The notes under the pieces: generated by a model | What the model was told of the DNA's origin: nothing | Database searches by the model: none | Seen by the model: the letters and a program-made list of their open reading frames with translations, nothing else | Part shown: positions 1 through 64,000 of the stretch, piece after piece | How positions within the stretch are numbered: the stretch's first letter is position 1 | How the letters are laid out: every line of letters begins with the position of its first letter | Virus record (IMG/VR): IMGVR_UViG_2851955134_000009 | Length of the DNA stretch: 64,000 nucleotides | From: a virus | Lineage: Duplodnaviria; Heunggongvirae; Uroviricota; Caudoviricetes | Reading direction: 5' to 3' (one strand) | Translations under genes and position numbers: made by a program

Positions 1-1374
1 CTTACCCGTGAGACGGTAGGTGGATACTTATGTGGTGTTTATAATGATGAGTTGTACAATGCACAACTTTCTTTAAGAGATGTTGAGACCGAACTAACAA
101 AGAAAGTTACTGAATTAAAAAGTATCTTTACTGTATTAGGTAGATCTGGACAGGCTCCAGATTTACAAGGTATTGATGAGAAAATAAAGCATCTAAATAA
201 ATTGAGAGCTATTGAGAATGTAAAACTAACAAATAGAGCTATTATAACTAATGAAGAAGGGGCTGATTCTGAAAAACGAATGGGTACTATCAGGGAGGAA
301 CTCAATGAAGCTAAAAGGAAATTATCTTCCCTAAAAGATAAAATCCAATCTTTGGATTTTGAAATTTCAGATTCTGATATGTTTATATCAGAATTAAATG
401 AGCGGCTAAAAAACTTAGAACAGTCTCGAGAAACGCGTGCTATATTTGATAGTATGAATTTTGATTTTTGCCCTAGTTGTCTTTCCAAAATAGATAAGGC
501 TCATAATGATCATGTTTGTCATCTATGTAAAGTGGAACAATTAGATGATAAAGCTGAAAATCAGTTATTAAGAATGAAAAATGAATTAACTCTTCAAATC
601 AAAGAATCTCTTCAATTAATGGATAGAAGAAAAGAAGAGTTGGTAAGATTAAAGCGAGATGTTCCTTTAGCTGAGAGTGAATTAAAAAGGCTTGAACAGG
701 ATTATTTCAAAGAGTCACACTATTGGTCTTCACCGCAAGAGTTAGCTGTAGGTAAAATATATAGGGAAATTGGACGGCTTGATGAAGAAATAAAAAGAGC
801 TTATGAAGATAAGAAGCTTATTGTTGTTATTAATGAACTTCAAGAGCGTCGCGATGAACTTCAGGCGGAAAAAAATAGACTTGATGATCTTATTGAACTT
901 TATGAAGAAAAAGAGGAAGTTCTTAAAGATAAAATTTATGCTTCAGTGAGCTCAATAGCACAAGAGCTTTTACAAGAAGATTTGCCTTTGCAAAAAGAGT
1001 TTATGTCTCCTGAAAGTGTGGAGTTTAGTTTTACTGATAATAGCGTTTATGTGAATGGTAGTAAGAACTTTTCTGAAAGTTCAGCTGTAGTATTAAGGCA
1101 TATATTCCATTTGGCACTACTTTCAGCAAGTATAGAGAACCACTCAATGCGACTTCCAAGATTTATGATGTTAGATGGGATCGACGATGGTGGAATGGAA
1201 AAAGAACGGAGTCACAATTTACAGGAAATAATAATTGATGAGTGCTCACGTTATGAACATGATTATCAGTTGATATTTGCAACATCTGAAATAAATCCCA
1301 AATACAGTGAGAGTGAATATATTGTTGGTGAGTATTATTCGCCAGATAATTATTCATTGAAAATAATTGAGTAA
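1..1374 (+). CDS. SMC/Rad50-like ABC ATPase, C-terminal part (5' end outside window); candidate defence cargo
   Basis: Frame 1 is open from base 1 with no stop before the listed ATG at 52. Long coiled-coil region, CxxC...CxxC pair (FCPSC...CHLC), then ABC C-lobe-like motifs (FSESS, RFMMLDGIDD, QLIFATSE). Strongly AT-rich compared with adjacent phage genes. Confidence 0.5.
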   Translation, partial: LTRETVGGYLCGVYNDELYNAQLSLRDVETELTKKVTELKSIFTVLGRSGQAPDLQGIDEKIKHLNKLRAIENVKLTNRAIITNEEGADSEKRMGTIREELNEAKRKLSSLKDKIQSLDFEISDSDMFISELNERLKNLEQSRETRAIFDSMNFDFCPSCLSKIDKAHNDHVCHLCKVEQLDDKAENQLLRMKNELTLQIKESLQLMDRRKEELVRLKRDVPLAESELKRLEQDYFKESHYWSSPQELAVGKIYREIGRLDEEIKRAYEDKKLIVVINELQERRDELQAEKNRLDDLIELYEEKEEVLKDKIYASVSSIAQELLQEDLPLQKEFMSPESVEFSFTDNSVYVNGSKNFSESSAVVLRHIFHLALLSASIENHSMRLPRFMMLDGIDDGGMEKERSHNLQEIIIDECSRYEHDYQLIFATSEINPKYSESEYIVGEYYSPDNYSLKIIE

Positions 1375-1377
1375 TTG

Positions 1378-1411
1378 TATATGTGGCTGCTATTTTTGTA
1401 GCCACATATAA
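1378..1411. terminator. hairpin between convergent genes, possible bidirectional terminator
   Basis: Inverted repeat tatatgtggct...agccacatata with an 11-nt loop, lying between the ATPase stop and the portal stop. Confidence 0.35.
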
Positions 1412-1439
1412 ATTACTGTCTGAACTTTATTGTTTTTGT

Positions 1440-2468
1440 TCAAAGTACGTATGGTCTAAACCTAATTATTTCTATTTCAAGCCAGTCGTTTAATTGATCA
1501 AATCTTTTCTGCATGGGCACCAATTCATTGCGCATAAATACCTTACTAGCCTTCTCCACATCCCCAAACCCCCCAACATTATTCGGCAAAATTCCCATCA
1601 TCTGAGGCGGTACGCGGTGTGCAGCCATCATGTCGTCCCGGCTCACGTTCTTGATGTTCAGAAATTCATCTTTCGCTGCGACTTCTGACAACGGGATAAT
1701 CTGAAGTCCGTCCTTTTTGCCGTTAGGCGAGTACATAAACAGATTGCGGAAGTTGCCTGGACCTTTGGCGCTTTTCATCGCGTTGCGGAGGTTGTTCACA
1801 TCCTCCTGATTCTGCGCGGCGTCGGTCATGTACATGATGAAGCCTGCATGACTACCGTTGATGTAATACTTACGGCGGAACAGCGTGGCGGATTCGTTGA
1901 GCAGGGCGGATGGAATGGCAGAAAGATAGCCGGGCAGGCCGTAGATCTCCTGGTTGATGTCCGGTTCCATCAGATGAAAAATGCTGCCTTTCGTGAACTG
2001 ATACGGCTGGGTTGTCATACCGTATTGCACAAACCAGTAGGTATCCAGGTCTAACCCGCGTCGGGTGTATTTTGCCAGCGCAGGCTCAAGGGCGATAACT
2101 TCACCGAATCGGTTCGTGCGTTTCTCCAGGTAGGCGTTACCAAATACCAGATAGTCCTGCACAAAACGCGAAAAAGCCTGTTGGCTGAGCAGCGGATGAG
2201 GGATATAGGTACTGGTCAGAATGTTGCACTTTACTGCAATCGGGGAACTGTGATGCACGGCAGCGCGGAAGGTGCGCGCCAGTCCGTCAAAGCTGACGGG
2301 AGGCTCATACCAGCGATCTGTCTGAACACATTCCACATAGTCCAGCAGTTCGCGGCGGTCAAGTACTGGAACGGGATCACCGAAGCTGAATGCTTCGGCT
2401 GAAGTCTGGTTTTTATGCTGGATCTGATTCGTCGCCGCAGCGCGGTTTTTCTTACTCTTTCCCATCAA
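1440..2468 (-). CDS. Q: phage portal protein (P2 gpQ-like)
   Basis: 342 aa, size and position as P2 Q, divergent from the O-N-M operon and adjacent to terminase P. The last ~15 codons are AT-rich. Confidence 0.85.
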   Translation of the reverse strand: MMGKSKKNRAAATNQIQHKNQTSAEAFSFGDPVPVLDRRELLDYVECVQTDRWYEPPVSFDGLARTFRAAVHHSSPIAVKCNILTSTYIPHPLLSQQAFSRFVQDYLVFGNAYLEKRTNRFGEVIALEPALAKYTRRGLDLDTYWFVQYGMTTQPYQFTKGSIFHLMEPDINQEIYGLPGYLSAIPSALLNESATLFRRKYYINGSHAGFIMYMTDAAQNQEDVNNLRNAMKSAKGPGNFRNLFMYSPNGKKDGLQIIPLSEVAAKDEFLNIKNVSRDDMMAAHRVPPQMMGILPNNVGGFGDVEKASKVFMRNELVPMQKRFDQLNDWLEIEIIRFRPYVL

Positions 2469-4231
2469 AAAATCTCCACAATATTGCTGGTATTGGCGGA
2501 CTCGCCCTGCAGCGGTTCGTTAAACAGTGCGTGCATTGTTGCCCAGGCCAGATCGGCGTGGCTGGCTTCTTCGCTGCGGCTGGCTTCATAGGTTGGGCGG
2601 TTGCCACTGGCGGTGGTGGCACGACGGATTGCCATGAATGACTGCGCAATGTCGGTGTGCCCGGCGTCAAACTCCAGACGGCGGTGGCTGATAATGTCGT
2701 AGGCCTTGAGTACCAGGGCATTTTTAACGTTGGGGTTGTAGACAAACTCCCGGACGGCAGGAAAGAACGCTTTCACGTTCTCGTAAACTCCGTGACCGAC
2801 ACCTGTCGAGTCGATACCGATATAGGTCACGTTGTACTGTTCGGTCAGTTTTTTGATGGCGTCAGCCTGGGCGCGGAAGTCCATCCCGCGCCACTGGTGA
2901 CGCTCAAGAATGCGAAACTTACCGCCTGGCACGGCTGGCGGTGCCACCACCACGCATCCGGCGCTGTCGCCGTTCTGCGTACCTTTTGCCGGGTCATAAC
3001 CGATCCACACTTCTCGCCAGCCAAACGGGCGCAGGGCCAGTGCATGAAAGTCGGTCCAGACTTCCCAACTGTCCACCATGCATGCCTGCAGCTCGCTGAG
3101 CGGAAATACGGACGCGAGATCGTCCACGAATTCACACATCAGCAGGTTCTGGTATTCGTCCGGGCTGTATTCCATGCGCAACTGGTCAAGGTCGAACAGG
3201 TTACAGCCGCCGCGCACCGCATCTTCCACGGTGACTATCTGGCGGTATTGCCCGTCTGCACACAGCAGGCCTGGAGCCAGATTGCTGTGGGACAGGTCGA
3301 TGTCCACCTTGTCGGCTTTATTGCGCCCACGGTTGAATAGCGCACCGGACCAGAACGGATAAGCACTGTGTGTCAGGCTGGATGGCGTGGAAAAATAGGT
3401 TTGTCGCCATTTTTTGTGAATAGCCATACCGGAAGCCACTTTGCGCAGCTCCTGGAATTTCGGTATCCAGAAATATTCATCCAGATACAGGTTGCCGTGG
3501 TAACTCTGGGCCGTGCGGGCATTGGTGCCGAGGAAATACAGTGTGGCCCCGTTGGGAAGCACCATCGGATCGCCTTTCAGCTCCACTTCCACTTCTTTGG
3601 CGAAGTCGATGATGTACTGCTTAAAGACGTGGGCCTGTGCCTTGCTGGCGGAAAGGAAAATCTGGTTACGTCCGGTAAGCAGAGCGTCAATCAGGGCTTC
3701 ACGGGCAAAGTAAAAGGTCGCGCCGATCTGGCGTGACTTCAGCAGGTTGCGGATGCGGTTGGTTTTTCCGGCTTCCCACCAGTGGCGCTGGTAGTTGAAC
3801 ATGGAGGAATGGAAAATTTCTTCCAGCTTCTCAATCTGTTCATCGGTGAAAACATTCTTTTCAGGCTGACGGCGTGGGCCTTTGTTGCGGTTGGCGACGT
3901 TAGGGTTTAAGTCGGCTTCGTTGCCGCCATTGTTAAACTTGCCGATCCGCGCGTGGCGCTCCGACTGGCGCGCCAGCAGGTCAATTTCTTTAAAGTCTTT
4001 CCCTTCTTTGTGCTCCTTCATAATGAGCTGGCAGTAGCGTGCGGCGGTAGTGAGCTGCATCTGATCCAGCGGCCCATAGTCACCCCACTTGTCGCGTTTT
4101 TTCCAGCTGTGAACGGTTGCAACTTTCTCGCCCAGCATTTCAGCAATGCGGGCGACGCGGTATCCCTGAAAGTACAGCAGCATGGCCTGCCGACGGGGAT
4201 CGAGATCTGCGGGTGTCAGTGTGGTGTTCAT
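2465..4231 (-). CDS. P: terminase large (ATPase) subunit (P2 gpP-like)
   Basis: 588 aa, overlaps the Q start by 4 nt, P2-type synteny. Confidence 0.85.
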   Translation of the reverse strand: MNTTLTPADLDPRRQAMLLYFQGYRVARIAEMLGEKVATVHSWKKRDKWGDYGPLDQMQLTTAARYCQLIMKEHKEGKDFKEIDLLARQSERHARIGKFNNGGNEADLNPNVANRNKGPRRQPEKNVFTDEQIEKLEEIFHSSMFNYQRHWWEAGKTNRIRNLLKSRQIGATFYFAREALIDALLTGRNQIFLSASKAQAHVFKQYIIDFAKEVEVELKGDPMVLPNGATLYFLGTNARTAQSYHGNLYLDEYFWIPKFQELRKVASGMAIHKKWRQTYFSTPSSLTHSAYPFWSGALFNRGRNKADKVDIDLSHSNLAPGLLCADGQYRQIVTVEDAVRGGCNLFDLDQLRMEYSPDEYQNLLMCEFVDDLASVFPLSELQACMVDSWEVWTDFHALALRPFGWREVWIGYDPAKGTQNGDSAGCVVVAPPAVPGGKFRILERHQWRGMDFRAQADAIKKLTEQYNVTYIGIDSTGVGHGVYENVKAFFPAVREFVYNPNVKNALVLKAYDIISHRRLEFDAGHTDIAQSFMAIRRATTASGNRPTYEASRSEEASHADLAWATMHALFNEPLQGESANTSNIVEIF

Positions 4232-4373
4232 GGCACAAACCTACAGCCTTGAATGACGGCTTTCCCCGCCTGCGGTTTGTGTGGTTGTCGGTACAAATAC
4301 CGCGCATTGTTTCACTGCCCCCATCACCGCAACCATAAGGCTCCAGTAAGTTTTTTCTAACGGAGCACGGCTC

Positions 4374-5207
4374 ATGACAGTGAAAGCAAAGCGTTTTCGC
4401 ATCGGGGTGGAAGGTGCCACCACCGACGGACGCGAAATCCAGCGTGAATGGCTGGAACAGATGGCAGCCAGCTACAACCCGGCGGTGTATACCGCGCTGA
4501 TTAACCTTGAGCACATCAAGTCTTATCTGCCGGACAGCACCTTTAACCGCTACGGCAAGGTGACGGCGCTGTTTGCTGAAGAAATCACGGAAGGCCCGCT
4601 GGCAGGCAAGATGGCGCTGTATGCCGATGTTGAGCCAACGGAGTCCCTGGTGGAACTGGTGAAAAAAGGCCAGAAATTATTCACCTCTATGGAAGTCAGC
4701 CCGAAGTTCGCTGATACGGGCAAAGCCTACCTGGTTGGCCTGGCTGCCACTGATGACCCTGCCAGTCTGGGTACGGAAATGCTGACATTCAGCGCCAGTG
4801 CAGCCCATAACCCGCTGGCAAACCGCAAGCAGAATCCTGCCAATCTTTTTACCGCTGCAGAGGAAACGGTGATCGAACTGGAAGAAATCCAGGAGGACAA
4901 GCCGTCCCTGTTTACCCGTGTCACGGCGCTGTTCACCAAAAAAGAGCAGTCCGACGATGCCCGGTTCTCTGATGTGCATAAGGCCGTGGAACTGGTCGCC
5001 ACTGAGCAGCAAAACCTGAGTGCGCGCACCGAAAAATCCCTGTCTGAACAGCAAGAACGCCTGTCTGAGCTGGAGACAGCCATGCAGGCACAGCTGACCG
5101 CCTTTAACGAACTGGTGGACAAGCTGAGCCATGAAGACAGCCGCCAGGACTACCGCCAGCGTGCAACAGGCGGTAACGCCCACGCTGACACTCTGACCAA
5201 TTGCTGA
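4374..5207 (+). CDS. O: capsid scaffolding protein (P2 gpO-like)
   Basis: 277 aa, first gene of the rightward head operon, followed by the major capsid gene. Confidence 0.8.
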   Translation: MTVKAKRFRIGVEGATTDGREIQREWLEQMAASYNPAVYTALINLEHIKSYLPDSTFNRYGKVTALFAEEITEGPLAGKMALYADVEPTESLVELVKKGQKLFTSMEVSPKFADTGKAYLVGLAATDDPASLGTEMLTFSASAAHNPLANRKQNPANLFTAAEETVIELEEIQEDKPSLFTRVTALFTKKEQSDDARFSDVHKAVELVATEQQNLSARTEKSLSEQQERLSELETAMQAQLTAFNELVDKLSHEDSRQDYRQRATGGNAHADTLTNC

Positions 5208-5223
5208 TGGAGCACAAAACCTG

Positions 5224-6282
5224 ATGAAGAAGAATACCCGCTTTGCTTTTAACGCTTACCTGCAGCAGCTGGCGCGTCTGAACGGTGTGGCAGTTGAAGA
5301 ACTGTCCAGCAAGTTCACCGTGGAGCCGTCCGTGCAGCAGACGCTGGAAGACCAGATCCAGCAGTCCGCCGCTTTCCTGACGCTGATTAATGTCACCCCG
5401 GTGACTGAACAGTCCGGTCAACTGCTGGGGCTGGGTGTTGGTAGTACCATTGCCGGAACCACTGATACCACCGCGAAAGAGCGTGAACCCGTCGATCCGA
5501 CGCTGATGGTCGATGTGGAATACAAATGCGAGCAGACCAACTTTGACACGGTGCTGACCTACGCGAAGCTGGATCTGTGGGCGAAGTTTCAGGATTTCCA
5601 GGTGCGTATCCGTGACGCCATCGTGAAACGTCAGGCACTGGACCGCATCATGATCGGCTTTAACGGCGTGAAGCGTGCGAAAACCTCCAACCGTAGCGAA
5701 AACCCGCTGCTGCAGGATGTGAATAAAGGTTGGCTGCAGAAAATCCGTGAGGATGCACCGGATCACGTCATGGGCAGCACCACCACGGGCGGTGAAACCA
5801 CACCGGGCGCGGTGAAAGTCGGTAAAGGTGGCGAATATGCCAACCTGGACGCCGTGGTGATGGATGCCGTTAATGAGCTTATCGACGTGGTCTACCAGGA
5901 CGATGACGATCTGGTGGTGATTTGCGGTCGTGAACTGTTGTCTGATAAGTATTTCCCGCTGGTCAACAAAGAGCAGGAAAACAGTGAAAAACTGGCTGCC
6001 GATATGATCATCAGCCAGAAACGCATGGGTGGCCTGCAGGCCGTGCGTGCGCCGTTCTTCCCGCCGAATGCGCTGCTGATCACCCGTCTGGATAACCTGT
6101 CCATCTACTGGCAGGAAGACACCCGCCGCCGTTCAGTTATCGACAACCCGAAACGTGATCGGATTGAAAACTTTGAATCCGTTAACGAAGCCTATGTGGT
6201 TGAGGACTACCGCTGCGCCGCACTGGTGGAAAACATCCAGATTGGCGACTTCAGCGCCGCCGCAGCAGAAGCCGGAGCGTAA
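5224..6282 (+). CDS. N: major capsid protein (P2 gpN-like)
   Basis: 352 aa, position and size as P2 N. Confidence 0.85.
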   Translation: MKKNTRFAFNAYLQQLARLNGVAVEELSSKFTVEPSVQQTLEDQIQQSAAFLTLINVTPVTEQSGQLLGLGVGSTIAGTTDTTAKEREPVDPTLMVDVEYKCEQTNFDTVLTYAKLDLWAKFQDFQVRIRDAIVKRQALDRIMIGFNGVKRAKTSNRSENPLLQDVNKGWLQKIREDAPDHVMGSTTTGGETTPGAVKVGKGGEYANLDAVVMDAVNELIDVVYQDDDDLVVICGRELLSDKYFPLVNKEQENSEKLAADMIISQKRMGGLQAVRAPFFPPNALLITRLDNLSIYWQEDTRRRSVIDNPKRDRIENFESVNEAYVVEDYRCAALVENIQIGDFSAAAAEAGA

Positions 6283-6285
6283 CCT

Positions 6286-6936
6286 ATGAACCTGAGTCCC
6301 GCACGGCAGCATCGCCTGCGCGTTCAGGCTGAACAGGCCGCCCGCGAGGGCGGCAGTGTTCGCCACGCGTCGGGCTATGACCTGATGTTGCTGCAACTGG
6401 CGGAAGATCGCCGCCGTCTCAAGGGCGTTCAGTCCACGGTCAAAAAAGCGGAAATCAAAGTGGAGCTGCTGCCGAAGTACGCCGCCTGGGCGGAGGGTGT
6501 CCTGGCTGCCGGAGGCACTCAACAGGATGACGTGCTGATGTACGTGATGCTGTGGCGCATTGATGCCGGAGATTATGCCGGGGCGCTGGAGATCGGGCGT
6601 CATGCCCTGCGTCATGGCTGGGTGATGCCGCTGGGTAACCGCAACGTGCAGACCGTGCTGGCAGAGGAAATGGCAGACGCAGCGCAGAGCGCAATGCTTG
6701 CCGCCACCGGCTTTGATGCCGATCTGTTACTGCAGACACTGGAACTAACAGACGGTCTGGATATGCCGGACCAGTCACGGGCGCGTCTGCATAAAGCGAT
6801 TGGCGCTGTCCTGAGTGAAAGCAATCCGGCTTCCGCCCTTAATCATCTCAACCATGCGTTACAGCTCGATCCCCGCTGTGGCGTGAAAAAAGACAAACAG
6901 CAGCTGGAGCGCAGACTGCGCAATGACAGCCGCTGA
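6286..6936 (+). CDS. M: terminase small/endonuclease subunit (P2 gpM-like)
   Basis: 216 aa, immediately after N as in P2. Confidence 0.7.
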   Translation: MNLSPARQHRLRVQAEQAAREGGSVRHASGYDLMLLQLAEDRRRLKGVQSTVKKAEIKVELLPKYAAWAEGVLAAGGTQQDDVLMYVMLWRIDAGDYAGALEIGRHALRHGWVMPLGNRNVQTVLAEEMADAAQSAMLAATGFDADLLLQTLELTDGLDMPDQSRARLHKAIGAVLSESNPASALNHLNHALQLDPRCGVKKDKQQLERRLRNDSR

Positions 6937-7031
6937 CAGAACGTGCCCCCGCGCACGGGCGGCACGGGGTGGCGAAAGGCACTGCCACATCAAAACCCCG
7001 TCCACCGCCCTTTATTTCAGGAGAAAGCAGC

Positions 7032-7496
7032 ATGAAGTTTGTTGCGCCAGAACAGGCACCGGAACAGGCGGAAATCATCAGAAATACGCCGTTCTGGCCT
7101 GATGTGGACCTGTCGGAGTTTCGCAGTGTCATGCGCACTGACGGTACGGTGACGCCGCCGCGTTTAAAGCAGGTTGCGCTGTCGGCAATTTCGGAGGTCA
7201 ACGCAGAGCTGTATGAGTTTCGCAGACGTCAGCAGATGCTGGGGTATGTGTCGCTGGCTGAGGTTCCGGCGGAACAGTTGGACGGCAAAAGTGAGCGCAT
7301 TCAGCACTATTTCAACGCGGTTTACTGCTGGGCACGCGCCATGCTCAACGAACGATACCAGGACTATGACGCTACGGCATCCGGTGTGAAGCGAGGCGAG
7401 GAACTGGCGGAATCCTGCGGTGATTTGTGGCGTGACGCCCGCTGGGCCATCAGCCGGGTGCAGGATGCGCCGCACTGCACAGTGGAGCTTATCTGA
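7032..7496 (+). CDS. L: head completion/stabilisation protein (P2 gpL-like)
   Basis: Start moved to ATG 7032 (MKFVAPEQ...), which has a GGAG-type RBS upstream; the longer track ORF from 6969 begins inside the M gene. Confidence 0.7.
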   Translation: MKFVAPEQAPEQAEIIRNTPFWPDVDLSEFRSVMRTDGTVTPPRLKQVALSAISEVNAELYEFRRRQQMLGYVSLAEVPAEQLDGKSERIQHYFNAVYCWARAMLNERYQDYDATASGVKRGEELAESCGDLWRDARWAISRVQDAPHCTVELI

Positions 7497-7699
7497 TGAA
7501 AGTGCGTGCGCATCAGTATGACACGGTGGACGCGCTTTGCTGGCGTCATTACGGGCGCACGCAGGGTGTCACGGAGCAGGTACTGAAGGCAAATCCGGGG
7601 CTTGCCGAATATGGCCCCTTTTTACCTCACGGGCTGCAGGTGGAGCTGCCGGACATTCCGACCACCACCACCGTGCAGACCGTCCAGCTATGGGACTGA
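7496..7699 (+). CDS. X: tail protein X (P2 gpX-like)
   Basis: 67 aa, same size as P2 X, start overlaps the L stop. Confidence 0.7.
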   Translation: MKVRAHQYDTVDALCWRHYGRTQGVTEQVLKANPGLAEYGPFLPHGLQVELPDIPTTTTVQTVQLWD

Positions 7700-7702
7700 A
7701 TT

Positions 7703-7918
7703 ATGACGCTTGAGCGAATCAGCGCCTTTATCACGTATTGCATCGCCGTTGTGCTGGCCTGGCTGGGGGATTTGTCCATCAAGGATGCTTCAACGCTGGG
7801 CGGCCTGATGATCGGTGTGCTGATGCTGGCTATCAACTGGTACTACAAACACAAAGCCTACCAGCTTCTGCGCGACGGGCAGATCTCGCGGGAGGACTAT
7901 GAATCCATCAATCGTTAA
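7703..7918 (+). CDS. putative holin
   Basis: 71-aa protein with two hydrophobic segments, directly upstream of the endolysin. Confidence 0.5.
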   Translation: MTLERISAFITYCIAVVLAWLGDLSIKDASTLGGLMIGVLMLAINWYYKHKAYQLLRDGQISREDYESINR

Positions 7919-8414
7919 ACGCTGCCTTGTCGGGGCTGTGCTGGCTATTGCTGCCACGCTGCCGGGTTTTCAGCAGCTTCACACCTCCGTGGAGGGACTG
8001 AAACTGATCGCCGATTACGAAGGCTGTCGTCTGCAGCCGTATCAGTGCAGCGCGGGTGTCTGGACCGACGGCATTGGTAATACATCGGGCGTCATTCCCG
8101 GCAAAACAATCACGGAACGACAGGCAGCAGAAGGGCTGATCTCCAACGTGCTGCGTGTGGAGCGGGCGCTGGAAAGGTGTGTGAAGCAACAGCCACCGCA
8201 GAAGGTGTATGACGCTACGGTGTCGTTTGCCTTCAACGTGGGGACGGGCAATGCCTGTAGTTCCACGCTGGTGAAATTGCTCAATCAGCGGCGCTGGGCG
8301 GATGCGTGCCGACAGTTGCCGCGCTGGGTGTATGTAAAAGGTGTGTTTAATCAGGGGCTAGATAACCGCCGAGCGCGGGAGATGGCCTGGTGCCTTAAAG
8401 GAGCTGGACTATGA
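7899..8414 (+). CDS. endolysin, lysozyme-like with N-terminal signal-anchor (SAR-type)
   Basis: 171 aa; hydrophobic N-terminus (LVGAVLAIAATL) followed by a lysozyme-like domain; sits inside the lysis cassette. Confidence 0.7.
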   Translation: MNPSIVKRCLVGAVLAIAATLPGFQQLHTSVEGLKLIADYEGCRLQPYQCSAGVWTDGIGNTSGVIPGKTITERQAAEGLISNVLRVERALERCVKQQPPQKVYDATVSFAFNVGTGNACSSTLVKLLNQRRWADACRQLPRWVYVKGVFNQGLDNRRAREMAWCLKGAGL

Positions 8415-8839
8415 TACGTGCGCTGGCGGTAGTGGCGGCGCTGGCACTCGTTGCGCTGGGCTGGCAGTCGTGGCGGCTTAACAGCGCCAGCCATACCATC
8501 GAAACGCAGCGCGCGGCGCTGAAAAGTAAAGCGCACGAACTAACGAAGAAAAATAGCCAGCTGATCAGTCTGTCCATTCTGGCTGAAACCAACAACCGGG
8601 AGCAGGCGCGGCTCTACGCCGAAGCAGAACAGACCAGCGCACAGCTGAGACAACGACAACGCCGGATCGAGGAACTGAAACGTGAGAACGAGGATTTACG
8701 CCACTGGGCTGATACTCCTTTGCCTGCTGACATTATCCGGCTGCGGGAACGTCCGGCACTCACCGGAGGTGCAGCTTACCGTCAGTGGTTGTCCGCGAGT
8801 GACGCCGTGTCGGCTGGAGCAGGCAGCACCGCGCACTAA
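8411..8839 (+). CDS. lysB: i-spanin (Rz/LysB-like)
   Basis: N-terminal TM segment and coiled-coil-rich periplasmic part; a lipoprotein ORF is embedded in the +1 frame. Confidence 0.65.
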   Translation: MIRALAVVAALALVALGWQSWRLNSASHTIETQRAALKSKAHELTKKNSQLISLSILAETNNREQARLYAEAEQTSAQLRQRQRRIEELKRENEDLRHWADTPLPADIIRLRERPALTGGAAYRQWLSASDAVSAGAGSTAH

Positions 8840-8918
8840 CGGTGATCTGAATGCGTTGCTGGATGAAACGGAGGCCGCCTGGGCGGTCTGTGCAGACAAA
8901 GTGGACATGATTATTTGA
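8682..8918 (+). CDS. lysC: o-spanin (Rz1/LysC-like), 3' end truncated by the Mu-like insertion
   Basis: Lipoprotein-like N-terminus (LLTLSGCG). The ORF stops at the TGA supplied by the first three bases of the inserted element. Joining the flanks restores 18 more codons (96 aa total) that overlap the R start. Confidence 0.65.
   Translation: MRTRIYATGLILLCLLTLSGCGNVRHSPEVQLTVSGCPRVTPCRLEQAAPRTNGDLNALLDETEAAWAVCADKVDMII
8910..8915. repeat. ATTATT direct repeat, left copy (putative target-site duplication)
   Basis: Identical hexamer directly abuts both termini of the Mu-like element (8910-8915 and 46511-46516). Confidence 0.6.
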
Positions 8919-8959
8919 TGCGCCGCGCGATAAATGCGCTCTATCTTGTGCGATAAATG
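8916..8959. repeat. Mu-like element terminal repeat, left-hand copy in window coordinates (putative transposase-binding sites)
   Basis: TGATGCGCCGCGCGATAAATG...GTGCGATAAATGG; matches the reverse complement of 46467-46510 at positions 1-4, 7, 9, 12, 14-21, 33-35 and 37-43. Confidence 0.55.
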
Positions 8960-8993
8960 GCATCCACGCGGCGTTTCATTATTTGAAAAAGAA

Positions 8994-9566
8994 TTACATT
9001 TCAGGTTCCGTTATGACAGTCCCAACAGGGTGATAGCGGTAGATCGTTGACAGTCCAATATCATAGATAATTGCCAGCCGCTTTCTGTCATACCCTTTCT
9101 GGAGCAATCTTGCGATCTGCTCATGCTGCTCCTTCGTCAGTTTCGGGCGACGTCCTCCAACTCTCCCTTGTGCTCGCGCAGCAGCCAGTCCTGCCAGCGT
9201 GCGCTCAACTATCAGTTCACGCTCCATTTCTGCCAGTGCACCCATCATATGAAAAAAGAACCTTCCCATCGGAGTGCTGGTATCGATTGAATCCGTCAGA
9301 CTGCGAAAATTGACACCTTTTGCGCGTAGCTCTTCTGTGAGAGCAATGAGGTGTTTCATTCTTCTACCCAACCGATCCAGCTTCCAGACCACCAATGTAT
9401 CCCCTCTTTTAAGGCACTTTAAAGCGCGTTTCAGGCCTGGTCGTTCCGACTTGGTTCCGCTCATTTTGTCCTCAAAAATCTGTTCACATCCTGCGCACAT
9501 TAATGCATTGCGTTGCAAATCTGTGTTTTGGTCATTTGTTGACACACGTATGTAGCCAATCAGCAT
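8994..9566 (-). CDS. serine DNA invertase (Gin/Pin/Hin family)
   Basis: 190 aa from MLIGYIRVSTNDQ...; catalytic-serine N-terminal domain and C-terminal HTH typical of invertases. Start placed at the internal Met because the longer track ORF overlaps the fibre segment. Confidence 0.85.
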   Translation of the reverse strand: MLIGYIRVSTNDQNTDLQRNALMCAGCEQIFEDKMSGTKSERPGLKRALKCLKRGDTLVVWKLDRLGRRMKHLIALTEELRAKGVNFRSLTDSIDTSTPMGRFFFHMMGALAEMERELIVERTLAGLAAARAQGRVGGRRPKLTKEQHEQIARLLQKGYDRKRLAIIYDIGLSTIYRYHPVGTVITEPEM

Positions 9567-9622
9567 TAAAAATACTCCCTTTTGAGTGGTTAAAGTACTG
9601 AGATAATGTGAGGAGGATTTGA

Positions 9623-9648
9623 GAGATAAACGTTGGTTTGGGGGAAGG
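9623..9648. other. invertase crossover site (hix/gix-like), Mu-like cassette, invertase-proximal
   Basis: gagataaacgttggtttgggggaagg; core AAACCAACGTTT is shared with the sites at 11224, 50937 and 52762, and is inverted relative to 11224. Confidence 0.5.
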
Positions 9649-10099
9649 CTCTGCATTGCCTGTTGGTGTACCGGTTCCATGGCCCACCGCCACACCGCCA
9701 GCAGGCTGGTTACAGTGCAACGGAGCTACGTTCACCAAAGAACAATATCCTGTTCTGGCCAGAGTCTACCCGACCCTCCGTCTTCCCGATTTGCGCGGTG
9801 AGTTTATCCGTGGATGGGACGGTGGTCGCAAGGTTGATACCGGGCGTGCGCTACTTTCATTTCAGGAAGGGACTATCGTATCCGGTTTTGATGATAATGA
9901 TACCGGAGATATCAGTTCGCTCGGCTCTACACAATACGGATTTGGTGACGCTTTAACCTCTAATCAACTGGGGGTCATAAATGGCAAAAAGTGGATATTT
10001 GATGCATCCTCTAAAGGTGCACAAAGATATGACTGGTGGGCTTATGTATCAGCTCGCCCCCGCAATATCGCATTTAACTATATCGTGAGGGCGGCGTGA
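9638..10099 (+). CDS. alternative tail-fibre C-terminal (tip) segment, promoterless inverted cassette
   Basis: Begins with GEGSALPVGVPVPWPTATPPAGW, the same junction peptide found inside the fibre gene at 10720-12489; opposite orientation; ends NIAFNYIVRAA. Confidence 0.6.
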   Translation: MGEGSALPVGVPVPWPTATPPAGWLQCNGATFTKEQYPVLARVYPTLRLPDLRGEFIRGWDGGRKVDTGRALLSFQEGTIVSGFDDNDTGDISSLGSTQYGFGDALTSNQLGVINGKKWIFDASSKGAQRYDWWAYVSARPRNIAFNYIVRAA

Positions 10100-10105
10100 T
10101 ACCGT

Positions 10106-10720
10106 TCAGCCGGCAAGCGCCAGTGGCGCTTCCGGCCAGCTGATTTCAGGTGCCTTGCTGATATCCAGTGCGTTCAGCTCGTCGATATAATCCAGCACGG
10201 CGTTCAGTTTTGCCGTTTCTTCTGGTTTCAGACTGCGACCTGCCCGCAGTTTGAGGTTGATGAGGTCGATGGACTTCATCGCCTGATCCACCCGTTCCTG
10301 GCGTTGCAGTCTGGCAACCTCCAGCTCTGCGGCTCGCTGCCGTTCAGTATCGGTTACCCACGCCTCACCGTTCCAGGTATCCCATGGCGTGGCCGGCTGT
10401 TTTGTGGTGGTGTCCGCCGGGTAATCACCCGGCTGGGTAATCTGAACGGGAGTACCGTTCTCCGTGCTGTATACCGTCTCGCCGCGGTGATCAGGCACAT
10501 GTTCCCACCCGTTCAGCGTGGCAGTCCGGCAAACCACGTAACCCGAAATTGCCTCCGGCGGTGCATCGGCGCACGAATGTGCCGGAGTACCCACCCCAAG
10601 GGCGAGATACTCCACAGAGGATGAGGTGTATTCCCGGGTTTCCTCGTCATAGTGATATACAGTGATATCGCCCGCTACAGTGGCGATACCGTTTTCATCC
10701 AGAACTGCAGTGTTACTCAT
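10106..10720 (-). CDS. tail fibre assembly protein (chaperone)
   Basis: 204 aa immediately downstream of the fibre gene; homologous to the 200-aa protein at 51671-52273. Confidence 0.75.
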   Translation of the reverse strand: MSNTAVLDENGIATVAGDITVYHYDEETREYTSSSVEYLALGVGTPAHSCADAPPEAISGYVVCRTATLNGWEHVPDHRGETVYSTENGTPVQITQPGDYPADTTTKQPATPWDTWNGEAWVTDTERQRAAELEVARLQRQERVDQAMKSIDLINLKLRAGRSLKPEETAKLNAVLDYIDELNALDISKAPEISWPEAPLALAG

Positions 10721-12489
10721 TAAACTGCCCTCACAATGTAATTAAGTGCAATGCTACGGGGTCTGACAGTGATACCCTTCGCATACCCGCTTCTGATAGA
10801 GGTCAGAATAGTAGCCTGCATACCATTGTCTGACATTGCCACGACAGGATCGCTGAATGTTGTCCCGTCCGGCATTTTAAAGCTGCCCTCACGAAGGTCT
10901 GTAATGGAATCTTCATTGTTGAATCCCATGCCGACTATCCCCGAGGTTCCCGTAGTGTCCTGGTTATAATAATCCAGCATTGCTGTTCTTAACAGCGTTG
11001 CCCCTTGTGCGGACAGCAACTTACGTCCTGTATCAACTTTGCGCCCGTCGTCCCATCCACGGATAAACTCACCGCGCAAATCGGGAAGACGGAGGGTCGG
11101 GTAGGCTCTGGCCAGAACAGGATATTGTTCTTTTGTAAAGGCGCGCCCGTCGCACTTTAACCAGCCTGCTGGCGGTGTGGCGGTGGGCCACGGAACAGGC
11201 ACACCAACGGGTAGCGCCGAGCCTTCTCCTAAACCAAGGTAATTGAGGACATCTTTTATACTGCCCTTAGCGATAATAGCGCGACCAATAGCTGTAAGGG
11301 TTGCCAGCGCTGCGCGGTCTGCTCCGGTAAAATAAGGCAACCGATCTGCTGCAGTGGCAAGTCCTGCCAGAGCAGTGAGCGTGGCATCTGCCGGTTGTTT
11401 TCCGTTTGCCAGATCGTATGCAGCCTTGACCGCTTTCGGTGTGGCGGCCAGTATTTCAGACGTGCTGTTGATGGCACTGCTCAGTTGTACGGTGCCTTTT
11501 GCCGTCAGCGAGGCCGCAGGCACTCCCGTTATCTGACTCCACGGGTGAGTGTGGCTGGCAGGCGCCTTGCCGGCTGCCAGGTCGTATGCAGCCTTGACCG
11601 CTTTCGGTGTGGCGGCCAGCGTTTCAGACGTGCTGTTGATGGCACTGCTCAGTTGTACGATCCCTTTACGGGTCGTTGTTGCATCCTGGGCTGTGTATTT
11701 TCCCCGGGCCAGATCATACGCGATTTTCACAGCCTTCGGCGTGGCAGCCTCAGTTTCTGATTGACTGTCCGTGGCGCTGCTCAGTTGTACGGTGCCTTTT
11801 GCCGTCAGTGAAGCCGCAGGCACTCCCGTTATCTGACTCCACGGGTGAGTGTGGCTGGCAGGCGCCTTGCCGGCTGCCAGGTCGTATGCAGCCTTGACCG
11901 CTTTCGGTGTGGCGGCCAGCGTTTCAGACGTGCTGTTGATGGCACTGCTCAGTTGTACGATCCCTTTACGGGTCGTTGTTGCATCCTGGGCTGTGTATTT
12001 TCCCCGGGCCAGATCATACGCGATTTTCACAGCCTTCGGCGTGGCAGCCTCAGTTTCTGATTGACTGTCCGTGGCGCTGCTCAGTTGTACGGTGCCTTTT
12101 GCCGTCAGTGAAGCCGCAGGCACTCCCGTTATCTGACTCCACGGGTGAGTGTGGCTGGCAGGCGCCTTGCCGGCTGCCAGGTCGTATGCAGCCTTGACCG
12201 CTTTTGGTGTGGCGGCCAGCGTTTCAGAGGTGCTGTTGGTGGCACTGCTCAGTTGGGTGAACCCCTTAGCTGTCAGTGTCGCGTCCGGGTGGTTACGGGA
12301 ACGTACGTGTTCAGCCAGTGACTGTGCGGCTTCCTCCGTTTTCTTCTTCAGCCATTTCGTCCTGTTTGCCAGTTGCCGGGGGGCTCGATTTGATATCCCG
12401 TCTGCACCACCCAGAACCGGATCTGATGTCTCCAGTTGATAGATATTTTCTTCCCACTTTTCTGTTTCATTCAGGTTTCCCATAATCAA
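10720..12489 (-). CDS. tail fibre protein with internal tandem repeats
   Basis: 589 aa; Ala/Thr-rich repeats of about 100 aa; C-terminal tip segment begins at the crossover junction (LGLGEGSALPVGVPVPWP). Confidence 0.8.
   Translation of the reverse strand: MIMGNLNETEKWEENIYQLETSDPVLGGADGISNRAPRQLANRTKWLKKKTEEAAQSLAEHVRSRNHPDATLTAKGFTQLSSATNSTSETLAATPKAVKAAYDLAAGKAPASHTHPWSQITGVPAASLTAKGTVQLSSATDSQSETEAATPKAVKIAYDLARGKYTAQDATTTRKGIVQLSSAINSTSETLAATPKAVKAAYDLAAGKAPASHTHPWSQITGVPAASLTAKGTVQLSSATDSQSETEAATPKAVKIAYDLARGKYTAQDATTTRKGIVQLSSAINSTSETLAATPKAVKAAYDLAAGKAPASHTHPWSQITGVPAASLTAKGTVQLSSAINSTSEILAATPKAVKAAYDLANGKQPADATLTALAGLATAADRLPYFTGADRAALATLTAIGRAIIAKGSIKDVLNYLGLGEGSALPVGVPVPWPTATPPAGWLKCDGRAFTKEQYPVLARAYPTLRLPDLRGEFIRGWDDGRKVDTGRKLLSAQGATLLRTAMLDYYNQDTTGTSGIVGMGFNNEDSITDLREGSFKMPDGTTFSDPVVAMSDNGMQATILTSIRSGYAKGITVRPRSIALNYIVRAV
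11224..11249. other. invertase crossover site (hix/gix-like) inside the Mu-like fibre gene
   Basis: ttctcctaaaccaaggtaattgagga, at the constant/variable junction of the fibre protein. Confidence 0.5.
11521..12120. repeat. two identical 300-bp tandem copies within the tail-fibre gene (diverged partial copies flank)
   Basis: Sequence from 11521 onward is identical to that from 11821 onward; a third, diverged copy starts at 12121; in frame (100 aa per unit). Confidence 0.8.
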
Positions 12490-13076
12490 CTGCTCCCGTG
12501 GTTATAACTGCCATCATGGATGGCGGTATTGTTATAGCGAATGGCCACAGACTGATACTCCAGGCTGGCCAGATGGCAGCGGGCCGGTGCAAATGCAGCC
12601 AGCGTCTGACGCAGCATCGCGGCCTGATCGTTAGTAATGGGCTGTTTCAGAATAACGCGATAAACTGCCCAGGCGGCTGCATCTCCATGAACAAACAGTC
12701 CGTTATAGCTGCGATTGCCGTCGTAACTGAGACGACCTGTGCCTTCAATCAGATCCACTTCACCAAAGCCAAAACGGCGGATAACTTCCCGGATTGACCA
12801 CGGCGTCCCTTTATACCGGTGCAGTTCGATGGCTGCTTTTATAAGCATGCGGCGAACATCGTCCGATTCCGCCAGCTCCCAGCCATCGCCAGACAGTGAG
12901 AACTGCTCGCCCAGCCATGGCAGCGCGGAACTGTCGACGATATCGACGAGAAAGACCATCAGTACGCTCAGGTCGATGTTATCCAGCCGTCCTGCCAGTC
13001 TTCCCAGCGTCCTGAGACTGATATCACCCTCAAGCGGTGGCGGGAGTTGTAATGGCTCAGTCATCAGACACTCCAC
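12486..13076 (-). CDS. baseplate protein (P2 gpI-like)
   Basis: 196 aa between baseplate J and the tail fibre gene, as in P2-type baseplate modules. Confidence 0.65.
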   Translation of the reverse strand: MECLMTEPLQLPPPLEGDISLRTLGRLAGRLDNIDLSVLMVFLVDIVDSSALPWLGEQFSLSGDGWELAESDDVRRMLIKAAIELHRYKGTPWSIREVIRRFGFGEVDLIEGTGRLSYDGNRSYNGLFVHGDAAAWAVYRVILKQPITNDQAAMLRQTLAAFAPARCHLASLEYQSVAIRYNNTAIHDGSYNHGSS

Positions 13077-14160
13077 TCATGTTAAGAGTGATTGCCGTAC
13101 AGTTTGCCCATTCGTTTTCTGCCACCACCCGCAGTGCCGGTGTCACCAGTTCAACCTGGTACACCCCGGAAACGGACAATGCACTGATAATCTGGCTGGG
13201 GACAATATCACGCCCCAGCGTGGCGGCACGTGATGCCACCCAGTTCTGTATGGCGCTGTTAGCGGCATCTTTTACAGACCTGGCATCCTGATCACGATAG
13301 ATCGTAATCCTGGCTTCAATGGTGTAATCCACCTTCACTGGTGTTTTAGCCCGCACTGTATCAGTGAGTGGCCTGACTTTCTCATCAGAGCAGAAACTCT
13401 CTACCAGCGTGAGAACACCGCCGTCCGGCAGACCGGTACTGAGCAGCGGATACAGATCTACGGTCCCGGGAACCGGGGAAAGCACAGCAACATCGACAAT
13501 GTTGGGATGGGCCTGCATGGCATGAAAGCGGTATGCGCCACGGCTTCCGGCATTGGTGAATGACTCCGGGGCCAGCCTGATACGCTCCCGGAGCCTGTCA
13601 TCGTCTTCCTGTTCTGAACCGCCGGAACTGGCCGTCAGATTGCTCACCAGCAGGTCGACGTTATCAATCTCATCGAGTAACTGACTGACCTGCGCAGGTT
13701 GCCAGCCGTTACCAGCGGTACCGGGTTCGGTACAGGTGGACGTGACATTGACCAGCAGCAATCCGGCCTTCAGTACCACATCTGTATCGGTGGCAAAAAT
13801 AACGCTGTCGGAAGCGCTGACGCGGGTGCCTGCCGGGATCAGCACATCAATGGCCAGTGCCTCATCTACGGAGAACTGGAGCGTGGTGGTGGCAGGCTGC
13901 GCGGCAAGACGGTATACACCGACCAGTTCACCGAGGTAATCAATCATCGGCTCACGGGCAAAGGCGACCAGATTCTGCTTTGCTGCCTCCTGTACCGCAA
14001 CCCTGACCAGCATTTCGCGATAGGCCCACAGATCAATCAGCAGACGTTCTGCCTGTGCCGGGTACAGCGTTTTGCCGGTATCCGCTTCATACTTCGCAAT
14101 CATTTCTGCCGTGATTTTGTCGGCATCGCGTTCAATAAAATCGGGTTCTGTCAGCGCCAT
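13057..14160 (-). CDS. baseplate protein J-like
   Basis: 367 aa, position between gpW-like and gpI-like genes. Confidence 0.75.
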   Translation of the reverse strand: MALTEPDFIERDADKITAEMIAKYEADTGKTLYPAQAERLLIDLWAYREMLVRVAVQEAAKQNLVAFAREPMIDYLGELVGVYRLAAQPATTTLQFSVDEALAIDVLIPAGTRVSASDSVIFATDTDVVLKAGLLLVNVTSTCTEPGTAGNGWQPAQVSQLLDEIDNVDLLVSNLTASSGGSEQEDDDRLRERIRLAPESFTNAGSRGAYRFHAMQAHPNIVDVAVLSPVPGTVDLYPLLSTGLPDGGVLTLVESFCSDEKVRPLTDTVRAKTPVKVDYTIEARITIYRDQDARSVKDAANSAIQNWVASRAATLGRDIVPSQIISALSVSGVYQVELVTPALRVVAENEWANCTAITLNMSGVSDD

Positions 14161-14498
14161 AGCAGCTCCTGAGTCCGGGTCTGTCCGTCTGAGCCTTTCC
14201 AGCTCACCCGGAGCGTAAGATGTTCGCCGTCGACGGCGGGTTTAACTGACATAAGCTGGCAGCGGGGCTCCCAGCGCCGGATGGCATCGACGGATTCGCG
14301 CACCACATGCGGAATGGCCCGGTCTACAGGCCAGTCGATATAAAGATGCAGATTGCTGCCGAACTCCGGGCGATGCGGGTCGCTGCCGCGGGGAGTCCGC
14401 AGGATAATTTGAATCGCCTGCCGGATATCATCCAGCCCCCGGACAATTTCGCCGGGAGCCTGCAGGGCTGGTTGCCAGAATACTGAGGTCGTTTTCAT
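14151..14498 (-). CDS. baseplate wedge protein (gpW/gp25-like)
   Basis: 115 aa, conserved position before J. Confidence 0.7.
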   Translation of the reverse strand: MKTTSVFWQPALQAPGEIVRGLDDIRQAIQIILRTPRGSDPHRPEFGSNLHLYIDWPVDRAIPHVVRESVDAIRRWEPRCQLMSVKPAVDGEHLTLRVSWKGSDGQTRTQELLWR

Positions 14499-14552
14499 GG
14501 GGGCAGTATTGCCCCCGTGCGGGAACGCTGATATTAAAGGCGTTTAAGAAGC

Positions 14553-15149
14553 TCAGTGGGAGTGGTGGCTGGAGTTTTCGCCATCAGACAGCATACTGCC
14601 CGTGGCATGGGCATTCCCTTTAATCTCGATATTGCCATGGATGGTCGCGGTAACACCTTTACCACCAGAACCCGCCATGCCTCCTTCGTAAATCAGCTTT
14701 CCCCTGACACGCAGATCTCCGGTAAGTTCGGTTTCCGGTGCGTCAATCGTGGCTTTCTGTGTTTTCAATACCACATCAGCACCACACTCAATGACAATAT
14801 GCTCAATGCCGCCCCGGATGGTCAGAGTGTGCGTCTTCCGGTTGTAGCTGTACTCTGCACCATCAGCAAACCGGGTTCCCCGGATATTTTTGTCACTGAA
14901 CGGTGGTTTATCGACGTCTGAATACACCGCGCCCAGAATAACACCATCCTCGCCGTTGGCATCGAGCAGCACCTCAACCTGCTCCCCCACGTCAGGGAGC
15001 CAGTAATCTTTGTTATCCTGGGTATTGCGCTGCAGCACGTTAAGCCAGTTTGTGCGCAGGTTATCGCATTCAGGCAGACGAACGCGGGCCTGAACCCTGT
15101 CGGCATCAACGGCACTGACCGTACCGACCTGACGAGTGACACCAGTCAT
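14553..15149 (-). CDS. baseplate assembly/spike protein (gpV-like)
   Basis: 198 aa, position preceding gpW-like gene. Confidence 0.7.
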   Translation of the reverse strand: MTGVTRQVGTVSAVDADRVQARVRLPECDNLRTNWLNVLQRNTQDNKDYWLPDVGEQVEVLLDANGEDGVILGAVYSDVDKPPFSDKNIRGTRFADGAEYSYNRKTHTLTIRGGIEHIVIECGADVVLKTQKATIDAPETELTGDLRVRGKLIYEGGMAGSGGKGVTATIHGNIEIKGNAHATGSMLSDGENSSHHSH

Positions 15150-16300
15150 TTTTTCTTCTCCTTAATCACCGTCGATGTACTGCCATCCGGGTGATAAACC
15201 GTGAGTTTCTGAGTTTTTTGTTTTTTCCCTCTTGTGACTGGCCCCCGTGCCACTTCCAGCTCTGTGGTGTAGCCGCTGTTACGGTCAAACGCATGGCGGG
15301 CAGTGGTTATGAGCCATGGCCCGGATAACTGCCCAAAACCCACCAGTTCAATTTTGTTGCCTGCTGTCAGTTGAGGTGTTCCCGTCAGCGTCAGGGAGCC
15401 GTTCTGCTGGTATTCGTTATGTCTGGCCAGTGCTGAATCCGCTTTAATCCGGGCACTGTCCGGGTCGCTGACGCGGCTGTTAACTTTAAGTGAGTCAGCG
15501 CTGGTAACCTTACCACCTTTGAGCTTTTTGTCGCTTTCACGGGTACCACCATCAGCTTCGTAGACGATCAGTTTTTTACTGCTGCTTTTCTGGTGTTTTA
15601 CCTTTGCAGATTTATAGACCCGGTTGATGGTGTCACGCAGGGAAAAGCGGGCCACATCCTGCGGTTTTAACTGCCTGACCGGCTCCTGACTGCGCAGTGT
15701 GGCCAGATGAGAAAAAATCAGCTGGTCACTGACCACTTTCACTGCATAACCATACTCGCTGGCCAGCCGGCGCAGAAAACCCACGTCGGTTTCAGCATAC
15801 TGGGTCACCCGGTCGATTCTGATGGACTCAATGCTGCCCACCAGTTTCAGTCGGTGCTTTCTGGCAATCCGCCCCGCAACAGCTGCCAGCGTGGTGTTCT
15901 CAAAACCACGACTGGTTTTAGTCCGCAGAGCACTGTTAACCGAGGTGGCCACCCCACGGATAGAAACAACGGAAGCGGGCGAACTCACTTCGATCTCGTC
16001 TATAGAGAACGTACCGCAGGACAGCAGCTTCTCGCCCTGATAGCCCATTTTCAGCGTCAGCGTGTCACCCTTGCCCGGATACCACTTATCCAGCCAGCGG
16101 CCATCGGTGTCGTCCAGCTCCACCTCAATGGTATCGGACTCATTTTTGATGTTATCGCTCCAGGTCACACGGGTGACATAAGGCGCGATATCAGAGGTGA
16201 TGTTTTTCTGCAGATACCACAGAGTGAACACCGGTGTCAGCACATCGCTGACGCTGGTTAACGCTGATGTGACTTGCGCAGTGCTGTTTATCTCAGCCAT
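15146..16300 (-). CDS. tail protein D-like
   Basis: 384 aa following the X-like and U-like genes, as in P2 T-U-D order. Confidence 0.7.
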   Translation of the reverse strand: MAEINSTAQVTSALTSVSDVLTPVFTLWYLQKNITSDIAPYVTRVTWSDNIKNESDTIEVELDDTDGRWLDKWYPGKGDTLTLKMGYQGEKLLSCGTFSIDEIEVSSPASVVSIRGVATSVNSALRTKTSRGFENTTLAAVAGRIARKHRLKLVGSIESIRIDRVTQYAETDVGFLRRLASEYGYAVKVVSDQLIFSHLATLRSQEPVRQLKPQDVARFSLRDTINRVYKSAKVKHQKSSSKKLIVYEADGGTRESDKKLKGGKVTSADSLKVNSRVSDPDSARIKADSALARHNEYQQNGSLTLTGTPQLTAGNKIELVGFGQLSGPWLITTARHAFDRNSGYTTELEVARGPVTRGKKQKTQKLTVYHPDGSTSTVIKEKKK

Positions 16301-16503
16301 GGGGCAATATCCTCTTCTGTACGGGCTTCTTCAGCCTCAATCACCGGGATCAGTAACAACAGCCCGGAGGGCAGCACCGGCGTGATGGCCACGTGCGGAT
16401 TGGCGGCAATAATCCGGGGATAGCCCAGCGGGTCACCGTAGTACTGCCATGCCAGCGAATCCCAGCGCTCTCCGTCACGGGTAACATGTTCAAGAAACAT
16501 CAC
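16288..16503 (-). CDS. tail protein X-like (LysM-like small tail protein)
   Basis: 71 aa between the U-like and D-like genes. Confidence 0.55.
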   Translation of the reverse strand: MMFLEHVTRDGERWDSLAWQYYGDPLGYPRIIAANPHVAITPVLPSGLLLLIPVIEAEEARTEEDIAPWLR

Positions 16504-17384
16504 ACACTCCTCGTCAGTATTCTGGCGGCCATTGCACTTAATCCCGGAGACATGCGGTTGAATGCTGTGCTGGCGGCGTTAAGCTGCCCGGAAACGGTAT
16601 CCAGAGCACCTGCAATATTTCTTTTGTCCACACCACTCAGCGCAGACTGTGCCTGCTGTACATACGTGGCTGCTTCGCTGGCTGTTCTGGCCAGACTGAT
16701 GGCATCGGGCATGGATTCAGAGAGTGCGTTAAACGCCGGAACACTTTTCCCCAGAGCCCCGGAGATATTACCCAGTCCGCTCATCAGCCCCGGCACACGG
16801 GTCAGTGCGACAACGGGGTTATCCTTCATTTTCTGTGTCACCCGAACGGCGCTGATAGTGGTCTGGAGTACAGACTGCGCCTGTTTCGCATAGTTGACGC
16901 CGTTGCGGATGAACTGCGCCACCCCTGAAGGTGAAGGAATGGCACCGGAGACCGCCCCGACACCCGGGAGCTTCGTGCGTATTGCCGGTGGTTGCAGAGG
17001 ATTTTTCGGATCACCGGTGTATTCCCGGAGAGACACGGTGGCACTGACAGCCAGCACGTTACCGGTGCTGTCTGTCTGCTCGCTGGTTGCGGTCACATCG
17101 GTAATCACGAACCAGCCACGATAGTCACCGTTGCCGAAGACCAGCGCCAGTGCCTGATGGGCTTTCATGGTTGTTCGCAGTCTCGCCAGCTCCACATCGG
17201 GTGCACAATAATGCTGATGGAAGACCAGACTTATCTGGATTTCGTCCAGCCTGTCGCCGACGAACTGCAGGCCAGGCTTACCCCCGATGCGGGCATGCTC
17301 CGCATAATCGACGCCGAACGTGGCCTCGAAGCCGTCCCAGTAGGTAATCAGATCAAACTCAATATCACCCAGTACGGCAAACAT
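16500..17384 (-). CDS. tail protein with gpU-like N-terminal domain and Ala/Ser-rich extension
   Basis: N-terminus MFAVLGDIEFDL resembles the P2-like U protein in this window (MMMVLGLYVFML); follows the tape measure gene. Confidence 0.55.
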   Translation of the reverse strand: MFAVLGDIEFDLITYWDGFEATFGVDYAEHARIGGKPGLQFVGDRLDEIQISLVFHQHYCAPDVELARLRTTMKAHQALALVFGNGDYRGWFVITDVTATSEQTDSTGNVLAVSATVSLREYTGDPKNPLQPPAIRTKLPGVGAVSGAIPSPSGVAQFIRNGVNYAKQAQSVLQTTISAVRVTQKMKDNPVVALTRVPGLMSGLGNISGALGKSVPAFNALSESMPDAISLARTASEAATYVQQAQSALSGVDKRNIAGALDTVSGQLNAASTAFNRMSPGLSAMAARILTRSV

Positions 17385-20335
17385 CAGCGGTACTCCTTAC
17401 GTTGTTTCTGAGCCAGCAGACGCTCCAGCATTTTTTCCAGCTCATGCAGACTCATATTCAGGGCACCAGTCAGTCCTGCAGGCGCTGTGGTTTCCCTGCC
17501 ATTGAGGAAAAACTGAGGATTAAAGCTGACCTGGATACCACCAGACGTTCCACCGCCGGTTGCAGCTGCACCACGGCCTGAATATCCGGCAGCCAGGATT
17601 TCAGGCGAGGGGATACGGGGAACATCCGGTGTCATCTCATTTGCCAGACGTTGACCTGGTAAAGTCGATGCCCGGGTGGAGATCGGAATAGCGGGCATGG
17701 AAGACAAACTATTGATTACGGATCCGATCGCATTTTTAGCAGACGACATAAACCCGTTGATATCGGGCAACGGCATACTGAAGCGAACACCTGAAGTGTT
17801 ATCCCGTATTTCTGGCCCCTGAATGCTCACGGGCATTCTGGGGAGCAGTTCACTGGCCATTCGCTGCCCGGCCAGAGCTGCAATCGGAGTGCTCCGCTGC
17901 AGGCCAATGGCGGCCCCCTGCGCGATATTGTCACCAAAGCCCATAAACACGCGGCTCGGCGAATGAATACCCAGCTTTTCACTGAACCAGCCACTGATGC
18001 TGTCACCCATTCCGGTTACACTGGATTTGAGCGACTCCCATTTGTTTTTGATACCGTTAATCAGACCGTCGACAAGATGGCCACCGAAGTCGGTGAACTT
18101 TGCCGGCAGATCAACACCAAGATATTTCAGCGCAGCTGCAAAGGCTTTATAGAGCAGACCTGCCGGCGACCAGTTAATCAGCAGCTTACCAGTTCCCGCG
18201 ATACCGCCGTTAAAGGCCTCCTGAATGTCAGACCAGCACTGTTTAAACCAGCTACTGATGCTGTCACCCATTCCGGTTACACTGGATTTGAGCGACCCCC
18301 ATTTGTTTTTGATACCGTTAATCAGACCGTCGACAAGATGGCCACCGAAGTCGGTGAACTTTGCCGGCAGAGCAACGCCGAAATATTTCAGCGCAGCCGC
18401 AAAGGCTTTATAGAGCAGCCCTGCCGGCGACCAGTTAATCAGCAGCTTACCAGTTCCCGCGATACCGCCGTTAAAGGCTTCCTGAATGTCAGCCCAGCGC
18501 TGTTTAAACCAGCCACTGACTGTCCCCCAGTTGCGGTAGATAAGGTAAGCTGCTGCCGCGACAGCGGTGATAACGAGACCGATGGGATTCATCATCAGCG
18601 CTCGCCCAATCCAGAGAACGGCACGTGCAGCGCTCATAAAACCGCGAACGAGGCTGCCCGCCAGAACTTTGCTGAGTTTCAGTCCTCCGCTGGTCAGTCG
18701 GCTAAATCCAGTGACAAGCCAGCGTAATTTGCCACCTTCTCCTAGTGCGGTAGTCAGTCGATGCCAGTTGGTCCGGAGTAAAACAGCAGTTTTCCAGACG
18801 TTCACAAAGGGGGAAATAAGGAGATTCAGCCCCAGTTTGAGACCAACAGTCGCTATCTTAATCGCAAGGAGCGCACTGATGAGCTTAAAAGCCCCACTGA
18901 CAAATTGCGGGTGAGTCGCCACCCAGTGTTTTGCCCCCTGAATGAGTGGGATCAGCTCCTGAGTCAGAGAAATAAAAGAGGGGGCGAGCTGATCGCCCAG
19001 CGTAATAGCCAGATCGCGACTGCTGACCATAAGCGCTTTAGTGGCTTCAAGGGGAGATTTCAGCCGCTGATCGTAAGCACTGGCAAGCAAATCGTTATCC
19101 GCAGCCCTGAGAGCACCGGCACGGATCTCGCGATATCTGTCCATGTTGGCCAGCATCGGGCGGATAAATGCCATGACCTGCATATCCGCGAACATATCGC
19201 CCAGACCAAAGTTTTTCGCCAGAGCCTGAAGTGCCTCATCTCTTGCCGTATCATTCTTTATTTTCATGGCGGATTTGAAGCCGGCCAGCGCTTCGGGGCT
19301 TTTGGCATTGAGGTAACGTTCTATAACACTCAACATCCCTTCAATCGGAGAGATCCCCGCAGCCTTATAACTCGCAACAGAACCCTGCAAATCAATACCC
19401 AGATCAGCAAACTGTTTCTGAGTATCGCGGGCAAAAATTTTGGTAAGAAAGTTTTTAAAATTATTGGCTGCTTCGTCGGTGGAGCCCGCACCGATTTTTG
19501 CTATCTGGAGACTGGCCCCGATTTCAGCAACAGCCTCTTTTCCACTGGCAATACCCGCCATCATTGGGGCCAGGGACTGCATCCACTTGACCTGATCCGG
19601 GATTTCAAATGACCCCTGGTCACCGGCATAAGCCATAATATTCTGGACGGCACTAAAATCTCTGGCCGCACCTTTCAGGGAGTTTTGCCAGACTGCGGCC
19701 ACTTTTGCCCAGTCCTGAGATGACGTGCGTGTTGCCGTTGCCGCGCGGGCAATATCCGGCATCAGAAAACCGATATCTGACAAGTTATCAATATTGTCGC
19801 TGATGAGCGAACCCACCGCCTCCTGCAGTTCATCCTGATACTGATTGTATTTTTGCGCCCAGCCTTTTATCTGTCCGGCAAGTGCATCCCGCGTTTTATT
19901 GTCATATTTTGCGGTGATCGACATATCAATCATTTTGTCCTGAAAAGACATGGACTGCTGAACGGCAGGGGAAACCGTATGATAAACAGTCTGTGCCATG
20001 CCATACGCTTCAATCCCCTGACCATACAGCGCCATGCGGTTAGCTTTCAGCGCATCACTGGTGGCTGATGCCGCTGACAGACGGCGCTGCTGGCGCTCAA
20101 TTTGCTCCATGGTGCGGCTTACCCGCAGCAGCTCGCTGTTGAGATGCTGCATCCGGGAAGAGCCCAGTTGACCATAACGTTCTGTTGCACGGGTTAAAGC
20201 GTTCTGACGTTCCTGCAGGCGGCGTGAGGTATCGCTCAGGGAATCAAGCGCACGGCGGGTACCGCTCATTGCAGAACGGAATGTGCTGCCAATCATCCCG
20301 CCGATAACAACGCCGACTGAAAACTGTCCCGACAT
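17384..20335 (-). CDS. tail tape measure protein
   Basis: 983 aa, largest tail gene, located after the chaperone pair; contains an internal tandem duplication. Confidence 0.8.
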   Translation of the reverse strand: MSGQFSVGVVIGGMIGSTFRSAMSGTRRALDSLSDTSRRLQERQNALTRATERYGQLGSSRMQHLNSELLRVSRTMEQIERQQRRLSAASATSDALKANRMALYGQGIEAYGMAQTVYHTVSPAVQQSMSFQDKMIDMSITAKYDNKTRDALAGQIKGWAQKYNQYQDELQEAVGSLISDNIDNLSDIGFLMPDIARAATATRTSSQDWAKVAAVWQNSLKGAARDFSAVQNIMAYAGDQGSFEIPDQVKWMQSLAPMMAGIASGKEAVAEIGASLQIAKIGAGSTDEAANNFKNFLTKIFARDTQKQFADLGIDLQGSVASYKAAGISPIEGMLSVIERYLNAKSPEALAGFKSAMKIKNDTARDEALQALAKNFGLGDMFADMQVMAFIRPMLANMDRYREIRAGALRAADNDLLASAYDQRLKSPLEATKALMVSSRDLAITLGDQLAPSFISLTQELIPLIQGAKHWVATHPQFVSGAFKLISALLAIKIATVGLKLGLNLLISPFVNVWKTAVLLRTNWHRLTTALGEGGKLRWLVTGFSRLTSGGLKLSKVLAGSLVRGFMSAARAVLWIGRALMMNPIGLVITAVAAAAYLIYRNWGTVSGWFKQRWADIQEAFNGGIAGTGKLLINWSPAGLLYKAFAAALKYFGVALPAKFTDFGGHLVDGLINGIKNKWGSLKSSVTGMGDSISSWFKQCWSDIQEAFNGGIAGTGKLLINWSPAGLLYKAFAAALKYLGVDLPAKFTDFGGHLVDGLINGIKNKWESLKSSVTGMGDSISGWFSEKLGIHSPSRVFMGFGDNIAQGAAIGLQRSTPIAALAGQRMASELLPRMPVSIQGPEIRDNTSGVRFSMPLPDINGFMSSAKNAIGSVINSLSSMPAIPISTRASTLPGQRLANEMTPDVPRIPSPEILAAGYSGRGAAATGGGTSGGIQVSFNPQFFLNGRETTAPAGLTGALNMSLHELEKMLERLLAQKQRKEYR
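17985..18506. repeat. tandem duplication of about 261 bp inside the tape measure gene
   Basis: ctgatgctgtcacccattccggttacactggatttgagcga... occurs at 17994 and again at 18255; the encoded 87-aa units are near-identical. Confidence 0.6.
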
Positions 20336-20492
20336 AGTGGTTAACCTCCGGGGAAGGTGAAAAGACGTGAGGGGATAACGCAGAACAGCCGCTACTGGCG
20401 GCTGTCTGTACTATGATTTGTCGCCGTACTCGCTTTTTATTTGCTCTTCAGCCTGCTCCAGCCACATCTCCAGATCGTCAGTATCGAGGGCA

Positions 20493-20828
20493 TCAATCTC
20501 CCCCGGCTGAAACCGGAACCATCTCGCCAGCAGCCCCTGCGCCTGCGTCAGCGCCTTTGTCGCTCTCACCCATCCCCGTGATGAGCTGAAATCGTTTCTG
20601 TAACTGCAGGTAATCAGCCAGATCCATATTGTCGAGATCTTCCGGGAGAAGACCAGTACTGCGGGCAATCAGCGGTTCGTCCCAGTCTGCCGGGTTTTTG
20701 CTGATTTTGCGCACCTGCTTCAGGTCTTTTACCGTCAGGCGTTTCAGTTCAACCAGCTCAATTCTGGTGCCTGCAGCAGTGGTGAAGGGATAAGACAATT
20801 TAAAAGTATCGGATGGGGTCTGTGACAT
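20493..20828 (-). CDS. tail assembly chaperone (gpE-like)
   Basis: 111 aa directly upstream of the tape measure gene; an overlapping ORF (20411-20668) in another frame could be the frameshift extension. Confidence 0.55.
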   Translation of the reverse strand: MSQTPSDTFKLSYPFTTAAGTRIELVELKRLTVKDLKQVRKISKNPADWDEPLIARSTGLLPEDLDNMDLADYLQLQKRFQLITGMGESDKGADAGAGAAGEMVPVSAGGD

Positions 20829-20925
20829 GATTGTGCTCCTGTGTAAGTTCAGGGCAGTATGTCGGGAGAAGCGCGTGACGGATATTAAAGGAGATTAAGA
20901 AGAAGGGGCCGGAGCCCCTGTGATG

Positions 20926-21207
20926 TCAGCAAGTGCGAAACCCCTTGCAGTTACGCAGGAAAGCGATGAGAAGCGTCTTTCCCTCAGATTTGCCGGTGCC
21001 GGAGAACCAGTGGTCGGGAGGCTCCCATGCTTCAATCAAATCCGCCAGTCTGCGGGCCTTTGAACGTGTGCAGTCAATCGGGTCATTGGTTTTACGGGTA
21101 TTAAAAAGGGTTTCCACCCCCGGAATATCAAGGAGGGTAAACCACGTACCATTTGACATGCCCAGTGCCGCACATCGTCCTCCTTTATCCGTCAGTTCAA
21201 CACTCAC
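20926..21207 (-). CDS. hypothetical protein
   Basis: 93-aa ORF between tail tube and chaperone genes; no recognisable motif. Confidence 0.3.
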   Translation of the reverse strand: MSVELTDKGGRCAALGMSNGTWFTLLDIPGVETLFNTRKTNDPIDCTRSKARRLADLIEAWEPPDHWFSGTGKSEGKTLLIAFLRNCKGFRTC

Positions 21208-21209
21208 CG

Positions 21210-21731
21210 TCAGCCCCCGATATTGATACGGTAGTCAGTCAGTTGATCAACACCGCCGACCCGGAAGATGTTGGCCAGATAGTCCAGTTGCAGCAGCTCT
21301 TCACCATCCAGTACCTGTCTGATATACGTGCATGTGAAGCTACTGGAGAACTCGGCGTTCTCGTGCTGTTTGAACGTCCCCAGCGGGTTCTTCTTGAACA
21401 TAATCGTCAGGAAGGTGACCAGCGGGATTTCGTCAATCAGCCCCTGCGAGCTGTAGCGCTGGACGCTGGAACGACACTGCAGTGCCAGCGACCTGTACGG
21501 GTTCGCGGCAGACAGCATCGCATCGCGGTAAAAGCTGTTCCATTTGATTTCGCCTTCCAGTTTGTCAAAACCAGCCGGGAGTTCCACCTTACCCACCATC
21601 CCCAGCGCCTTGTGTTCCTGCATAATCATGGAGACATCGGGGAGTTTAACTTCCTCAGCCCGTCCCAGCAGGTTAGTACCATCCAGATAGATGTTGGCAT
21701 TCGTGATGCGGTTTATCTCAATCTTTGACAT
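21210..21731 (-). CDS. tail tube protein
   Basis: 173 aa immediately after the sheath gene. Confidence 0.8.
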   Translation of the reverse strand: MSKIEINRITNANIYLDGTNLLGRAEEVKLPDVSMIMQEHKALGMVGKVELPAGFDKLEGEIKWNSFYRDAMLSAANPYRSLALQCRSSVQRYSSQGLIDEIPLVTFLTIMFKKNPLGTFKQHENAEFSSSFTCTYIRQVLDGEELLQLDYLANIFRVGGVDQLTDYRINIGG

Positions 21732-23158
21732 CAGTTGCCCCCTTTCAGGGTTAACAGGTATTCCGAGGTGATCTCAGTCTCAAACGTCAGTCGCTCCAGC
21801 GGCGGTGGTGGCGTATATTTGTAGCTCAGCAACAGGTGCCCGGCGGCCAGCTCCGTCTCCGGATTGCGGGCCGGATCAAACCAGCAACGGAAGCCCAGTA
21901 CCGCACCATCACCAGTCATTTTGCGACCGTAGGCGTTGACCGACTCCGTCAGTGCATCAATCAGCGCCTGAGTAATCGGCATGTCGATGTACTGCTGGCT
22001 GAAATAACGAATGGACTCGTTGATCACATCACCGGTGCGGCGAACGTTCTCAAAGTTACGCATATGGGTGACCGTTGGCCATGCTGCCGTCCGGTTACCC
22101 CACAGACGAAGGCCGCTGCCGTAACTGCTGAATACCGTGGTGATCCCCTGTTCGTTAAGCAGGTTCACCTCACTCTGCGGGTCATCAATCATCGCGGACA
22201 GCTGGCGCTCCACGCCGGTGATCCCCAGAATCTCCTGATTGGAGGATGACCACCAGTAGCCCTTGTCCAGATCGACTCTGGCACGCAGACCTGCTGCACG
22301 CTGGCTGAGCGGCTCCAGACGCTCCGTGTTTGTCACCGGGTCATATACCTTCACATGCGGATAGCACAGACGGACGCGGTCGGAGCTGGTATTGAAGTTA
22401 ATGGTGCCTTCCGGGCCACGACCTGCCAGAGCCTGTGCAAAGGTGGTACCGACAGGCGCATCAATGTAGGTTACCGCGCCCAGCTTCTCTGTCATGGCGA
22501 TAAGCTCAACTGCTACACTCTTCTGGGTGCAGAACACCGGCGCAATCAGAATTTTGGCAAAATAGCCGTACAGGTTGAAGCTGTCGTTAAGCAGCTTCAT
22601 GCCGGTTCGGTTTCCGGCGCTGTTCACCCCGCCGATGATGTCCGCCGCAGTCACCTTCGACGGGTCCGCGTACTCATAGCTCACCTTCACGCTGCCACCG
22701 GCCTCAATAGCCTTGCCCAGGTTCGTGAGCACACCCGCCTGCGCATCAACACGGTAGTCCGTGTTCGCCGTGTGGGTGGTGCTGCCTTCACTGTTTTTCA
22801 CCACCACATTAGCGACAACCGGATGCGCAAGTCTGGCCTGCCCTGTCGATTTGTCAAAGGTAACCACTTCACCCTGGATCGCCGTTTTATGTTTCGCCGG
22901 GTCGAGGACGTTAATGACCAGAACGGTGCCTGCACCATGGTCATAAATCGCATCCAGCGCCTGCGGAATGGTAAAGCCGGTGAACTGGCTGCCAAATGCC
23001 GCTGCGTCTTTCTCAGACAGGCACTGTACCAGCGTATTGACGTCCCCCATCGGGGCGGTACCAATCAGGCCAATAACGGCAGATTTCACCGTTTTAACCG
23101 GGCGGGCACCGTTTTCCACCTCAATGGTTTCGGGACCATGCAGATAGTTAGCTGCCAT
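21731..23158 (-). CDS. contractile tail sheath protein
   Basis: 475 aa, followed by the tube gene; typical sheath size. Confidence 0.85.
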   Translation of the reverse strand: MAANYLHGPETIEVENGARPVKTVKSAVIGLIGTAPMGDVNTLVQCLSEKDAAAFGSQFTGFTIPQALDAIYDHGAGTVLVINVLDPAKHKTAIQGEVVTFDKSTGQARLAHPVVANVVVKNSEGSTTHTANTDYRVDAQAGVLTNLGKAIEAGGSVKVSYEYADPSKVTAADIIGGVNSAGNRTGMKLLNDSFNLYGYFAKILIAPVFCTQKSVAVELIAMTEKLGAVTYIDAPVGTTFAQALAGRGPEGTINFNTSSDRVRLCYPHVKVYDPVTNTERLEPLSQRAAGLRARVDLDKGYWWSSSNQEILGITGVERQLSAMIDDPQSEVNLLNEQGITTVFSSYGSGLRLWGNRTAAWPTVTHMRNFENVRRTGDVINESIRYFSQQYIDMPITQALIDALTESVNAYGRKMTGDGAVLGFRCWFDPARNPETELAAGHLLLSYKYTPPPPLERLTFETEITSEYLLTLKGGN

Positions 23159-23402
23159 GGGTGTCCTCCGTTTTCACTTCGCTGTCACTGCTGCTTCTGC
23201 GCTTTGGTGACTGCACAGCCGGTGTGCCGGCGAGTTTAGTCTCTTCAGGTACCGGCGTCAGATGTTTCAGCGCCACCAGTACCTTCACGTAGTCATGCTC
23301 CTCCGGCAGGGAAAACGTCTTCCCCGGCCAGAGCAGGATTTCGGTTCCGTCCGACAGCGTGACGCCGCTGGCCGGGCCGGAATAGCGGTATGCTTTCATC
23401 AC
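23148..23402 (-). CDS. hypothetical virion protein
   Basis: 84-aa ORF between head-completion genes and the sheath gene. Confidence 0.35.
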   Translation of the reverse strand: MMKAYRYSGPASGVTLSDGTEILLWPGKTFSLPEEHDYVKVLVALKHLTPVPEETKLAGTPAVQSPKRRSSSDSEVKTEDTHGS

Positions 23403-23863
23403 TCGCTTTCCTCATAGTTCACTTCGGTTAACAGCGGGCCGGACGGTAAATCGCTGTCTTCGATAAAGACGCTTTCAGTCGCGAAGTCGAGGGCGTATTG
23501 CCACAGCCCCCTGACTTCACCGATAAACACCTCGCGGGTCAGCCAGATACGACGGCGGCAGCCGGGCGGGGTGTAGCCACCGAGAATGCGGCGGACAGCA
23601 TCCAGGACATTAATCGCCCCTTTTTTACCGTTGAGCTGGCGGAAGACCACCGTGACGCAGAGCTGGATAGTCTGAGGCTGGATCACCGCACCGGTATCAT
23701 CCGGCCTGTCAAAGCGCGAACCGGCATAGCTCAGCAGCAACGCGCCAACCGGATGGTTCAGGCGATATTCAGCCGGTTTCTCCGGGAAGTACTCCACCTG
23801 CAGTTGCGGCAGGTTCTCGCGTAACCGGGCCAGTACCGCATCAAGGACGGGCAGAACGTTCAT
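23399..23863 (-). CDS. Mu-like virion morphogenesis/tail-completion protein
   Basis: 154 aa; position between head and tail modules. Confidence 0.4.
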   Translation of the reverse strand: MNVLPVLDAVLARLRENLPQLQVEYFPEKPAEYRLNHPVGALLLSYAGSRFDRPDDTGAVIQPQTIQLCVTVVFRQLNGKKGAINVLDAVRRILGGYTPPGCRRRIWLTREVFIGEVRGLWQYALDFATESVFIEDSDLPSGPLLTEVNYEESE

Positions 23864-24309
23864 CAGTATTTCTCCAGTAAACCGTCACGACCGCCGAAAG
23901 TGGCCGGGCGACTGCGTACACGAAACTCTCCTGGCTCAGGCACATCTTTCTGAGTGGACGGCAGCCCCAGCGTGAGCCTGTTATCACGTAACTCCCTGAG
24001 TTGCCGCAGCGCTTCTTTGTGGTCATCCTTCACCGTATCCGGGAGGTCACCTTCCGGGCGGCGGGCGTAGAGCCGGTAACGGACCAGCGTGATGGCAATG
24101 TCCCGCAGAACGGTCGGTATCTCCGCCAGCGGCAGGATATAGCGTCCGCGCAGATGGGCATCAATCAGCTCGTCGGCATAGCGGATACAGCTGTCCACCA
24201 CACGGGTATTCACTGTTGCAGGCGAGTCGAAGTCCATATCTTCACTGGTGAGCTCGATCAGCGTTCGTTCCGGCACCTGCGCAAGCAAATCCTCCAGGGT
24301 GCAGTACAT
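23863..24309 (-). CDS. Mu-like head-tail joining protein
   Basis: Start placed at the internal Met (MYCTLEDLL) to avoid a 160-bp overlap with the upstream gene. Confidence 0.4.
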   Translation of the reverse strand: MYCTLEDLLAQVPERTLIELTSEDMDFDSPATVNTRVVDSCIRYADELIDAHLRGRYILPLAEIPTVLRDIAITLVRYRLYARRPEGDLPDTVKDDHKEALRQLRELRDNRLTLGLPSTQKDVPEPGEFRVRSRPATFGGRDGLLEKY

Positions 24310-24310
24310 C

Positions 24311-24646
24311 TCACACCCCGCGCAGGATACGGATGATGTCGCCTTCGGCCTTTGCCTCATCCAGTGCAATGCCACAGGATTTACCACTGTCAGCCTGAGG
24401 AACAGCCCTTGATTTGGCATCAGACTGTACCAGTGCCCCTCTGGAAACTGCCGCTCCCGTTTCAACTGCAAGGATCCCGGTCACACTCACCGGGGTCAGA
24501 TCACCTGCACGGGCATCCACCTGGGCGACACCGACGGCAACGGCACCCTGCTTACATGCGCCGTTATCTGCTCCCACAAACCTCTGCTGAGTAAGTGCAG
24601 TACTGGCTGTGACTGTCATGGTCAGAGTGACCTGCTGTGTAGTCAT
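24311..24646 (-). CDS. small head-associated protein
   Basis: 111 aa, Ala/Val/Gly-rich, immediately after the major capsid gene. Confidence 0.4.
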   Translation of the reverse strand: MTTQQVTLTMTVTASTALTQQRFVGADNGACKQGAVAVGVAQVDARAGDLTPVSVTGILAVETGAAVSRGALVQSDAKSRAVPQADSGKSCGIALDEAKAEGDIIRILRGV

Positions 24647-24656
24647 AGACTTCTCC

Positions 24657-25610
24657 TTACTTCACTATATTTGTAACGAGATAACCGGCATCCCCGCCCA
24701 CGACCGCCACCTTATAGATGTCGGTATAACGGCAGTACTTCACCTTTCCGCCCACTCCATCGTATTTATCTGCCACCGGCATCCCCTTACGTCGCAGGGT
24801 ATACCCGAACGATGGTTCATTTTCGTCGGCACTTTCGGCACCTTCTCGCGGTGGAGTGACATAGAAGAGCATGAGATTATCTCCCCAGATGTCCACCGGA
24901 TATTTGTTCCGGTTGCCTGCATCAGTCATGGATGCCATGGAAACAGGCTCACCCACAATGACCTTGTCCAGACCAAAAAGCTCCCTGAGGATTTGCGGGG
25001 TGATCCGTTTTCTCTCATTAAGTCCCAGAGCAGTGGTGATGGCTGGATGATATCTCAGCAGGGGCATCACACTGGCTCCCATGACCATCAGATTGGGTCT
25101 GACCCCGATCTTACTTCGCACAGCTTCAATGCCTCCCTCAATGACCTCAACAGGATCACCATGGCCTCCTTCCCAGCGTTCAACAGACGTCATCGTCTTT
25201 ACCGAAGATGCCGGGTACACTTTTTTGTCCTGCGCAAGACGGGCAGCAATAAGCTCACGGCGAAGATGAATGCCATTTGTCACCCGCCGGATTGCCTTGG
25301 CCTCTTCGTTGAACATTGACTCCGTCTGTTCACGGTAGTCCACAGGTGCAGCAAGATCGTGCTCATGCAACACCAGATCCAGCGTACTGCTCTTTTCCCT
25401 GATCAGAACATTACTGTCTGCCCCCACAGCACGGACGGTATCAACTTCCACAAACGCTGATCTCCCGAAAACGGGGACCGTTACCGCTTCTCTGTCCGTA
25501 TACACAACCGGAAATATATGTTCTCCGATGAAGGCTGCATTCCTGTAGCCACGCGCGATGCTGGTCATAACAGGATCAACAACGCGTTTATTTTTTAAGT
25601 AATCAGACAT
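24657..25610 (-). CDS. major capsid protein (Mu gpT-like)
   Basis: 317 aa following the protease/scaffold gene, Mu-type head gene order. Confidence 0.7.
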   Translation of the reverse strand: MSDYLKNKRVVDPVMTSIARGYRNAAFIGEHIFPVVYTDREAVTVPVFGRSAFVEVDTVRAVGADSNVLIREKSSTLDLVLHEHDLAAPVDYREQTESMFNEEAKAIRRVTNGIHLRRELIAARLAQDKKVYPASSVKTMTSVERWEGGHGDPVEVIEGGIEAVRSKIGVRPNLMVMGASVMPLLRYHPAITTALGLNERKRITPQILRELFGLDKVIVGEPVSMASMTDAGNRNKYPVDIWGDNLMLFYVTPPREGAESADENEPSFGYTLRRKGMPVADKYDGVGGKVKYCRYTDIYKVAVVGGDAGYLVTNIVK

Positions 25611-25619
25611 GCTTTCTCC

Positions 25620-26735
25620 TTACAGGCAGCGTGTGACAGCAGCCTCATAGCTGATGCCTTCTTTTTTCGACAGTTCCACAGCCTTCTGGTGCAGTGCCAG
25701 ACGGTCAGGGTCGGCTTCTGCAAACTCCGTCACATCCACTTTCACCGTGTCGCCGACACGCTCCTTCGTGGCCTGTTCGGCGAAGTTCATCACCGGCTCC
25801 CCGTCGGAGAGCAGCGAACGGAAGGCGGTGGCCAGCGGTGTGCGGCTTTCCCCCTCAGCAAACTCCACCGGCTTGTCGCCACCGGCGACGGCATCCAGCA
25901 GGGCAACCACCACGGAGGAGGCGCGGGGAGCCAGACGGCCCTCTGCGACCAGTTTTTCTGCAAAGGCCACATTGTCCTTATGCAGTTGCTCCTGTCTGAC
26001 CTGTGCATCACGCGCATCGCGATCAGCAGCCTGCTGCTTCAGGCGGCGGTTCTCCGCCTGAAGGGCTTCAATCTCTTCTTTTGTCATCGATGATTCCTCG
26101 TTACTTGCGGAAGACGGCACCTGGCCTGTCTCACTGAATTGCGCACCTGCTGCATCCTGCGACGGTGTGTCGCGGTACGCCTCTTCGCGCAGACTGTTGA
26201 GCTGCCATTCCGGCAGAACTTTTTCTGCTTCGTCCAGACTGAAGCGGGCGATCAGAAAATCGCGCAGCTTTCCCCACAGTGAGGCATTCGTGATGGCCTG
26301 CCAGTCGGCGAACTCCACCACACCTTCTTCCTGCTCACTGAAGGACACCTGTTTCAGTCCTTTGACGGAAGGTGGCTGTGCCCCAAGAAAGCCCACATGG
26401 CGCAGGTAGAGCACGCCGGGCTTCGGATTGGACGGTGAATCCGGGAGGTAGAAAGAGGCAGACACTTTTTTGAATCGTCCGTCGGTGACCATCTCAGCAA
26501 ACTGCGGGTCCAGCTGGGCAGGCTCTGCCATCAGATCGACGCCGCTGAGCGACAGGGCTTTCACCCAGCCCCACGCCGGGTCTTCCGTTCTGGGATGACC
26601 AATCACGAGTGGTGCTTCATGGACGGACGGGTCATAGGCTTTCACGCAGGCGGCAAGATCGTCTGGCGTGAACGGCAGTTTTTTGCCGTGCATATCGGTA
26701 TGAGTACCGGCTTTAAAAATGTGAATGGCTGACAT
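25620..26735 (-). CDS. head maturation protease/scaffold (Mu gpI-like)
   Basis: 371 aa with an acidic, coiled C-terminal half; position before the capsid gene. Confidence 0.6.
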   Translation of the reverse strand: MSAIHIFKAGTHTDMHGKKLPFTPDDLAACVKAYDPSVHEAPLVIGHPRTEDPAWGWVKALSLSGVDLMAEPAQLDPQFAEMVTDGRFKKVSASFYLPDSPSNPKPGVLYLRHVGFLGAQPPSVKGLKQVSFSEQEEGVVEFADWQAITNASLWGKLRDFLIARFSLDEAEKVLPEWQLNSLREEAYRDTPSQDAAGAQFSETGQVPSSASNEESSMTKEEIEALQAENRRLKQQAADRDARDAQVRQEQLHKDNVAFAEKLVAEGRLAPRASSVVVALLDAVAGGDKPVEFAEGESRTPLATAFRSLLSDGEPVMNFAEQATKERVGDTVKVDVTEFAEADPDRLALHQKAVELSKKEGISYEAAVTRCL

Positions 26736-26949
26736 TTTGCTGTCCCGCGTTATGTTGTCGGAGACAGTTTGTGAGAAATGCGGGCCCGGCGATTTTAATC
26801 TGCTTTAGAAAACATCAGGGGAGAAGGACAGGGAAAGCAATGTGGTGAACCGGAGGCAGTTATAAAACAGAGGCTGTAAAGCCTTTATAAAGGTAATACA
26901 GCCCCTCATTCGCTGGCAATGATAAATCACCCGCCTGAAGAGAGAAAAC

Positions 26950-27408
26950 TCAGCGACGGGCCGCTGCTTCAAGATGGCGGACAATGGTATCGAGGATGGG
27001 GACTACCACTTCAGGCTGTAGCTCTCCATCCTCCGTCACCGGCAGGAACGGGCGGGCCGGAAGTTCAACAGACTCATTACGCCCCGTTTTACCCCCGAAC
27101 TGGTGAATGGCACCGTAAACAACGTTGGTCCCCACAACAGCCTGCCGGTCGTCATGCTCGGTTGATACTGACCCCATCAGACGCCCGGTATCCTGCAGTG
27201 TCTGTCCGTTACGTTCTTCCGCTGCCAGCGAGGGCATCCACCCCGGACGCCCCTCATCAAGAAAGTTAAACTGTGTTTCCGCCAGCAGGGTTCCGGCGAT
27301 TTTGCGCATCGCAGGCTCCATGTCTGTGGCAGCCAGATCCAGCGCACGGAGGCTCCGGCGCAGGGATTTATCATTAATGGTGACACTGACCAGGTTATCG
27401 GAAGCCAT
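26950..27408 (-). CDS. virion morphogenesis protein (Mu gpG-like)
   Basis: 152 aa after the F-like gene. Confidence 0.55.
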   Translation of the reverse strand: MASDNLVSVTINDKSLRRSLRALDLAATDMEPAMRKIAGTLLAETQFNFLDEGRPGWMPSLAAEERNGQTLQDTGRLMGSVSTEHDDRQAVVGTNVVYGAIHQFGGKTGRNESVELPARPFLPVTEDGELQPEVVVPILDTIVRHLEAAARR

Positions 27409-27410
27409 TG

Positions 27411-28259
27411 TTATCCTCTCAGTTCCTGTTGTGCCAGTGGCTGAAGCGTACCCTGATAGCGGGCCAGGTCGGGACGGTATGCTGCCCCCGGTGCATAAGA
27501 CCAGCCGACGTCGGTGGTCACCTTCGTGGTGCCGGTATTAAAGGTGGCCACGTTCCACATTTCGCCGGTTTTCTCTGAGACCAGTTTCAGTTCCTGGCCC
27601 ATGGCAGAGCCGGAGCTGATAACCTTCAGGCCACGGGCACGTACATCCGCCGCACTCAGGGCAATCACACTACAGCGGCAGCGCCAGCCGTTCGGCGGGT
27701 AAAATGCCTGCCAGAACGGGTCATCCCAGCGCAGCACCAGACCATGCAGCGCCAGATGGCTCCTGCGGGTATGGCTGTCGTTGATGCCGGTATACATCCA
27801 GTACGGCCTGTCGTCGACGTTTTCCATCTGCTCCGCCCAACGACCGGCGCTGTAGAGTACGGACATATTGGTGCGAAAGATGGTATCGAGCCGCCACGGA
27901 CTGCCCTGCTGAATGGTGACCGGCTCACCCGTTACCGGGTCAGTCGTGTCACGCGGTCCCCACCATCCCCTGCGCTTCAGCGCCGGCTCCAGCTCCTGCC
28001 GGAACCAGCGATCGGTTTTTCCTTCATCAACAGCCTGCTGCAGTGTCCCGCGAATATCTTCCAGAATATCCAGGCGGGTCACTTTAGCGACGGTAAAGGC
28101 GCGGGCATGGGCGTCCTGCCACATTTCTTCCTGGTCCCAGGTAATCTGATACCCTTTGGACTTCAGGTAGCTGACTGCCCGCTTCGGGGGAAGCGTCATG
28201 CAGTACGCCAGTTCAGCCGTTGTCACGCTCATGCAGCTGCCCCCAGATATTTGCCACAA
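27411..28259 (-). CDS. minor head protein (Mu gpF-like)
   Basis: 282 aa directly after the portal gene. Confidence 0.65.
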   Translation of the reverse strand: MWQISGGSCMSVTTAELAYCMTLPPKRAVSYLKSKGYQITWDQEEMWQDAHARAFTVAKVTRLDILEDIRGTLQQAVDEGKTDRWFRQELEPALKRRGWWGPRDTTDPVTGEPVTIQQGSPWRLDTIFRTNMSVLYSAGRWAEQMENVDDRPYWMYTGINDSHTRRSHLALHGLVLRWDDPFWQAFYPPNGWRCRCSVIALSAADVRARGLKVISSGSAMGQELKLVSEKTGEMWNVATFNTGTTKVTTDVGWSYAPGAAYRPDLARYQGTLQPLAQQELRG

Positions 28260-29709
28260 AGAGAATACGGGCCAGCCGCTCCTGCAGATCGTCCGTGTTC
28301 ATCTGAGGGTAGAGCTCCGCCAGTTCGCCCAGCAGCTCAGTCGGGTTAACCCCGTTTTCGACCCGTCTGAACAGAGGTGCCAGGACGGGTTCCAGCGTGC
28401 CATTTAACACACCTCCGTTCATCAGAATGTCCAGCGCGTCGTCAAGCTGCTGCTGAGCCTGAATATCGGCATCAATCGCCTCGGCAAATGACAGCGGCAG
28501 CATGTTCTTCTCGCATTCTGACGGTGGTGTCTCGTCAATATCGCCGTCCTGCAGCTGGTACTCACGCTTGAAGTATTGCGGGGTCAGACGCAGACCCGCC
28601 CGGGTGAGTTTTTCATCGCGGGTGGCACGGGTGTCATCAATGGCCTCCTGTTCCCACATGGCCCAGACCGGACACGGCACATCGCCGAAGTTCAGGGTGA
28701 CCACCGTTCTTATGACCTGATTCACTGCCGCCTGAATGATGTCCGCATCCGCATCGCGGATATCAGCCGTCACCTCCAGCCCGGCCTGTGCAGAGGCCTT
28801 GTTACTGTTCGCTTCCGTGGTCTGATTCTGACCGAGTAATGCAATGGAGATCTCACTGCGTGACAGTGTGATCAGCTCGCGGAATACCTCGCTGCTGTCC
28901 GCCTTGCCATCCGCTGCTTTGAGTTCGATGCTGCTGTCATCAGGGATGGCGGCCACCGCGTCCTCCACCATCTGCTCCATGGAGTCCAGCAGTTTTTCAA
29001 TCTCTGCATCATTTGCACCCCTCGGGTGCTTACCGATGACCCAGGGGGAGCCAAACTTTTCGGCAAAGCGGAGCCAGAATTTCATCCCGCCTTTCTTGAA
29101 GGCGACCGGCCAGAAGCACATGGACAGGTCCGGGAAACCGTAAGGATTGTCATACGAGGCATCCTGTGCCGGCACCACGAATTTTGACGGTGACAGCAGC
29201 TCACCCTCCACACCCGCATCACGAGCCCGGAAGCGCAGGCAGTTGTCCGTATCAAACTGAAACCACTCAGGCGGTTTGCCGACAATATCCGTCACCGCCC
29301 ACGCCCTGACCGAACGGCCCCACATGATTTCACAGGGCTGATACCCGTAGAGCACGGCATCGCTCATCTCACCGATGATGCGGGACAGATCCAGATCGTC
29401 GAGCATGTCGCGGATGAAACGGAAGACCCGGGCAGAAGCGTGACCGCGCTCCAGTCCACGTTCCAGCGATTTGACCGCTGCTTTACGTCTGCGGATACAG
29501 CCCCCGACCAGCGGGTCGGTGCGCAGTTCGCGGTAGATACGGATATCCCGTCCCTGAGCCTTGAGAATGGGATCAGGGTTGGGCAGGTACATTCCCAGAG
29601 CGTAAAAGTCGATGGCGCGGCTGCGGGAGGCAATCTGCGCGGTCAGTGACTTTTTGGGTTCGGCAAACGCCACGAACTCATCGGGTGAAACCCAGATACC
29701 TTTTGCCAT
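28213..29709 (-). CDS. portal protein (Mu gp29-like)
   Basis: 498 aa immediately after the terminase large subunit gene. Confidence 0.7.
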   Translation of the reverse strand: MAKGIWVSPDEFVAFAEPKKSLTAQIASRSRAIDFYALGMYLPNPDPILKAQGRDIRIYRELRTDPLVGGCIRRRKAAVKSLERGLERGHASARVFRFIRDMLDDLDLSRIIGEMSDAVLYGYQPCEIMWGRSVRAWAVTDIVGKPPEWFQFDTDNCLRFRARDAGVEGELLSPSKFVVPAQDASYDNPYGFPDLSMCFWPVAFKKGGMKFWLRFAEKFGSPWVIGKHPRGANDAEIEKLLDSMEQMVEDAVAAIPDDSSIELKAADGKADSSEVFRELITLSRSEISIALLGQNQTTEANSNKASAQAGLEVTADIRDADADIIQAAVNQVIRTVVTLNFGDVPCPVWAMWEQEAIDDTRATRDEKLTRAGLRLTPQYFKREYQLQDGDIDETPPSECEKNMLPLSFAEAIDADIQAQQQLDDALDILMNGGVLNGTLEPVLAPLFRRVENGVNPTELLGELAELYPQMNTDDLQERLARILFVANIWGQLHERDNG

Positions 29710-31232
29710 CAGAATCCCTCCAGCATACGGGCCGCCTGACGACGACGTCGTGAGCTTGCCTTCACCGGCCCTTTGTTAATTTCACGGCTGGCGAAATACG
29801 CCAGCGCCAGTGCGATGGCTGAATCCCCGTGGCGTTTACCACCATCAGCCTTTGCTTTTGAGCGTTGTTCCGGCACGCGGGGGACACCGTTCACCACCTG
29901 AACGGCCCGCAGGTCATCCAGTGTGTCTTCATCTTTTGGTAAGTCCAGCAGGTTACCGTCTTCCAGTGCAGCTTTGACCGGAGGCATATGCTCCCGGTAC
30001 CAGCCTTCGGTTGGCATCACCTGCTGAACCCGGCTGGAGCCGTAGCGCTGCATGGCGTATTCAGCCAGATAGGCACCATTACCACGGGCATCAAATGCTG
30101 CACCCAGCAGACCGGGCAGGCCATCCATCAGATACCAGGTGATTTGCTCCTGCTGTCTGAACGGCACGTTACGCAGCTCCAGTACGAATGGCACGCGTCG
30201 TACCAGGTTCTTCTCCTGCAGCAGGGGATAGTCCACCGACAAATCACCGCTGCGACCAAAGTCGCGCCCCAGGAAAGAGCGGGCATCAGTGGGGAGTGCC
30301 TCCAGCAAGGGTTTCAGATGCTCATCAAGCCAGTCCTGTGTCTCGTGGAAGCGAACCTCATCAGACAGCAGTTCATAACCTTCCTTGCAGGTCAGACGCA
30401 ATACTGGCGTATCAGCGGACATTCGGGACTCTATCAGGGCACGGGACAGCCAGGCACCGCCACCGTTGGCCGGAATACAGTCAAGCTCTTCGGATGCGCC
30501 GGCACCGTAGAATTTGTACACCGACGCCATCCAGGCCAGCTCGGATGCCTCCGACCATTCCTTCCCGGTGCGCAGACAAACGCGCTGGAACAGCCCCTCA
30601 GATACGGCTTCCCGGAAAGTGATGCGATGTACGCTGCCTCCCTGACGTCCGGCACGGATATCTCCGATAAGCGTACTGAATGGATTGTCGTCACCGTCAT
30701 GGGTGGAGATAACGCGTACCTTGCCCCCCCAGATAAGCATCGCCAGCGCCGCTTTCAGCAGTTCGTCCAGTTGCTCATGGAACGCCGCTTCGTCGATAAC
30801 AATAATACCCTGACGGCCACGCAGGTTAGACGGGCGGCTGGAGAGCGCGACAATGCGAAAGCCGGAGTCAGGAAATTTGATGGTGTAAGTCCTGATGTGT
30901 TTGTCGTCGTCGTCCTCTTCCCAGAATCCTTCTTCAATTTCACTGGCCGCATAGTTGAATGCCCGTGCCCACATCGCACACGCCTGAATGTATTCGACGG
31001 TCATGTCCTGGTTATAAGCGATGTAATACACATTCATCCCGCCTGCTGGCGCAGAAGAGGCGGCGGTCAGTACGTTATCGGATGCCTCAGCCCATGTAAT
31101 ACCGGTACGACGGCTCTTTTCTATCACCTTAAGCGGAGAGGCATCTGCCACCCAGCGCTGCTGGTAGGGCAACAGAACGGGAGGGGCATCATAACCGGAA
31201 GTGTCTGGTATTACCGGCGTGAACTGGCTCAT
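29709..31232 (-). CDS. terminase large subunit
   Basis: 507 aa; Walker A-like region near the N-terminus; followed by the portal gene. Confidence 0.75.
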   Translation of the reverse strand: MSQFTPVIPDTSGYDAPPVLLPYQQRWVADASPLKVIEKSRRTGITWAEASDNVLTAASSAPAGGMNVYYIAYNQDMTVEYIQACAMWARAFNYAASEIEEGFWEEDDDDKHIRTYTIKFPDSGFRIVALSSRPSNLRGRQGIIVIDEAAFHEQLDELLKAALAMLIWGGKVRVISTHDGDDNPFSTLIGDIRAGRQGGSVHRITFREAVSEGLFQRVCLRTGKEWSEASELAWMASVYKFYGAGASEELDCIPANGGGAWLSRALIESRMSADTPVLRLTCKEGYELLSDEVRFHETQDWLDEHLKPLLEALPTDARSFLGRDFGRSGDLSVDYPLLQEKNLVRRVPFVLELRNVPFRQQEQITWYLMDGLPGLLGAAFDARGNGAYLAEYAMQRYGSSRVQQVMPTEGWYREHMPPVKAALEDGNLLDLPKDEDTLDDLRAVQVVNGVPRVPEQRSKAKADGGKRHGDSAIALALAYFASREINKGPVKASSRRRRQAARMLEGF

Positions 31233-31777
31233 GTGGCAATCCCCAGAATCTCGCGACGAAGTGCCTGTACTGCGTCGCTTGACAATCCGCCCTTACGGGC
31301 AATTTTCTCGGCCGCATTCGCTGCAAGTTCTGCTTTTTCCTTGACCTCACTCTGAAAACGCTTGAGATTGACAGAGGCGCGGGTCAGGGTCGCAATATTG
31401 CGGGAAGCGGTGGCCAGCAATTTCGCCCGATCAGTCGGATCATTCTCGTCACTGACTTGTTGCAGACGCATCAGGATGTCGATCATCTCCGTCTGGATCA
31501 ACGTCATCAGTCCCGCAGAACGGTCATCCGCATCATCCCCCGCTTCACGAGCCATCAGCCTGGCTGCTTCAGTTGCCGCACGAACACGGGCCAGTTGCTG
31601 CTCCATTTTGTAGCCGAACCGCTGCAGGGAGGAGCGGGTTATCACATATCCCCTCTCTTTTAACAAACTTTCAAGTTCAGCATAGCCGGTGAAATTATTC
31701 TCCGTCAGCGCCCGCTCCAGCCAGCGGCGGACATCCGTCGGCAGAGAATCAATGCTGCTGCGACGTCCCATAATCAC
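31229..31777 (-). CDS. putative terminase small subunit
   Basis: 182 aa directly upstream of the large subunit with a 4-nt overlap. Confidence 0.5.
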   Translation of the reverse strand: MIMGRRSSIDSLPTDVRRWLERALTENNFTGYAELESLLKERGYVITRSSLQRFGYKMEQQLARVRAATEAARLMAREAGDDADDRSAGLMTLIQTEMIDILMRLQQVSDENDPTDRAKLLATASRNIATLTRASVNLKRFQSEVKEKAELAANAAEKIARKGGLSSDAVQALRREILGIAT

Positions 31778-32085
31778 TCACTCCAGTATTTTTCCGGTCG
31801 GGCAATACCCGGGCCGCATTCCACGGTGTATTCCACAATATCCACACCAAGGCGACTCAGATCGGCAAACCAGTCACCGGACGGTCTCTTCTCCAGCTCC
31901 ACCATTTTGCGATCTGCCAGATAATCAAGCTCCCGGCGCAGCTCCAGTTGCGTGGTGTCCGGGTAGATGGCGCGGGACACGTCCAGCAGCAGCGTCTCGC
32001 TGGCGGTGTAAGGGCGGGTTTTGTTCAGGGCAACCAGCAGACTCCAGCGCAGGGATTCACGGCGTACCCGGGTAATATCGACCAT
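31774..32085 (-). CDS. hypothetical protein
   Basis: 103-aa ORF in the late operon between lysis and terminase genes. Confidence 0.35.
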   Translation of the reverse strand: MVDITRVRRESLRWSLLVALNKTRPYTASETLLLDVSRAIYPDTTQLELRRELDYLADRKMVELEKRPSGDWFADLSRLGVDIVEYTVECGPGIARPEKYWSE

Positions 32086-32411
32086 TATTGACCTCCGGTA
32101 TTGCGGTACTGCTGTACCACTTCCAGTTTGTTGTAAAGCGCGTCCAGTTTGGCCTCGATGACTGTCTGGCCACGGATATAATCCTCGCGACGGACATAAT
32201 TCAGCGGTAAATCCGCTTTAAATCGCATAAATTCTTTTTCCAGCTCGCCCCAGTTGGATGCAGACTGTTGCAGGGCCTGTTCAAGAGAGGCGAATCGTGC
32301 CGCCTGGCGTTCTTCTGTTTTACTGAACAACCATTTGGCGAGCCCTCCCACAAACCCCATGAAGGTGAGCAAAAAACTCACCACCGTCCAGAATTCAACC
32401 TGCAGTGTCAT
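32085..32411 (-). CDS. small membrane protein
   Basis: 108 aa with an N-terminal TM segment (VVSFLLTFMGFVGGLA). Confidence 0.35.
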   Translation of the reverse strand: MTLQVEFWTVVSFLLTFMGFVGGLAKWLFSKTEERQAARFASLEQALQQSASNWGELEKEFMRFKADLPLNYVRREDYIRGQTVIEAKLDALYNKLEVVQQYRNTGGQ

Positions 32412-33058
32412 TTCTGTAATCCTTCCCGTTCATCCAGTAGCGCGTTTATCTGGTTCCGCCAGCGACGACATTGCCCTGCGTTGTCGATGATGTTGGCGAG
32501 AACGTCACGCTGGGAGACGCCTGAGTCGCGTAGCCAGGCGTCAGCGGTTTCAGGTTGCCCGGTCGCTGTGCCAGAGCGGGTGCCAGTGGCGGCAACTGAG
32601 TCTGAATGACCGCTGTCGACGGATGCGTTGTCATATCCGAGTGCGGCGTTGTACTGGCGCACGAAACCGCGAGTAAACACGCACTCAATGGGATGGCTCT
32701 TACCTTTTTCATCAATCCAGCGCTGTGTGACATCGTTAATTTGCCCCTGTAGTTGTTTATTCCGGCTCTCCAGTTGAGCAATCTGCTCAAGGTAACTGGC
32801 TTCAGCCTGCTGCCCGGCGGCCACCTGCTCCTGATACCGTTTTGCCCAGGCCCGCAACGCAGCGTTCTCAAGCGTTGCCTGCTCCGTTTTGTATTTGTCG
32901 AATGCTGACTGCAACTGACTGAGCGCGGTATTACCGTCACGCTTTGCAGAGTCATGACCACTGCTGTATCCCATGGCATACAGGCCGACCAGAAAGGCAT
33001 TGATAAGAATGGCCAGCAGAATGCCGCGCCACGGCAGCTTTTTAACCAGATGCCACAC
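32408..33058 (-). CDS. putative i-spanin
   Basis: Proposed GTG start at 33058 with a GAGG RBS; N-terminal TM segment followed by a coiled-coil-rich region; a lipoprotein ORF is embedded in another frame. Confidence 0.45.
   Translation of the reverse strand: MWHLVKKLPWRGILLAILINAFLVGLYAMGYSSGHDSAKRDGNTALSQLQSAFDKYKTEQATLENAALRAWAKRYQEQVAAGQQAEASYLEQIAQLESRNKQLQGQINDVTQRWIDEKGKSHPIECVFTRGFVRQYNAALGYDNASVDSGHSDSVAATGTRSGTATGQPETADAWLRDSGVSQRDVLANIIDNAGQCRRWRNQINALLDEREGLQK
32446..32712 (-). CDS. putative o-spanin (embedded lipoprotein)
   Basis: MKKVRAIPLSACLLAVSCAS signal/lipobox-like N-terminus, Pro-rich, fully embedded in the i-spanin gene. Confidence 0.4.
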   Translation of the reverse strand: MKKVRAIPLSACLLAVSCASTTPHSDMTTHPSTAVIQTQLPPLAPALAQRPGNLKPLTPGYATQASPSVTFSPTSSTTQGNVVAGGTR

Positions 33059-33782
33059 AACTGCTGCCTCCCCATGTGAGATATCGCGGTGCCAGCTCGC
33101 GCAGGATGCGTTGTGGATAATGGCGGTTCTCCCGCCAGCTGGCAGCATTGCGTCCGGCATTCACCGTGGCGACATGTCCGAACCAGCGCTGACTGTCCAG
33201 CCCCAGATATGCGGCGAGCCGCTGGTCACGGCGCACCCAGCCCGGGCCACCGTTATAGCCCGACAGTGTCATGGCCATACGCTCGCAGTCGCTGGCGGCA
33301 CTGATGCGCTGCCACAGCCAGCGGTCATAACTGACCAGCGCCCGGATAGCCCATGCCGGATTAAACGGCTCTCGACTGCTCAGCGCCGGCATCAACTGGC
33401 TTATCCAGTCGGCAGTGGCAGGCATAAACTGCGCCAGTCCCTGAGCCCCCACCGGCGAGATCGCATCAGGTCGCCAGCCGCTTTCCTGATGCAGTTGCGC
33501 AGCGAAATCAGCCACCGGCGCAGACAGTCCCCATTCAAGCCGGGCATTACGGATCACATCATCGCGATACTGCAGGGCAGCCCGCGGGGGCTGTGCTGCG
33601 GATGCCTGACTGAAAAAGCCACCACACCAGAGCAACATTGCGACAAAGAATACCCATGCCATATGAACCAGAAAGGTCCCGGCGCGGACTGACAGGCGTT
33701 CGGTTCTGATGAAGACCCGAAAGGCTTCGAAAGCCAGTTTCAGGGACATGCATACAATCCAGGTGATCTGCGGCCAGTTCAT
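33042..33782 (-). CDS. endolysin, lytic transglycosylase-like with N-terminal membrane anchor
   Basis: 246 aa with a hydrophobic N-terminus; sits between holin-like and spanin genes at the start of the late operon. Confidence 0.55.
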   Translation of the reverse strand: MNWPQITWIVCMSLKLAFEAFRVFIRTERLSVRAGTFLVHMAWVFFVAMLLWCGGFFSQASAAQPPRAALQYRDDVIRNARLEWGLSAPVADFAAQLHQESGWRPDAISPVGAQGLAQFMPATADWISQLMPALSSREPFNPAWAIRALVSYDRWLWQRISAASDCERMAMTLSGYNGGPGWVRRDQRLAAYLGLDSQRWFGHVATVNAGRNAASWRENRHYPQRILRELAPRYLTWGGSSCVASG

Positions 33783-33784
33783 GA

Positions 33785-34135
33785 TTAAAGCCCCATCGCA
33801 ACAGCCAGACAGACAGCTGCAACAATCAGTGCACGACGAAGCAGGGCGGCAGCAAACACCAGATGAAGCCCGGTCTGTACGGGCCAGCGCCCCTCAGCCA
33901 TGAGGCGCTCGTCATGCTTCAGGTACTGCCCCGGGCGGGCCTTCGGGAAGAGCGAGCGGTCCAGCCAGTAGCCGAGAACGGAGGCGAGGGAGATGAGAGA
34001 GAGCTTGTACACCACCACCGGCAGCTGCTGGGGCGAGACCAGCGCGATGATGAGGAGCAGCAGTACGGCGGCAACAAGCCAGCCACGCAGGCGGGTTTTT
34101 TGTACGTCTGCGATAAGGGAGGTGAGTTTTTTCAT
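33785..34135 (-). CDS. putative holin/membrane protein
   Basis: 116 aa with two to three TM segments; first gene of the leftward late operon. Confidence 0.45.
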   Translation of the reverse strand: MKKLTSLIADVQKTRLRGWLVAAVLLLLIIALVSPQQLPVVVYKLSLISLASVLGYWLDRSLFPKARPGQYLKHDERLMAEGRWPVQTGLHLVFAAALLRRALIVAAVCLAVAMGL

Positions 34136-34267
34136 AAAGATGTCTCCTTGTGTAGTGGAGACAGCATCACAAATACGGGGCGCGAAGGATTTTAAAGCGC
34201 GTTAAGAGAGCCGGGGATACGGGATGCGCAGAATAAACGATGAATTATTCACAGAGGAGAATACGAT

Positions 34268-35011
34268 ATGACGCACACACTGAATCCGGTCATCACTGTC
34301 ACTGTGTCCGGTCCTGTGGGCAGCGGTAAAAGTTACGTACTGGCGCGGATAGAAGAGATGGTGAAACAGGAACTCGGAAACAGCGTCATTGTCGATGCTG
34401 CTGACGTGGAGAATGAGCGCCGTATGAGTGGCGATGATCTGACGACCTGGCAGAAGCCACGGGCTGGCACAGTGATCAGGCTGGAGGAATACACGGGACA
34501 GGGCCTGTTGTCATACGGCGAGGAGCGTATCTGTCGGACGAATGAGCTGCTGGATGTTATATGCCCCGCGGGCCGGCAACCCTGGATACTGCCCGATGCA
34601 CTGCATGCCACCATTGCGGCACTGATGACAGTTTACGATCAGGAACTGCTCATGAAGGAGTTACGTAAACTCACCGGTCAGCCAACAGAATGTTTTTCGG
34701 CCCCGAAGTACGGGAAGCAGGAACACATCCCGGTGAACACAATCCCCGTTAACCAGCCTCCCCGGTTCTTCGACGAATACATTCTGACACCGGAAAATAA
34801 AGCTGAGCATGAAGAGATCAAAGAGGCGTTGTTCCGGGAAATCAGGAAGATTGCTGAAATGCAACTGGGGGGCGGGCTGGACAGAGTGATGGCGAGAGGA
34901 GAATGGGAGTCGCTGTTTGAAAGAGTTTCCCCGGAATTACTGCCCCTCGCACTGGCTATCGGGATTATGCAGACAGCAGATAAACCTCACTTACGTTCAT
35001 CAAACACGTAG
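34268..35011 (+). CDS. P-loop NTPase/kinase-like protein of unknown function
   Basis: Walker A motif GPVGSGKS near the N-terminus, followed by VIVDAAD; no further recognisable domain. Confidence 0.4.
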   Translation: MTHTLNPVITVTVSGPVGSGKSYVLARIEEMVKQELGNSVIVDAADVENERRMSGDDLTTWQKPRAGTVIRLEEYTGQGLLSYGEERICRTNELLDVICPAGRQPWILPDALHATIAALMTVYDQELLMKELRKLTGQPTECFSAPKYGKQEHIPVNTIPVNQPPRFFDEYILTPENKAEHEEIKEALFREIRKIAEMQLGGGLDRVMARGEWESLFERVSPELLPLALAIGIMQTADKPHLRSSNT

Positions 35012-35064
35012 CGCAGAATATTTTGCCGGTGAGTACATAAAAATCATCATTTAAGGAGTGCATC

Positions 35065-35280
35065 ATGAATCCCCGATTAACGTTAACAGAACATCAGCGC
35101 CGTGCTGAAGCAGTGAACAATGTTCTGGAAGATATTATCCGGTTACATCGCGGAGAACTGAGTGTCTGTCGTGCCGCTTTTCATTTTCAGGGAATACAAA
35201 AGCAGTTTGATACTTCTGTTTTTGCAGAAGGTATTACTTATGCCCTGGACCGGATAAGGTCAGAAAATCGCCCCGGATAA
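35065..35280 (+). CDS. hypothetical small protein
   Basis: 71-aa ORF with an RBS-like AAGGAG upstream, between the P-loop gene and the methyltransferase. Confidence 0.3.
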   Translation: MNPRLTLTEHQRRAEAVNNVLEDIIRLHRGELSVCRAAFHFQGIQKQFDTSVFAEGITYALDRIRSENRPG

Positions 35281-35471
35281 TCCCTAAACCACATTAACAG
35301 AAATCCCACTATCCCTGCCGCATCATGAAAGAACGACCAGCCCGGTGCTTCGGACCCACCGGGCTGGCCATCGTCCCACAGAAGTGGCTGTGAGCCGACC
35401 GAGGTTCAGTCAGTCTCGCGAGACCAGACTAGCCTGCCATATTTTTAATAATTGTAAAAGGCTTACAGATT

Positions 35472-36236
35472 ATGAAAATGCAGACATTACCCATCGTTCC
35501 ATGGATTGGTGGCAAACGCCGCCTTGCAAAACACATTCTGCCGCTGTTTCCGGCGCATGAATGTTATGTGGAGCCGTTTTGTGGGGCAGCAGCGCTCTAT
35601 TTTCTTAAGACACCCGGCAAGATCGAAGTCATCAATGATATCAACGGTGAACTGGTGAATCTGTACCGGGTGGTAAAGCATCACCTGGAAGAATTTGTCC
35701 GCCAGTTCAAATGGGCGCTGGTCAGCCGTCAGATCTACAAATGGCTGCAGATCACCCCGGAAGAAACACTGACGGATATCCAGCGTGCGGCACGGTTCTA
35801 CTACCTTCAGAAGCAGGCGTTTGGCGGCAAGGTGGCAGAGCACAGCTTCGGTACCTCCACCACATCCCCGCCACGCTTCAACCTGCTGCGTATTGAAGAA
35901 GAACTGTCAGCGGCACACCTGCGGCTTTCCAGAACAGTCATAGAACACATGGACTGGCAACAGTGCATTGAGCGTTATGATCGTCCGCACACGCTGTTCT
36001 ACTGCGACCCACCGTACCTGGGTACGGAAGGCTATGGTGTGGATTTTCCTGAAGGGAACTACTCGCGGCTGGCAGAGCTGGCCCGGTGCATCAGAGGAAA
36101 AATGATAATTTCGGTGAACGACATCCCGCAGATGCGCGAGGTGTTCACTGGACTGAACATACAGACAGTGAATATCAACTACAGTCTGGCGGGTAAATCC
36201 ACGCCGCGCCGTGAACTGCTAATCTGCAACTTCTGA
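35472..36236 (+). CDS. DNA N6-adenine methyltransferase (Dam/D12 class)
   Basis: AdoMet-binding motif EPFCGAAALYF near the N-terminus and catalytic DPPY motif; 254 aa. Confidence 0.8.
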   Translation: MKMQTLPIVPWIGGKRRLAKHILPLFPAHECYVEPFCGAAALYFLKTPGKIEVINDINGELVNLYRVVKHHLEEFVRQFKWALVSRQIYKWLQITPEETLTDIQRAARFYYLQKQAFGGKVAEHSFGTSTTSPPRFNLLRIEEELSAAHLRLSRTVIEHMDWQQCIERYDRPHTLFYCDPPYLGTEGYGVDFPEGNYSRLAELARCIRGKMIISVNDIPQMREVFTGLNIQTVNINYSLAGKSTPRRELLICNF

Positions 36237-36247
36237 AACAAAACCGG

Positions 36248-36270
36248 AAAGCACAATGCTTTCCGGTAAA
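36248..36270. terminator. hairpin downstream of the methyltransferase gene
   Basis: ccggaaagc/gctttccgg inverted repeat, located between convergent genes. Confidence 0.35.
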
Positions 36271-36352
36271 CCAAACAACTTCCACTATGTCACTGGCGAT
36301 GTTTTCTGAAATCATCCAGATCAACCACCTGTCTTTTGTGTCCGGGTCAGTA

Positions 36353-36700
36353 TCAGCCTGCGATTTTTCCTGGTTTTGGCTGAGTATAGAAGCGCCCAAC
36401 CTCAAGAAATGAGCGTCGTTGCTCCGGAGTCATTTCATCAAATGCGTCCATTAATTTCTGTTTGTCTGGTGACATTTTTGGGATAGCGTTGGTAGTTGCA
36501 TCCCCTCTCTGTCCCGTAACAACGTAAAGCACGTCAAGCCCCAAAGTAGCCCAAATTGCCAAAGCATCTGCTCCGGGAGCGGATTCATCCTTTTCCCACC
36601 GCAATTGGCTTTTATAGGATGCCCCCACCAATTCAGCAAACTCAGACTGACTAAATCCTAGGCGGTTTCGTTCTTCTTTTAATCGTGAACCAAGTGACAT
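36353..36700 (-). CDS. HTH (XRE-type) repressor, Mu c-like position
   Basis: N-terminal HTH (LKEERNRLGFSQSEFAELVG); divergently transcribed from the Ner-like gene. Confidence 0.6.
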   Translation of the reverse strand: MSLGSRLKEERNRLGFSQSEFAELVGASYKSQLRWEKDESAPGADALAIWATLGLDVLYVVTGQRGDATTNAIPKMSPDKQKLMDAFDEMTPEQRRSFLEVGRFYTQPKPGKIAG

Positions 36701-36793
36701 TTTTGTCCCAATATCTATTTACATATCCCATTATTGGGATAATAATCTAACAAATATAAAGCAAACATCATTGCACTAAACAAGGAGACAACA
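36701..36793. promoter_or_regulatory. divergent early control region with operator-like inverted repeat
   Basis: Intergenic region between repressor and Ner-like genes; contains atccca-ttat-tgggat (36725-36740) plus a related half-site upstream. Confidence 0.3.
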
Positions 36794-36982
36794 ATGACTG
36801 CAGACCAGGTCAAAGCTCATTTCCGTCGCAATGGGATCACTTTTACCCAGTGGGCAAAACAGAACAACTACACCAGAGCGGAGGTTTACCGCGTACTGAA
36901 TGGCCAGGTAAAAGCGAACTACGGCAAAGCCCATGAAATCGCTGTCAAGCTGGGATTAAAAACCATCACTGACGCCGCTTAA
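36794..36982 (+). CDS. Ner-like DNA-binding protein
   Basis: 62 aa; the segment GKAHEIAVKLGL resembles the Ner/Nlp family; first gene of the rightward early operon. Confidence 0.6.
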   Translation: MTADQVKAHFRRNGITFTQWAKQNNYTRAEVYRVLNGQVKANYGKAHEIAVKLGLKTITDAA

Positions 36983-37035
36983 AAAGATACAGCATACGAA
37001 AAAGATTATCACATATTGAAAAAAGAGGTGTGCAG

Positions 37036-37344
37036 ATGAGTAAGACGAATGTTTCAAGCTCCGGCAGTCGCATCCTCCGGGTACTAAAAGCGCTGCGTGG
37101 TCATGCTCTGAACGGTATTTCCAACGGTGAACTGGCAGCAGCACTGCACGAGTCACCGGCGAACATCAACCGGGCACTCAACACCCTCATTGAAGAAGGG
37201 CTGGCTCTGAAACTGGAGAACGGACGTTTCGCACCGGGCATTCAGTTGCTGCAGATCGCCATGGCCCACAGTAACGAGATGGCACGTGCACAGGATCGTA
37301 TTAACGAAATTAACCAACGTGTTATTTCAGGAAGTCGTTTGTAA
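37036..37344 (+). CDS. putative winged-helix transcriptional regulator
   Basis: About 100 aa; HTH-like segment (ISNGELAAALHESPANINRALNTLIEEGL). Confidence 0.35.
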   Translation: MSKTNVSSSGSRILRVLKALRGHALNGISNGELAAALHESPANINRALNTLIEEGLALKLENGRFAPGIQLLQIAMAHSNEMARAQDRINEINQRVISGSRL

Positions 37345-37354
37345 GGAGTAATCA

Positions 37355-38272
37355 ATGGGACGCACCAAATCACCGGTTAGCACTGAACTGAACGTCGAGG
37401 TACCGCTGTCGGATGATCTCAATGTCAGTCTGAACGCCATGACACAGCATCGCATGGAAATCATGCAACAGTTCGGCGATGGTCTGCCCTATGAGCGCGA
37501 TCGTGTTGTCCATGAGGCACGCTTTTATATGGCACAGAGCGCTGAGGCCATGCTGGAGGCAGGTAAACGGCTAATAATCCTTAAGGAAAATGAACCACAC
37601 GGGGAGTTTATAAAGATTCTTGAAAGTGAGTTGGGGCTGGCATACCGGACATCTGTGAGAATGATGCAGGCATCGACAAAATACTTATCCCCGGCGCTGA
37701 AACCAAATGTGCCAACGTTGGCACATTTGGGAAAAGCCAAACTTTTCGAATTAATGACAGAAGACGACGAAGAGCTTGCCGAACTGGCCGACGGCGGTAC
37801 GGTTGCCGGCCTGACGCTTGACGATGTTGATCGCATGTCAGTACGTGAACTTCGTCAGGCCCTGCGCGAAGCGCGCGAAACCAATGCAGCACAACAGCGT
37901 GTTCTAGCCGACAAAAATGAAAAAATCGACTCACTCTCCACCAGGCTGGAGAAAAAATCCCGTATTCAACCGCCTGAGCCTGATGAAGAGGTGAAGAAGC
38001 TGCGGGCGGAAGTGACCGCATTAGCGGTTGAGGCGGAATCTGCCATCGCCGTCCGGCTCTCCGGTGCCTTTGAAACCCTGTGTGAATACTGCAGTAAAAA
38101 CATGATTGATACCCCCAGAGATTTCATGGCCGGTCTGGTCTGCCAGATTGAACGCAGTGTTCATGCATTGCGTGAGACGTTCGACCTTGATGCCGCACCA
38201 TCGGGTAACGATGTCCCCGCATGGCTGACCGAACCGGAGCCTGAAATCAACCGACCGGAGGGCATGCGTTAA
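37355..38272 (+). CDS. hypothetical protein (early region)
   Basis: 305-aa ORF with a coiled-coil central region, between Ner-like and transposase genes. Confidence 0.35.
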   Translation: MGRTKSPVSTELNVEVPLSDDLNVSLNAMTQHRMEIMQQFGDGLPYERDRVVHEARFYMAQSAEAMLEAGKRLIILKENEPHGEFIKILESELGLAYRTSVRMMQASTKYLSPALKPNVPTLAHLGKAKLFELMTEDDEELAELADGGTVAGLTLDDVDRMSVRELRQALREARETNAAQQRVLADKNEKIDSLSTRLEKKSRIQPPEPDEEVKKLRAEVTALAVEAESAIAVRLSGAFETLCEYCSKNMIDTPRDFMAGLVCQIERSVHALRETFDLDAAPSGNDVPAWLTEPEPEINRPEGMR

Positions 38273-38589
38273 TGAACACGAATAATACACAAAATATCCT
38301 GATGGACAGCCCGGAAGCACTGGGGCACGCACTGTGTAATCTGCTGCCGGAGATGGTGCAGGGTTTCCGCGTGGTGACACCTTCCGGTGAAATCTGCGTA
38401 CCCGCACAGGAGGCGCATCCGTTTGTACTGACGATGGAAGTGATGCTGATGCAGCAGATAAGACGTCTGCAGCATCAGTCAGCATTGCGCCCGGCAGTTG
38501 CGCCGCAACCGGTAAATAACGTGGTGAAAACCTGCGATGGCGAAACCCTGCGCGACCGTGCCAGAAAAATTGCCGCCAGAATCGGATAA
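38272..38589 (+). CDS. hypothetical protein
   Basis: 105-aa ORF whose start overlaps the upstream stop. Confidence 0.3.
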   Translation: MNTNNTQNILMDSPEALGHALCNLLPEMVQGFRVVTPSGEICVPAQEAHPFVLTMEVMLMQQIRRLQHQSALRPAVAPQPVNNVVKTCDGETLRDRARKIAARIG

Positions 38590-38604
38590 CAGGGAAGACA
38601 AGCT

Positions 38605-40374
38605 ATGACCCCGGCACTGACTGAAAAACTTGTTGAAACAGCCCGCGCGGCACGTAATGCGGGGCATGGTAAACGCGGTGCAATATACGACGCTGCCTGT
38701 GCTGAACTTGGCATGTCCCGCGCCACTCTGCTGCGCAGGCTGAAGGAGGTCTCTGTGACTGATAAACGCAAAAAACGCGCCGATGCCGGACGCAGCACCC
38801 TGACCCGCGACGAAGCCGCGCTGATATCTGCCACACTACGTGAGGCCACCCGCAAGAACGGTAAGCGTCTCTATTCCATCGCGGATGCAGTGGAAACCCT
38901 GCGGGCTAACGGCTTTATCTCCGCAGGCAGAACAGATGAAACCACCGGTGAGTTTTTCCCGTTGTCCGAAGATGCCATCAGTCGTGCCCTGCGTAACTAT
39001 GGCCTGCACCCGGAACAACTGGATGCCCCTGCACCGCATACCGAAGTGGCCAGTCTGCACCCCAATCATGTCTGGCAGATTGACGCCTCACTCTGCACGC
39101 TTTACTACCTGAGCAATGGACATAAAGGGCTGCAGGTGATGGACAGCGCGAAATTCTACAAAAACAAGCCCGCTAACCTTGCCCGTATCGCCAGTGACCG
39201 CGTGTGGAGTTACGAGATTACCGACCATGCCAGCGGCTGGATTTACGTTGAGTATGTGACGGGTGCGGAATCCGGTGAGAACCTGTGTTCTGTGCTTATC
39301 AACGCCATGCAGGAGCGTGGCGGCGCAGACGTGCTGCACGGCGTGCCAAAAATACTCTATCTCGACCCCGGCTCGGCAAACACCGCGGGTATGACGAAAA
39401 ACATGTGCCGCTCACTGGGCATCGACCTGATAGCGCACAAGCCGCATAACGCCCGCGCCACCGGACAGGTGGAAAAGGCGCGTGACATTATCGAACGCAA
39501 GCTGGAGCCGGGTCTGAAGTTCCGGCCGGTTCACAGTCTGGAAGAACTCAACGCGCTGGCCGCGAAATGGCGCAGCCACTTTAACGCCACGGCTGTTCAC
39601 AGCCGCCACGGTAAAACCCGCACGGATATCTGGCTGAAGATTACTGCTGAGCAGCTGAAAAAAGCGCCTTCCGTTGAGGTATGTCGTGAACTGGCTGTGG
39701 CGGCACCAGAACTCCGCAAAGTCACGCCAAAACTTCGTGTCTCGTTCCGGGGCACTGAATTTGACGTATCAACGGTACCGGGCGTACTGGTCGGTGAAAA
39801 ACTGATGATTACCCGTAACCCGTGGCGCAGCGATGTGGCACAGGTGGTTCTGACCGGTGAGGACGGCCACGAGACGTTCTTCCTGGTCGAAGAGGTCAGA
39901 AAGAACGAGTTTGGCTTTGCTGAAGGCGCGGCGGTATTTGGCGAAAGTTACAAAGCCCTGCCGGAAACCCCGGCGCAGATGGCGGCAAAAGAAACCGAAG
40001 CGCTGGTCACCGGTACAGACAACGCCGCAGATGCAGCTGCCGCACGCAAGGCGAAGGCGCTGCCGTTCGGCGGGCGGCTTGACCCGTATAAACATATTGA
40101 TGACGCCACACTTCCGGCCTGTATACCGAAGCGTGGTCAGGCCTCTGACGTACGCGGACCGCGCACTGAACAGCGTCCCATGACTCATGTGGAGGCCGCG
40201 AAAGCCCTGCGCGGGAAGTTTAGCGCAAACGGCCTGACCTGGACGCCGGAACATTACCGCCAGTTAACAGCACAGTACCCGGACGGCGTACCGGAAGCCG
40301 CACTGGATGAAGTCATGGCCACGCTGACCACGCCGGCCCGCAGCAGCGTTATCAGCATTGTTAACGGCAACTGA
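38605..40374 (+). CDS. DDE transposase (MuA-like)
   Basis: 589 aa; rve-type catalytic core with candidate DDE residues (WQIDAS, YLDPGSANT, downstream E); followed by a MuB-like ATPase. Confidence 0.75.
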   Translation: MTPALTEKLVETARAARNAGHGKRGAIYDAACAELGMSRATLLRRLKEVSVTDKRKKRADAGRSTLTRDEAALISATLREATRKNGKRLYSIADAVETLRANGFISAGRTDETTGEFFPLSEDAISRALRNYGLHPEQLDAPAPHTEVASLHPNHVWQIDASLCTLYYLSNGHKGLQVMDSAKFYKNKPANLARIASDRVWSYEITDHASGWIYVEYVTGAESGENLCSVLINAMQERGGADVLHGVPKILYLDPGSANTAGMTKNMCRSLGIDLIAHKPHNARATGQVEKARDIIERKLEPGLKFRPVHSLEELNALAAKWRSHFNATAVHSRHGKTRTDIWLKITAEQLKKAPSVEVCRELAVAAPELRKVTPKLRVSFRGTEFDVSTVPGVLVGEKLMITRNPWRSDVAQVVLTGEDGHETFFLVEEVRKNEFGFAEGAAVFGESYKALPETPAQMAAKETEALVTGTDNAADAAAARKAKALPFGGRLDPYKHIDDATLPACIPKRGQASDVRGPRTEQRPMTHVEAAKALRGKFSANGLTWTPEHYRQLTAQYPDGVPEAALDEVMATLTTPARSSVISIVNGN

Positions 40375-40384
40375 GGAGGGAAAC

Positions 40385-41551
40385 ATGCTGGTACTGAAGC
40401 AGCAACTGAAAGAGGCCCGTATTCCACAGGCGGTGGCGGCGAGAGCTGTCGATGTTTCTGAGGCCACGCTGGCCCAGATTGTGAATCATAACGCGTGGCC
40501 CCGCACCAGCCCCGGAGAAGTGCGCCGGCGTCTTGCGTCCTGGCTGGAAAGTCAGGGGATTGATACAACGAAGAGTTTTGATGCTGTACAGGGCGCGGCC
40601 ACGCCCCGTACAGCGGGTACCACAGATAAAACGAGCCTCAGTGAGGAAGAGAATATGTTACTCAAAAAACAGGTGTTATTTCCAGCAACCAAAAAAGCGT
40701 TTGGTCTTTTCCGTGACCCGTTCGCCGATGAAGCCATGCAGGGTTCTGATGATGTGTTCACCACCCCGGACATTCGCTACGTGCGTGAGGCGCTGTACCA
40801 GACAGCCCGTCATGGTGGGTTTATGGCCGTCATCGGTGAGTCCGGTGCGGGTAAATCCACGCTGCGCCGCGACCTGACTGAACGTATTAACCGCGAGAAT
40901 GCGCCGGTAATTGTTATCGAGCCATACATCATCGCTATGGAAGACAACGATGTGAAAGGGAAAACCCTGAAGGCAGCAGCTATTGCCGAAGCCATTATCA
41001 GTACCATCGCACCACTGGAAAGCATCAGACGCAGTCAGGACGCCCGCTTTCGCCAGTTGCATCGCGTCCTGAAAGACAGCAGCCAGGCGGGGTTCAGCCA
41101 CGTTCTGGTGATTGAGGAGGCCCACAGTCTGCCCATTCCGACACTGAAACACCTCAAACGCTTTTTTGAGCTGGAGTCCGGTTTCAAAAAACTGCTGTCC
41201 ATCGTGCTGATTGGCCAGCCGGAACTGGCGACAAAACTGTCTGAACGCAATATGGAAGTCCGTGAAGTCGTTCAGCGCTGTGAGGTGGTCGAACTTCTGC
41301 CTCTGGACAATAACCTTGAAGAATTTCTGACGTTCAAACTGCAACGGGCCGGTAAACAACTGACGGACATTATGGACGCCAGCGCAGTGGATGCCATACG
41401 TGCCCGCCTGAGCAATCCGGGAAGTCATCGTAAAAATATGGTCAGCCTGCTGTATCCGCTGGCCGTCAGTAACCTGGTAATAGCCGCCATGAATCTGGCC
41501 GCTGAAATCGGGGTTCCACAGGTCAACGCTGACGTTGTCAAAGGAGTTTAA
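40385..41551 (+). CDS. transposition ATPase (MuB/TniB-like AAA+)
   Basis: Walker A GESGAGKST, Walker B-like HVLVIEEAH; immediately downstream of the transposase. Confidence 0.65.
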   Translation: MLVLKQQLKEARIPQAVAARAVDVSEATLAQIVNHNAWPRTSPGEVRRRLASWLESQGIDTTKSFDAVQGAATPRTAGTTDKTSLSEEENMLLKKQVLFPATKKAFGLFRDPFADEAMQGSDDVFTTPDIRYVREALYQTARHGGFMAVIGESGAGKSTLRRDLTERINRENAPVIVIEPYIIAMEDNDVKGKTLKAAAIAEAIISTIAPLESIRRSQDARFRQLHRVLKDSSQAGFSHVLVIEEAHSLPIPTLKHLKRFFELESGFKKLLSIVLIGQPELATKLSERNMEVREVVQRCEVVELLPLDNNLEEFLTFKLQRAGKQLTDIMDASAVDAIRARLSNPGSHRKNMVSLLYPLAVSNLVIAAMNLAAEIGVPQVNADVVKGV

Positions 41552-41553
41552 TA

Positions 41554-41823
41554 ATGAAATCCACCACAGGTATCAACCAGCAAATCAGCAAAGTGCAGTC
41601 AGCCATTATGGCGCTTAAGGCGACGAACACGGATGTACAAAGCATCACCATCAGGGGTAACAAACCTGTCATCCGCGTTTCCCGGAGTGCGCATTGCATG
41701 CGCATGCTTGAGCAGGGAAAGGCCTGTTATCTGTATACCGGACATGACCACAGGGGATATTTCCGTCAGGGCGTTTTCGAACTGCACGGCTGTCGCGTCG
41801 TGTGGCCGGAATCTTTGTGGTAA
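41554..41823 (+). CDS. hypothetical protein
   Basis: 89-aa ORF directly after the ATPase gene. Confidence 0.3.
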   Translation: MKSTTGINQQISKVQSAIMALKATNTDVQSITIRGNKPVIRVSRSAHCMRMLEQGKACYLYTGHDHRGYFRQGVFELHGCRVVWPESLW

Positions 41824-41850
41824 TCAGCACAACCGGAGAAATCATAAAAT

Positions 41851-42381
41851 ATGGCAAAAAGTACAAAAGGGGCAAAACGTATCAAGGCCGCAGCGGCACT
41901 CTGGGTACCAGGGACACGCGAAGAGGTCATTGAGGGAATCAGACTACTCGGTGACGCACAACGTGAACTGGTCAGGGCTGAAACAGAAATGAATGACGCC
42001 ATTGGCGATATCACCGCACGTTATGCCCCGCTCACCGAGAGCCTGAAAAAACGCATGGCCGAACTGCAGTCCGGTATCCAGACATGGTGTGAGGCGCACC
42101 GTGATGAACTGACCGGCAACGGGAAGGTGAAGTTCGCTAACCTTACCACCGGCGAGGTGCAGTGGCGAAACCGTCCGCCATCAGTCAGTATCCGTGGGGC
42201 GGATAATGTTATTGAATTACTGAGACGTCTGGGGCTTGAGCGCTTTATTCGTGTAAAAGAGGAAATAAATAAAGACGCTATCCTGAATGAAAAAGAGGCC
42301 GTGAAAAATATTCCCGGTATTTCCATTAAAAGCGACATTGAGGATTTTTCAATAATTCCTTTTGAGCAGGATGTGCAGTAA
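41851..42381 (+). CDS. Gam-like host-nuclease inhibitor protein
   Basis: 176 aa; position after the B-like gene as in Mu. Confidence 0.5.
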   Translation: MAKSTKGAKRIKAAAALWVPGTREEVIEGIRLLGDAQRELVRAETEMNDAIGDITARYAPLTESLKKRMAELQSGIQTWCEAHRDELTGNGKVKFANLTTGEVQWRNRPPSVSIRGADNVIELLRRLGLERFIRVKEEINKDAILNEKEAVKNIPGISIKSDIEDFSIIPFEQDVQ

Positions 42382-42478
42382 ACACACCACGTTAATTATT
42401 TAATAAAAACATTTTCTTTTTTATTCCGGCGTCAGCGCCGCGGGCTTCTGCACGCCGGAAACAGAGGAGAATTAAATC

Positions 42479-42673
42479 ATGATATTTAAATGTATTCAGT
42501 GCGAGAGGGATATAACAGCCCTGCGTTTTCACAGCGCCATCGCCGTGATGTCCGGTAAATACCACATCCCTGCGGTACGCGTCACCCTGGTCTGCCCGTA
42601 CTGCAGCCAGCATTTTTCGGCGGACGTGCCCGTCATGGAATTCTCCCGCCCTGACAGGGAGGACGCGCAATGA
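42479..42673 (+). CDS. zinc-ribbon small protein
   Basis: 64 aa with CIQC...CPYC. Confidence 0.3.
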   Translation: MIFKCIQCERDITALRFHSAIAVMSGKYHIPAVRVTLVCPYCSQHFSADVPVMEFSRPDREDAQ

Positions 42674-42942
42674 TTACCCCACAGGAAGCACGACAGCGCA
42701 CCCGAACCCTTGTTGAACACTATGTCAACGAGTGTGAATGCCGCAACCTCACCGATGTGAAGCACGTCCTGACGGCACTAATCAGTATGGCCGCTCAGGC
42801 CATTGTGGCAACCAACGGAAAGGCGGCTGCCCTGCAGGTACTGGTGAACACACTCACCCACACGGCAGAGCATGAGGTGCCGTACCGGATGGAAACCACT
42901 GCAGAAGGCGGCCTGCACATCACCGTCAGCCGGAAGCACTGA
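42670..42942 (+). CDS. hypothetical protein
   Basis: 90-aa ORF in an operon-like run with overlapping start/stop codons. Confidence 0.3.
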   Translation: MITPQEARQRTRTLVEHYVNECECRNLTDVKHVLTALISMAAQAIVATNGKAAALQVLVNTLTHTAEHEVPYRMETTAEGGLHITVSRKH

Positions 42943-42951
42943 GGGCGCGGC

Positions 42952-43248
42952 ATGACACGGAACACCATACTCACCCGCACCGCCCTCTACCGTCTGGCCC
43001 TGCAGCGTTTCGGGCCGGACGCACAGGCCCTGAAACTGACAGAAGAGGCCGCTGAACTGGCGGCCAGTGCTGCCCGCAATCTGAACGGACAGGGCAGCGA
43101 AAGTGACCTCGCGGCAGAGCTGGCAGACGTGGAAATCATGACAGAGCAATTGCGCCTTCAGGGAATGGACCGGCTGATTGACTTCCACAAACAGAAAAAA
43201 CTGGAACGTCTGGCTGCACGACTGGGCGTGATTTACACGAACGAGTAA
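42952..43248 (+). CDS. hypothetical protein
   Basis: 98-aa ORF, early region. Confidence 0.3.
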   Translation: MTRNTILTRTALYRLALQRFGPDAQALKLTEEAAELAASAARNLNGQGSESDLAAELADVEIMTEQLRLQGMDRLIDFHKQKKLERLAARLGVIYTNE

Positions 43249-43262
43249 CCGGGAGGCATTCA

Positions 43263-43478
43263 ATGGCTGACATACTCAGGGAAATCACCGCATGGACACT
43301 GATTCTTACTGGCCTGGCGACATGCCTCAGTGCGGGAGCAGCCCTGGCTGCCCTGCTGATGCACATAACAACACAGTGGTTATGGGAAAAGCTTAAAGCA
43401 GCATACAGCCTGAAAGAGCTGTCCGACGCTGTCCGGGCATGGAAACGGCAGAAAAATACCGGAGATACAGAACAATGA
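43263..43478 (+). CDS. small membrane protein
   Basis: 71 aa with one TM segment (ITAWTLILTGLATCLSAGAALAALLM). Confidence 0.3.
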   Translation: MADILREITAWTLILTGLATCLSAGAALAALLMHITTQWLWEKLKAAYSLKELSDAVRAWKRQKNTGDTEQ

Positions 43479-44158
43479 CAGACCAGAATAAACACATTGA
43501 GAAACTGAAAAAGTTGCTGGCGCTGGCCGCATCCGGCAACCCGCACGAGGCCGCTCTGGCACTGCGCCGAGCCCGTAAACTGATGGATGTTCACGGCATC
43601 ACACATTCCGACATTGCTATGAGTGATATTGATGAAACCATCAGTCATTACTGGCCGACAGGCAGTCTCCGTCCACCGCGCTACATGCTGGGCCTGATGA
43701 ACATCATCCGCGAGGCATTTGGTGTTAACTCCATCATTCACCCCGGCACGCATCCGTCTGTGGGGTTCTACGGTAACCGGGAACGAGCGGCACTGGCTGC
43801 GTACACCTGGGAAGTGCTGGTCCGCCAACTGAAAAAGGCGCGTCAGCAGTATATCAGCGCACAGAACAAAAGAATAAAAAACGCCACCCGTACCAGCCGT
43901 GGAGACCAGTTTGCTGAAGGCTGGGTACTGGCCGTTATCAGTGAAATACAGTCCTTTGCCCTGACCGATGATGAGCGTGAACTGATGCAACAGTGGCTGG
44001 AACATAAATACCCGCAAACGCAAACCACCAGGGCGCGTAAACCGGGAAGAAGCCGCAATGGCGACGTCTCGCGCTATGCGGGGTTTCGTGAAGGGCAGAA
44101 CGTCAGACTGCACCGCCCGGTCAGTGGGCAGGAACAGCAGAAACTGGAGGCCAGATGA
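43476..44158 (+). CDS. hypothetical protein
   Basis: Start placed at MTDQNKHIEKL; about 227 aa. Confidence 0.35.
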
Positions 44159-44375
44159 TTACGTTATCAGGTAACAGCCGGAAATTAAAAGCCTGCCGAA
44201 TATCTCCCAGATACCTTTTTGCCCGCGCCTTTTTTAAGAACGTCAGGCCGGGGATCACAATTGGTGTTATTGCCGGACGCGAACAGGTTGAAAAATACAT
44301 GTCAGGTGCATGGTGGAATAAAGACCCTGTCATTGCTGCCCGTAATATTCATATCAGTTGGGGGGATATTCAGAA

Positions 44376-44590
44376 TGACTGCTGAATCTGTTGTATGTGC
44401 CCTGTTCTGGTATTGTTTTGTCGGTTGGTGTACTGCTGAACTGCACCGCCGTTCAGGGTTTTATTCACGTTACAGTGGTGCCGGTTACTGGATTAGCTGG
44501 TCGGTGATGTTCCTGTGCTGGCCTGTGGCATTTCCTTTATATGTCTATTATATCAGTGATGCAGGCAGAAGGAGCAACGATGATGACTAA
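44376..44590 (+). CDS. small membrane protein
   Basis: About 70 aa with two hydrophobic segments; overlaps the longer track ORF 44219-44590. Confidence 0.3.
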
Positions 44591-45032
44591 ACAACGTCTT
44601 ATCCAGCTTATCCATATTGCCCGTAATGAACTGGGTATGGATGAAGACACCTACCGCCAGATGTTACAGGGGCTGACCGGTAAAGCCTCAACCAAAGGAA
44701 TGGATACCACACAACTAAACTGCGTGCTGGAATCCATGAAAAAGAAAGGCTTTCGCGTTAAACCAGCCAGAAAAGCCAGCTCCGGTTTACCGCTGGATAA
44801 CCATCCGCAGTCCAGGAAAATTCGTGCGCTATGGCTTGAAATGGCTGCTGCCGGCATTGTTCGTGACCGTTCAGAAAATGCATTAGCGAGGTGGATCAAG
44901 CGGGAAACGGGCATCAGCGCCCTGCGCTGGCTCAGTACTGAACAGGCAGGCAGTGTTATTGAGAAACTGAAGAAGTGGCAGCACAGAGCTGCGGGAGTAA
45001 AACATGAGCGACCTGAATCAGTTTCGAAGTAA
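44580..45032 (+). CDS. GemA-like regulatory protein
   Basis: Start placed at MMTKQRLIQLIHIARNELGMDEDTYRQ; position immediately upstream of the Mor-like gene as in Mu. Confidence 0.55.
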   Translation: MMTKQRLIQLIHIARNELGMDEDTYRQMLQGLTGKASTKGMDTTQLNCVLESMKKKGFRVKPARKASSGLPLDNHPQSRKIRALWLEMAAAGIVRDRSENALARWIKRETGISALRWLSTEQAGSVIEKLKKWQHRAAGVKHERPESVSK

Positions 45033-45402
45033 AGGGCCGGAACTCCTGGTGGAACTGGCACAGCATACCTCTGAGACCGTTCGCGAGATTATTGATATTG
45101 AGCCCGCAATTGCCGACCAGATTGGTCAGGCCGTCGCGAACCGCATGATGCAGGTCTGGGGCGGGCAAAACGTTTATTTCCCGATGGGCATGGTATGGAA
45201 GGTCAGTCAGCGCGACCGGGAAATCTTCAGGGAGTTTAACGGACGTAACCACCATGAACTGGCCCGCAAATTTGGTGTTTCGCTTCAGTGGGTCTACAGC
45301 GTGGTTAAGCGGGTAAGAAAAGAAGAACTGGATCGGATGCAGGGCAGGTTGTTTGATGAAGATCTGCCAGAGGAGACGAAAGACGTTAACAAATCCAGAT
45401 AA
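45004..45402 (+). CDS. Mor/C-family transcriptional activator
   Basis: 132 aa; C-terminal HTH (HELARKFGVSLQWVYSVVKR) typical of Mor/C. Confidence 0.65.
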   Translation: MSDLNQFRSKGPELLVELAQHTSETVREIIDIEPAIADQIGQAVANRMMQVWGGQNVYFPMGMVWKVSQRDREIFREFNGRNHHELARKFGVSLQWVYSVVKRVRKEELDRMQGRLFDEDLPEETKDVNKSR

Positions 45403-45447
45403 TTCCTGCTTGTTAAAGTCCTTTCAAAAATCTCCTTATTGTATAAA

Positions 45448-45479
45448 AGCACGGTAGACCCCTTACCGTGCTTTTTTTA
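45448..45479 (+). terminator. rho-independent terminator after the Mor-like gene
   Basis: Stem agcacggta/taccgtgct with a 7-nt loop followed by a T7 run. Confidence 0.6.
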
Positions 45480-45516
45480 TGCTCTCTCTTTAGTATTCAG
45501 GATGCAGGGAGAAAAT

Positions 45517-46149
45517 ATGTTTGACGTTTCGTTGTTAAATCTGCCATGGGCAACACTGGTGACCCTGACCAGTGGCTATATTGGGTATTTTATTGCGAAT
45601 GTGGGACTGAAGGATCACCACAAGCCCATTGAGGTGACTTTTTCTTCGCTGATTTTTGGCCTGACAGCAATGATGGCTTACCAGGCTGTTATGTGGGCAG
45701 GTCTGAATGCCTGGCTGGCAACACCACCAGCACTTCTGTGTGCCGTTACATGCGGTGCGTGGTGGCGCAGGTACGGTCGCAAATGGATGTACAGATTACT
45801 GTGGAATAATGATATTTCATGGTCTGACGATACCAGCTCAGCATGGCAGGCAATGTTTGATCAAACAGGCTTCAGCGTTACCGAGGTCAGAGTGATTCTT
45901 CGCGATGGTTCCGGTATGATGTCACGGCTGCCAGGGAACTTTGAAGAGTGGCCTAACGGTCCGTTTACCCTGGGGAATAAAGGCGATATGGTTCTTTACG
46001 TCACGCACAGCAGCCCTTCAGGCAGTAACGAATGGGAAGAGTATAAAGGCGTGGTTGATAAGTACTGGGGAGCTCTGGCAACCTATATTCCAGCAGATCA
46101 GATTGCCAGAGTGGAGATCAGGCGCGTTCGTGCAACGAACGATGAATGA
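45517..46149 (+). CDS. membrane protein of unknown function at the element terminus
   Basis: Start placed at MFDVSLLNL; three to four N-terminal TM segments and a C-terminal soluble domain; isolated between a terminator and the element end. Confidence 0.4.
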   Translation: MFDVSLLNLPWATLVTLTSGYIGYFIANVGLKDHHKPIEVTFSSLIFGLTAMMAYQAVMWAGLNAWLATPPALLCAVTCGAWWRRYGRKWMYRLLWNNDISWSDDTSSAWQAMFDQTGFSVTEVRVILRDGSGMMSRLPGNFEEWPNGPFTLGNKGDMVLYVTHSSPSGSNEWEEYKGVVDKYWGALATYIPADQIARVEIRRVRATNDE

Positions 46150-46466
46150 TGTTTATTTTTTCCCTGGGGCAGGGGCTGCCGGCATAGTGGTTTTATTGGC
46201 AGAGGAAGACGATTCTCCTTTTCTACCGGAATCGCGCTCGAACGTCACGATGTGCTTGCTTTTGGGCTTTTCTGAGTAATCCAGGCTATCATGCTTATTG
46301 TTTTGAGTAGTCATTGGAATCATCCTTTTTGTTGCGGGTCATGTTTCAGCAAACTCGATTCTAAGTTGCCAGGAAGGATGATTTCAATGCCCGACTTATC
46401 TATCGTATAGCGGAAAAGAATTTCAGTTCTGTTCACCAGAACCCATGTTAACCCACTCCAATTCGT

Positions 46467-46510
46467 TATTTATCTCACGGATCCCCCTTCATTTATCTCA
46501 TGTCTGATCA
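46467..46510. repeat. Mu-like element terminal repeat, right-hand copy in window coordinates (putative transposase-binding sites)
   Basis: Reverse complement reads TGATCAGACATGAGATAAATG...GTGAGATAAATAA, matching the end at 8916. Confidence 0.55.
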
Positions 46511-46516
46511 ATTATT
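46511..46516. repeat. ATTATT direct repeat, right copy (putative target-site duplication)
   Basis: Identical to 8910-8915. Confidence 0.6.
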
Positions 46517-46535
46517 GCGTGTCAGGAGCGAAACA

Positions 46536-46967
46536 GTGAACAAACCACAATCCCTGCGCCACGCCCTCAATAAAGCGGTGCCTTATGTCCGCAATAACCC
46601 GGACAAACTGCATCTGTTTGTGGATAACGGTTCGCTGGTTGCCACGGGGGCCAGCTCCATGTCATGGGAGTACCGCTACACCCTGAACGTGGTGATTGAG
46701 GATTTCAGCGGCGACCAGAATCTGCTGATGGCCCCGGTTTTGCTGTGGCTGCGTGATAACCAGCCCGATGCCATCAATAACCCGGCGTTACGGGAAAAGC
46801 TATTCACCTTTGAGGTGGATATTCTGCGCAACGATGTCTGTGATATCAGCCTCAACCTGCAACTGACGGAGCGTGTGCTGGTCAGCACTGACGGCAGTGT
46901 GTCGAGCGTTGAAGCTATAGCGGAACCTGATGAACCTGAAGAAATGTGGACGGTGAAACGTGGCTGA
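46536..46967 (+). CDS. R: tail completion protein (P2 gpR-like)
   Basis: GTG start at 46536 with an AGGAG RBS; the upstream ATG of the track ORF (46500) lies inside the Mu-like terminus. Confidence 0.65.
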   Translation: MNKPQSLRHALNKAVPYVRNNPDKLHLFVDNGSLVATGASSMSWEYRYTLNVVIEDFSGDQNLLMAPVLLWLRDNQPDAINNPALREKLFTFEVDILRNDVCDISLNLQLTERVLVSTDGSVSSVEAIAEPDEPEEMWTVKRG

Positions 46968-47406
46968 ACTGCAGAAAGTGGACGACTGGCTGAGTGCCTT
47001 GCTGGCGAATCTGGAGCCAGCCGCAAGAAGCCGCATGATGCGCCAGCTGGCGCAGGAACTACGCCGGACACAGCAGCAAAATATCAGAATGCAGCGCAAT
47101 CCAGATGGCAGCAGTTATGAACCGCGACGGGTAACAGCACGCAGTAAAAAAGGCCGTATCAAACGTCAGATGTTTGCAAAGCTGCGCACCACAAAATACC
47201 TGAAAACTTCCGCCAGCGCCGACTCTGCCAGCGTGCAGTTTGAAGGCAAGGTGCAGCGCATTGCCCGCGTTCACCATTACGGCCTGCGAGATCGCGTCAG
47301 TCGTAAGGGACCGGAGGTGCGTTACGCAGAGCGTCGCCTTCTGGGTGTAAATGATGATGTTGAGGCAATGACCCGCGACATGATTCTGCAATGGCTGGCG
47401 GGGTGA
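46960..47406 (+). CDS. S: tail completion protein (P2 gpS-like)
   Basis: 148 aa overlapping the R stop, as in P2. Confidence 0.7.
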   Translation: MAELQKVDDWLSALLANLEPAARSRMMRQLAQELRRTQQQNIRMQRNPDGSSYEPRRVTARSKKGRIKRQMFAKLRTTKYLKTSASADSASVQFEGKVQRIARVHHYGLRDRVSRKGPEVRYAERRLLGVNDDVEAMTRDMILQWLAG

Positions 47407-47474
47407 TCTTTGTATCAGCACTGATACAAGTTGCAGCACTGCCGCCTTTCTTCCCCTGATGGCAACCTTTCCCT

Positions 47475-48053
47475 ATGAACGCACAATTAACCGAAATCAT
47501 GCGCCTTATCACCAACCTGATCCGCACAGGGGTAGTCACCGAAGTGGACAGGGAAAACTGGCTTTGCCGGGTGAAAACGGGCGAGCTTGAAACCAACTGG
47601 ATCAGCTGGCTGACGCTGCGTGCCGGGAATGCCCGTACATGGTGGCGACCATCGGAAGGTGAGCAGGTGGTGCTGCTGAGTCTGGGCGGCAATCTGGAAA
47701 CCGCCTTTGCGCTGCCCGCTGTCTATTCGAATCAGTTCGCACCACCGTCGACGTCGGCGGACGCCTGCGTGACAGAACATCCTGACGGTGGCTGGTTTGA
47801 ATACGAACCCGCCACCGGGCGCTGGTATGTCAGGGGCATCAAATCAATGGTCATTGAGGCTGCTGACAACATCACCATGAAAACCAGTGAGTTTGTACTG
47901 GAGGCTGACCGCACGCGCATTAACAGCGAAGTGGTGATCAATGGTGGCGTTACCCAGGGCGGCGGAGCGATGAGTTCTAACGGGATCGTGGTTGATGCGC
48001 ATCAGCATACTGGCGTCCTGAAAGGCGGCGATACAACCGGAGGCCCGGTATGA
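47475..48053 (+). CDS. V: baseplate assembly/spike protein (P2 gpV-like)
   Basis: 192 aa, first gene of the V-W-J-I-H-G cluster. Confidence 0.8.
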   Translation: MNAQLTEIMRLITNLIRTGVVTEVDRENWLCRVKTGELETNWISWLTLRAGNARTWWRPSEGEQVVLLSLGGNLETAFALPAVYSNQFAPPSTSADACVTEHPDGGWFEYEPATGRWYVRGIKSMVIEAADNITMKTSEFVLEADRTRINSEVVINGGVTQGGGAMSSNGIVVDAHQHTGVLKGGDTTGGPV

Positions 48054-48409
48054 CGCTTTATAGCGGGATGAACAATACCAGCGGCAAAGTCATTACTGAT
48101 ATTGATCATCTGCGCCAGTCGGTGCGGGACATTCTGCTGACACCGCAGGGTAGCCGTATTGCCCGCCGGGAATATGGTTCCCTGCTGTCGGCACTGATAG
48201 ATCAGCCACAAAATCCGGCATTACGCCTGCAGGTCATGTCGGCAGTGTATGTGGCGCTGAGTCGCTGGGAGCCACGGTTGACGCTGGATTCCATCACCAT
48301 CAACAGCAATTTTGACGGTTCAATGGTGGTGGAGCTGACCGGGCGGCGGAATAACGGTGTGCCTGTGTCCCTTTCCGTATCAACAGGAGCAGAGAATGGC
48401 AGTGATTGA
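48050..48409 (+). CDS. W: baseplate wedge protein (P2 gpW-like)
   Basis: 119 aa. Confidence 0.8.
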   Translation: MTLYSGMNNTSGKVITDIDHLRQSVRDILLTPQGSRIARREYGSLLSALIDQPQNPALRLQVMSAVYVALSRWEPRLTLDSITINSNFDGSMVVELTGRRNNGVPVSLSVSTGAENGSD

Positions 48410-49304
48410 CCTTTCGCAGTTGCCTGCACCGCAGATTGTGGATGTGCCGGACTTTGAGACGCTGCTTGCCGAACGCAAGGCAGAATTTGTGGCGCTTCAT
48501 CCGAAAGATGAGCAGGAAGCAGTGATCCGCACGCTGGAACTGGAATCTGAACCCGCCACTAAATTGTTGCAGGAGAACGCTTACCGTGAGTTGCTTCTGC
48601 GCCAGCGCATTAACGAAGCCGCGCAGGCGGTGATGGTGGCTTACGCGATGGGCGGCGATCTTGACCAGCTCGCTGCCAACTACAACGTGACACGCCTGAC
48701 GGTGACGCCTGCTGATAATGATGCTGTGCCGCCCGTTGCAGCTGTGATGGAAAGCGATGAAGCGTTGCGCCTGCGTGTGCCTGCAGCCTTTGAAGGGCTT
48801 TCTGTTGCGGGGCCAACTGCAGCTTATGAATTTCATGCCCGAAGCGCCGACGGTCGGGTGGCGGATGCCAGTGCAACCAGCCCGGCACCTGCAGAGGTGG
48901 TGCTGACTGTCCTTAGCCGCGAAGGCGATGGAACTGCAGAAAAAGACCTGCTGGACGTGGTGGAAAAAGCTCTGAACAGTGAGAACGTCCGCCCGGTGGC
49001 TGACCGTCTTACGGTTCGCAGCGCAGAAATCATCCCGTATCGCGTGGAAGCCACCATTTTTCTCTATCCTGGACCGGAAGCAGAGCCGGTAATGGCAGCG
49101 GCAAAAGCCAGCCTGCAGAAGTACATCGCCAGTCAGACGCGTCTTGGTCGGGATATTCGCCGTAGCGCCATCTTTGCCGCCCTGCATGTTGAGGGGGTGC
49201 AGCGTGTGGAGCTGGCTTCTCCTCTGGCGGATGTGGTCCTGAACAAAACACAGGCGGCATCATGTACGCAGTGGAGCGTAACCAACGGAGGAACGGATGA
49301 ATAG
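48396..49304 (+). CDS. J: baseplate protein (P2 gpJ-like)
   Basis: Start at MAVIDL (48396), overlapping the W stop. Confidence 0.8.
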   Translation: MAVIDLSQLPAPQIVDVPDFETLLAERKAEFVALHPKDEQEAVIRTLELESEPATKLLQENAYRELLLRQRINEAAQAVMVAYAMGGDLDQLAANYNVTRLTVTPADNDAVPPVAAVMESDEALRLRVPAAFEGLSVAGPTAAYEFHARSADGRVADASATSPAPAEVVLTVLSREGDGTAEKDLLDVVEKALNSENVRPVADRLTVRSAEIIPYRVEATIFLYPGPEAEPVMAAAKASLQKYIASQTRLGRDIRRSAIFAALHVEGVQRVELASPLADVVLNKTQAASCTQWSVTNGGTDE

Positions 49305-49902
49305 TCTGCTGCCACCGGGTTCAACACCACTGGAGCGCCGACTGGCGCAAACCTGCAGCGGGATTTCTGATCTGCAGGTGCCGCTTCGTGATTTGTGGAA
49401 TCCGGCAACCTGTCCGGTCAGTTTCCTGCCTTATCTCGCCTGGGCGTTCTCTGTGGATCGCTGGGACGAGGGCTGGACAGAAAGCGTCAAGCGCCAGGTG
49501 GTGAAGGATGCTTTTTATATTCATCAGCATAAAGGGACCACCAGTGCCGTGCGGCGGGTGGTGGAGCCGTTCGGATTCCTGATCCGCATTATTGAGTGGT
49601 GGCAGACCGGAGAAACACCGGGCACGTTTCGCCTGGATATCGGCGTGCAGGACCAGGGCATCACTGAAGATACCTATCTGGAACTTGAGCGACTGATAAG
49701 CGATGCCAAACCATGTAGCCGCCACATGATCGGCATGTCCATCAATCTGCAGACCAGCGGCCCGCATTGGGTGGGAGCCGCCAGCTATCTTGGCGAAGAA
49801 ATCACGATCTATCCGTATATCAACGAAACGATTATTTCCGGTGGCACCGCGCATGAAGGCGGGGCGGTCCATGTTATTGACACAATGAGAGTGAATCCAT
49901 GA
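49297..49902 (+). CDS. I: baseplate protein (P2 gpI-like)
   Basis: 201 aa. Confidence 0.75.
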   Translation: MNSLLPPGSTPLERRLAQTCSGISDLQVPLRDLWNPATCPVSFLPYLAWAFSVDRWDEGWTESVKRQVVKDAFYIHQHKGTTSAVRRVVEPFGFLIRIIEWWQTGETPGTFRLDIGVQDQGITEDTYLELERLISDAKPCSRHMIGMSINLQTSGPHWVGAASYLGEEITIYPYINETIISGGTAHEGGAVHVIDTMRVNP

Positions 49903-51257
49903 GCACAAAATTTTATACCCTGCTGACGGATATTGGCGCGGCGAAACTTGCCAGCGCCGCCGCGCTCGGTGTGCCGCTAAAAATTACCCATATGGCGGTG
50001 GGCGATGGCGGTGGAGTATTGCCAACGCCGGACGCAAAGCAGACGGCACTGGTAAATGAGAAACGCCGGGCTGCGCTGAATATGCTTTATATCGACCCGC
50101 AGAACAGCAGCCAGATTATTGCCGAACAGGTGATCCCTGAAAACGAGGGCGGTTGGTGGATACGTGAAGTGGGCCTGTTTGATGAGTCAGGGGCATTGAT
50201 TGCCGTGGGCAACTGCCCGGAAAGCTATAAGCCGCAACTGGCTGAAGGTAGCGGGCGCACTCAGACCGTGCGCATGGTGCTGATTACCAGCAGCACGGAC
50301 AATATCACCCTGAAAATCGACCCTGCTGTAGTGCTGGCAACCCGCAAGTATGTGGATGACAAGGCACTGGAGCTGAAGGTGTACGCGGATGATCAGATGG
50401 CAAAACATCTTGCCGCACCGGACCCGCATTCACAGTACGCGCCAAAAGCCAGCCCGACATTTACCGGAACCCCCAAAGCGCCAACGCCAGCGGCGGGGAA
50501 TAATACCACGCAGGTTGCGACCACTGCGTTTGTACAGGCGGCACTGACGGCCCTTATTAATGGTGCGCCAGCCACGCTGGACACGCTGAAAGAAATAGCC
50601 GCAGCCATTAACAATGATCCGAATTTCAGTACCACCATTAACAATGCGCTGGCACTAAAAGCACCGTTGTCGAGTCCGGCACTCACCGGAACGCCAACAG
50701 CCCCCACGGCGGCGCAGTCGGTCAACAATACACAGATTGCCACTACGGCTTTTGTGAAATCGGCGATTGCAGGAATGGTGGGTTCTGCACCTGCTGCACT
50801 GGATACACTGAACGAACTGGCGGCGGCACTGGGGAATGATCCGAACTTTGCCACGACAATGCTTAATGCGCTGGCAGGTAAACAACCGCTGGACAATACG
50901 CTTACCAATTTGAGTGGAAAGGATGTAGCTGGTCTTCTCACATACCTTGGTTTAAGAGCAAGCGGGCAGTACACCGATAATTTGTTATTTACAGGTCCTG
51001 ATGGTCTTAAGATTCAGGTGTTTCGCCGGACGCTCGCAAATTTGACTACTGTCGGTGTAGTAAATTCTGTGCCAGTGACTTTCCCTGTCCCGTTCCCTGT
51101 TAATTGCTGGGGCGTTTTTTCTACCAAATTAACATGGGTTCAGATAACTAACTCATGCGAGTGGGTAAGCAATACAGGATTTACCGCTCAGGTCATGATG
51201 AATATTGCTGTAAATACAAACACCTCAGACGCTATGTTTTTAGCTATAGGATATTAA
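49899..51257 (+). CDS. H: tail fibre protein (P2 gpH-like)
   Basis: 452 aa; N-terminal part conserved with the Mu-like fibre, C-terminal tip differs beyond the junction peptide (LLTYLGL). Confidence 0.8.
   Translation: MSTKFYTLLTDIGAAKLASAAALGVPLKITHMAVGDGGGVLPTPDAKQTALVNEKRRAALNMLYIDPQNSSQIIAEQVIPENEGGWWIREVGLFDESGALIAVGNCPESYKPQLAEGSGRTQTVRMVLITSSTDNITLKIDPAVVLATRKYVDDKALELKVYADDQMAKHLAAPDPHSQYAPKASPTFTGTPKAPTPAAGNNTTQVATTAFVQAALTALINGAPATLDTLKEIAAAINNDPNFSTTINNALALKAPLSSPALTGTPTAPTAAQSVNNTQIATTAFVKSAIAGMVGSAPAALDTLNELAAALGNDPNFATTMLNALAGKQPLDNTLTNLSGKDVAGLLTYLGLRASGQYTDNLLFTGPDGLKIQVFRRTLANLTTVGVVNSVPVTFPVPFPVNCWGVFSTKLTWVQITNSCEWVSNTGFTAQVMMNIAVNTNTSDAMFLAIGY
50937..50962. other. candidate invertase crossover site inside P2-like H (diverged)
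   Basis: Reverse complement cttgctcttaaaccaaggtatgtgag shares the AAACCAAGG core with the other three sites but is less conserved. Confidence 0.35.
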
Positions 51258-51258
51258 T

Positions 51259-51699
51259 ATGAATCGTTTTGTGTTCAGTCCATCTGAGTCCCGTTTTTAT
51301 GCCATCGAGTGGCAGGCTGATTATGTTGATAATAATTGTTGGCCACATGATGCCATTAACGTTAGTGACAGCATTTATTATGAGTTTTCCGGCACTCCCC
51401 CTACAGGTAAGCAACTTATAACTTTAAATAACATGCCAGCATGGGGTGATATTCCTCCACCTACACGAGAAGAATTAATTGTCGCTGCTGATGTGGAGAA
51501 GCAAAAAAGAATAGATTTAGCCAATGATTACATGAACGGTAAGCAATGGCCTGGTAAAGCAGCTATTGGTCGTCTGAAAGGTGAGGAACTGGCACAATAT
51601 AATTTGTGGCTGGATTATCTGGACGCACTGGAGCTGGTCGATACCGCCAGTGCGCCAGATATTGAATGGCCTACGCCTCCGGCAGTTCAGGCCAGATGA
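51259..51699 (+). CDS. G: tail fibre assembly protein (P2 gpG-like)
   Basis: 146 aa immediately downstream of H. Confidence 0.7.
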   Translation: MNRFVFSPSESRFYAIEWQADYVDNNCWPHDAINVSDSIYYEFSGTPPTGKQLITLNNMPAWGDIPPPTREELIVAADVEKQKRIDLANDYMNGKQWPGKAAIGRLKGEELAQYNLWLDYLDALELVDTASAPDIEWPTPPAVQAR

Positions 51700-52273
51700 C
51701 ATCTGGCGCGGTGCTGGTATCAGTTGCCGTCACCGCGTCAATGTAATCCAGTACAGCGTTAAGGCTGGTTGTTTCTGCCTGCGTCAGTTTACGTCCGGCC
51801 TGCAATTTCAGCTGAATCAGACTGATTGAAGCCATTGCAGTATCAATCAGTGACTGGCGCTGTGCTTCTGCTGCATCTACTGCGGCGCTATGCTGTGCTT
51901 CGGTATCCGTCACCCATTTCTCACCATCCCATTTATCGTATGGCGTTAACGGGGCGATAGTGGTTGTATTATCAGGGTAATCACCCGGAGCTGTGATTTC
52001 TTTTGATTCTCCTGTTTCGGTGCTAAAGACGATTTCACCGCGATGGTCTGGCACATATTCCCATGAGTTAAAATCTACAGATCGGCAGATTGCATAACCA
52101 GCTTTGTATGTGCCAGGGGCATCTAAACAGGAATATGCAGGGATACCGACACCAACGGCAAGATATTCAGTTGATGTGGAAATATATTCCCGTGTTTCGC
52201 CATCATAGTTATAGACGGTAATATTCCCCGCCTTTGTAGCAATAAACTCGCTATTTAATACAGCGTTATCCAT
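51671..52273 (-). CDS. alternative tail fibre assembly protein (inverted cassette)
   Basis: 200 aa, convergent with G; roughly half of its residues match the Mu-like chaperone at 10106-10720 by visual alignment. Confidence 0.7.
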   Translation of the reverse strand: MDNAVLNSEFIATKAGNITVYNYDGETREYISTSTEYLAVGVGIPAYSCLDAPGTYKAGYAICRSVDFNSWEYVPDHRGEIVFSTETGESKEITAPGDYPDNTTTIAPLTPYDKWDGEKWVTDTEAQHSAAVDAAEAQRQSLIDTAMASISLIQLKLQAGRKLTQAETTSLNAVLDYIDAVTATDTSTAPDVIWPELPEA

Positions 52274-52815
52274 TATGCAGCCCTCACGATATAGTTAAAT
52301 GCAATATTCCGTGGACGGGTTTCATTTATCCCATATGCTGTTGTTCTCTGATTCCCGACAAAATATCCATTTGGATTAGAAGATACAGAATAATCATCAA
52401 AATCAAGTGGGCTATCAGCACCCGGCGTCAGGCTTGCAATATATCCTCTTCCCATAACTTCTGATGCTGGTATTTCTTTTGTACGATAATCACTAACTCT
52501 GAAGAGCTGCCCTTGGTGGGTGTGTGATTCCACTCCTCCATTCTGAAGACTTAGCAAGGCACGTACAGCATCAATACCACGCCCGTCATCCCAGCCACGA
52601 ATAAACTCACCACGTAAATCAGGCAATTTATTTGTCGGATAAGCCTTTGCCAGTTCCGGGTATTCTTCAGCAGAAAAAGCGGCACCGTTGCATTTCAGCC
52701 AGCCTGTTGGCGGAGTGGCTGAAGGCCACGGAACAGGCACCCCAACCGGTAATGCAGAGCCTTCTCCCAAACCAACGTTTATGAAAATGCAGAGATAACG
52801 GCTAACTGGCATCAT
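52273..52815 (-). CDS. alternative tail-fibre C-terminal (tip) segment, promoterless in current orientation
   Basis: Contains GLGEGSALPVGVPVPWPSATPPTGW junction peptide and NIAFNYIVRAA C-terminus; homologous to the Mu-like fibre tips. Confidence 0.6.
   Translation of the reverse strand: MMPVSRYLCIFINVGLGEGSALPVGVPVPWPSATPPTGWLKCNGAAFSAEEYPELAKAYPTNKLPDLRGEFIRGWDDGRGIDAVRALLSLQNGGVESHTHQGQLFRVSDYRTKEIPASEVMGRGYIASLTPGADSPLDFDDYSVSSNPNGYFVGNQRTTAYGINETRPRNIAFNYIVRAA
52762..52787. other. invertase crossover site (hix/gix-like) adjacent to the P2-like invertase
   Basis: ttctcccaaaccaacgtttatgaaaa, 26-bp imperfect dyad. Confidence 0.5.
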
Positions 52816-52836
52816 CCCCGGTTTTTATTCAGGGGA

Positions 52837-53409
52837 TTGATCATGCTTATTGGCTATGTACGCGTGTCAACAAATGACCAGAACACCGATTTGCAACGTA
52901 ATGCACTGAACTGCGCGGGATGTGAGCGGATTTTTGAGGACAAAATCAGTGGCACTAAGTCCGACAGACCGGGGCTGAAAAAACTACTCAGGACACTATC
53001 GGCAGGAGACACGCTGGTTGTCTGGAAGCTGGACAGGTTGGGGCGCAGTATGCGGCATCTTGTTACGCTGATAGAAGAGTTGCGCCAGCGTGGTGTGAAT
53101 TTCAGAAGCCTGACTGACAGTATTGATACCAGTACCCCAATGGGCCGTTTCTTTTTTCATGTCATGGGTGCCCTGGCTGAAATGGAACGCGAACTGATAG
53201 TTGAACGTACCAGGGCAGGGCTGGCTGCAGCTCGTGCCAAAGGCAGAGTAGGTGGACGCCGTCCTAAGTTGACCACCGAACAGTGGGCACAGATTGGGCG
53301 TTTACTCGAGGCCGGAGAATCAAGACAGCGTATTGCACTGATTTTTGATGTAGGCGTTTCTACCATTTATAGAAAATTTCCGGCAAATAAGATCAATGAA
53401 TCCCCCTGA
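52837..53409 (+). CDS. serine DNA invertase (Gin/Pin/Hin family)
   Basis: 190 aa, MIMLIGYVRVSTNDQ...; most residues match the Mu-like invertase at 8994-9566 by visual alignment. Confidence 0.85.
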   Translation: MIMLIGYVRVSTNDQNTDLQRNALNCAGCERIFEDKISGTKSDRPGLKKLLRTLSAGDTLVVWKLDRLGRSMRHLVTLIEELRQRGVNFRSLTDSIDTSTPMGRFFFHVMGALAEMERELIVERTRAGLAAARAKGRVGGRRPKLTTEQWAQIGRLLEAGESRQRIALIFDVGVSTIYRKFPANKINESP

Positions 53410-53551
53410 ATCAGCATTATGTTGATTATCCCTGCAAGCAGACAAATACCGTTATTTTGTGTGAATAACGACACAACTGCGCTTAGCTGTTTGTCAGGCA
53501 CAATCACTTCAACATAGGGCGAAGCCTAATCCAATCAGGAGGTTCGCCACT

Positions 53552-54724
53552 ATGGCTCAGGATTACCACCACGGGGTGCGCGTTGTTGAAGTCAACGAAG
53601 GCACCCGATCTATTACCACGGTGAGCACCGCCATCGTGGGTATGGTCTGCACGGGCGATGATGCCGATGCAAAAATGTTTCCTCTTAATAAACCCGTGCT
53701 GATCACTGATGTGCTGACTGCCAGCGGTAAAGCGGGTGAGTCAGGTACTCTGGCCCGTTCGCTGGATGCCATCGCTGACCAGGCAAAACCCGTGACCATT
53801 GTTGTGCGTGTGCCGCAGGGTGAAACGGAAGACGAAACCACGACCAATATCATCGGCGCAGTGACCGCTGAAGGTAAAAAAACAGGTATGAAAGCCCTGT
53901 TATCTGCCCAGTCACAGCTCGGCGTTAAACCGCGCATTCTCGGCGTGCCAGGCCACGACACCAAGGCGGTAGCTACTGAGTTGCTGAGCGTGGCGCAAAG
54001 CCTGCGTGGATTTGCTTACCTGTCAGCGTATGGCTGCAAGACAGTGCAGGAGGCGATCACTTACCGCGAAAACTTCAGCCAGCGCGAAGGGATGCTGATC
54101 TGGCCTGACTTTACTGGCTGGGACACGGTGCTGAATGCCGAAGCAACGGCATATGCCACCGCCCGTGCGCTTGGTCTGCGCGCCAAAATTGACGAGCAGA
54201 CCGGATGGCACAAAAGCCTGTCCAACGTGGGCGTGAACGGTGTCACCGGAATTTCTGCAGATGTGTTCTGGGATCTGCAGGACCCGGCAACCGATGCAGG
54301 TCTGCTGAACCAGAACGACGTCACCACGCTTGTGCGTAAAGACGGTTTCCGCTTCTGGGGTTCCCGCTGCCTGAGTGATGACCCGCTCTTTGCCTTCGAA
54401 AACTACACCCGCACGGCGCAGGTGCTGATGGACACGATGGCAGAAGCACACATGTGGGCGGTGGATAAACCGCTTAACCCGTCGCTGGCCCGCGACATTA
54501 TCGAAGGTATCCGCGCCAAAATGCGCAGCCTGGTCAGTCAGGGCTATCTCATTGGTGGTGATTGCTGGCTGGATGAGTCGGTGAACGACAAAGACACGCT
54601 GAAAGCCGGAAAACTCACCATCGACTACGACTACACGCCAGTGCCGCCACTTGAAAACCTGATGCTGCGTCAGCGCATCACCGATCAGTACCTGGTGAAT
54701 TTCGCCAGCCAGGTCAGCGCGTAA
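53552..54724 (+). CDS. FI: contractile tail sheath protein (P2 gpFI-like)
   Basis: 390 aa followed by the tube gene. Confidence 0.85.
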
Positions 54725-54733
54725 GGGGACAAC

Positions 54734-55249
54734 ATGGCTTTACCACGCAAATTAAAACACCTGAACCTGTTTAACGACGGGAACAACTGGCAGGGGATCG
54801 TTGAGTCGCTGACGCTGCCGAAATTTACCCGCAAATATGAGAAGTATCGCGGCGGCGGAATGCCGGGTGCGGTGGATGTGGATCTGGGGCTTGATGACAG
54901 TGCGCTGGACACAGAATTTTCCATTGGTGGTACTGAATTGCTGCTGTTTAAACAGATGGGTAAAGCCACGGTGGATGGCATCCAGCTGCGCTTTACCGGC
55001 TCTATTCAGCGTGACGATACCGGGGAAGTGCAGGCCGTGGAGCTTGTCGTGCGTGGACGTCACAAAGAAGTGGATTCCGGCGAGTGGAAGACGGGCGAAA
55101 GCAACACGACCAAAGTGACCAGTACCAACAGCTACGCGAAGCTGACCATCAATGGTGAGGTGCTCTATGAAGTGGACCTTATCAACATGGTGGAAATTGT
55201 GGACGGTGTGGACCTGATGGAAGCGCACCGCAACGCCCTCGGCCTCTGA
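54734..55249 (+). CDS. FII: tail tube protein (P2 gpFII-like)
   Basis: 171 aa. Confidence 0.85.
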   Translation: MALPRKLKHLNLFNDGNNWQGIVESLTLPKFTRKYEKYRGGGMPGAVDVDLGLDDSALDTEFSIGGTELLLFKQMGKATVDGIQLRFTGSIQRDDTGEVQAVELVVRGRHKEVDSGEWKTGESNTTKVTSTNSYAKLTINGEVLYEVDLINMVEIVDGVDLMEAHRNALGL

Positions 55250-55303
55250 TATATCTGAACGGCGCGGGATACCGCGCCAGAACCCAATTGACAGGACAGT
55301 AAA

Positions 55304-55606
55304 ATGAGCGATAAGCAGACTGAAAAGACCATTCAACTGGATACCCCCATCAAGCGCGGTAAAACAGAAATCACCGAAATTGTGCTGCGTAAACCGCAGT
55401 CTGGTGCGCTACGCGGTACACGCCTGCAGGCCATTATGGATATGGATGTGAACGCGATGATGACCGTGATCCCCCGCATCTCCAGCCCGGCACTGACTGC
55501 ACAGGAAATTGCAGAGATGGACCCGGCAGATCTCACTGCCATGTCGGTTGAGGTTGTCACTTTTTTGTTGAAGAAGTCGGTGCTTGCCGGTTTACCGACA
55601 GCCTGA
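55304..55606 (+). CDS. E: tail assembly chaperone (P2 gpE-like)
   Basis: 100 aa; contains the slippery heptamer TTTTTTG at 55561-55567. Confidence 0.7.
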   Translation: MSDKQTEKTIQLDTPIKRGKTEITEIVLRKPQSGALRGTRLQAIMDMDVNAMMTVIPRISSPALTAQEIAEMDPADLTAMSVEVVTFLLKKSVLAGLPTA

Positions 55607-55741
55607 CGGTTGACGATCTGGTGGCAGATATCGCCACCATTTTTCACTGGCCGCCATCCGTTACTGACGTTATGCCGCTGACCGAAGTGCTGGAATGGCG
55701 GTATAAAGCGATTCAGAGAAGCGGGGCCAACGATGAGTGAT
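55304..55741 (+). CDS. tail assembly chaperone E+E' (predicted -1 frameshift product)
   Basis: A -1 shift at TTTTTTG (55561-55567) extends translation to the TGA at 55739-55741, overlapping the tape measure start, as in P2. Confidence 0.55.
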
Positions 55742-58700
55742 AACAACCTGCGTCTGCAGGTCATTCTTAATGCGGTTGACAAACTCACCCGCCCATTCCG
55801 TGCTGCACAGGCCAGTTCGAAAGAGCTGGCTGGCGCAATTCAGAATACCAGAAACAGCCTCAAAGAACTGAATAAGCAGGCTGGCAGAATTGATGAGTTT
55901 CGCAAGACGCGCTCGCAACTAGCCATAACAGCCAACAACCTGAACGCAGCCCGCGAAGAGGCGGCAAAACTCGCCACACAATTTGCTGCCACTAACAGGC
56001 CAACCGCCGCGCAGGCAAAGTTATTCAGTCAGGCCAAAACACGAGTACAGGAACTTCAGCAGACCTATAACGGCTTGGTGGGGGCGGTCCAGAGACAACG
56101 TCAGGCACTTAAAGAATCAGGGATTGATACCAGGCAACTCAGTAGTGCCCAGCGAGAACTTAAGAAAAATGCTGAAGAAACAAGGCAGGCACTGGAGGGC
56201 CAGCAAAAAGCACTTAAACGTCTGGGTGAGCAACAGGCACGGATGAACGCTGCCAGAGAACAATACTCAAGACGGCTTGAAGTGCGCGATCGCATCGCAG
56301 GAGCCGGAGCCACTACCACGGCTGCAGGGCTGGCAATGGGTGCGCCAGTGATGGCGGCAGTAAAAAGCTATACCAGCATGGAAGATGCCATGAAAGGTGT
56401 GGCAAAGCAGGTCAATGGTCTGCGTGACGATAATGGCAACCGCACTGCACGTTTTTATGAAATGCAGGATGCCATCAAGGCTGCCAGCGAACAGTTGCCG
56501 ATGGAAAACGGTGCGGTGGACTTCGCTGCACTGGTTGAAGGTGGTGCGCGCATGAACGTCGCAAACCCTGACGACAGCTGGGAAGACCAGAAACGTGACC
56601 TGCTGGCCTTCGCCAGTACGGCAGCAAAGGCGGCAACAGCCTTTGAGCTGCCAGCGGATGAACTGTCAGAAAGTCTGGGGAAAATCGCCCAGCTCTACAA
56701 AATACCTACCCGCAATATTGAACAGCTCGGCGATGCGCTGAACTATCTGGATGATAACGCCATGTCGAAAGGGGCGGACATCATTGATGTGATGCAACGT
56801 CTGGGCGGTGTGGCTGACCGTCTGGATTATCGTAAAGCGGCGGCACTGGGTTCCACCTTTCTGACACTGGGTGCTGCGCCGGAGGTTGCAGCCAGTGCAG
56901 CAAACGCGATGGTGCGTGAATTGTCCATTGCCACCATGCAAAGCAAGAGTTTCTTTGAAGGGATGAATCTGCTGAAACTCAATCCTGAAGTGATTGAAAA
57001 GCAGATGACGAAGGATGCGATGGGAACTATCCAGCGTGTGCTGGAGAAGGTGAACGCACTGCCGCAGGACAAGCGTCTGTCTGCCATGACCATGTTGTTT
57101 GGTAAAGAGTTTGGTGATGATGCAGCGAAACTGGCAAACAACCTTCCGGAACTGCAGCGCCAGCTAAAACTGACAGCGGGCAATGATGCGCTCGGTTCCA
57201 TGCAGAAAGAATCCGACATCAACAAAGACTCACTTTCCGCTCAGTGGTTGCTGGTCAAAACCGGAGCGCAGAACACCTTCAGCAGCCTGGGCGAAACGCT
57301 GCGCCAGCCGCTGATGGATATTCTGTACACGGTGAAAAGCATTACGGGGGCGTTGCGCCGCTGGGTGGAAGCTAACCCGGAACTGACAGGCACACTGATG
57401 AAAGTAGCGGCTGTTGTGGCTGCGGTTACCGTAGGCCTCGGCACCTTAGCGGTGGCGCTGGCTGCAGTGCTGGGGCCGCTGGCAGTGATCCGTCTGGGAT
57501 TCTCTGTGCTGGGTATCAAAACGTTACCTTCCGTTACGGCAGCAGTAACTCGAACCAGCAACGCGTTGTCCTGGCTGGCTGGCGCTCCACTGGCACTGCT
57601 GCGACGCGGGCTTGCTTCATCGGGCAACGCCGCAGGTTTACTTACTGCGCCGTTGTCGTCTTTGCGCCGCACGGCATCACTGACGGGAAATGTCCTGAAA
57701 ACTGTAGCAGGTGCGCCAGTTGCACTTTTGCGGTCTGGATTATCCGGTTTACGTGCTGTTGCTGTGATGTTTATGAATCCTCTGGCGGTACTGCGCGGTG
57801 GACTGGCAGCCGCAGGTGCGGTGCTGCGAGTGCTTGCATCTGGTCCGCTGGCGATGCTGCGCGTTGCCCTGTATGCCATATCTGGTCTGTTAGGTGCTCT
57901 GCTCAGTCCGATAGGTCTTGTGGTTACTGCACTGGCGGGCGTGGCGCTGGTTGTCTGGAAATACTGGCAACCCATTACCGCATTTCTCGGTGGCGTGGTG
58001 GAAGGATTCAAAGCGGCGGCAGGTCCCATCAGTGCAGCGTTTGAACCACTTAAGCCCGTGTTCCAGTGGATTGGCGACAAAGTGCAGGCGCTGTGGGGCT
58101 GGTTTACTGATCTGCTGACGCCTGTTAAGTCGACCTCTGCCGAACTGCAGAGCGCAGCGGCAATGGGGCGACGATTCGGGGAGGCACTGGCGGAAGGGCT
58201 GAATATGGTCATGCATCCGCTGGACTCCCTGAAATCCGGTGTTTCCTGGTTGCTGGATAAACTCGGCATTGTCAGTAAAGAGGCTGCAAAGGCGAAACTG
58301 CCGGAAAGCGTGACGCGTCAGCAACCTGCGACGGTGAATGCAGACGGTAAAGTGATGATGCCATCGGGTGGTTTTCCGTCATGGGGATATGGCTTTGCGG
58401 GGATGTATGACAGCGGCGGCTATATCCCGCGCGGGCAGTTTGGCATCGTCGGTGAAAACGGGCCGGAAATTGTCAACGGCCCGGCAAACGTGACCAGCCG
58501 GAGAAATACCGCTGCACTGGCTGCGGTTGTTGCCGGAATGATGGGCGTTGCTGCCGCGCCTGCAGAGCTTCCACCGTTACATCCTTTGGCACTTCCCGCG
58601 AAAGGCGGCGAAGCGATGGTGAGTCGTGCAGCCACTGTGCCGCCCGTTCAACAGCTTGAGGCACCGACGCAGATCATCATTCAGACGCAGCCAGGACAAA

Positions 58701-58810
58701 GTGCGCAGGATATTGCGCGGGAGGTTGCACGCCAGCTTGATGAACGTGAACGCAGGCTGAAGGCAAAAGCCAGGAGTAACTACAGCGATCAGGGGGGATA
58801 CGAAGCATGA
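55733..58810 (+). CDS. T: tail tape measure protein (P2 gpT-like)
   Basis: 1025 aa, coiled-coil-rich N-terminal half and hydrophobic segments. Confidence 0.85.
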   Translation: MSDNNLRLQVILNAVDKLTRPFRAAQASSKELAGAIQNTRNSLKELNKQAGRIDEFRKTRSQLAITANNLNAAREEAAKLATQFAATNRPTAAQAKLFSQAKTRVQELQQTYNGLVGAVQRQRQALKESGIDTRQLSSAQRELKKNAEETRQALEGQQKALKRLGEQQARMNAAREQYSRRLEVRDRIAGAGATTTAAGLAMGAPVMAAVKSYTSMEDAMKGVAKQVNGLRDDNGNRTARFYEMQDAIKAASEQLPMENGAVDFAALVEGGARMNVANPDDSWEDQKRDLLAFASTAAKAATAFELPADELSESLGKIAQLYKIPTRNIEQLGDALNYLDDNAMSKGADIIDVMQRLGGVADRLDYRKAAALGSTFLTLGAAPEVAASAANAMVRELSIATMQSKSFFEGMNLLKLNPEVIEKQMTKDAMGTIQRVLEKVNALPQDKRLSAMTMLFGKEFGDDAAKLANNLPELQRQLKLTAGNDALGSMQKESDINKDSLSAQWLLVKTGAQNTFSSLGETLRQPLMDILYTVKSITGALRRWVEANPELTGTLMKVAAVVAAVTVGLGTLAVALAAVLGPLAVIRLGFSVLGIKTLPSVTAAVTRTSNALSWLAGAPLALLRRGLASSGNAAGLLTAPLSSLRRTASLTGNVLKTVAGAPVALLRSGLSGLRAVAVMFMNPLAVLRGGLAAAGAVLRVLASGPLAMLRVALYAISGLLGALLSPIGLVVTALAGVALVVWKYWQPITAFLGGVVEGFKAAAGPISAAFEPLKPVFQWIGDKVQALWGWFTDLLTPVKSTSAELQSAAAMGRRFGEALAEGLNMVMHPLDSLKSGVSWLLDKLGIVSKEAAKAKLPESVTRQQPATVNADGKVMMPSGGFPSWGYGFAGMYDSGGYIPRGQFGIVGENGPEIVNGPANVTSRRNTAALAAVVAGMMGVAAAPAELPPLHPLALPAKGGEAMVSRAATVPPVQQLEAPTQIIIQTQPGQSAQDIAREVARQLDERERRLKAKARSNYSDQGGYEA

Positions 58811-59292
58811 TGATGGTGCTGGGATTGTACGTGTTTATGCTGCGCACCGTGCCGTATCAGGAGCTGCAGTATCAACGCAGCTGGCGACATGCGGCAAACA
58901 GCCGGGTAAACCGACGTCCGTCCACGCAGTTTCTGGGACCGGACAACGACATGCTGACGCTTTCCGGTGTTCTTATGCCGGAGATAACAGGTGGCAGGCT
59001 GTCGTTGCTGGCACTGGAGCAGATGGCAGAACAGGGGAAAGCATGGCCCCTGATTGAAGGCAGCGGCACGATTTATGGCATGTATGTGATTGAGGGACTG
59101 AATCAGACTAAAACGGAGTTTTTCCGCGACGGTATGCCGCGCCGGATTGAGTTCACCCTGTCGCTCAAAAGGGTGGATGAATCATTGTCCGATATGTTCG
59201 GTGATCTCAGTGCGCAACTGAATAATCTGCAGGACACGGCAACGTCTGCCTTAAGCGATATCAGTAAAACGGTGGGAGGGCTGCTGTCGTGA
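58807..59292 (+). CDS. U: tail protein (P2 gpU-like)
   Basis: 161 aa. Confidence 0.8.
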   Translation: MMMVLGLYVFMLRTVPYQELQYQRSWRHAANSRVNRRPSTQFLGPDNDMLTLSGVLMPEITGGRLSLLALEQMAEQGKAWPLIEGSGTIYGMYVIEGLNQTKTEFFRDGMPRRIEFTLSLKRVDESLSDMFGDLSAQLNNLQDTATSALSDISKTVGGLLS

Positions 59293-60389
59293 ATTTCAGC
59301 TCTGAACTGCTTAACAAAGGCAACAAAACTCCCGCATTCAGCATCAGTATTGAGGGCAGGGATATCACCACTGTGCTGGATAACCGCCTGATGAGTCTGA
59401 CGCTGACGGATAACCGGGGCTTTGAAGCGGACCAGCTTGATCTGGAGCTGGACGACGCCGATGGAAAAATAGCGCTGCCGCGCCGTGGTGCGGTCATTAC
59501 GCTGGCGCTGGGCTGGAAGGGGCAGCCGCTTTTCCCGAAAGGGGCATTCACGGTGGACGAGATTGAACACACTGGCGCACCGGACCGCCTGACTATCCGG
59601 GCGCGAAGTGCTGATTTTCGGGAAACGCTGAATACCCGCCGTGAAAAGTCGTGGCACAAGACCACTGTCGGGGAAGTGGTGAAGGAAATAGCTGTGCGGC
59701 ACAAACTGAAGATGGCACTGGGTAAAGACCTGTCAGATAAACCCGTGGAACATATAGACCAGACTAATGAGAGTGACGGCAGTTTTCTGATGCGGCTGGC
59801 GCGCCAGTACGGTGCTATTGCGTCGGTGAAAAATGGCAATCTGTTATTCATCCGGCAGGGACAGGGTAAAAGCGCCAGCGGTAAACCACTACCGGTTATC
59901 ACTATCACACGTAAGGACGGCGACAGTCACCGCTTTACCCTGGCAGATCGCGGAGCCTACACGGGCGTAATTGCCAGCTGGTTGCATACCCGCGAACCCG
60001 CGAAGAAAGAAAGCACCACGGTGAAGCGTAAGCGCAGGACTAAGAAGCAGAAGAAAGAGCCGGAAGCGAAGCAGGGCGATTACCTGGTGGGTTCAGATGA
60101 AAACGTGCTGGTACTTAATCGCACTTATGCCAACCGGAGCAACGCTGAACGGGCTGCGAAAATGCAGTGGGAACGCCTGCAACGCGGCGTTGCGTCATTC
60201 TCGCTACAACTGGCGGAAGGGCGGGCAGAACTCTATACGGAAATGCCAGTGAAAGTCAGTGGCTTTAAACAGCCGATAGATGATGCGGAATGGACCATTA
60301 CGACTCTGACACATACCGTCAGCCCGGATAATGGTTTTACGACCAGTCTGGAGCTTGAAGTGAGGATTGATGATTTCAAAATGGAATGA
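59289..60389 (+). CDS. D: tail protein (P2 gpD-like)
   Basis: 366 aa. Confidence 0.85.
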   Translation: MNFSSELLNKGNKTPAFSISIEGRDITTVLDNRLMSLTLTDNRGFEADQLDLELDDADGKIALPRRGAVITLALGWKGQPLFPKGAFTVDEIEHTGAPDRLTIRARSADFRETLNTRREKSWHKTTVGEVVKEIAVRHKLKMALGKDLSDKPVEHIDQTNESDGSFLMRLARQYGAIASVKNGNLLFIRQGQGKSASGKPLPVITITRKDGDSHRFTLADRGAYTGVIASWLHTREPAKKESTTVKRKRRTKKQKKEPEAKQGDYLVGSDENVLVLNRTYANRSNAERAAKMQWERLQRGVASFSLQLAEGRAELYTEMPVKVSGFKQPIDDAEWTITTLTHTVSPDNGFTTSLELEVRIDDFKME

Positions 60390-60479
60390 TTCTTCGCAAT
60401 GGAGAACTTTTAAGTTTGCAAAATGGAATAATGCGGTATCATTATTGTGAATTTAGCAAAAATGGGGAGAACTCGAAAA

Positions 60480-60698
60480 ATGATGATTTGCCCACTGTGT
60501 GGAAGTGCCGCCCATACTCGCAGCAGTTTTCAGGTATCTTCATTGACCAAAGAGCGTTACAACCAGTGCCAGAACATTAACTGCAGCCATACTTTTGTTA
60601 CCCATGAAACTTTTGTTCGTTCGATTGCAACGCCAAAAGAGTCAAATCCGGTTCAGCCGCATCCAATGAAATCAGGACAGGTGGCGCTCTCTCTTTGA
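60480..60698 (+). CDS. ogr: Ogr/Delta-type zinc-finger late-gene activator
   Basis: Start at MMICPLCG; CxxC...C...C zinc-finger pattern (CPLCGSAAH...CQNINCSH); last phage gene before the host flank. Confidence 0.8.
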   Translation: MMICPLCGSAAHTRSSFQVSSLTKERYNQCQNINCSHTFVTHETFVRSIATPKESNPVQPHPMKSGQVALSL

Positions 60699-60774
60699 CT
60701 CTGCCGCCAATTTGTCGCCATCGTTAAAAAGCACTGCTTCTAACATCATGATTTTAAAAGGCATAAATTTTAGG

Positions 60775-60811
60775 CAACAAAAAACCCATCAACCTTGAAC
60801 CGAAATGGCGG
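60775..60811 (-). terminator. hairpin with T-run on the minus strand, probable ybjL terminator
   Basis: cccatcaacc...ggttgatggg stem; the A-run upstream on the plus strand is a T-run after the stem on the minus strand; the loop is long (17 nt). Confidence 0.35.
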
Positions 60812-60933
60812 GGTTGATGGGCTCCACAAAATGGGGACATCAAAGAAAAGCAGTGGCACTAATTAAGACTGATGCCCTGCGGAAAAGTTCTGCGGTTGTG
60901 CAAAAAAATTTCATTTTCAGGGCAACTTCAGTT

Positions 60934-62619
60934 TTATCCTAATCCTGGCCATACCATGACGATGATTGTCCCTGCCAGCGTCAGCAGGACGTTGGCGATT
61001 GCATAGGTGCCCGCATAGCCCAGCGCCGGGATGTTACTGCGAGCTGTATCACTGATGATCTCCATTGCCGGCGCGCAGGTACGTGCGCCCATCATTGCGC
61101 CGAACAACAGCGCGCGGTTCATTCGCAATACATAAGCACCGAACAAGAAACAGATAACCACGGGCACCAGACTGACAATCAATCCGGCAATCAACATCTG
61201 ACCGCCAATCGCGCCCAGGCCGTTATTAATACCGCTACCGGCGCTCAGACCAACGCCTGCCATAAACACCATCAAGCCGAACTCTTTCACCATGCTTAAT
61301 GCACCCTGCGGAATGTAACCGAAGGTCGGGTGGTTAGCACGCATAAAGCCCAGCATAATTCCGGCGAATAACAACCCGGCAGCGTTCCCCATGCCGAAAC
61401 TGAATGTGCTGAACTGGAAGGTGATCATCCCGATCATCAGCCCAATAACAAAGAAGGCGCAGAATGCCAGCAGGTCAGTGACCTGGCTGTGAATCGAGAT
61501 AAAGCCGATGCGATCGGCGATGGTTTTTACGCGGCGGGCATCGCCGCTGACTTGTAAAACGTCACCTTTGTTAAGCACGACGTTGTCATCTATCGGCATC
61601 TCAATCTGGCTACGAATGACGCGGTTAAGGAAGCAACCGTGATCGGTCAACTTCAGTTGTGCGAGACGTTTACCTACAGCGTTATGGTTTTTAACGACCA
61701 CTTCTTCAGTGACGATACGCATGTCGAGAAGGTCACGATCGAAAACTTCTTTACCGTTACGGAAGCTGGGATCGAGTCGGGCATGGGCGTCGGGATAGCC
61801 TACCAACGCTATTTCATCGCCCATTTGTAGCACGGCATCACCGTCTGGATTTGCCAGAATCCCGTTACGTCGAATACGTTCAATGTAGCAGCCGGTTTGT
61901 CGATAAATACCCAGTTCACGCAGATTTTTGCCGTCGGTCCAGGCCACCAGTTCCGGGCCGACGCGATAGGCGCGGATCACCGGTAAATAAACCTTACGGT
62001 TGGCATCAGTGTCCAGGCCACGTTCGCGGGCGATTTGCTGGGCGCTGGTCTGTAAGTCCTGATGCTGCAATTTCGGCAAGTAACGCGCACCAACAATCAA
62101 ACTCACCAGACCGATTAAATAGGTTAAGGCATACCCGAGGCTCAGATTATCCAGTGCCAGTGAGAGCTGCCTGCTTTCCATGCCGGAATGACGCAGTGTA
62201 TCGCCAGCACCGACCAGAACCGGTGTCGACGTCATAGAGCCTGCTAACATACCGGCCGTCAGGCCAATATCCCAGCCAAACAGCTTACCTAACCCTAAGG
62301 CGATCACCAGCGCACTGCCAACCATCACCAGTGCTAACATTAGGTAATTTTTCCCATCGCGAAAAAAAATGGAAAAAAAGTTCGGTCCGGCTTCGACCCC
62401 GACGCAGAAAATAAACAGCATAAAGCCAAGATTAAGCGCATCGGTGTTAATGCTGAAATGTTGTTGGCCTAATAACAGCGATACGACTAAAACGCCAATG
62501 GAATTACCCAGTTGGATCGAACCAAGTCGTAACTTTCCGAGACATAGCCCAAGCGCGAGGACCACAAATAATAACAGAATGTAATTCCCATTTAACAATT
62601 CGGCGACGTTTATATTCAC
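60934..62619 (-). CDS. ybjL: putative transport protein YbjL (AAE-family transporter)
   Basis: 561 aa polytopic membrane protein; recognised as E. coli YbjL from sequence and from the ybjL-ybjM-grxA-ybjC gene order. Confidence 0.85.
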
Positions 62620-62888
62620 GGAGGCTAACTTCTTGTTTACTAGTAAGCTGTTGAAAGAAATGGTAATTTACGATAATGTTTTTTACCAGAATTCAGGGCG
62701 CAGATTCATTCAGCGCACCTAAACGATAGTAAAGTAACAATATATTTTACTAGTGTAATCACATTAGGTATCAACGGCTATATGAATTGCGTTGGCCTAT
62801 ATTAGCATGGAATGCGAAGCGGCTTTATCTTACTGAACGCCACACTGGCGAAAAATGTGTTCGATAGACGCAGTGTCAGGAGGAACGA

Positions 62889-63266
62889 GTGAAACATAAA
62901 CAACGTTGGGCGGGGGCAATCTGCTGTTTTGTCCTCTTCATTGTGGTGTGCCTTTTTCTGGCGACGCACATGAAAGGCGCTTTTCGGGCTGCCGGGCATC
63001 CTGAAATCGGCTTGCTATTTTTCATTCTTCCTGGAGCAGTCGCCAGCTTCTTTTCACAGCGTAGAGAAGTCCTGAAACCTCTGTTTGGCGCAATGCTGGC
63101 GGCACCCTGTTCGATGCTCATTATGCGGCTGTTTTTTTCACCGACGCGCTCATTCTGGCAAGAGCTGGCATGGTTACTAAGCGCGGTGTTCTGGTGTGCG
63201 CTGGGGGCACTGTGTTTCTTATTTATCAGTAGTTTGTTTAAACCACAGCACAGAAAAAATCAGTAA
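62889..63266 (+). CDS. ybjM: inner membrane protein YbjM
   Basis: 125-aa hydrophobic protein at the expected position between ybjL and grxA. Confidence 0.7.
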   Translation: MKHKQRWAGAICCFVLFIVVCLFLATHMKGAFRAAGHPEIGLLFFILPGAVASFFSQRREVLKPLFGAMLAAPCSMLIMRLFFSPTRSFWQELAWLLSAVFWCALGALCFLFISSLFKPQHRKNQ

Positions 63267-63295
63267 AGCCCTCAACGCGAGGGCTTGTCAGACGA

Positions 63296-63553
63296 TCAGG
63301 CGTCCAGATTTTCTTTCACCCATGCAGCAAAATCGGTATAGCCGCCGATATGTTGCTGATCGACAAAAATCTGCGGCACGGTTTCTACGGGTTTACCTGC
63401 CTTTTGTTGTAGATCTTCTTTAGTGATCCCTTCCGCACGAATATCTACATACTGATACTGAAAATCATCGCGTTCATTGCTCAATTTCTCAGCCAGATCT
63501 TTTGCACGCACACAGTAAGGGCAACCCGAACGACCAAAAATAACGGTTTGCAT
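63296..63553 (-). CDS. grxA: glutaredoxin 1
   Basis: Start at MQTVIFGRSGCPYC (CPYC active site), 85 aa; the track ORF has a short upstream extension. Confidence 0.9.
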   Translation of the reverse strand: MQTVIFGRSGCPYCVRAKDLAEKLSNERDDFQYQYVDIRAEGITKEDLQQKAGKPVETVPQIFVDQQHIGGYTDFAAWVKENLDA

Positions 63554-63712
63554 TATTTCTCTCCTCATAGATTTATGCCTGTAATGATCACGCTAAAATG
63601 TATTCGCTGAAAGTAGGTTTAACCTGTTGCATTAATTGCTAAAAGCTATAACTGTTAAACACAATACAGTGAAAAGTTTTAGACTGAAGGCTCACTTTGC
63701 AGAGGGAAGCGT

Positions 63713-64000
63713 ATGCGCGCGATCGGTAAATTGCCTAAAGGCGTGTTGATACTGGAATTTATCGGAATGATGCTACTGGCGGTGGCGCTGCTGTCGGTAA
63801 GCGACTCCCTGTCGCTGCCTGAGCCATTTTCTCGGCCAGAAGTGCAGATTCTGATGATTTTTCTCGGTGTTTTGCTCATGCTTCCCGCTGCGGTGGTGGT
63901 TATTCTTCAGGTGGCAAAACGTCTTGCCCCACAGCTGATGAACCGTCCACCGCAATATTCACGTTCAGAAAGAGAAAAAGATAATGACGCCAACCATTGA
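63713..64000 (+). CDS. ybjC: inner membrane protein YbjC
   Basis: 95 aa with the stop codon at the last three bases of the window; expected position after grxA. Confidence 0.7.
   Translation: MRAIGKLPKGVLILEFIGMMLLAVALLSVSDSLSLPEPFSRPEVQILMIFLGVLLMLPAAVVVILQVAKRLAPQLMNRPPQYSRSEREKDNDANH

Follow-up and report, generated by a model that had tools for sequence, protein, structure and literature searches.

Results

A Mu-like prophage interrupts a P2-like prophage adjoining ybjL

The analysed stretch of viral DNA (64,000 nucleotides, hereafter the window) contained two co-resident prophages, as the earlier note had said, one nested in the other and each with its own Gin-family invertase cassette. 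The left part of a P2-like prophage (1-8915), assigned from its ORF layout and from the match of the reconstructed sequence described below, encoded the portal and terminase (- strand), the scaffold, capsid, small terminase and head completion proteins, holin, lysozyme, lysB and a truncated lysC. The right part (46511-60698, + strand) encoded R, S, V, W, J, I, H, G, the cassette, invertase 2, FI, FII, E, T, U, D and ogr. According to ORF order and colinearity, the P2 gene order Q P / O N M L X Y K lysABC R S V W J I H G ... FI FII E T U D ogr was present. The ogr end adjoined ybjL (60934-62619, - strand), and this ogr-ybjL junction was the same as in strain B771 (L003) and in L028. The lysC gene was cut at 8915-8918, leaving a truncated ORF (8682-8918), by the insertion of a Mu-like transposable prophage of about 37.6 kb (8916-46510, - strand), which was recognised by its ends, by its transposase and MuB-like protein and by its likeness to PhiKM. 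With this 37.6-kb insertion, the P2-like phage was already disrupted.

The late genes of the Mu-like element ran from 34135 down to 8994 on the - strand, and its early genes occupied the + strand (37030-46279), the latter including the transposase (38605-40374, + strand; phrog_310, rve domain) and the MuB-like gene (40358-41551, + strand; phrog_296, AAA_22). Its termini were TGATGCGCC... and ...CTGATCA, and a GATAAATG motif was repeated at both ends. Copies of the target-site duplication ATTAT(T) flanked the element on the left (8910-8915) and on the right (46511-46516); the duplication can be read as 5 or 6 bp because one extra base matches. Positions 21600-46510 were 94% identical over 92% to Escherichia phage PhiKM, and in other genomes the element occupied 10 distinct positions, each with different flanks, and further ones besides. 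Excision of 8916-46516 in silico gave a sequence that aligned over its full length, as a single ungapped piece, with 1,012 E. coli genomes, in prophages annotated there as lysozyme, LysB, LysC, tail protein and virion morphogenesis protein. By transposition, the Mu-like element has landed in the 3' end of lysC within a P2-like prophage that is integrated next to ybjL.

Each prophage carries a tail-fibre switch with a Gin-family invertase

Invertase 1 of the Mu-like prophage (8994-9566, - strand) was identified by its translation as a Gin-family serine recombinase of 190 aa, and invertase 2 of the P2-like prophage (52843-53409, + strand) was a protein of 188 aa from the same family. Both contained the Pfam domains Resolvase and HTH_7, started with MLIGY(I/V)RVSTNDQ and had the catalytic Ser9. 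They were 77% identical to each other, which bore out the similarity proposed for the two invertases from the DNA letters. Invertase 1 and invertase 2 were 77% and 75% identical to Mu Gin, respectively, and invertase 2 was 87% identical to a PinE. Gin structures were the best PDB match for both proteins, with 4m6f at the top for invertase 1 (E=1.7e-93). The exact invertase 1 protein occurred in 1,481 blocks of the collection and the exact invertase 2 protein in 9,140. The 5' end and leader of the invertase 1 gene (9429-9573, - strand) were 82% complementary to 52836-52980 (repeat I2), a conserved stretch that spans the 5' ~145 nt of both invertase genes and aligned with the 5' end of Mu gin. 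In gin and cin, a Fis-dependent recombinational enhancer lies in cis in the 5' part of the invertase gene, and the Fis sites of the gin enhancer have a known 48-bp spacing. By homology, a Fis-dependent enhancer is presumably located in the 5' end of each invertase gene of the window.

The tail-fibre gene of the Mu-like prophage (10720-12489, - strand; Phage_fiber_2 x6 and Collar) consisted of a constant part (11250-12489) with three tandem repeats of 300 nt (family D1) and the expressed tip B (10720-11236). A silent alternative tip A with a Collar domain (9638-10099, + strand) lay beyond the chaperone gene (10106-10720, - strand; 204 aa, Pfam Caudo_TAP). This was the sole tail-fibre assembly chaperone of the cassette; tip A was not accompanied by a chaperone gene in its orientation, and the cassette contained two tips but one chaperone. 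In the P2-like prophage, the fibre gene H (49899-51257, + strand) was composed of a constant part, which extended to 50934, and the expressed tip C with a gp53-like C-terminus (50961-51257). It was followed by the chaperone gene G for tip C (51259-51699, + strand; 146 aa, Pfam Caudo_TAP), the chaperone gene G' for the silent tip (51671-52273, - strand; 200 aa, Pfam Caudo_TAP, annotated as tfaE in relatives) and the silent Collar-type tip D itself (52273-52761, - strand), which contained the repeats I3, D3 and D4. Both flip states of the two cassette types were seen in other assemblies that carry the identical invertase. A 587-aa or a 570-aa fibre was found beside invertase 1, tip A being joined to the fibre constant part in the flipped state in assemblies L008, L014 and L016, and a Collar or a gp53-like tip was found beside invertase 2.

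Four crossover sites share one core

The window contained exactly four 26-bp crossover sites of the Gin/Cin/Pin type. Site A (9621-9646, - strand; in the AA-core orientation, rcA, TTCCCCCAAACC AA CGTTTATCTCTC) was on the invertase side of the Mu-like cassette and site B (11224-11249, + strand; TTCTCCTAAACC AA GGTAATTGAGGA) on its constant-part side. Site C (50935-50960, - strand; rcC, TGCTCTTAAACC AA GGTATGTGAGAA) was on the constant-part side of the P2-like cassette and site D (52762-52787, + strand; TTCTCCCAAACC AA CGTTTATGAAAA) on its invertase side. The core pattern AAACCAASGT had 4 matches in 64 kb against 0.25 expected, none of 100 shuffles reached 4, and the matches were the four crossover sites, in the strand order - + - +. 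The four sites that had been placed at 9623, 11224, 50937 and 52762 in the earlier note were therefore all present, at most 2 bp off, and its assignment of A and C to one orientation and B and D to the other was correct. A/B and C/D formed inverted pairs that bound segments, one member of each pair adjoining an invertase gene: sites A and D were 54-55 nt from the invertase start codons. All four sites had the AA/TT core in common, and the reading frame and codon phase were likewise the same. The outer half-sites of B (..ATTACC) and C (..CATACC) deviated from the consensus.

In each cassette, the invertase of about 190 aa would recombine the two inverted 26-bp sites, presumably with the help of Fis at the enhancer. 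Since one site is inside the fibre gene and the other is beside the invertase gene, the constant part would be fused to one of two alternative receptor-binding tips. For the Mu-like cassette, this type of switch has been published. Site A was identical to Phi2_3prime (GAGAGATAAACGTTGGTTTGGGGGAA) of prophage Phi2 of E. coli EC958, and the reverse complement of site B was identical to Phi2_5prime (TCCTCAATTACCTTGGTTTAGGAGAA) (Forde et al. 2014, PMC4134206). The Phi2 cassette has the same fibre type, with Phage_fiber_2 repeats and a Collar tip, and the same adjacent invertase, and its inversion was directly observed in PacBio reads (PMC4134206). Sequence comparison places the Mu-like prophage in the EC958 Phi2 / phage PhiKM type. 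The invertible segment of EC958/ST131 is 2,067 bp with an extra tip (compare strain 81009), whereas that of the window had two tips and one chaperone in 1,629 bp.

The present arrangement is native

At first sight, the divergent early (+) and late (-) genes of the Mu-like element and an invertase that abuts the P2 lysis genes look scrambled, as if the window were an isomer already rearranged by an earlier inter-cassette recombination. However, positions 8912-12600, from the right end of the Mu-like element through the cassette and baseplate genes, were colinear with five other E. coli Mu-like prophages at 99.9-100%, PhiKM was colinear over 92% of 21600-46510, and positions 46511-53500 were colinear with intact P2-like prophages at 99.8%. 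Precise deletion of the element restored the P2 sequence of 1,012 genomes, the element ends were intact and the target duplication was present. No hybrid junction was found in the window. A prior rearrangement, which is scarcely conceivable, was rejected because it is refuted by the colinearity of both prophages. Judged by this colinearity with relatives, both cassettes are in their native arrangement, and the earlier view that the element ends and duplication are intact and the arrangement native stood on all counts.

Inter-cassette inversions are predicted to be possible

The shared AA/TT core, the common codon phase and the 77% identity of the two enzymes suggest that recombination between the cassettes is chemically allowed. 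An identical central dinucleotide is a known requirement for recombination (Iida & Hiestand-Nauer 1987, as cited in PMC4134206). Recombination of A with D would invert 43.1 kb and would exchange only which invertase gene flanks which cassette, whereas recombination of B with C would invert 39.7 kb and give each of the two fibre genes the tip set of the other. The fusion genes predicted for B x C were complete ORFs, in frame. An inversion of roughly 40 kb, proposed from the positions of the sites, is accordingly consistent with the lengths and compatibility of the sites. The products predicted from the facing cassettes would be invertase 1|cassette|P2 fibre and Mu-like fibre|cassette|invertase 2. 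Either single inversion, A x D or B x C, would leave the right end of the Mu-like element and invertase 1 (8916-9566) behind and invert the rest of the element, so that its ends would no longer be inverted repeats, and the Mu-like phage would be crippled. A viable tip swap would seem to need A x D and B x C in succession, after which the cassette interiors would be cleanly swapped. The fibre-tip swap envisaged in the earlier note was therefore right for B x C, but A x D would keep the tip set of each fibre, and a single event was a misleading description.

Gin, Cin, Hin and Pin cross-complement one another at similar or lower identity. Given this, the 77% identity of the enzymes and a natural inversion over 45 kb in another strain (described below), we infer that either invertase may recognise the sites of the other cassette and that synapsis across 40 kb may take place. 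For Hin and Gin, the invertasome normally needs a defined synapse within one supercoiled domain, so sites 40 kb apart should be far less recombinogenic than sites 1.6-1.9 kb apart. Moreover, B x C may be a poor pair because the outer half-sites of both B and C are off consensus.

A natural inversion between two prophages, and the search for hybrids

A set of 5,426 complete E. coli genomes was surveyed. In E. coli FDAARGOS_1287 (NZ_CP070071.1), a 45-kb inversion was found between the cassettes of an e14-like prophage and of a P2-like prophage closely related to that of the window, with its breaks exactly at the crossover sites. At the first junction, the P2 fibre constant part was followed by the complete P2 cassette interior, which was 99.7% identical to positions 50944-52787 of the window, and by the constant part of stfP (an e14-type fibre). 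At the second junction, 45.3 kb away, the order was P2 invertase, e14-type cassette and pinE. Undoing one inversion restored two intact prophages. All four sites had the AA/TT core, as in the window, and the 26-bp site was the only sequence shared at the exchange point. FDAARGOS_1287 provides, in a related system, a single clean example of a natural inversion between prophages. It differed from the window in the partner prophage, e14-like there and Mu-like here, and in the layout, since its cassettes had been in tandem and recombination had generated fibre|cassette|fibre and invertase|cassette|invertase, whereas the cassettes of the window face each other. The arrangement was unique among the 5,426 genomes, which indicates that fixed inter-cassette inversions are very rare. 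A second inversion, of about 94 kb, in strain bR_120_Kylling was downgraded as a clean invertase case because the two cassettes there have 1,055 nt in common at 98% and homologous recombination could explain it equally well.

This raises the alternative that inter-cassette exchange proceeds by RecA-dependent homologous recombination in the similar 5' parts of the tips and not by the invertases. Besides bR_120_Kylling, the likeness of tips A, B and D over about 150-230 nt beside the sites (repeats I1 86%, I3 75% and D3 76%) speaks for it. However, the similarity between the cassettes of the window was 75-76% over only about 150 nt, namely the first ~150 nt of tip D against tips A and B, and site C shared nothing beyond the 26-bp site, which is far too little for efficient homologous recombination; the exchange point of FDAARGOS_1287 also shared the site alone. 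This alternative is very unlikely.

Among the 5,426 genomes, no Mu-like/P2-like hybrid cassette was found in either topology. Exact B x C chimeras (P2 constant part with tip B, and Mu-like constant part with tip C) had no full match. In none of the genomes of this set did the Mu-like fibre constant part lie within some 2.5 kb of the P2 invertase and the sheath gene FI, or face the constant part of the P2 fibre. The tip modules recurred at 99-100% identity in hundreds of genomes, in backgrounds that included a 94-kb phage-like plasmid, and the homology stopped exactly at the crossover site. In strain B771, a Mu-like cassette and invertase lay directly upstream of P2 ogr at ybjL. This candidate for an A x D-type product was rejected: it had an invertase of the Mu-like type and lacked the P2 tail genes FI to D, a layout that is more simply explained by an independent insertion or deletion.

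The absence of hybrids would also be expected if the cassettes were insulated, each invertase acting only on its own two sites. The four-site layout would then be structurally inconsequential, and the shared core and frame would reflect a common ancestry of the tips. All sampled contexts were parental, 10/10 for invertase 1 and 10/10 for invertase 2. A topological filter governs inversion by Hin and Gin, and local synapsis with the enhancer determines how efficient it is, which also favours insulation. Against it stand the mutual complementation of Gin, Cin, Hin and Pin and the site-precise exchange in FDAARGOS_1287 between two different prophages 45 kb apart. Furthermore, assembled genomes report only the majority isomer, and rare isomers would be missed. 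Published work cuts both ways: whole-genome inversion searches by deep sequencing, in EPEC, which has a Mu prophage and two P2-like cassettes (PMC4272514), and in EC958 (PMC4134206), detected only flips within cassettes, but PinQ of the Qin prophage was shown experimentally to invert the P segment of e14 in trans (PMC12529663). Complete insulation appears rather improbable. The locus most probably contains two ordinary Gin/Cin/Pin-type tail-fibre switches that work independently and are in the native state, between which recombination is chemically allowed and expected to be rare. Inter-cassette events may occur in the source strain, where they are expected to be rare at this locus. The proposal that the locus is primed for rearrangement holds as far as the compatible sites and the FDAARGOS_1287 precedent are concerned, but the count of Mu-like/P2-like hybrids (0/5,426 genomes) weighs against it.

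Discussion

The components of the locus have been described before, and one of the two switches, that of EC958 Phi2, has been published. Both cassettes share the layout of the Mu G segment and Gin: constant part, site, tip and chaperone, inverted chaperone and tip, site, and an outward-reading invertase. They also resemble it in the 26-bp sites with a 2-bp core and in the conservation of the 5' part of the invertase gene, the position of the enhancer in gin. In contrast to the Mu gix sites, which have a TC/GA core and are perfect copies of each other, the sites of the window have a TT/AA core and differ in their outer half-sites. The Mu-like element is also not Mu itself, with its divergent early and late genes, tail genes that look P2-like and the PhiKM/Phi2 type. 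As in the P1 Cin/C segment and in p15B Min, several compatible sites allow more than two arrangements. All sites of p15B Min lie within one 3.5-kb region of one replicon and are served by one enzyme, whereas the sites of the window are in two prophages 40 kb apart with two enzymes. In EC958, the sites of the other prophages have a TC core and are incompatible with Phi2, whereas in the window the TT/AA core is common to the Mu-like cassette and the P2-like cassette beside it.

That a prophage invertase can act on sites of a different element within one cell has precedents in PinQ on e14 and in Fin of Fels-2, which acts on the Salmonella H segment (Kutsukake 2006, as cited in PMC4272514). In both, the target's own segment was inverted, with no site-to-site recombination between the elements. 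Crossover sites as boundaries of fibre-tip modules fit with the recurrence of the window's tips at 99-100% in other phage backgrounds. Sandmeier is said to have put forward, in 1994, a model of fibre evolution through exchange at crossover sites.

The value of the locus lies in its configuration, with compatible sites of two unrelated prophages within 43 kb, and FDAARGOS_1287 shows that recombination across prophages is possible. Tentatively, and with a probability well below even, inter-prophage recombination of fibre cassettes by invertases may be a general way in which prophage-bounded inversions arise in E. coli, one that has hardly been documented so far, and two successive inversions could move whole receptor-binding cassettes between unrelated phages. 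If so, the locus would be a natural test bed, with four sites of one core and two enzymes in cis at a distance of 40 kb, all of it in prophage DNA and so neutral to the host. Cultures would then contain rare A/D and B/C isomers side by side, and the Mu-like phage could depart with P2-like tips. If inter-cassette events prove measurable, they would explain some prophage-bounded inversions and 'hybrid' prophage annotations. They would also be relevant to assembly and prophage-calling pipelines, which call such junctions errors or chimeric phages, and would put a concrete mechanism behind the long-standing idea that phage families exchange fibre tips along seams formed by crossover sites.

Crossover sites and invertases of the two prophages

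The core pattern AAACCAASGT occurred exactly four times in the 64 kb, against 0.25 expected. The four related crossover sites described in the earlier note were all found in place, each with an AA core, and the strands of the pattern (-, +, -, +) confirmed that A is oriented like C and B, in the opposite direction, like D. The Mu-like cassette contained site A on the invertase side (reverse complement at 9621-9646, - strand, TTCCCCCAAACC AA CGTTTATCTCTC) and site B on the side of the fibre constant part (11224-11249, + strand, TTCTCCTAAACC AA GGTAATTGAGGA). The P2-like cassette contained site C on the side of the fibre constant part (reverse complement at 50935-50960, - strand, TGCTCTTAAACC AA GGTATGTGAGAA) and site D on the invertase side (52762-52787, + strand, TTCTCCCAAACC AA CGTTTATGAAAA); all four are written in the AA-core orientation. 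The alternative fibre C-termini beside the sites are called tips A to D, of which B and C are expressed in the window. The inner, tip-side half-sites matched the family consensus TTnTCnnAAACC, as did Mu gixL and gixR, and the outer half-sites read CGTTTAT... beside the invertase genes and GGTA(A/T)... within the fibre genes. In the fibre reading direction all four sites encoded (Y L / N V) G L, and the staggered cut fell within the same codon each time. Identical central dinucleotides are required for recombination, as cited by Forde et al. (PMC4134206). Sites A and B were identical to Phi2_3prime and Phi2_5prime of E. coli EC958, respectively, and PacBio reads of that strain contained the Phi2 segment in either orientation (PMC4134206).

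Invertase 1, from the Mu-like prophage (8994-9566, - strand, 190 aa), and invertase 2, from the P2-like prophage (52843-53409, + strand, 188 aa), showed 77% and 75% identity to Mu Gin, respectively, and 77% identity to each other, while a PinE was 87% identical to invertase 2. Both contained Resolvase and HTH_7 domains and the N-terminal MLIGY(I/V)RVSTNDQ with the catalytic serine, and their best relatives of solved structure were Gin structures. Both genes pointed away from their own cassette and started 54-55 nt from the adjoining site. The Fis-dependent enhancer of the Gin family is located at the 5' end of the invertase gene. The 5' ~145 nt of the two genes were 82% identical and aligned with the 5' end of gin, and by this conservation they form the putative enhancer region. 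Action in trans has been reported for PinQ of prophage Qin, which inverts the e14 segment (PMC12529663), and was proposed between the prophages of EC958 (PMC4134206).

Insertion of the Mu-like element into the P2-like prophage

The ORF map and a comparison with annotated E. coli genomes revealed a P2-like prophage split in two. Its left part (1-8915) carried the portal, terminase, scaffold, capsid, head completion and lysis genes, and its right part (46511-60698) carried R, S, V, W, J, I, the fibre gene H, chaperone G, the cassette, the invertase, FI, FII, E, T, U, D and ogr, followed by ybjL (60934-62619). The 37.6-kb Mu-like transposable prophage between them (8916-46510) started with TGATGCGCC... 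and ended with ...CTGATCA, with GATAAATG motifs repeated at both ends, and was flanked by the target duplication ATTAT(T) at 8910-8915 and 46511-46516. When 8916-46516 was removed, the joined sequence aligned over its full length, as one ungapped match, with 1,012 E. coli genomes, across the lysozyme, lysB, lysC and tail-completion genes ("phage tail protein", "virion morphogenesis protein"), which places the insertion in the 3' end of lysC. The truncated lysC ORF (8682-8918) now ends ...VDMII*. Additionally, a new ORF (46500-46967) starts at an ATG at 46500 in the left end of the Mu-like element and reads into the next P2 gene. Neither junction of the insertion was present in any complete E. 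coli genome searched. Since its late operon is split by 37.6 kb, the P2-like prophage has probably lost viability as a phage.

The Mu-like element encoded a DDE transposase (38605-40374; rve, phrog_310) and a MuB-type protein (40358-41551; AAA_22, phrog_296), and Escherichia phage PhiKM was 94% identical over 92% of 21600-46510. The exact invertase 1 with the same fibre cassette lay at ten different chromosomal positions among ten sampled contexts, which included the interior of another P2-like prophage and of a lambdoid prophage. As in the window (8916/46510, P2-like lysC), the element had inserted into other prophages in a number of independent genomes: it lay beside a P2-like terminase gene (locus L010, 8573-9186), in a lambdoid terminase gene (L015, 8573-8649) and just upstream of P2 ogr at ybjL in strain B771 (L003, 6266-6443). 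These repeated insertions may reflect a target preference or a mere tolerance of insertions in prophage DNA. The tape-measure gene of the element (17384-20335) contained a tandem, in-frame 261-nt duplication at 17985-18506, 96% identical.

Native arrangement and flipping within each cassette

The earlier note took the present arrangement to be native, and this was borne out by the colinearity of both cassettes with their relatives: 8912-12600 was colinear at 99.9-100% with five further copies of the Mu-like element in E. coli, and 46511-53500 with intact P2-like prophages at 99.8%. Between the two cassettes of the window, similarity was limited to the sites and ~150 nt at 75-76% identity where tips A, B and D begin; at site C only its 26 bp were common to the other cassette. 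There was therefore no sign of recent exchange. Both cassette types flip within themselves. Assemblies with an identical invertase 1 carried either a fibre of 587 aa followed by the chaperone or one of 570 aa with a convergent chaperone, and assemblies with an identical invertase 2 carried the P2 fibre with a tip of the Collar or of the gp53-like type.

The Mu-like cassette (9621-11249) contained two alternative tips and one chaperone gene (10106-10720), which in the flipped cassette of other genomes (L008, L014, L016) was convergent with the fibre gene rather than co-oriented after it. Since tips A and B both end in RPR(N/S)IA(F/L)NYIVRA, the single chaperone may serve both. Copies of this cassette in ST131 had an extra tip (L001). 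The constant part of the Mu-like fibre contained three tandem 300-nt repeats (11398-12297), 82-90% identical to the reference copy, and the fibres of relatives were 587, 387 and about 314 aa long, pointing to a variable number of repeats and thereby a variable fibre length.

Predicted outcomes of recombination between cassettes

The outcomes of recombination between the two cassettes were derived from their geometry. The inverted pair A and D (centres 9633/4 and 52774/5) would invert 43.1 kb and the inverted pair B and C (centres 11236/7 and 50947/8) 39.7 kb, while the direct pairs A-C (41.3 kb) and B-D (41.5 kb) would yield deletions. Deletions between direct sites are disfavoured by Gin-type enzymes. 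After A x D the fibre genes would keep their own cassettes and only the flanking invertase genes would trade places. After B x C, the constant part of the P2 fibre would continue into Mu-like tip B and that of the Mu-like fibre into P2 tip C, and both predicted fusions were complete open reading frames. In either single inversion, 8916-9620 (the right end of the Mu-like element with invertase 1) would stay in place while the remainder of the element turned. The element ends would then no longer be inverted repeats, so one inversion should cripple the Mu-like phage until it is reversed; the late operon of the P2-like phage is interrupted already. If A x D came after B x C, both backbones would be restored with the cassette interiors exchanged, and on this geometry this pair of events is the sole route to a viable tip swap. 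The exchange of fibre tips put forward in the earlier note is partly supported: both fusions are open, but one step would give no viable tip-swapped phage. Since all of the rearranged DNA is prophage, the host should be unaffected by these inversions.

Natural inversions between prophages

In E. coli FDAARGOS_1287 (NZ_CP070071.1), a P2-like prophage and an e14-like neighbour had recombined at their fibre cassettes, inverting 45.3 kb and leaving a fibre-cassette-fibre junction (L005, 27166-30331) and an invertase-cassette-invertase junction (L006, 25687-28868). The P2-like prophage ran from int through fibre gene H and tfaE, and was then met head on by chaperone G, tip C, an e14-type stfP constant part and the entire e14-like late region; 45.3 kb on lay the P2 tail genes ogr...FI with the P2 invertase, an e14-type cassette and pinE. 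Undoing one inversion gave two complete tandem prophages. All four sites had an AA core, and the breaks fell exactly at the 26-bp sites. The cassette between the fibre constant parts was 99.7% identical to the P2 cassette of the window over the whole 1,844 nt, up to both sites, whereas the other cassette matched it at 90-96% in parts only. At the exchange point, one side had a gp53-like tip beside the P2 invertase, the other had the stfP constant part beside a Collar tip, and the 26-bp site was the sole sequence in common. By these sequences the event is site-specific rather than homologous recombination, and it is a direct precedent for inversion between cassettes.

The search for invertase-cassette-invertase junctions also revealed a ~94-kb inversion in bR_120_Kylling (NZ_CP182374.1), bounded on one side by the cassette of a P2-like prophage at ybjL and on the other by that of a P2-type prophage between pflA and pflB (L029, 22639-26399, and L028, 10779-13906). 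These two cassettes had 1,055 nt in common at 98%, so this event could be either site-specific or homologous.

The arrangement of FDAARGOS_1287 occurred in one of 5,426 complete E. coli genomes. Three hybrid arrangements were absent from all of these genomes: the chimeric genes predicted for B x C, the constant part of the Mu-like fibre adjoining the P2 invertase and FI, and the same constant part opposite that of the P2 fibre on the far side of a cassette. The large inversions between cassettes anticipated in the earlier note are partly supported: the site layout of the window permits them and FDAARGOS_1287 proves the principle over the same distance, but such events are rare. In EPEC, which carries a Mu prophage and two P2-like cassettes, a genome-wide inversion screen showed within-cassette events only (PMC4272514). 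A preprint on ST131 described inversions and "translocation" of fibre segments among P88-like, BP-4795-like and BcepMu-like prophages (10.1101/2022.05.07.487787). No description of invertase-mediated recombination between the cassettes of different prophages was found in a literature search whose coverage left out most older subscription work.

Crossover sites as seams of module exchange

The same chimera searches showed that tip-plus-chaperone modules recurred at 99-100% identity in hundreds of genomes, with homology starting 1-12 nt from the central dinucleotide. Other fibre constant parts were also followed by tip B and its chaperone, and e14-type fibres had tip C and chaperone G behind them. 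On the 94-kb phage-like plasmid pGF4-B (NZ_CP172219.1; L002, 998-6692), tip B and its chaperone, 99.5% identical to the module of the window, followed an unrelated 3.5-kb fibre gene, which represents module sharing across replicon types. The cassette of this plasmid contained three tips and an invertase. Because modules recur with homology that starts at the crossover sites, these sites are the seams of module exchange, as proposed by Sandmeier in 1994 (cited in PMC4134206).

The components of the locus are known systems, one cassette being already published as Phi2 of EC958, and it is the nested configuration that is unusual.

Follow-up and report, generated by a model that had tools for sequence, protein, structure and literature searches.

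The window, a 64,000-nucleotide stretch of DNA, contains a 37.6-kb BcepMu-type transposable prophage (positions 8916-46510) in an E. coli chromosome. The prophage ends are TG...CA, and a 6-bp duplication, ATTATT, was found at 8910-8915 and 46511-46516. E. coli AR_0085 showed 100% identity to the prophage, and phage PhiKM, which is classified in Bcepmuvirus, shared 93% nucleotide identity with it. Pfam, PHROG and annotation identified a gene complement of the Bcepmuvirus type: a 2/3-TM holin, an SLT endolysin, Rz, a DDE transposase, an ExeA-like ATPase, Mor and Mu-type head genes. The features of the region between the holin and repressor genes were as follows.

33785-34135, minus strand: holin gene, in the left flank with the SLT endolysin and Rz genes
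34136-34267: divergent control region of the holin and P-loop genes, conserved in five diverged relatives
34142-34147 (GTCTCC) and 34157-34162 (GGAGAC): hairpin around the holin Shine-Dalgarno, seen in the sequence
34193-34208: conserved motif TAAAGCGCGTTAAGAG in the holin/P-loop control region, with a counterpart in front of the dam leader
34268-35011, plus strand: P-loop gene, 247 aa
35012-35064: scar of a ~325-bp deletion between short similar sequences, from alignment
35065-35280, plus strand: 71-aa gene
35285-35300, plus strand: promoter/operator-like motif TAAACCACATTAACAG, the second copy of the holin-side motif, ~30 nt upstream of the leader
35329-35471, plus strand: structured leader RNA of dam, ~145 nt, from fold, covariation and covariance model
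35472-36236, plus strand: dam, 254 aa, encoding an orphan D12-class N6-adenine DNA methyltransferase
36243-36267, minus strand: hairpin ACCGGAAAGC-atTgt-GCTTTCCGGT (11 bp), then TTTGTTTC, from sequence and terminator scan
36353-36700, minus strand: HTH (Cro/CI-type) repressor gene, from Pfam HTH_3, NCBIfam DicA/RstR-like and PHROG repressor families; convergent with dam and outside the cassette

The first-pass annotation had described three co-oriented genes between the leftward late operon and the repressor gene, and all three ORFs were present on the plus strand, from the lysis cassette to the repressor gene, with the flanks as described. It had also placed them at the centre of the element; the region is instead the junction of the late and early arms, not the physical centre of 8916-46510. 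PHROG matches at E = 1e-162 (phrog_3787, unknown function), 2e-52 (phrog_4490) and 5e-101 showed that the three ORFs are real genes rather than chance ORFs, and the region occurred in 636 of 5426 complete E. coli genomes. Beyond the repressor gene, the right flank holds a plus-strand operon (ner-like/IclR-HTH/DUF3102/DDE transposase/ExeA).

The Walker A sequence GPVGSGKS reported for the 247-aa protein was confirmed at residues 15-22. Across the wider family (53 matches among 1.84 billion representative proteins), only residues 1-76 were conserved. These form an N-terminal mini P-loop domain of 75 aa (codons 1-76, 34268-34495), and the C-terminal part is lineage-specific. Walker A residues G20 and K21 were invariant, three members had GKN instead of GKS/T, and the putative Walker B aspartate (VIVDAAD) was not invariant. 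With only ~75 residues conserved, a complete P-loop NTPase core with Walker B was not found. No Pfam or NCBIfam model reached its cutoff (best AAA_30, 16.9 bits vs 27), and there was no structural match in the PDB, where profile matches of the domain spanned only beta1-Walker A-alpha1. The minimal P-loop prototypes 6C2U ("phosphate-loop protein") and 9JIX (de novo ATPase) aligned to the N-domain profile over that element (E = 2e-5 and 1e-3) and are of comparable size (75-115 aa), but both are engineered proteins, and the match of just ~35-45 residues reflects the Walker A motif. In BFVD, the P-loop model matched a stand-alone, unnamed 82-aa phage protein. Structure prediction, which had been proposed for this protein, succeeded in part: AlphaFold2 with a 25-sequence alignment was confident for residues ~10-70 and not for the remainder, and with a single sequence the pLDDT was 45. 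The protein did not prove to be a recognised replication or packaging factor, a possibility that the first-pass annotation had raised. More speculatively, this Walker A domain of 75 aa may represent a naturally occurring minimal P-loop protein, able to bind nucleotides or nucleic acid only once oligomeric.

The 71-aa ORF was confirmed between the P-loop gene and dam. It had no Pfam match, and all 14 homologue clusters with a source name were from E. coli, so that the protein is known only from E. coli BcepMu-type prophages. Word-based homologue searches with the P-loop and 71-aa proteins likewise returned E. coli sequences only. Against PADLOC-DB 2.0 neither had a significant match (best P-loop hit E = 0.01, over the Walker A stretch at residues 13-56; none for the 71-aa protein). 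The 71-aa protein was considered as a Com protein and rejected: having just one cysteine, it is not a Com zinc finger; it shows no zinc-finger pattern; and it is absent from most dam loci. No CxxC...CxxC ORF, as expected of a Com gene, was found in 35012-35471. At the site of the deletion scar, most E. coli relatives carry a 134-aa minus-strand ORF (phrog_2266, E = 1e-43), of which the window retains the first ~18 codons.

The methylase matched PF02086 (E = 5.9e-29) over nearly its full length (102 bits vs a cutoff of 22; its residues 11-234 covered positions 1-248 of the 253-position profile). Motif IV is DPPY at residues 179-182, motif I is F36-C-G-A-A, in which the last glycine of FxGxG is alanine, and both motifs were invariant in five diverged relatives. 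The earlier description of a Dam-class methyltransferase with DPPY thus stood for the D12 family and the motif. It did not stand for Dam in the strict sense: the Dam equivalog model NF008152 gave 67.8 bits vs a cutoff of 441. The broader subfamily model TIGR00571 was barely passed (117.4 bits vs 114.85), generic MTase_II models of PADLOC matched at E = 8e-113, and the nearest solved structures, DpnM and E. coli Dam, gave just E = 1e-17 to 1e-14. Species-representative genomes yielded 484 relatives; the best 80 of the 484 had 66-88% identity, and among these 80 the clade was tightly conserved across Gamma- and Betaproteobacteria. Relatives also occurred in 153 phage records, including PhiKM, KP12, phiE125, phi1026b, KS9, VP882 and B3. 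ORF48 of the Mu-like Pseudomonas phage B3 had 64% identity to the window's Dam and belongs to the same clade.

The GATC-specific enzymes E. coli Dam, T4 Dam and DpnM have the Pfam family, motif order and DPPY in common with the window's Dam, but the phage enzyme falls far short of the Dam equivalog model, and its recognition residues are replaced relative to E. coli Dam. In an alignment to 2G1P, K9, L122, R124 and P134 of E. coli Dam corresponded to P10, K120, A122 and S132 of the phage enzyme, and N120 to glycine. We take these five positions to be the GATC-reading residues of the 2G1P structure; because they are not conserved, GATC is in doubt as the target of the phage Dam. The target-recognition hairpin has the length of that of E. 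coli Dam and keeps both glycines and the Arg137 equivalent. Current labels, "DNA adenine methylase" or "methyl-directed repair" Dam, therefore sit on an enzyme without the GATC-reading residues, and the specificity of this enzyme bears on which restriction systems are defeated.

The 71-aa gene and dam are separated by 190 nt, which contain a conserved structured RNA and are not an empty spacer. The elements of the leader, all on the plus strand, were as follows.

35335-35369: P1 hairpin, from the predicted fold
35377-35392: P2 hairpin (CACAG/CUGUG), from the predicted fold
35388-35396: segment a, CUGUGAGCC, the 3' half of P2, which pairs with segment d
35402-35435: P3, from the predicted fold
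35442-35458: P4, from the predicted fold
35460-35468: segment d, GGCUUACAG, which holds the Shine-Dalgarno GG and pairs with segment a

Segments a and d form a predicted 9-bp helix that covers the dam Shine-Dalgarno GG up to -4, and this helix and P2 are mutually exclusive. The fold had a z-score of -3.47, the covariance model matched with 124 bits, and many unpaired nucleotides of the leader were conserved. No match at E <= 1 was obtained when 4227 Rfam families were searched over 33900-37100 on both strands.

Pairing was evaluated in two alignments. In a plain MAFFT alignment of 46 leaders, 85.4% of cells paired, vs 31-43% when partners were slid, and 145 cells showed double changes, vs 57 in shuffles, with 0 of 500 shuffles reaching 145. 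Over both this alignment and a second one of 48 more diverse leaders, 85-86% of cells were paired (22-43% in slid controls) and 118-145 two-sided compensatory cells were counted (37-57 in shuffles; 0 of 500 equalled the observed value). Two-sided changes were found in 11 of 13 P1 pairs and 3 of 5 P2 pairs of the second alignment, in which P2 was 96.7% paired. The a:d helix was 92.8-97.3% paired in the two alignments, with a slid control of 20-41% for the 48-leader alignment; its one-sided changes were nearly all wobble-compatible, and two of its pairs changed on both sides. A three-way covariation, (A,U,A) to (G,C,G), occurred in six distinct leader sequences and backs both of the exclusive helices. 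Because the strands are highly conserved, two-sided covariation of P2 and a:d comes from few lineages (6-8 sequences). RNAalifold, given the raw MAFFT alignment, did not recover P3 and P4 and suggested a c:d pairing. On the strength of the covariation, we regard the predicted RNA structure of the leader and its alternative helices as well supported by sequence comparison. Since the two folds exclude each other, the leader could turn dam translation on and off, and we infer from the modelled helices that it is a translational switch able to hide the dam ribosome-binding site.

With an HMM and the covariance model, the leader was located directly upstream of dam in Enterobacterales and Betaproteobacteria. 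Phages VP882, KS9 and phiE125 had it in the same position; in B3 it preceded com-dam. The leader was present in ~75 of 80 loci examined in species-representative genomes, and the isolated phages PhiKM, KP12, phiE125, KS9, VP882 and B3 also carried it. The leader sequence pattern was also run on IMG/VR contigs without reference to dam. It matched 63 contigs, 62 of which had a dam homologue 6-42 nt after the leader; the exception lay inside a capsid gene. Orientation and distance to the start codon were constant in the viral contigs. Many betaproteobacterial relatives have a Com-like CxxC...CPRC ORF between leader and dam, and in loci with a Com gene the leader precedes com, to which it shows no homology. 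Occurrence of the leader was restricted to a single clade of phage dam or com-dam operons. Judged by its conservation, the conserved unit of this locus is the leader RNA plus dam cassette, 35329-36236.

Eight aligned sequences of the motif upstream of the leader had the invariant columns T-A-A-A...C.TTAA.AG. The dam and P-loop genes each own one copy of this motif, which is a candidate promoter or activator site. A late-promoter pattern, AAATC-N5-13-CCGYAT, occurred 5 times vs 0.57 expected; it was rejected, having been derived post hoc from three of these five sites, and the sequence before the KP12 leader lacks it. The three genes had been said to end in a hairpin. A hairpin does follow dam, but its U-tract is on the minus strand and it scored as a terminator of the repressor transcript. 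Its plus-strand tail, TAAACCAAAC, has no U-tract, making it a poor terminator in the dam direction and not an intrinsic terminator of the dam transcript. The 36243-36267 hairpin therefore likely terminates the repressor transcript, and it may stop transcription in both directions where dam and the repressor gene converge.

The first-pass annotation had treated the three genes as one module. A comparison of 142 dam loci, 87 of which have a BcepMu-type holin divergently upstream, did not uphold this: the P-loop N-domain gene was present in just 12 of the 87, and ~50 of the 87 had a holin-dam distance of 245-297 nt with no intervening gene. Among the 63 leader-bearing viral contigs, 10 had the P-loop gene and 8 the 71-aa gene, and the Klebsiella relative KP12 kept dam and lacked both. 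Since most dam loci are without the P-loop gene, its product is a neighbour of Dam and not a demonstrated partner; a Walker A motif and adjacency are insufficient to make a functional partner. From this distribution, the P-loop and 71-aa genes are lineage-specific cargo, dispensable to the dam cassette.

The contrary reading, that the three genes are one modification or anti-restriction cassette in which the P-loop protein would serve the methylase as an ATP-dependent partner (a loader, a specificity factor or a regulator), with the small protein as adaptor, draws on their co-orientation and tight spacing and on two diverged BcepMu-type prophages in which a P-loop N-domain gene again lies immediately upstream of dam. 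It is very unlikely given the locus counts above. In addition, phiE125, KS9, VP882 and B3, like KP12, carry the Dam clade and lack the P-loop gene; phage contigs with distant members of the P-loop family had no dam in the vicinity, and one member is followed by a minus-strand gene and not by dam; the conserved upstream motif and leader belong to dam itself; and conservation of the P-loop protein does not extend to its C-terminal half in loci where Dam is 79-85% identical. A more plausible, still tentative, account of the cargo is that the P-loop and 71-aa genes, with the 134-aa gene in relatives, are a self-acting moron, with expression separate from the function of Dam, serving superinfection exclusion or defence, anti-defence, or as a toxin-antitoxin-like pair. 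This account covers the cargo only and is compatible with the explanation that we prefer. The slot between conserved blocks is variable, with contents that differ among relatives, and the window itself has lost a gene there; the N-domain is conserved and the C-terminus exchanged, as in proteins under diversifying selection; and the Walker A region is weakly similar to the Zeta toxin and KAP NTPase families. Against it, PADLOC gave no meaningful score, the P-loop protein has neither a Pfam family at threshold nor a fold match, and a 75-aa domain, with GKN in some members, is too short for a complete P-loop NTPase.

We consider the best explanation, with a probability of about 0.6, to be that this accessory region of a BcepMu-type prophage combines a leader and dam, acting as a mom-equivalent switch cassette, with unrelated lineage-specific cargo. 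The dam mRNA would start with the ~145-nt folded leader, which would adopt either P2 or the a:d helix that closes off the dam Shine-Dalgarno. On this proposal, dam would be silent in the lysogen; Dam would be made in lytic growth under tight translational control and would methylate the DNA of progeny phage so that it withstands restriction in the next host. Candidate triggers of the switch are a phage protein, a metabolite (SAM or SAH) and co-transcriptional folding. Com is not an obvious ligand, since the leader is upstream of com in Com-bearing relatives. Should GATC simply be the target of Dam, a Dam+ E. coli host would make protection redundant. In most relatives the cassette is directly beside the lysis promoter region, and other phage lineages have the order leader-com-dam; this lysis-side position and arrangement suggest that the cassette is the mom-equivalent of the phage family. 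Late timing of dam expression is likewise suggested by position and analogy. The cargo genes would have been inserted between the lysis promoter and the dam cassette, and our guess is that they are accessory genes of the moron type, regulated together with dam.

A different role for the enzyme, expression in the lysogen to control the prophage switch or host genes epigenetically and not to protect virion DNA, would fit the position of dam, which adjoins and converges on the repressor gene, and the single GATC at 36319 in the dam-repressor spacer; orphan methylases are known regulators. However, the operator region, the leader and the holin/P-loop control region all lack GATC, and Dam/OxyR-type control, which we considered, gained no support from this distribution; GATC may moreover not be the target. 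Phages phiE125 and KS9 have the cassette among late/lysis genes, VP882 has it among tail genes and B3 has it in a com operon, and a leader that occludes the Shine-Dalgarno argues for default silence. Most prophage methylases are silent in lysogens according to E. coli methylomes, which concern enzymes other than the phage Dam clade (PMC6602927). We judge this role quite unlikely. Least probable, to the point of being nearly negligible, is that the stretch conserved in front of dam once encoded a com-like protein and has decayed, or that it acts as DNA, for instance as an operator or recombination site. A com ORF does precede dam in relatives, one frame is open in 30 of 59 distinct leaders, and the P2 and a:d strands are almost invariant; but in Com-bearing loci the leader stands separately upstream of com, and a coding region was ruled out by lengths spread over all residues mod 3 (differences are not multiples of 3) and by stops in all three frames in 27 of the 59. 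P1 and P3 vary in sequence and keep their pairing, a signature of a single-stranded fold and not of a protein or duplex site, and the leader's orientation and distance to the start codon are always constant.

The preferred reading, a leader-dam switch cassette, has a close parallel in Mu com-mom. Both have the DNA-modification gene of a transposable phage with a translation start that can be buried in mRNA structure, here by a predicted inhibitory helix over the Shine-Dalgarno region, as in Mu. The two differ in that Mu Mom is an acyltransferase-fold enzyme and the window's enzyme a Rossmann-fold methyltransferase; Mu has com and this prophage does not; and Com binds at the com-mom junction, whereas here the conserved leader precedes the first gene of the operon, com or dam. 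In phage B3, the Dam-clade ORF48 follows the gene for the Com translational regulator (a zinc finger), and because the clade lies behind a Com gene there and in many relatives, it holds the regulatory setting of Mu mom. Phage-borne orphan methylases are common, and to our knowledge silencing in the lysogen and lytic switch-on are known in detail only for Mu mom.

Mu-like prophages swap mom for adenine methyltransferases that protect DNA from restriction; Hia5 and its relatives protect DNA from many restriction enzymes, are non-specific and are very distant from canonical Dam (PMC3299994). Hin1523, Hia5, Nma1821 and B3 ORF48 are, like the window's Dam, DPPY Dam-family enzymes of Mu-like phages. 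As ORF48 is not among the 1000 proteins most similar to Hia5 (PMC3299994), the clade of ORF48 and the window's Dam differs from the Hia5 clade. The analogy to mom that had been suggested for the three genes thus holds for Dam, through its place behind Com in B3 and relatives and the published replacement of mom by methyltransferases, and not for a three-gene unit. By this analogy Mu mom plausibly has its functional counterpart in the methylase, a widespread phage gene that is probably of the anti-restriction type with a protective role.

Translational riboswitches and protein-bound mRNA operators likewise have a structured 5' region with two exclusive helices, one of which sequesters the ribosome-binding site; unlike those known RNAs, the dam leader is outside Rfam and confined to phage dam/com-dam operons of one clade. 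It is a doubtful but conceivable extension that the leader is a new class of ligand-responsive RNA in temperate phages of Gamma- and Betaproteobacteria, either a riboswitch, for which SAM or SAH would be obvious candidates given a methyltransferase gene, or the operator of a phage or host protein. If so, the P1/P2 region with its invariant unpaired nucleotides would be the sensor and the exchange between P2 and a:d the expression platform, and the RNA would tie the capacity for DNA modification to the metabolism or developmental stage of the infected cell. What is new is an uncatalogued, covarying leader with two exclusive folds in front of a widespread phage Dam clade. The leader is a candidate new RNA family and a testable regulatory element, and it may offer a handle on the signal that licenses phage DNA modification.

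The window is E. coli chromosome. Between 33700 and 36800 it matches strain AR_0085 at 100% identity, and of 5426 complete E. coli genomes, 636 contain this stretch. PhiKM, classified as a Bcepmuvirus, shows 93% identity across the same 3.1 kb. The stretch lies in a BcepMu-type transposable prophage of 37.6 kb (8916-46510), whose ends read 5'-TG...CA-3' with inverted GATAAATG repeats and are flanked on both sides by a 6-bp target duplication, ATTATT. Its genes encode a Mu-type head, P2-type tail, 2/3-TM holin, SLT endolysin, Rz, DDE transposase, ExeA-like ATPase, Gam and Mor. The late arm is read leftward, with the holin gene as its last, and the early arm rightward; the interval between them holds the three plus-strand ORFs of the first-pass annotation and a leftward repressor gene.

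Features of the late/early interval are listed by window coordinates.
33785-34135, minus strand: holin gene, last of the late arm
34193-34208: motif TAAA-N4-YRTTAA-N-AG, copy 1, beside the holin and P-loop genes
34268-35011, plus strand: P-loop gene (247 aa)
35065-35280, plus strand: 71-aa gene
35285-35300: motif TAAA-N4-YRTTAA-N-AG, copy 2, beside the dam leader
35329-35471, plus strand: leader RNA with helices P1-P4, directly 5' of dam
35388-35396, plus strand: segment beginning in the 3' half of P2
35460-35468, plus strand: segment covering the Shine-Dalgarno region of dam
35472-36236, plus strand: dam, methyltransferase gene (254 aa)
36243-36267: hairpin 3' of dam
36794, plus strand: start of the early arm

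Both motifs reported earlier were found (residues 15-22 of the 247-aa protein read GPVGSGKS, and residues 179-182 of the 254-aa protein read DPPY) and all three ORFs matched PHROG families with very strong scores; together with the occurrence in 636 genomes, this confirms the observation. The hairpin that had been described as ending the three genes also exists, but its U-tract is on the minus strand; the most fitting reading is a terminator of the repressor transcript, not of dam.

The BcepMu-type prophage sits inside a P2-like prophage, at the extreme 3' end of lysC (8910-8918 and 46505-46516). P2 head and lysis genes (1440-8918) flank it on the left, P2 tail genes (from ~46536) on the right. 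The insertion thus splits the P2-like prophage and has probably left it defective. Beside its portal gene, in the P2 defence hotspot, is a partial gene of low GC content (1-1374; 0.33-0.42) that matches LmuB (PADLOC E = 2.6e-25), the SMC-like ATPase of the Lamassu defence system; such a hotspot is known in P2. Each prophage also carries one serine-recombinase (invertase) gene (8994-9566 and ~52843-53409) adjoining oppositely oriented tail-fibre and tail-fibre-assembly genes, and both sites are likely host-range inversion switches.

The 254-aa protein is a full-length D12-class N6-adenine methyltransferase (PF02086, E = 5.9e-29). Its clade is strikingly conserved: identity to relatives is 79-85% in diverged enterobacterial prophages, where the adjacent genes are far more diverged, and 66-88% among the best 80 of 484 matches in species-representative genomes, many of them Betaproteobacteria. 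Isolated phages of unrelated types carry relatives at 64-66% identity: phiE125 gp27, phi1026b gp26, KS9 gp25, VP882, Curvibacter TJ1 and B3 ORF48. The protein is unlikely to be simply a duplicate of host Dam. It scored 67.8 bits against the E. coli Dam equivalog model, for which the cutoff is 441. Alignment to the E. coli Dam structure showed that the base-reading hairpin retains its length and glycines, and that K9, L122, R124 and P134, which we take to be the GATC-contacting residues of E. coli Dam, are replaced by P, K, A and S, respectively. These replacements suggest that the specificity is probably other than GATC.

The proposal that the methylase is an analogue of mom was supported. In the Mu-like Pseudomonas phage B3, a gene for the translational regulator Com is followed by ORF48 of the dam clade, and Com-like zinc-finger ORFs lie 5' of dam in many betaproteobacterial loci. 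Mu-like prophages without mom carry adenine methyltransferases instead, which shield DNA against restriction (PMC3299994).

The three genes had been read as one module, which the comparison of loci does not bear out. Relatives were collected for the methylase (the best 80 of 484 matches in species-representative genomes) and for the leader (63 matches in IMG/VR). A BcepMu-type holin gene lies divergently upstream in 87 of 142 dam loci; about 50 of those 87 have a distance of just 245-297 nt between the start codons of holin and dam, which leaves room for the control region and leader alone. The gene for the P-loop N-domain stands between holin and dam in only 12 of the 87; among the 63 viral contigs with the leader, 10 have the P-loop gene and 8 the 71-aa gene. 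The content of the slot is also variable. Most of the 636 E. coli relatives carry an extra 134-aa ORF on the minus strand (phrog_2266), which the window lost by a ~325-bp deletion at 35012-35064, between short similar sequences. A Klebsiella relative has an unrelated DUF2441 gene on the minus strand, and BcepMu itself has different hypothetical genes. Given this variability and the low co-occurrence with dam, the P-loop and 71-aa genes are, by locus comparison, cargo, inserted after the lysis control region and ahead of dam. Where the 134-aa gene is present, its start codon overlaps that of the 71-aa gene, back to back.

The motif TAAA-N4-YRTTAA-N-AG is kept 5' of the dam leader in all relatives; those without cargo have a single copy, between holin and leader. 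The two copies in the window suggest that similar promoters may drive cargo and dam, and the motif may be a late-promoter element dependent on Mor. A sequence that resembles it and contains TTAAAATC is found 5' of the head genes (~26780-26800, minus strand). The holin Shine-Dalgarno AAGGAG falls within a hairpin, GTCTCC...GGAGAC (34142-34162, minus strand), that is kept in diverged BcepMu-type prophages and may control holin translation.

Among 1.84 billion representative proteins, searched exhaustively with HMMER, the P-loop protein has 53 relatives. The shared part is confined to residues 1-76, the C-termini being entirely different, and three members have GKN in place of GKS/T. Close relatives always occupy the slot beside a BcepMu-type holin; distant ones are on other phage contigs with no dam nearby. 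Matches of the N-domain profile were limited to the beta1-Walker A-alpha1 unit of ABC and other NTPases and to engineered minimal "phosphate-loop" proteins. An AlphaFold2 structure prediction was confident for the N-domain but not for the remainder; the model had no structural match in the PDB and resembled a stand-alone 82-aa phage protein (BFVD). No Pfam, NCBIfam or PADLOC model reached threshold. The family, profile and structure comparisons thus gave no recognisable complete NTPase or known replication, packaging or defence protein, and the N-domain is described from its sequence as a mini P-loop-like domain. The 71-aa protein occurs in E. coli prophages only, and its homology searches returned no informative match. 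Neither the locus nor the homology comparisons gave evidence that either protein works with Dam; our best guess, at low confidence, is a moron-type accessory function.

The 71-aa gene and dam are separated by 190 nt, which fold unusually well (z = -3.47), and an Rfam search of the leader region returned nothing at E <= 1. The last ~145 nt are conserved 5' of dam, also at loci with a different or oppositely oriented upstream gene. An HMM found the leader in 55 loci, including the window and its near-identical E. coli copies, and a search with a covariance model recovered it from 78 of 91 sources, phages VP882, KS9 and phiE125 among them. A pattern built from leader sequence only matched 63 viral contigs, of which 62 have the start of a dam homologue 6-42 nt downstream; the remaining match lies inside a capsid gene and is attributed to chance. 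The leader is not a decayed coding region, since its lengths spread over all residues modulo 3 and in 27 of the 59 distinct sequences no frame is free of stops. Two enterobacterial loci have a second, partial copy of the leader 5' half (L022:1321-1461 and L024:2288-2407), ~1 kb upstream of the complete leader.

The four-helix model (P1-P4) was scored on 46 distinct sequences in a plain MAFFT alignment. It paired 85.4% of cells, versus 31-43% with partners slid by 1-3 columns, and compensatory two-sided changes numbered 145 cells versus 57 ± 6 in shuffled alignments (0 of 500 shuffles as high). A second alignment of 48 more diverse sequences showed two-sided changes in 11 of 13 pairs of P1 and 3 of 5 pairs of P2. 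The 3' strand of P2, CUGUG, doubles as the start of a 9-nt segment, CUGUGAGCC, complementary to GGCUUACAG, which starts with the Shine-Dalgarno GG and reaches to position -4 relative to the start codon. The long-range helix so formed was 92.8-97.3% paired versus 20-41% in slid controls; nearly all one-sided changes were wobble-compatible and two pairs were altered on both sides. One position showed three-way covariation: in six distinct sequences (A, U, A) is replaced by (G, C, G). Pairing and covariation argue that P2 and the long-range helix are both under selection, though unable to coexist, and two mutually exclusive helices have the architecture of a translational switch. Across the alignments, leader and dam form a conserved cassette with a covarying fold, one helix of which is predicted to occlude the ribosome-binding site.

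The cassette adjoins late or lysis genes in several phage lineages. We infer that dam would be transcribed from its own promoter along with the late genes and translated solely when the leader takes the P2 form; Dam would then methylate progeny DNA, guarding it against restriction, and would stay silent in the lysogen, to which unchecked adenine methylation might be harmful. Com is not the obvious ligand, because in Com-bearing loci, including B3, the leader precedes com and not dam. The switch may be triggered by a metabolite (SAM or SAH, for example), by some other protein or by the kinetics of folding. The Com ORFs (in B3, with leader L100:2213-2348, and in loci L071, L079, L062, L069 and L070) are about 60-65 aa, mostly contain CxxC...CPRC, and overlap or abut dam. 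With the leader 5' of com, such phages may have two stacked layers of translational control.

Taken as first described, the region is largely unremarkable: it consists of a phage orphan methylase and two hypothetical neighbours, within an E. coli prophage that is common. What raises its interest is the leader, a widespread candidate RNA switch without an Rfam entry, which precedes a mom-like phage methylase with a specificity that is probably other than GATC.

Follow-up and report, generated by a model that had tools for sequence, protein, structure and literature searches.

The window analysed here, a stretch of DNA of 64,000 nucleotides, very probably (we put the probability at about 0.88) carries at 8916-46510 an intact-looking BcepMu-type transposable prophage, from a branch of these phages common in Enterobacterales, with 34136-36793 as its control and accessory centre. 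The element is 37,595 bp long, has TG...CA termini, and is bounded by two copies of the hexamer ATTATT (8910-8915 and 46511-46516). In the P2-like phage Cartapus, which has no such interruption, the hexamer occurs a single time. P2-like sequence breaks off and restarts precisely at the element ends, and the insertion lies between lysB and R of a P2-like prophage. The preliminary description had drawn the element from 10106 to 45402, which is too short. It also overlooked the nesting, the surrounding P2-like prophage having P2-type tail genes and an invertase cassette of its own.

The copy of the element in Ec1117 has its own 6-bp target duplication, GCTAGT, so that duplications of this size are seen at two independent insertions. 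A 5-bp duplication, as in Mu, was considered and dropped because the Ec1117 copy gives 6 bp. The left (late) end, 8916-8993, contains two G(C/A)GATAAAT repeats at +13 and +36, which are mirrored at the right (early) end, 46411-46510, by two GAGATAAAT repeats at +14 and +37; these are presumed transposase-binding sites. The same element occupies different chromosomal positions in Ec1117, PK8275, F1022, and MS1737, with at least five distinct sites known. The insertions elsewhere are at glpQ/inaA, yhfW, kbl, yaaU, and aroA, and none of them adjoins a P2-like prophage. The nested junction of the window was found in no other complete E. coli genome. The nested insertion is a clean, datable sign that the BcepMu-type family still transposes.

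Within these limits the genes form two divergent arms, whose boundaries had been placed exactly at the ORF limits in the preliminary description. The late genes make an unbroken minus-strand run from the holin gene, starting at 34135, down to the fibre chaperone gene, ending at 10106. The lysis cassette comes first (31774-34135; holin at 33785-34135, an SLT transglycosylase, an Rz-like gene, and two small genes), followed by a Mu-like head and packaging module (23399-31771; gp36/37-like, major head, protease/scaffold, G, F, portal, TerL, and TerS) and a P2-like tail module (12489-23158; I, J, W, V, D, X, U, tape measure, E, tube, and sheath). The tail order is sheath-tube-E-T-U-X-D-V-W-J-I-H, with the gene names taken from the PGAP annotation of the Ec1117 copy, which is 98.5% identical. 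The P2-like character of the tail is borne out. Its proteins are 31-76% identical to BcepMu gp39-gp51, and none gave a tblastn match in Mu.

The early genes form a plus-strand run, also as first described, from the gene at 36794-36982 to the Mor-family gene at 45004-45402. The first of them encodes a helix-turn-helix protein of the BcepMu_gp16 family (TIGR04111, 95.5 bits against a cut-off of 34), which is 49% identical to BcepMu gp16. It had been called Ner-like and, like the repressor, central. It is an analogue of Mu Ner, but homology to Ner is undetectable; its position is central as claimed, but just beyond 34136-36793. The early operon continues at 37030-45402 with HTH and DUF3102 genes, a DDE transposase (38605-40374, rve domain), an AAA+ transposition ATPase (40385-41551, AAA_22), Gam (41851-42381), GemA (44541-45032), and the Mor-family gene. 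A rightward cargo gene, phrog_12870 (45517-46149), lies near the early end.

Between the arms, at 34-36 kb, both the GC skew and the AT skew switch sign. The divergent intergenic region at 34136-34267 (132 bp) is presumed, from its position, to hold a Mor-dependent late promoter directed leftward and a cargo promoter directed rightward. A sigma-70 promoter scan of this region returned no late promoter, as expected if that promoter is activator-dependent; the result is not positive evidence for it. The cargo block that follows (34268-36236, plus strand) comprises phrog_3787 (34268-35011, 247 aa), phrog_4490 (35065-35280, 71 aa), and a Dam-family N6-adenine methylase (35472-36236, 254 aa). It diverges more from the Ec1117 copy than any other part of the element. 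A longer methylase reading frame, 35345-36236, suggested by the 285-aa annotation in PhiKM, contains stops, and the 254-aa frame agrees with PGAP in Ec1117. That the cargo genes serve in defence or anti-defence was considered and rejected, since PADLOC and NCBIfam gave no match for 34268-35011, 35065-35280, or 45517-46149.

A terminator-like hairpin (36243-36267, minus strand) separates the methylase gene from the convergent gene for a CI/Xre-type repressor (36353-36700, minus strand, 115 aa), which has an HTH_3 domain, matches repressor PHROGs, and is 37% identical to BcepMu gp17. The 93 bp between the repressor gene and the first early gene (36701-36793) would be the immunity switch, with operator and promoter. 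It contains a promoter-like TTTACA-17-AATAAT at 36718-36746, overlapped by the palindrome TATCCCAnnnnTGGGATA, a putative operator. If gene order and the biology of Mu and BcepMu are a guide, the leftward-read repressor probably closes the early promoter in this switch. Loss of the repressor would turn on the rightward early operon, supplying in turn the gp16-family Cro/Ner analogue, the transposase, its AAA+ partner, Gam, and GemA. The Mor-family activator, last in the operon, would then be expected to activate the leftward late operon, which would proceed from the holin gene through lysis, Mu-like head, and P2-like tail functions to the tail fibre.

The late arm ends in an invertase cassette, which had been recognized before and is indeed real and inside the element ends. 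The Gin-type serine DNA invertase (8994-9566, minus strand, 190 aa, Resolvase and HTH_7 domains) has its stop codon 78 bp from the TG terminus. It matches the solved Gin structures 3uj3 and 4m6f (E about 1e-93), with the catalytic-serine motif YIRVSTNDQ aligned, and its amino acid identity is 76% to Mu Gin and 77% to the invertase of the P2-like prophage. In the 5' part of the gene, where switches of this type have a Fis-dependent recombinational enhancer, the first 180 nt share 73-80% identity with Mu gin, and a single Fis-consensus-like motif, at +71, is common to both. Two 26-bp crossover sites, inverted relative to each other, share the central dinucleotide TT. The invertase-proximal site (9621-9646, plus strand, GAGAGATAAACG-TT-GGTTTGGGGGAA, core at 9633-9634) resembles the gix site of Mu, TTATCCAAAACC-TC-GGTTTACAGGAA; the other (11224-11249, minus strand, TCCTCAATTACC-TT-GGTTTAGGAGAA, core at 11236-11237) lies inside the fibre gene. 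The invertible segment spans 9635-11235 (1.6 kb); at its borders are inverted repeats of 229 nt with 86% complementarity.

The tail fibre gene (10720-12489, minus strand, with Phage_fiber_2 repeats and a Collar domain) consists of a constant part, 12489-11236, and an expressed variable tip, 11235-10720. The segment holds the last 172 fibre codons together with the sole chaperone gene, a U/G-like tail-fibre assembly chaperone of the Caudo_TAP type (10106-10720, minus strand). On the opposite strand lies a silent, S'v-like alternative tip (9638-10099), also with a Collar domain, the stop codons of this tip and of the chaperone gene being separated by just 6 bp. Inversion in silico at the TT core joins the silent tip to the constant part in frame. 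The flipped junction is present at 100% identity in PK8275 and PK8261, with the same invertase protein, and between the near-clonal isolates MS1737 and MS1494 a stretch of 1,608 bp is cleanly inverted, with 99.94% identity. The fibre switch is therefore active, near-clonal isolates carrying opposite orientations, and assembly differences in this 1.6-kb region should not be taken for mutations or recombination events. The invertase flips the segment and so exchanges the expressed tip for the second, silent one, and thereby, presumably, alters the host range.

A dedicated chaperone for each tip, as U and U' in Mu, was not found; the segment has one Caudo_TAP gene, co-oriented with one tip only, and in the flipped state this lone gene is antisense to late transcription. 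Such an arrangement raises the possibility that the cassette is a decaying remnant, which has lost its second chaperone and retains one productive orientation, inversion serving as an on/off or bet-hedging switch of the fibre and no longer as a choice between two host ranges. Two chaperone genes (51259-51699 and 51671-52273) are present in the P2-like (Peduoviridae) cassette of the same window (50942-53409), whose phage is non-transposing and of the integrase type and which is flanked there by the fibre and sheath genes. Klebsiella phage KP12_2 and the EC958 prophage also have a single chaperone in their layouts. We nevertheless consider decay unlikely, while granting it some weight. The alternative tip has an intact frame, a Collar domain, a conserved C-terminus, and an in-frame fusion, and dependence on the chaperones of co-resident prophages, or independence of chaperones, is possible. 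Conservation of the one-chaperone design in both E. coli and Klebsiella suggests that the design works.

The single-chaperone cassette also leads to a more speculative set of proposals, to which, taken together, we assign a low probability: that the flipped fibre does without its own chaperone or borrows one, that the two cassettes of the window cross-talk, and that the insertion may cripple the P2-like prophage. The flipped fibre may fold unaided or with a chaperone lent by a co-resident prophage. The transposable phage and its host P2-like prophage each have a Gin-type cassette, and the two cassettes lie 41 kb apart. Their tips and chaperones are 64-75% identical in nucleotide sequence, and because their TT-core sites are near-identical and their invertases 77% identical, the cassettes could recombine with each other. 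If they do, fibre tips would be exchanged between unrelated phages, or about 43 kb would be inverted across a prophage boundary. The 'translocation' of fibre segments reported among ST131 prophages would fit such cross-talk (bioRxiv 10.1101/2022.05.07.487787). The insertion between lysB and R possibly cripples the P2-like prophage; if so, this would be a case of one prophage disabling another.

The origin of the cassette bears on whether the element is an unusual mosaic. A recent gain specific to this copy, by recombination with Mu or with the resident P2-like prophage, would make it a new one, and could be argued from the lack of an invertible segment in BcepMu and phiE255, from the similarity of the invertase to both the Mu and the P2-like enzymes, and from the homology of the two cassettes in the window. 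We regard such a gain as very improbable. Nucleotide identity is just 64-75% to the resident P2-like cassette and 67% to Mu gin; these values are low, so that both are excluded as recent donors. Other E. coli strains have the identical cassette in the identical position, with about 600 records joining the element end to the invertase, and the same layout recurs in Klebsiella, Pantoea, Pectobacterium, Sodalis, and others. A P2-like donor had also been suggested by a 97.6% match of 8917-10162 to 'Escherichia phage Entero_P88' (PV468777); this record is mis-delimited, and next to host genes (dmsABC to aroA) it includes the left end of the BcepMu-type prophage of ST131. It is scarcely credible that the cassette is foreign to the element, being part of the P2-like prophage around it or of some other neighbour and simply adjoining the late arm: P2-like phages often carry such cassettes and the surrounding prophage has its own, but the junctions refute this reading, the cassette lying within the ends that the target duplication marks out, the invertase stop codon 78 bp from the TG terminus, with P2-like sequence restarting exactly at the duplicated target, and it moves with the element to glpQ/inaA, yhfW, kbl, yaaU, and aroA, where no P2-like prophage is alongside.

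In the enterobacterial branch the cassette is a standard module of ancestral origin, and not a one-off addition to the present copy. The control and transposase region is present in 643 of 5,426 E. coli genomes (about 12% of complete genomes), and the element end is joined to the invertase in about 598 E. coli records at 95% identity or more. In a survey of other enterobacterial species, the invertase was located downstream of gpI in 13 loci. Prophages in Pantoea, Pectobacterium, and Sodalis, as well as phage KP12_2, show the same layout, whereas relatives in Photorhabdus and Chromobacterium, like BcepMu, are without it. Among the closest relatives, PhiKM (PQ738613) is 94-96% identical in DNA sequence, and its record has no invertase. 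KP12_2 (OM835952; 84-86% identity) carries at the same end an invertase, silent tip(s), and one chaperone, but shares only the methylase of the cargo block, and is heteroimmune because its repressor and gp16-like pair are unrelated. The prophage of EC958/ST131, next to aroA, likewise has an invertase and a single chaperone at that end, with two silent tips instead of one. None of these three is nested in a P2-like prophage. Since the PhiKM record and LR-31 are without invertase, the cassette is dispensable.

These findings do not support the proposal that the element is a noteworthy mosaic. The terminal-invertase organization is normal in the enterobacterial branch, and close relatives that share it had essentially been described already, with the cassette a standard part. 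Knowledge of the BcepMu family and of its enterobacterial members goes back to 2004 (PMC3417384), and an invertase in the ST131 copy was already mentioned (bioRxiv 10.1101/2022.05.07.487787). The organization is thus a known one. The analysis does correct how a very common E. coli prophage, found in about 1 in 8 complete genomes and typical of ST131, is annotated, by identifying it as a BcepMu-type transposable phage with an active switch, presumably of host range. The switch is a trait of the enterobacterial members as a branch; the Burkholderia type phages lack it. The practical value of the result is modest, and no long-standing question is opened by it.

The architecture of the element is that of BcepMu (NC_005882), with phiE255 a type member of Bcepmuvirus, as had been proposed from the divergent arms. 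The repressor co-directional with the late genes, the lysis-first late arm, and the combination of a Mu-like head with a P2-like tail agree with this. Proteins matching BcepMu number 36 of 50, at 31-76% identity, with order and orientation kept. The transposase is 68% identical to gp09 over 581 aa (Tn552-like rve), its AAA+ partner 59% to gp08, the sheath 76% to its counterpart, and the Mor domain 56% to gp01. In both phages, a gp16-family first early gene diverges from a CI-type repressor gene, GemA and Mor close the early arm, a holin/SLT/Rz cassette opens the late arm, and the ends are TG...CA. The differences are in the accessory parts. In BcepMu, the genes between repressor and holin are oppositely oriented and unrelated, the cargo block is missing, and there is no Gam, whereas the element has a Mu-like one (62% identical to that of Mu). 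BcepMu also has no invertase or invertible segment (PMC2628397), an acyltransferase gene, gp53, occupying that end, and phiE255 is likewise without a segment; set against the type phage, then, the cassette is an extra module. Megablast searches with two stretches of the element, of 16 kb and 24 kb, returned PhiKM, KP12, and Phi06_2974 B, and neither BcepMu nor phiE255. GenBank places PhiKM in Bcepmuvirus. By these sequence comparisons, the element and BcepMu are the same kind of phage but probably of different genera.

The relationship to Mu is far more restricted. Few proteins of the element match Mu by tblastn, chiefly the invertase and Gam; the transposase and the ATPase gave no match at E 1e-3, and Mu is not among the 69 phage records matched by the transposase. 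Mu has its repressor at the left end, nearly unidirectional genes, and a Mu-type tail (L, M, N, P, and others), and the element differs in all of these. The term Mu-style, used earlier for the cassette, is apt for the layout and the invertase only, the tips and the chaperone being without tblastn match in Mu. The G segment of Mu is 3 kb and has a TC core, compared with 1.6 kb and TT here; it carries U and U' where the element has one chaperone gene, and in Mu the com and mom genes lie beyond the invertase, whereas the element has none. In spite of these differences, the crossover sites of both are 26 bp long with matching core dinucleotides, and both phages place the constant part of the fibre, the invertible segment, and the invertase in the same succession up to the end of the element.

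The coding strand of the window flips sharply at 34-36 kb, as seen in the ORF listing and the base composition, and both the GC skew and the AT skew reverse sign at the same place. Leftward, an unbroken run of minus-strand genes, the late arm, extends from 34135 down to 10106 and begins with a holin gene (33785-34135). Rightward, an unbroken run of plus-strand genes, the early arm, extends from 36794 to 45402; its first gene encodes an HTH protein of 62 aa (36794-36982) and its last a Mor-family activator (45004-45402). The arm coordinates in the preliminary description are true ORF ends, and its observation of divergent arms around a control centre stands, with the element's boundaries corrected to 8916-46510.

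DNA searches against phage records revealed two prophages in the window, one within the other. The outer one is a P2-like (Peduoviridae) prophage, occupying 1440-8915 and 46511 to about 60400, with 96-99.8% identity to phages Cartapus and 500465-1. In Cartapus, GACATGATTATTGCGTG is uninterrupted between lysB and gene R. The same site in the window carries a 37,595-bp insert that starts with TGATGCG, ends with CTGATCA and is flanked on both sides by ATTATT (8910-8915 and 46511-46516); these edges and flanks define the element as 8916-46510. The termini are thus TG...CA and the target duplication is 6 bp long; G(C/A)GATAAAT repeats occur as a pair at each end, at +13/+36 of one and +14/+37 of the other. 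Within the P2-like prophage the insertion fell between genes, with lysB (8411-8839) on one side and the tail-completion gene R (46500-46967) on the other. The 37.6-kb insertion probably severed R and S from their operon promoter, and may have disabled the P2-like prophage. A low-GC (37%) gene of the same prophage, truncated by the window start (52-1374), adjoins the portal gene, and its product resembles the C-terminal two-thirds of LmuB (PADLOC E 4e-23; phrog_1637). LmuB is the SMC-like ATPase of Lamassu anti-phage systems, and the spot beside the P2-like portal gene is a hotspot for defence genes.

The nested junction was found in none of 5,426 complete E. coli genomes, and the chromosomal flank (ybjL, ybjM, grxA) is 100% identical to E. 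coli. A copy 97-98.5% identical to the element lies between glpQ and inaA in E. coli Ec1117, with its own 6-bp duplication, GCTAGT (439-444 and 38170-38175 of L006, the stretch carrying that copy). Other copies are in yhfW (PK8275), by kbl (F1022), by yaaU (MS1737 and MS1494) and by aroA (EC958). The separate duplications, the varied sites, the absence of the nested junction elsewhere and the E. coli flank together show that the element is a mobile transposable phage with random insertion.

The centre of the element (34136-36793) begins at its left with a divergent intergenic region of 132 bp. It holds three plus-strand genes without a BcepMu counterpart (phrog_3787, phrog_4490 and a Dam-family methylase), a terminator-like hairpin (36243-36267), a minus-strand gene for an HTH_3 repressor (36353-36700) and a 93-bp switch region, where the palindrome TATCCCAnnnnTGGGATA overlaps a promoter-like TTTACA-17-AATAAT. 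The PHROG matches assign no function to the phrog_3787 and phrog_4490 cargo genes. The first early gene had been called Ner-like; its product belongs to the BcepMu_gp16 family (TIGR04111, 95.5 bits; cut-off 34). It is a Ner analogue by position and size, with no homology to Ner detected. From gene order and established Mu and BcepMu biology, the repressor would block early transcription at its promoter, and the last gene of the early operon, that for the Mor homologue, would supply the activator of a late promoter upstream of the holin gene. Nowhere is the element more variable than in this cargo and immunity centre. Window 34399-36741 matches the Ec1117 copy at 92-93% with gaps, against 97-98.5% for the remainder, and the first cargo gene encodes 247 aa in the element vs 182 aa in Ec1117. 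The cargo genes also vary among E. coli relatives, and Klebsiella phage KP12_2 has a repressor and gp16-like pair unrelated to the element's. Such variability is usual for immunity and accessory regions.

At the late end lies a Gin-type cassette. The product of the invertase gene (8994-9566, minus strand) combines Resolvase and HTH_7 domains and matches solved Gin structures (E about 1e-93); the stop codon of the gene is 78 bp from the element terminus. Next to it a 1.6-kb segment is bordered by a 229-nt inverted repeat, 86% complementary, with two gix-like sites at its outer edges. These crossover sites are GAGAGATAAACG-TT-GGTTTGGGGGAA (9621-9646) and, on the opposite strand, TCCTCAATTACC-TT-GGTTTAGGAGAA (11224-11249); the gix of Mu is TTATCCAAAACC-TC-GGTTTACAGGAA. 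The segment contains the expressed fibre tip (11235-10720), one copy of a Caudo_TAP chaperone gene (10720-10106) and a silent alternative tip with a Collar domain (9638-10099) on the strand opposite to the expressed tip. When exchange is placed at the TT core in silico, the silent tip becomes the in-frame continuation of the fibre's constant part. E. coli PK8275 and PK8261 both carry the flipped junction so predicted, as full-length matches of 100% identity; their annotations list the same invertase and chaperone proteins, with the chaperone gene on the other strand. Chicken isolates MS1737 (genome of 4,787,760 bp) and MS1494 (4,787,756 bp) carry the prophage at the same site; a clean inversion of 1,608 bp, at 99.94% identity, sets the two apart. 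The same contrast in orientation is seen between PKF11 and PKF4, isolates from kites. Since flipped junctions occur in nature and distinguish both of these pairs, the fibre switch is active within clonal lineages. The constant part of the fibre also has tandem repeats of about 300 nt (Phage_fiber_2 units, 11407-12255), whose copy number depends on the strain, which accounts for BLAST matches in several pieces and for the differing fibre lengths (587 aa vs 570 aa and others).

The invertible segment (9635-11235) has a single chaperone gene instead of two. The stop codons of the silent tip and the chaperone are only 6 bp apart, and in the flipped orientation the chaperone gene is antisense to late transcription. 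KP12_2 and EC958 have the same one-chaperone design, which is therefore conserved. The second tip may need no chaperone, may receive it in trans or may give a non-functional fibre. The P2-like prophage has a homologous cassette (50942-53409) with two chaperone genes, crossover sites at 50942-50953 and 52769-52780, a silent tip (52273-52815) and an invertase (52837-53409) 77% identical to the element's. The crossover sites of the two cassettes are near-identical and have the TT core in common, so the four sites may recombine with each other, and cross-recombination between the cassettes is conceivable.

The control and transposase region is present in 643 of the 5,426 complete genomes of E. coli, and about 598 records have the terminal 77 bp of the element adjoining the 3' end of the invertase gene (at least 95% identity). 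EC958 (ST131) and KP12_2 have the same cassette arrangement as the element. In a survey of one genome per species, covering gpI homologues and their 10-kb flanks, 13 loci, some of them remnants, have an invertase gene 1-4 kb downstream of gpI: Pantoea stewartii, Erwinia tracheiphila, Ca. Erwinia dacicola, Pseudocitrobacter, Intestinirhabdus, Apirhabdus, two Xenorhabdus, Pectobacterium, Symbiopectobacterium (two loci), Sodalis and Limnobaculum eriocheiris. Within those flanks no invertase was found by gpI in seven Photorhabdus species, Burkholderia, Chromobacterium, Pseudomonas or Pasteurellaceae. Prophages of Salmonella, Photorhabdus and Chromobacterium have been known as family members since 2004 (PMC3417384), and a preprint on ST131 describes a DNA invertase in a Bcepmuvirus prophage, with fibre rearrangements (10.1101/2022.05.07.487787). 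PV468777.1 'Escherichia phage Entero_P88_NC_026014(23)' (24000-40277) is a mis-delimited prophage prediction, containing chromosomal dmsABC, pflB, ycaO, serC and aroA, then the left end of the ST131 BcepMu-type prophage.

The cassette is thus a standard module of the enterobacterial branch. From its distribution, it was probably gained once, after this branch had diverged from the members in Burkholderia, Chromobacterium and Photorhabdus. Neither Mu nor the resident P2-like prophage is a recent donor, the nucleotide identity being too low (67% to Mu gin, 64-75% to the P2-like cassette). The preliminary description was right that the cassette is foreign to BcepMu itself, which has no invertible G region (PMC2628397). 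Its view of the element as a distinctive mosaic does not hold: given the wide distribution of the cassette and the literature, the organization is in substance already described, with the invertase noticed before and other members sequenced and annotated. The element is a common, already known prophage lineage, and all that may still deserve attention is its nesting inside another prophage and the switch with one chaperone.

The relation to BcepMu and Mu was examined by tblastn of 50 element proteins against the BcepMu, Mu and KP12_2 records. Matches in Burkholderia phage BcepMu were obtained for 36 of the 50, with order and orientation conserved. Identities are 76% for the sheath, 68% for the transposase, 67% for the tube, 63% for gpI, 62% for TerL, 59% for the AAA+ transposition protein, 56% for Mor, 49% for the gp16-like protein and 37% for the repressor. 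Mu matches are limited to the invertase (76%), Gam (62%), TerL (49%), F (48%), GemA, Mor, portal, G and a short fibre repeat. Tblastn of the transposase gave no Mu match, and Mu is not among the 69 phage records matched by this protein. Gam (41851-42381) is a second module in common with Mu, besides the invertase, and had no match in BcepMu or KP12_2. Among phage records the closest are Escherichia phage PhiKM, filed under Bcepmuvirus (94-96% DNA identity), Phi06_2974 B and KP12_2 (84-86%). KP12_2 (OM835952) is filed under Vequintavirinae despite being a BcepMu-type element. BcepMu itself has no similarity at the megablast level, which makes strict genus membership doubtful, although the element is a phage of the BcepMu kind. 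Two independent insertions each duplicated 6 bp of target, unlike the 5 bp of Mu. As in BcepMu, the early genes lead away from the gp16-family gene, the CI-type repressor gene is divergent from it and co-directional with the late genes, and the late arm runs from lysis genes through a Mu-like head to a P2-like tail. The BcepMu map thus bears out the proposed BcepMu-type architecture, and the divergent arms and P2-like tail are features of the BcepMu family.
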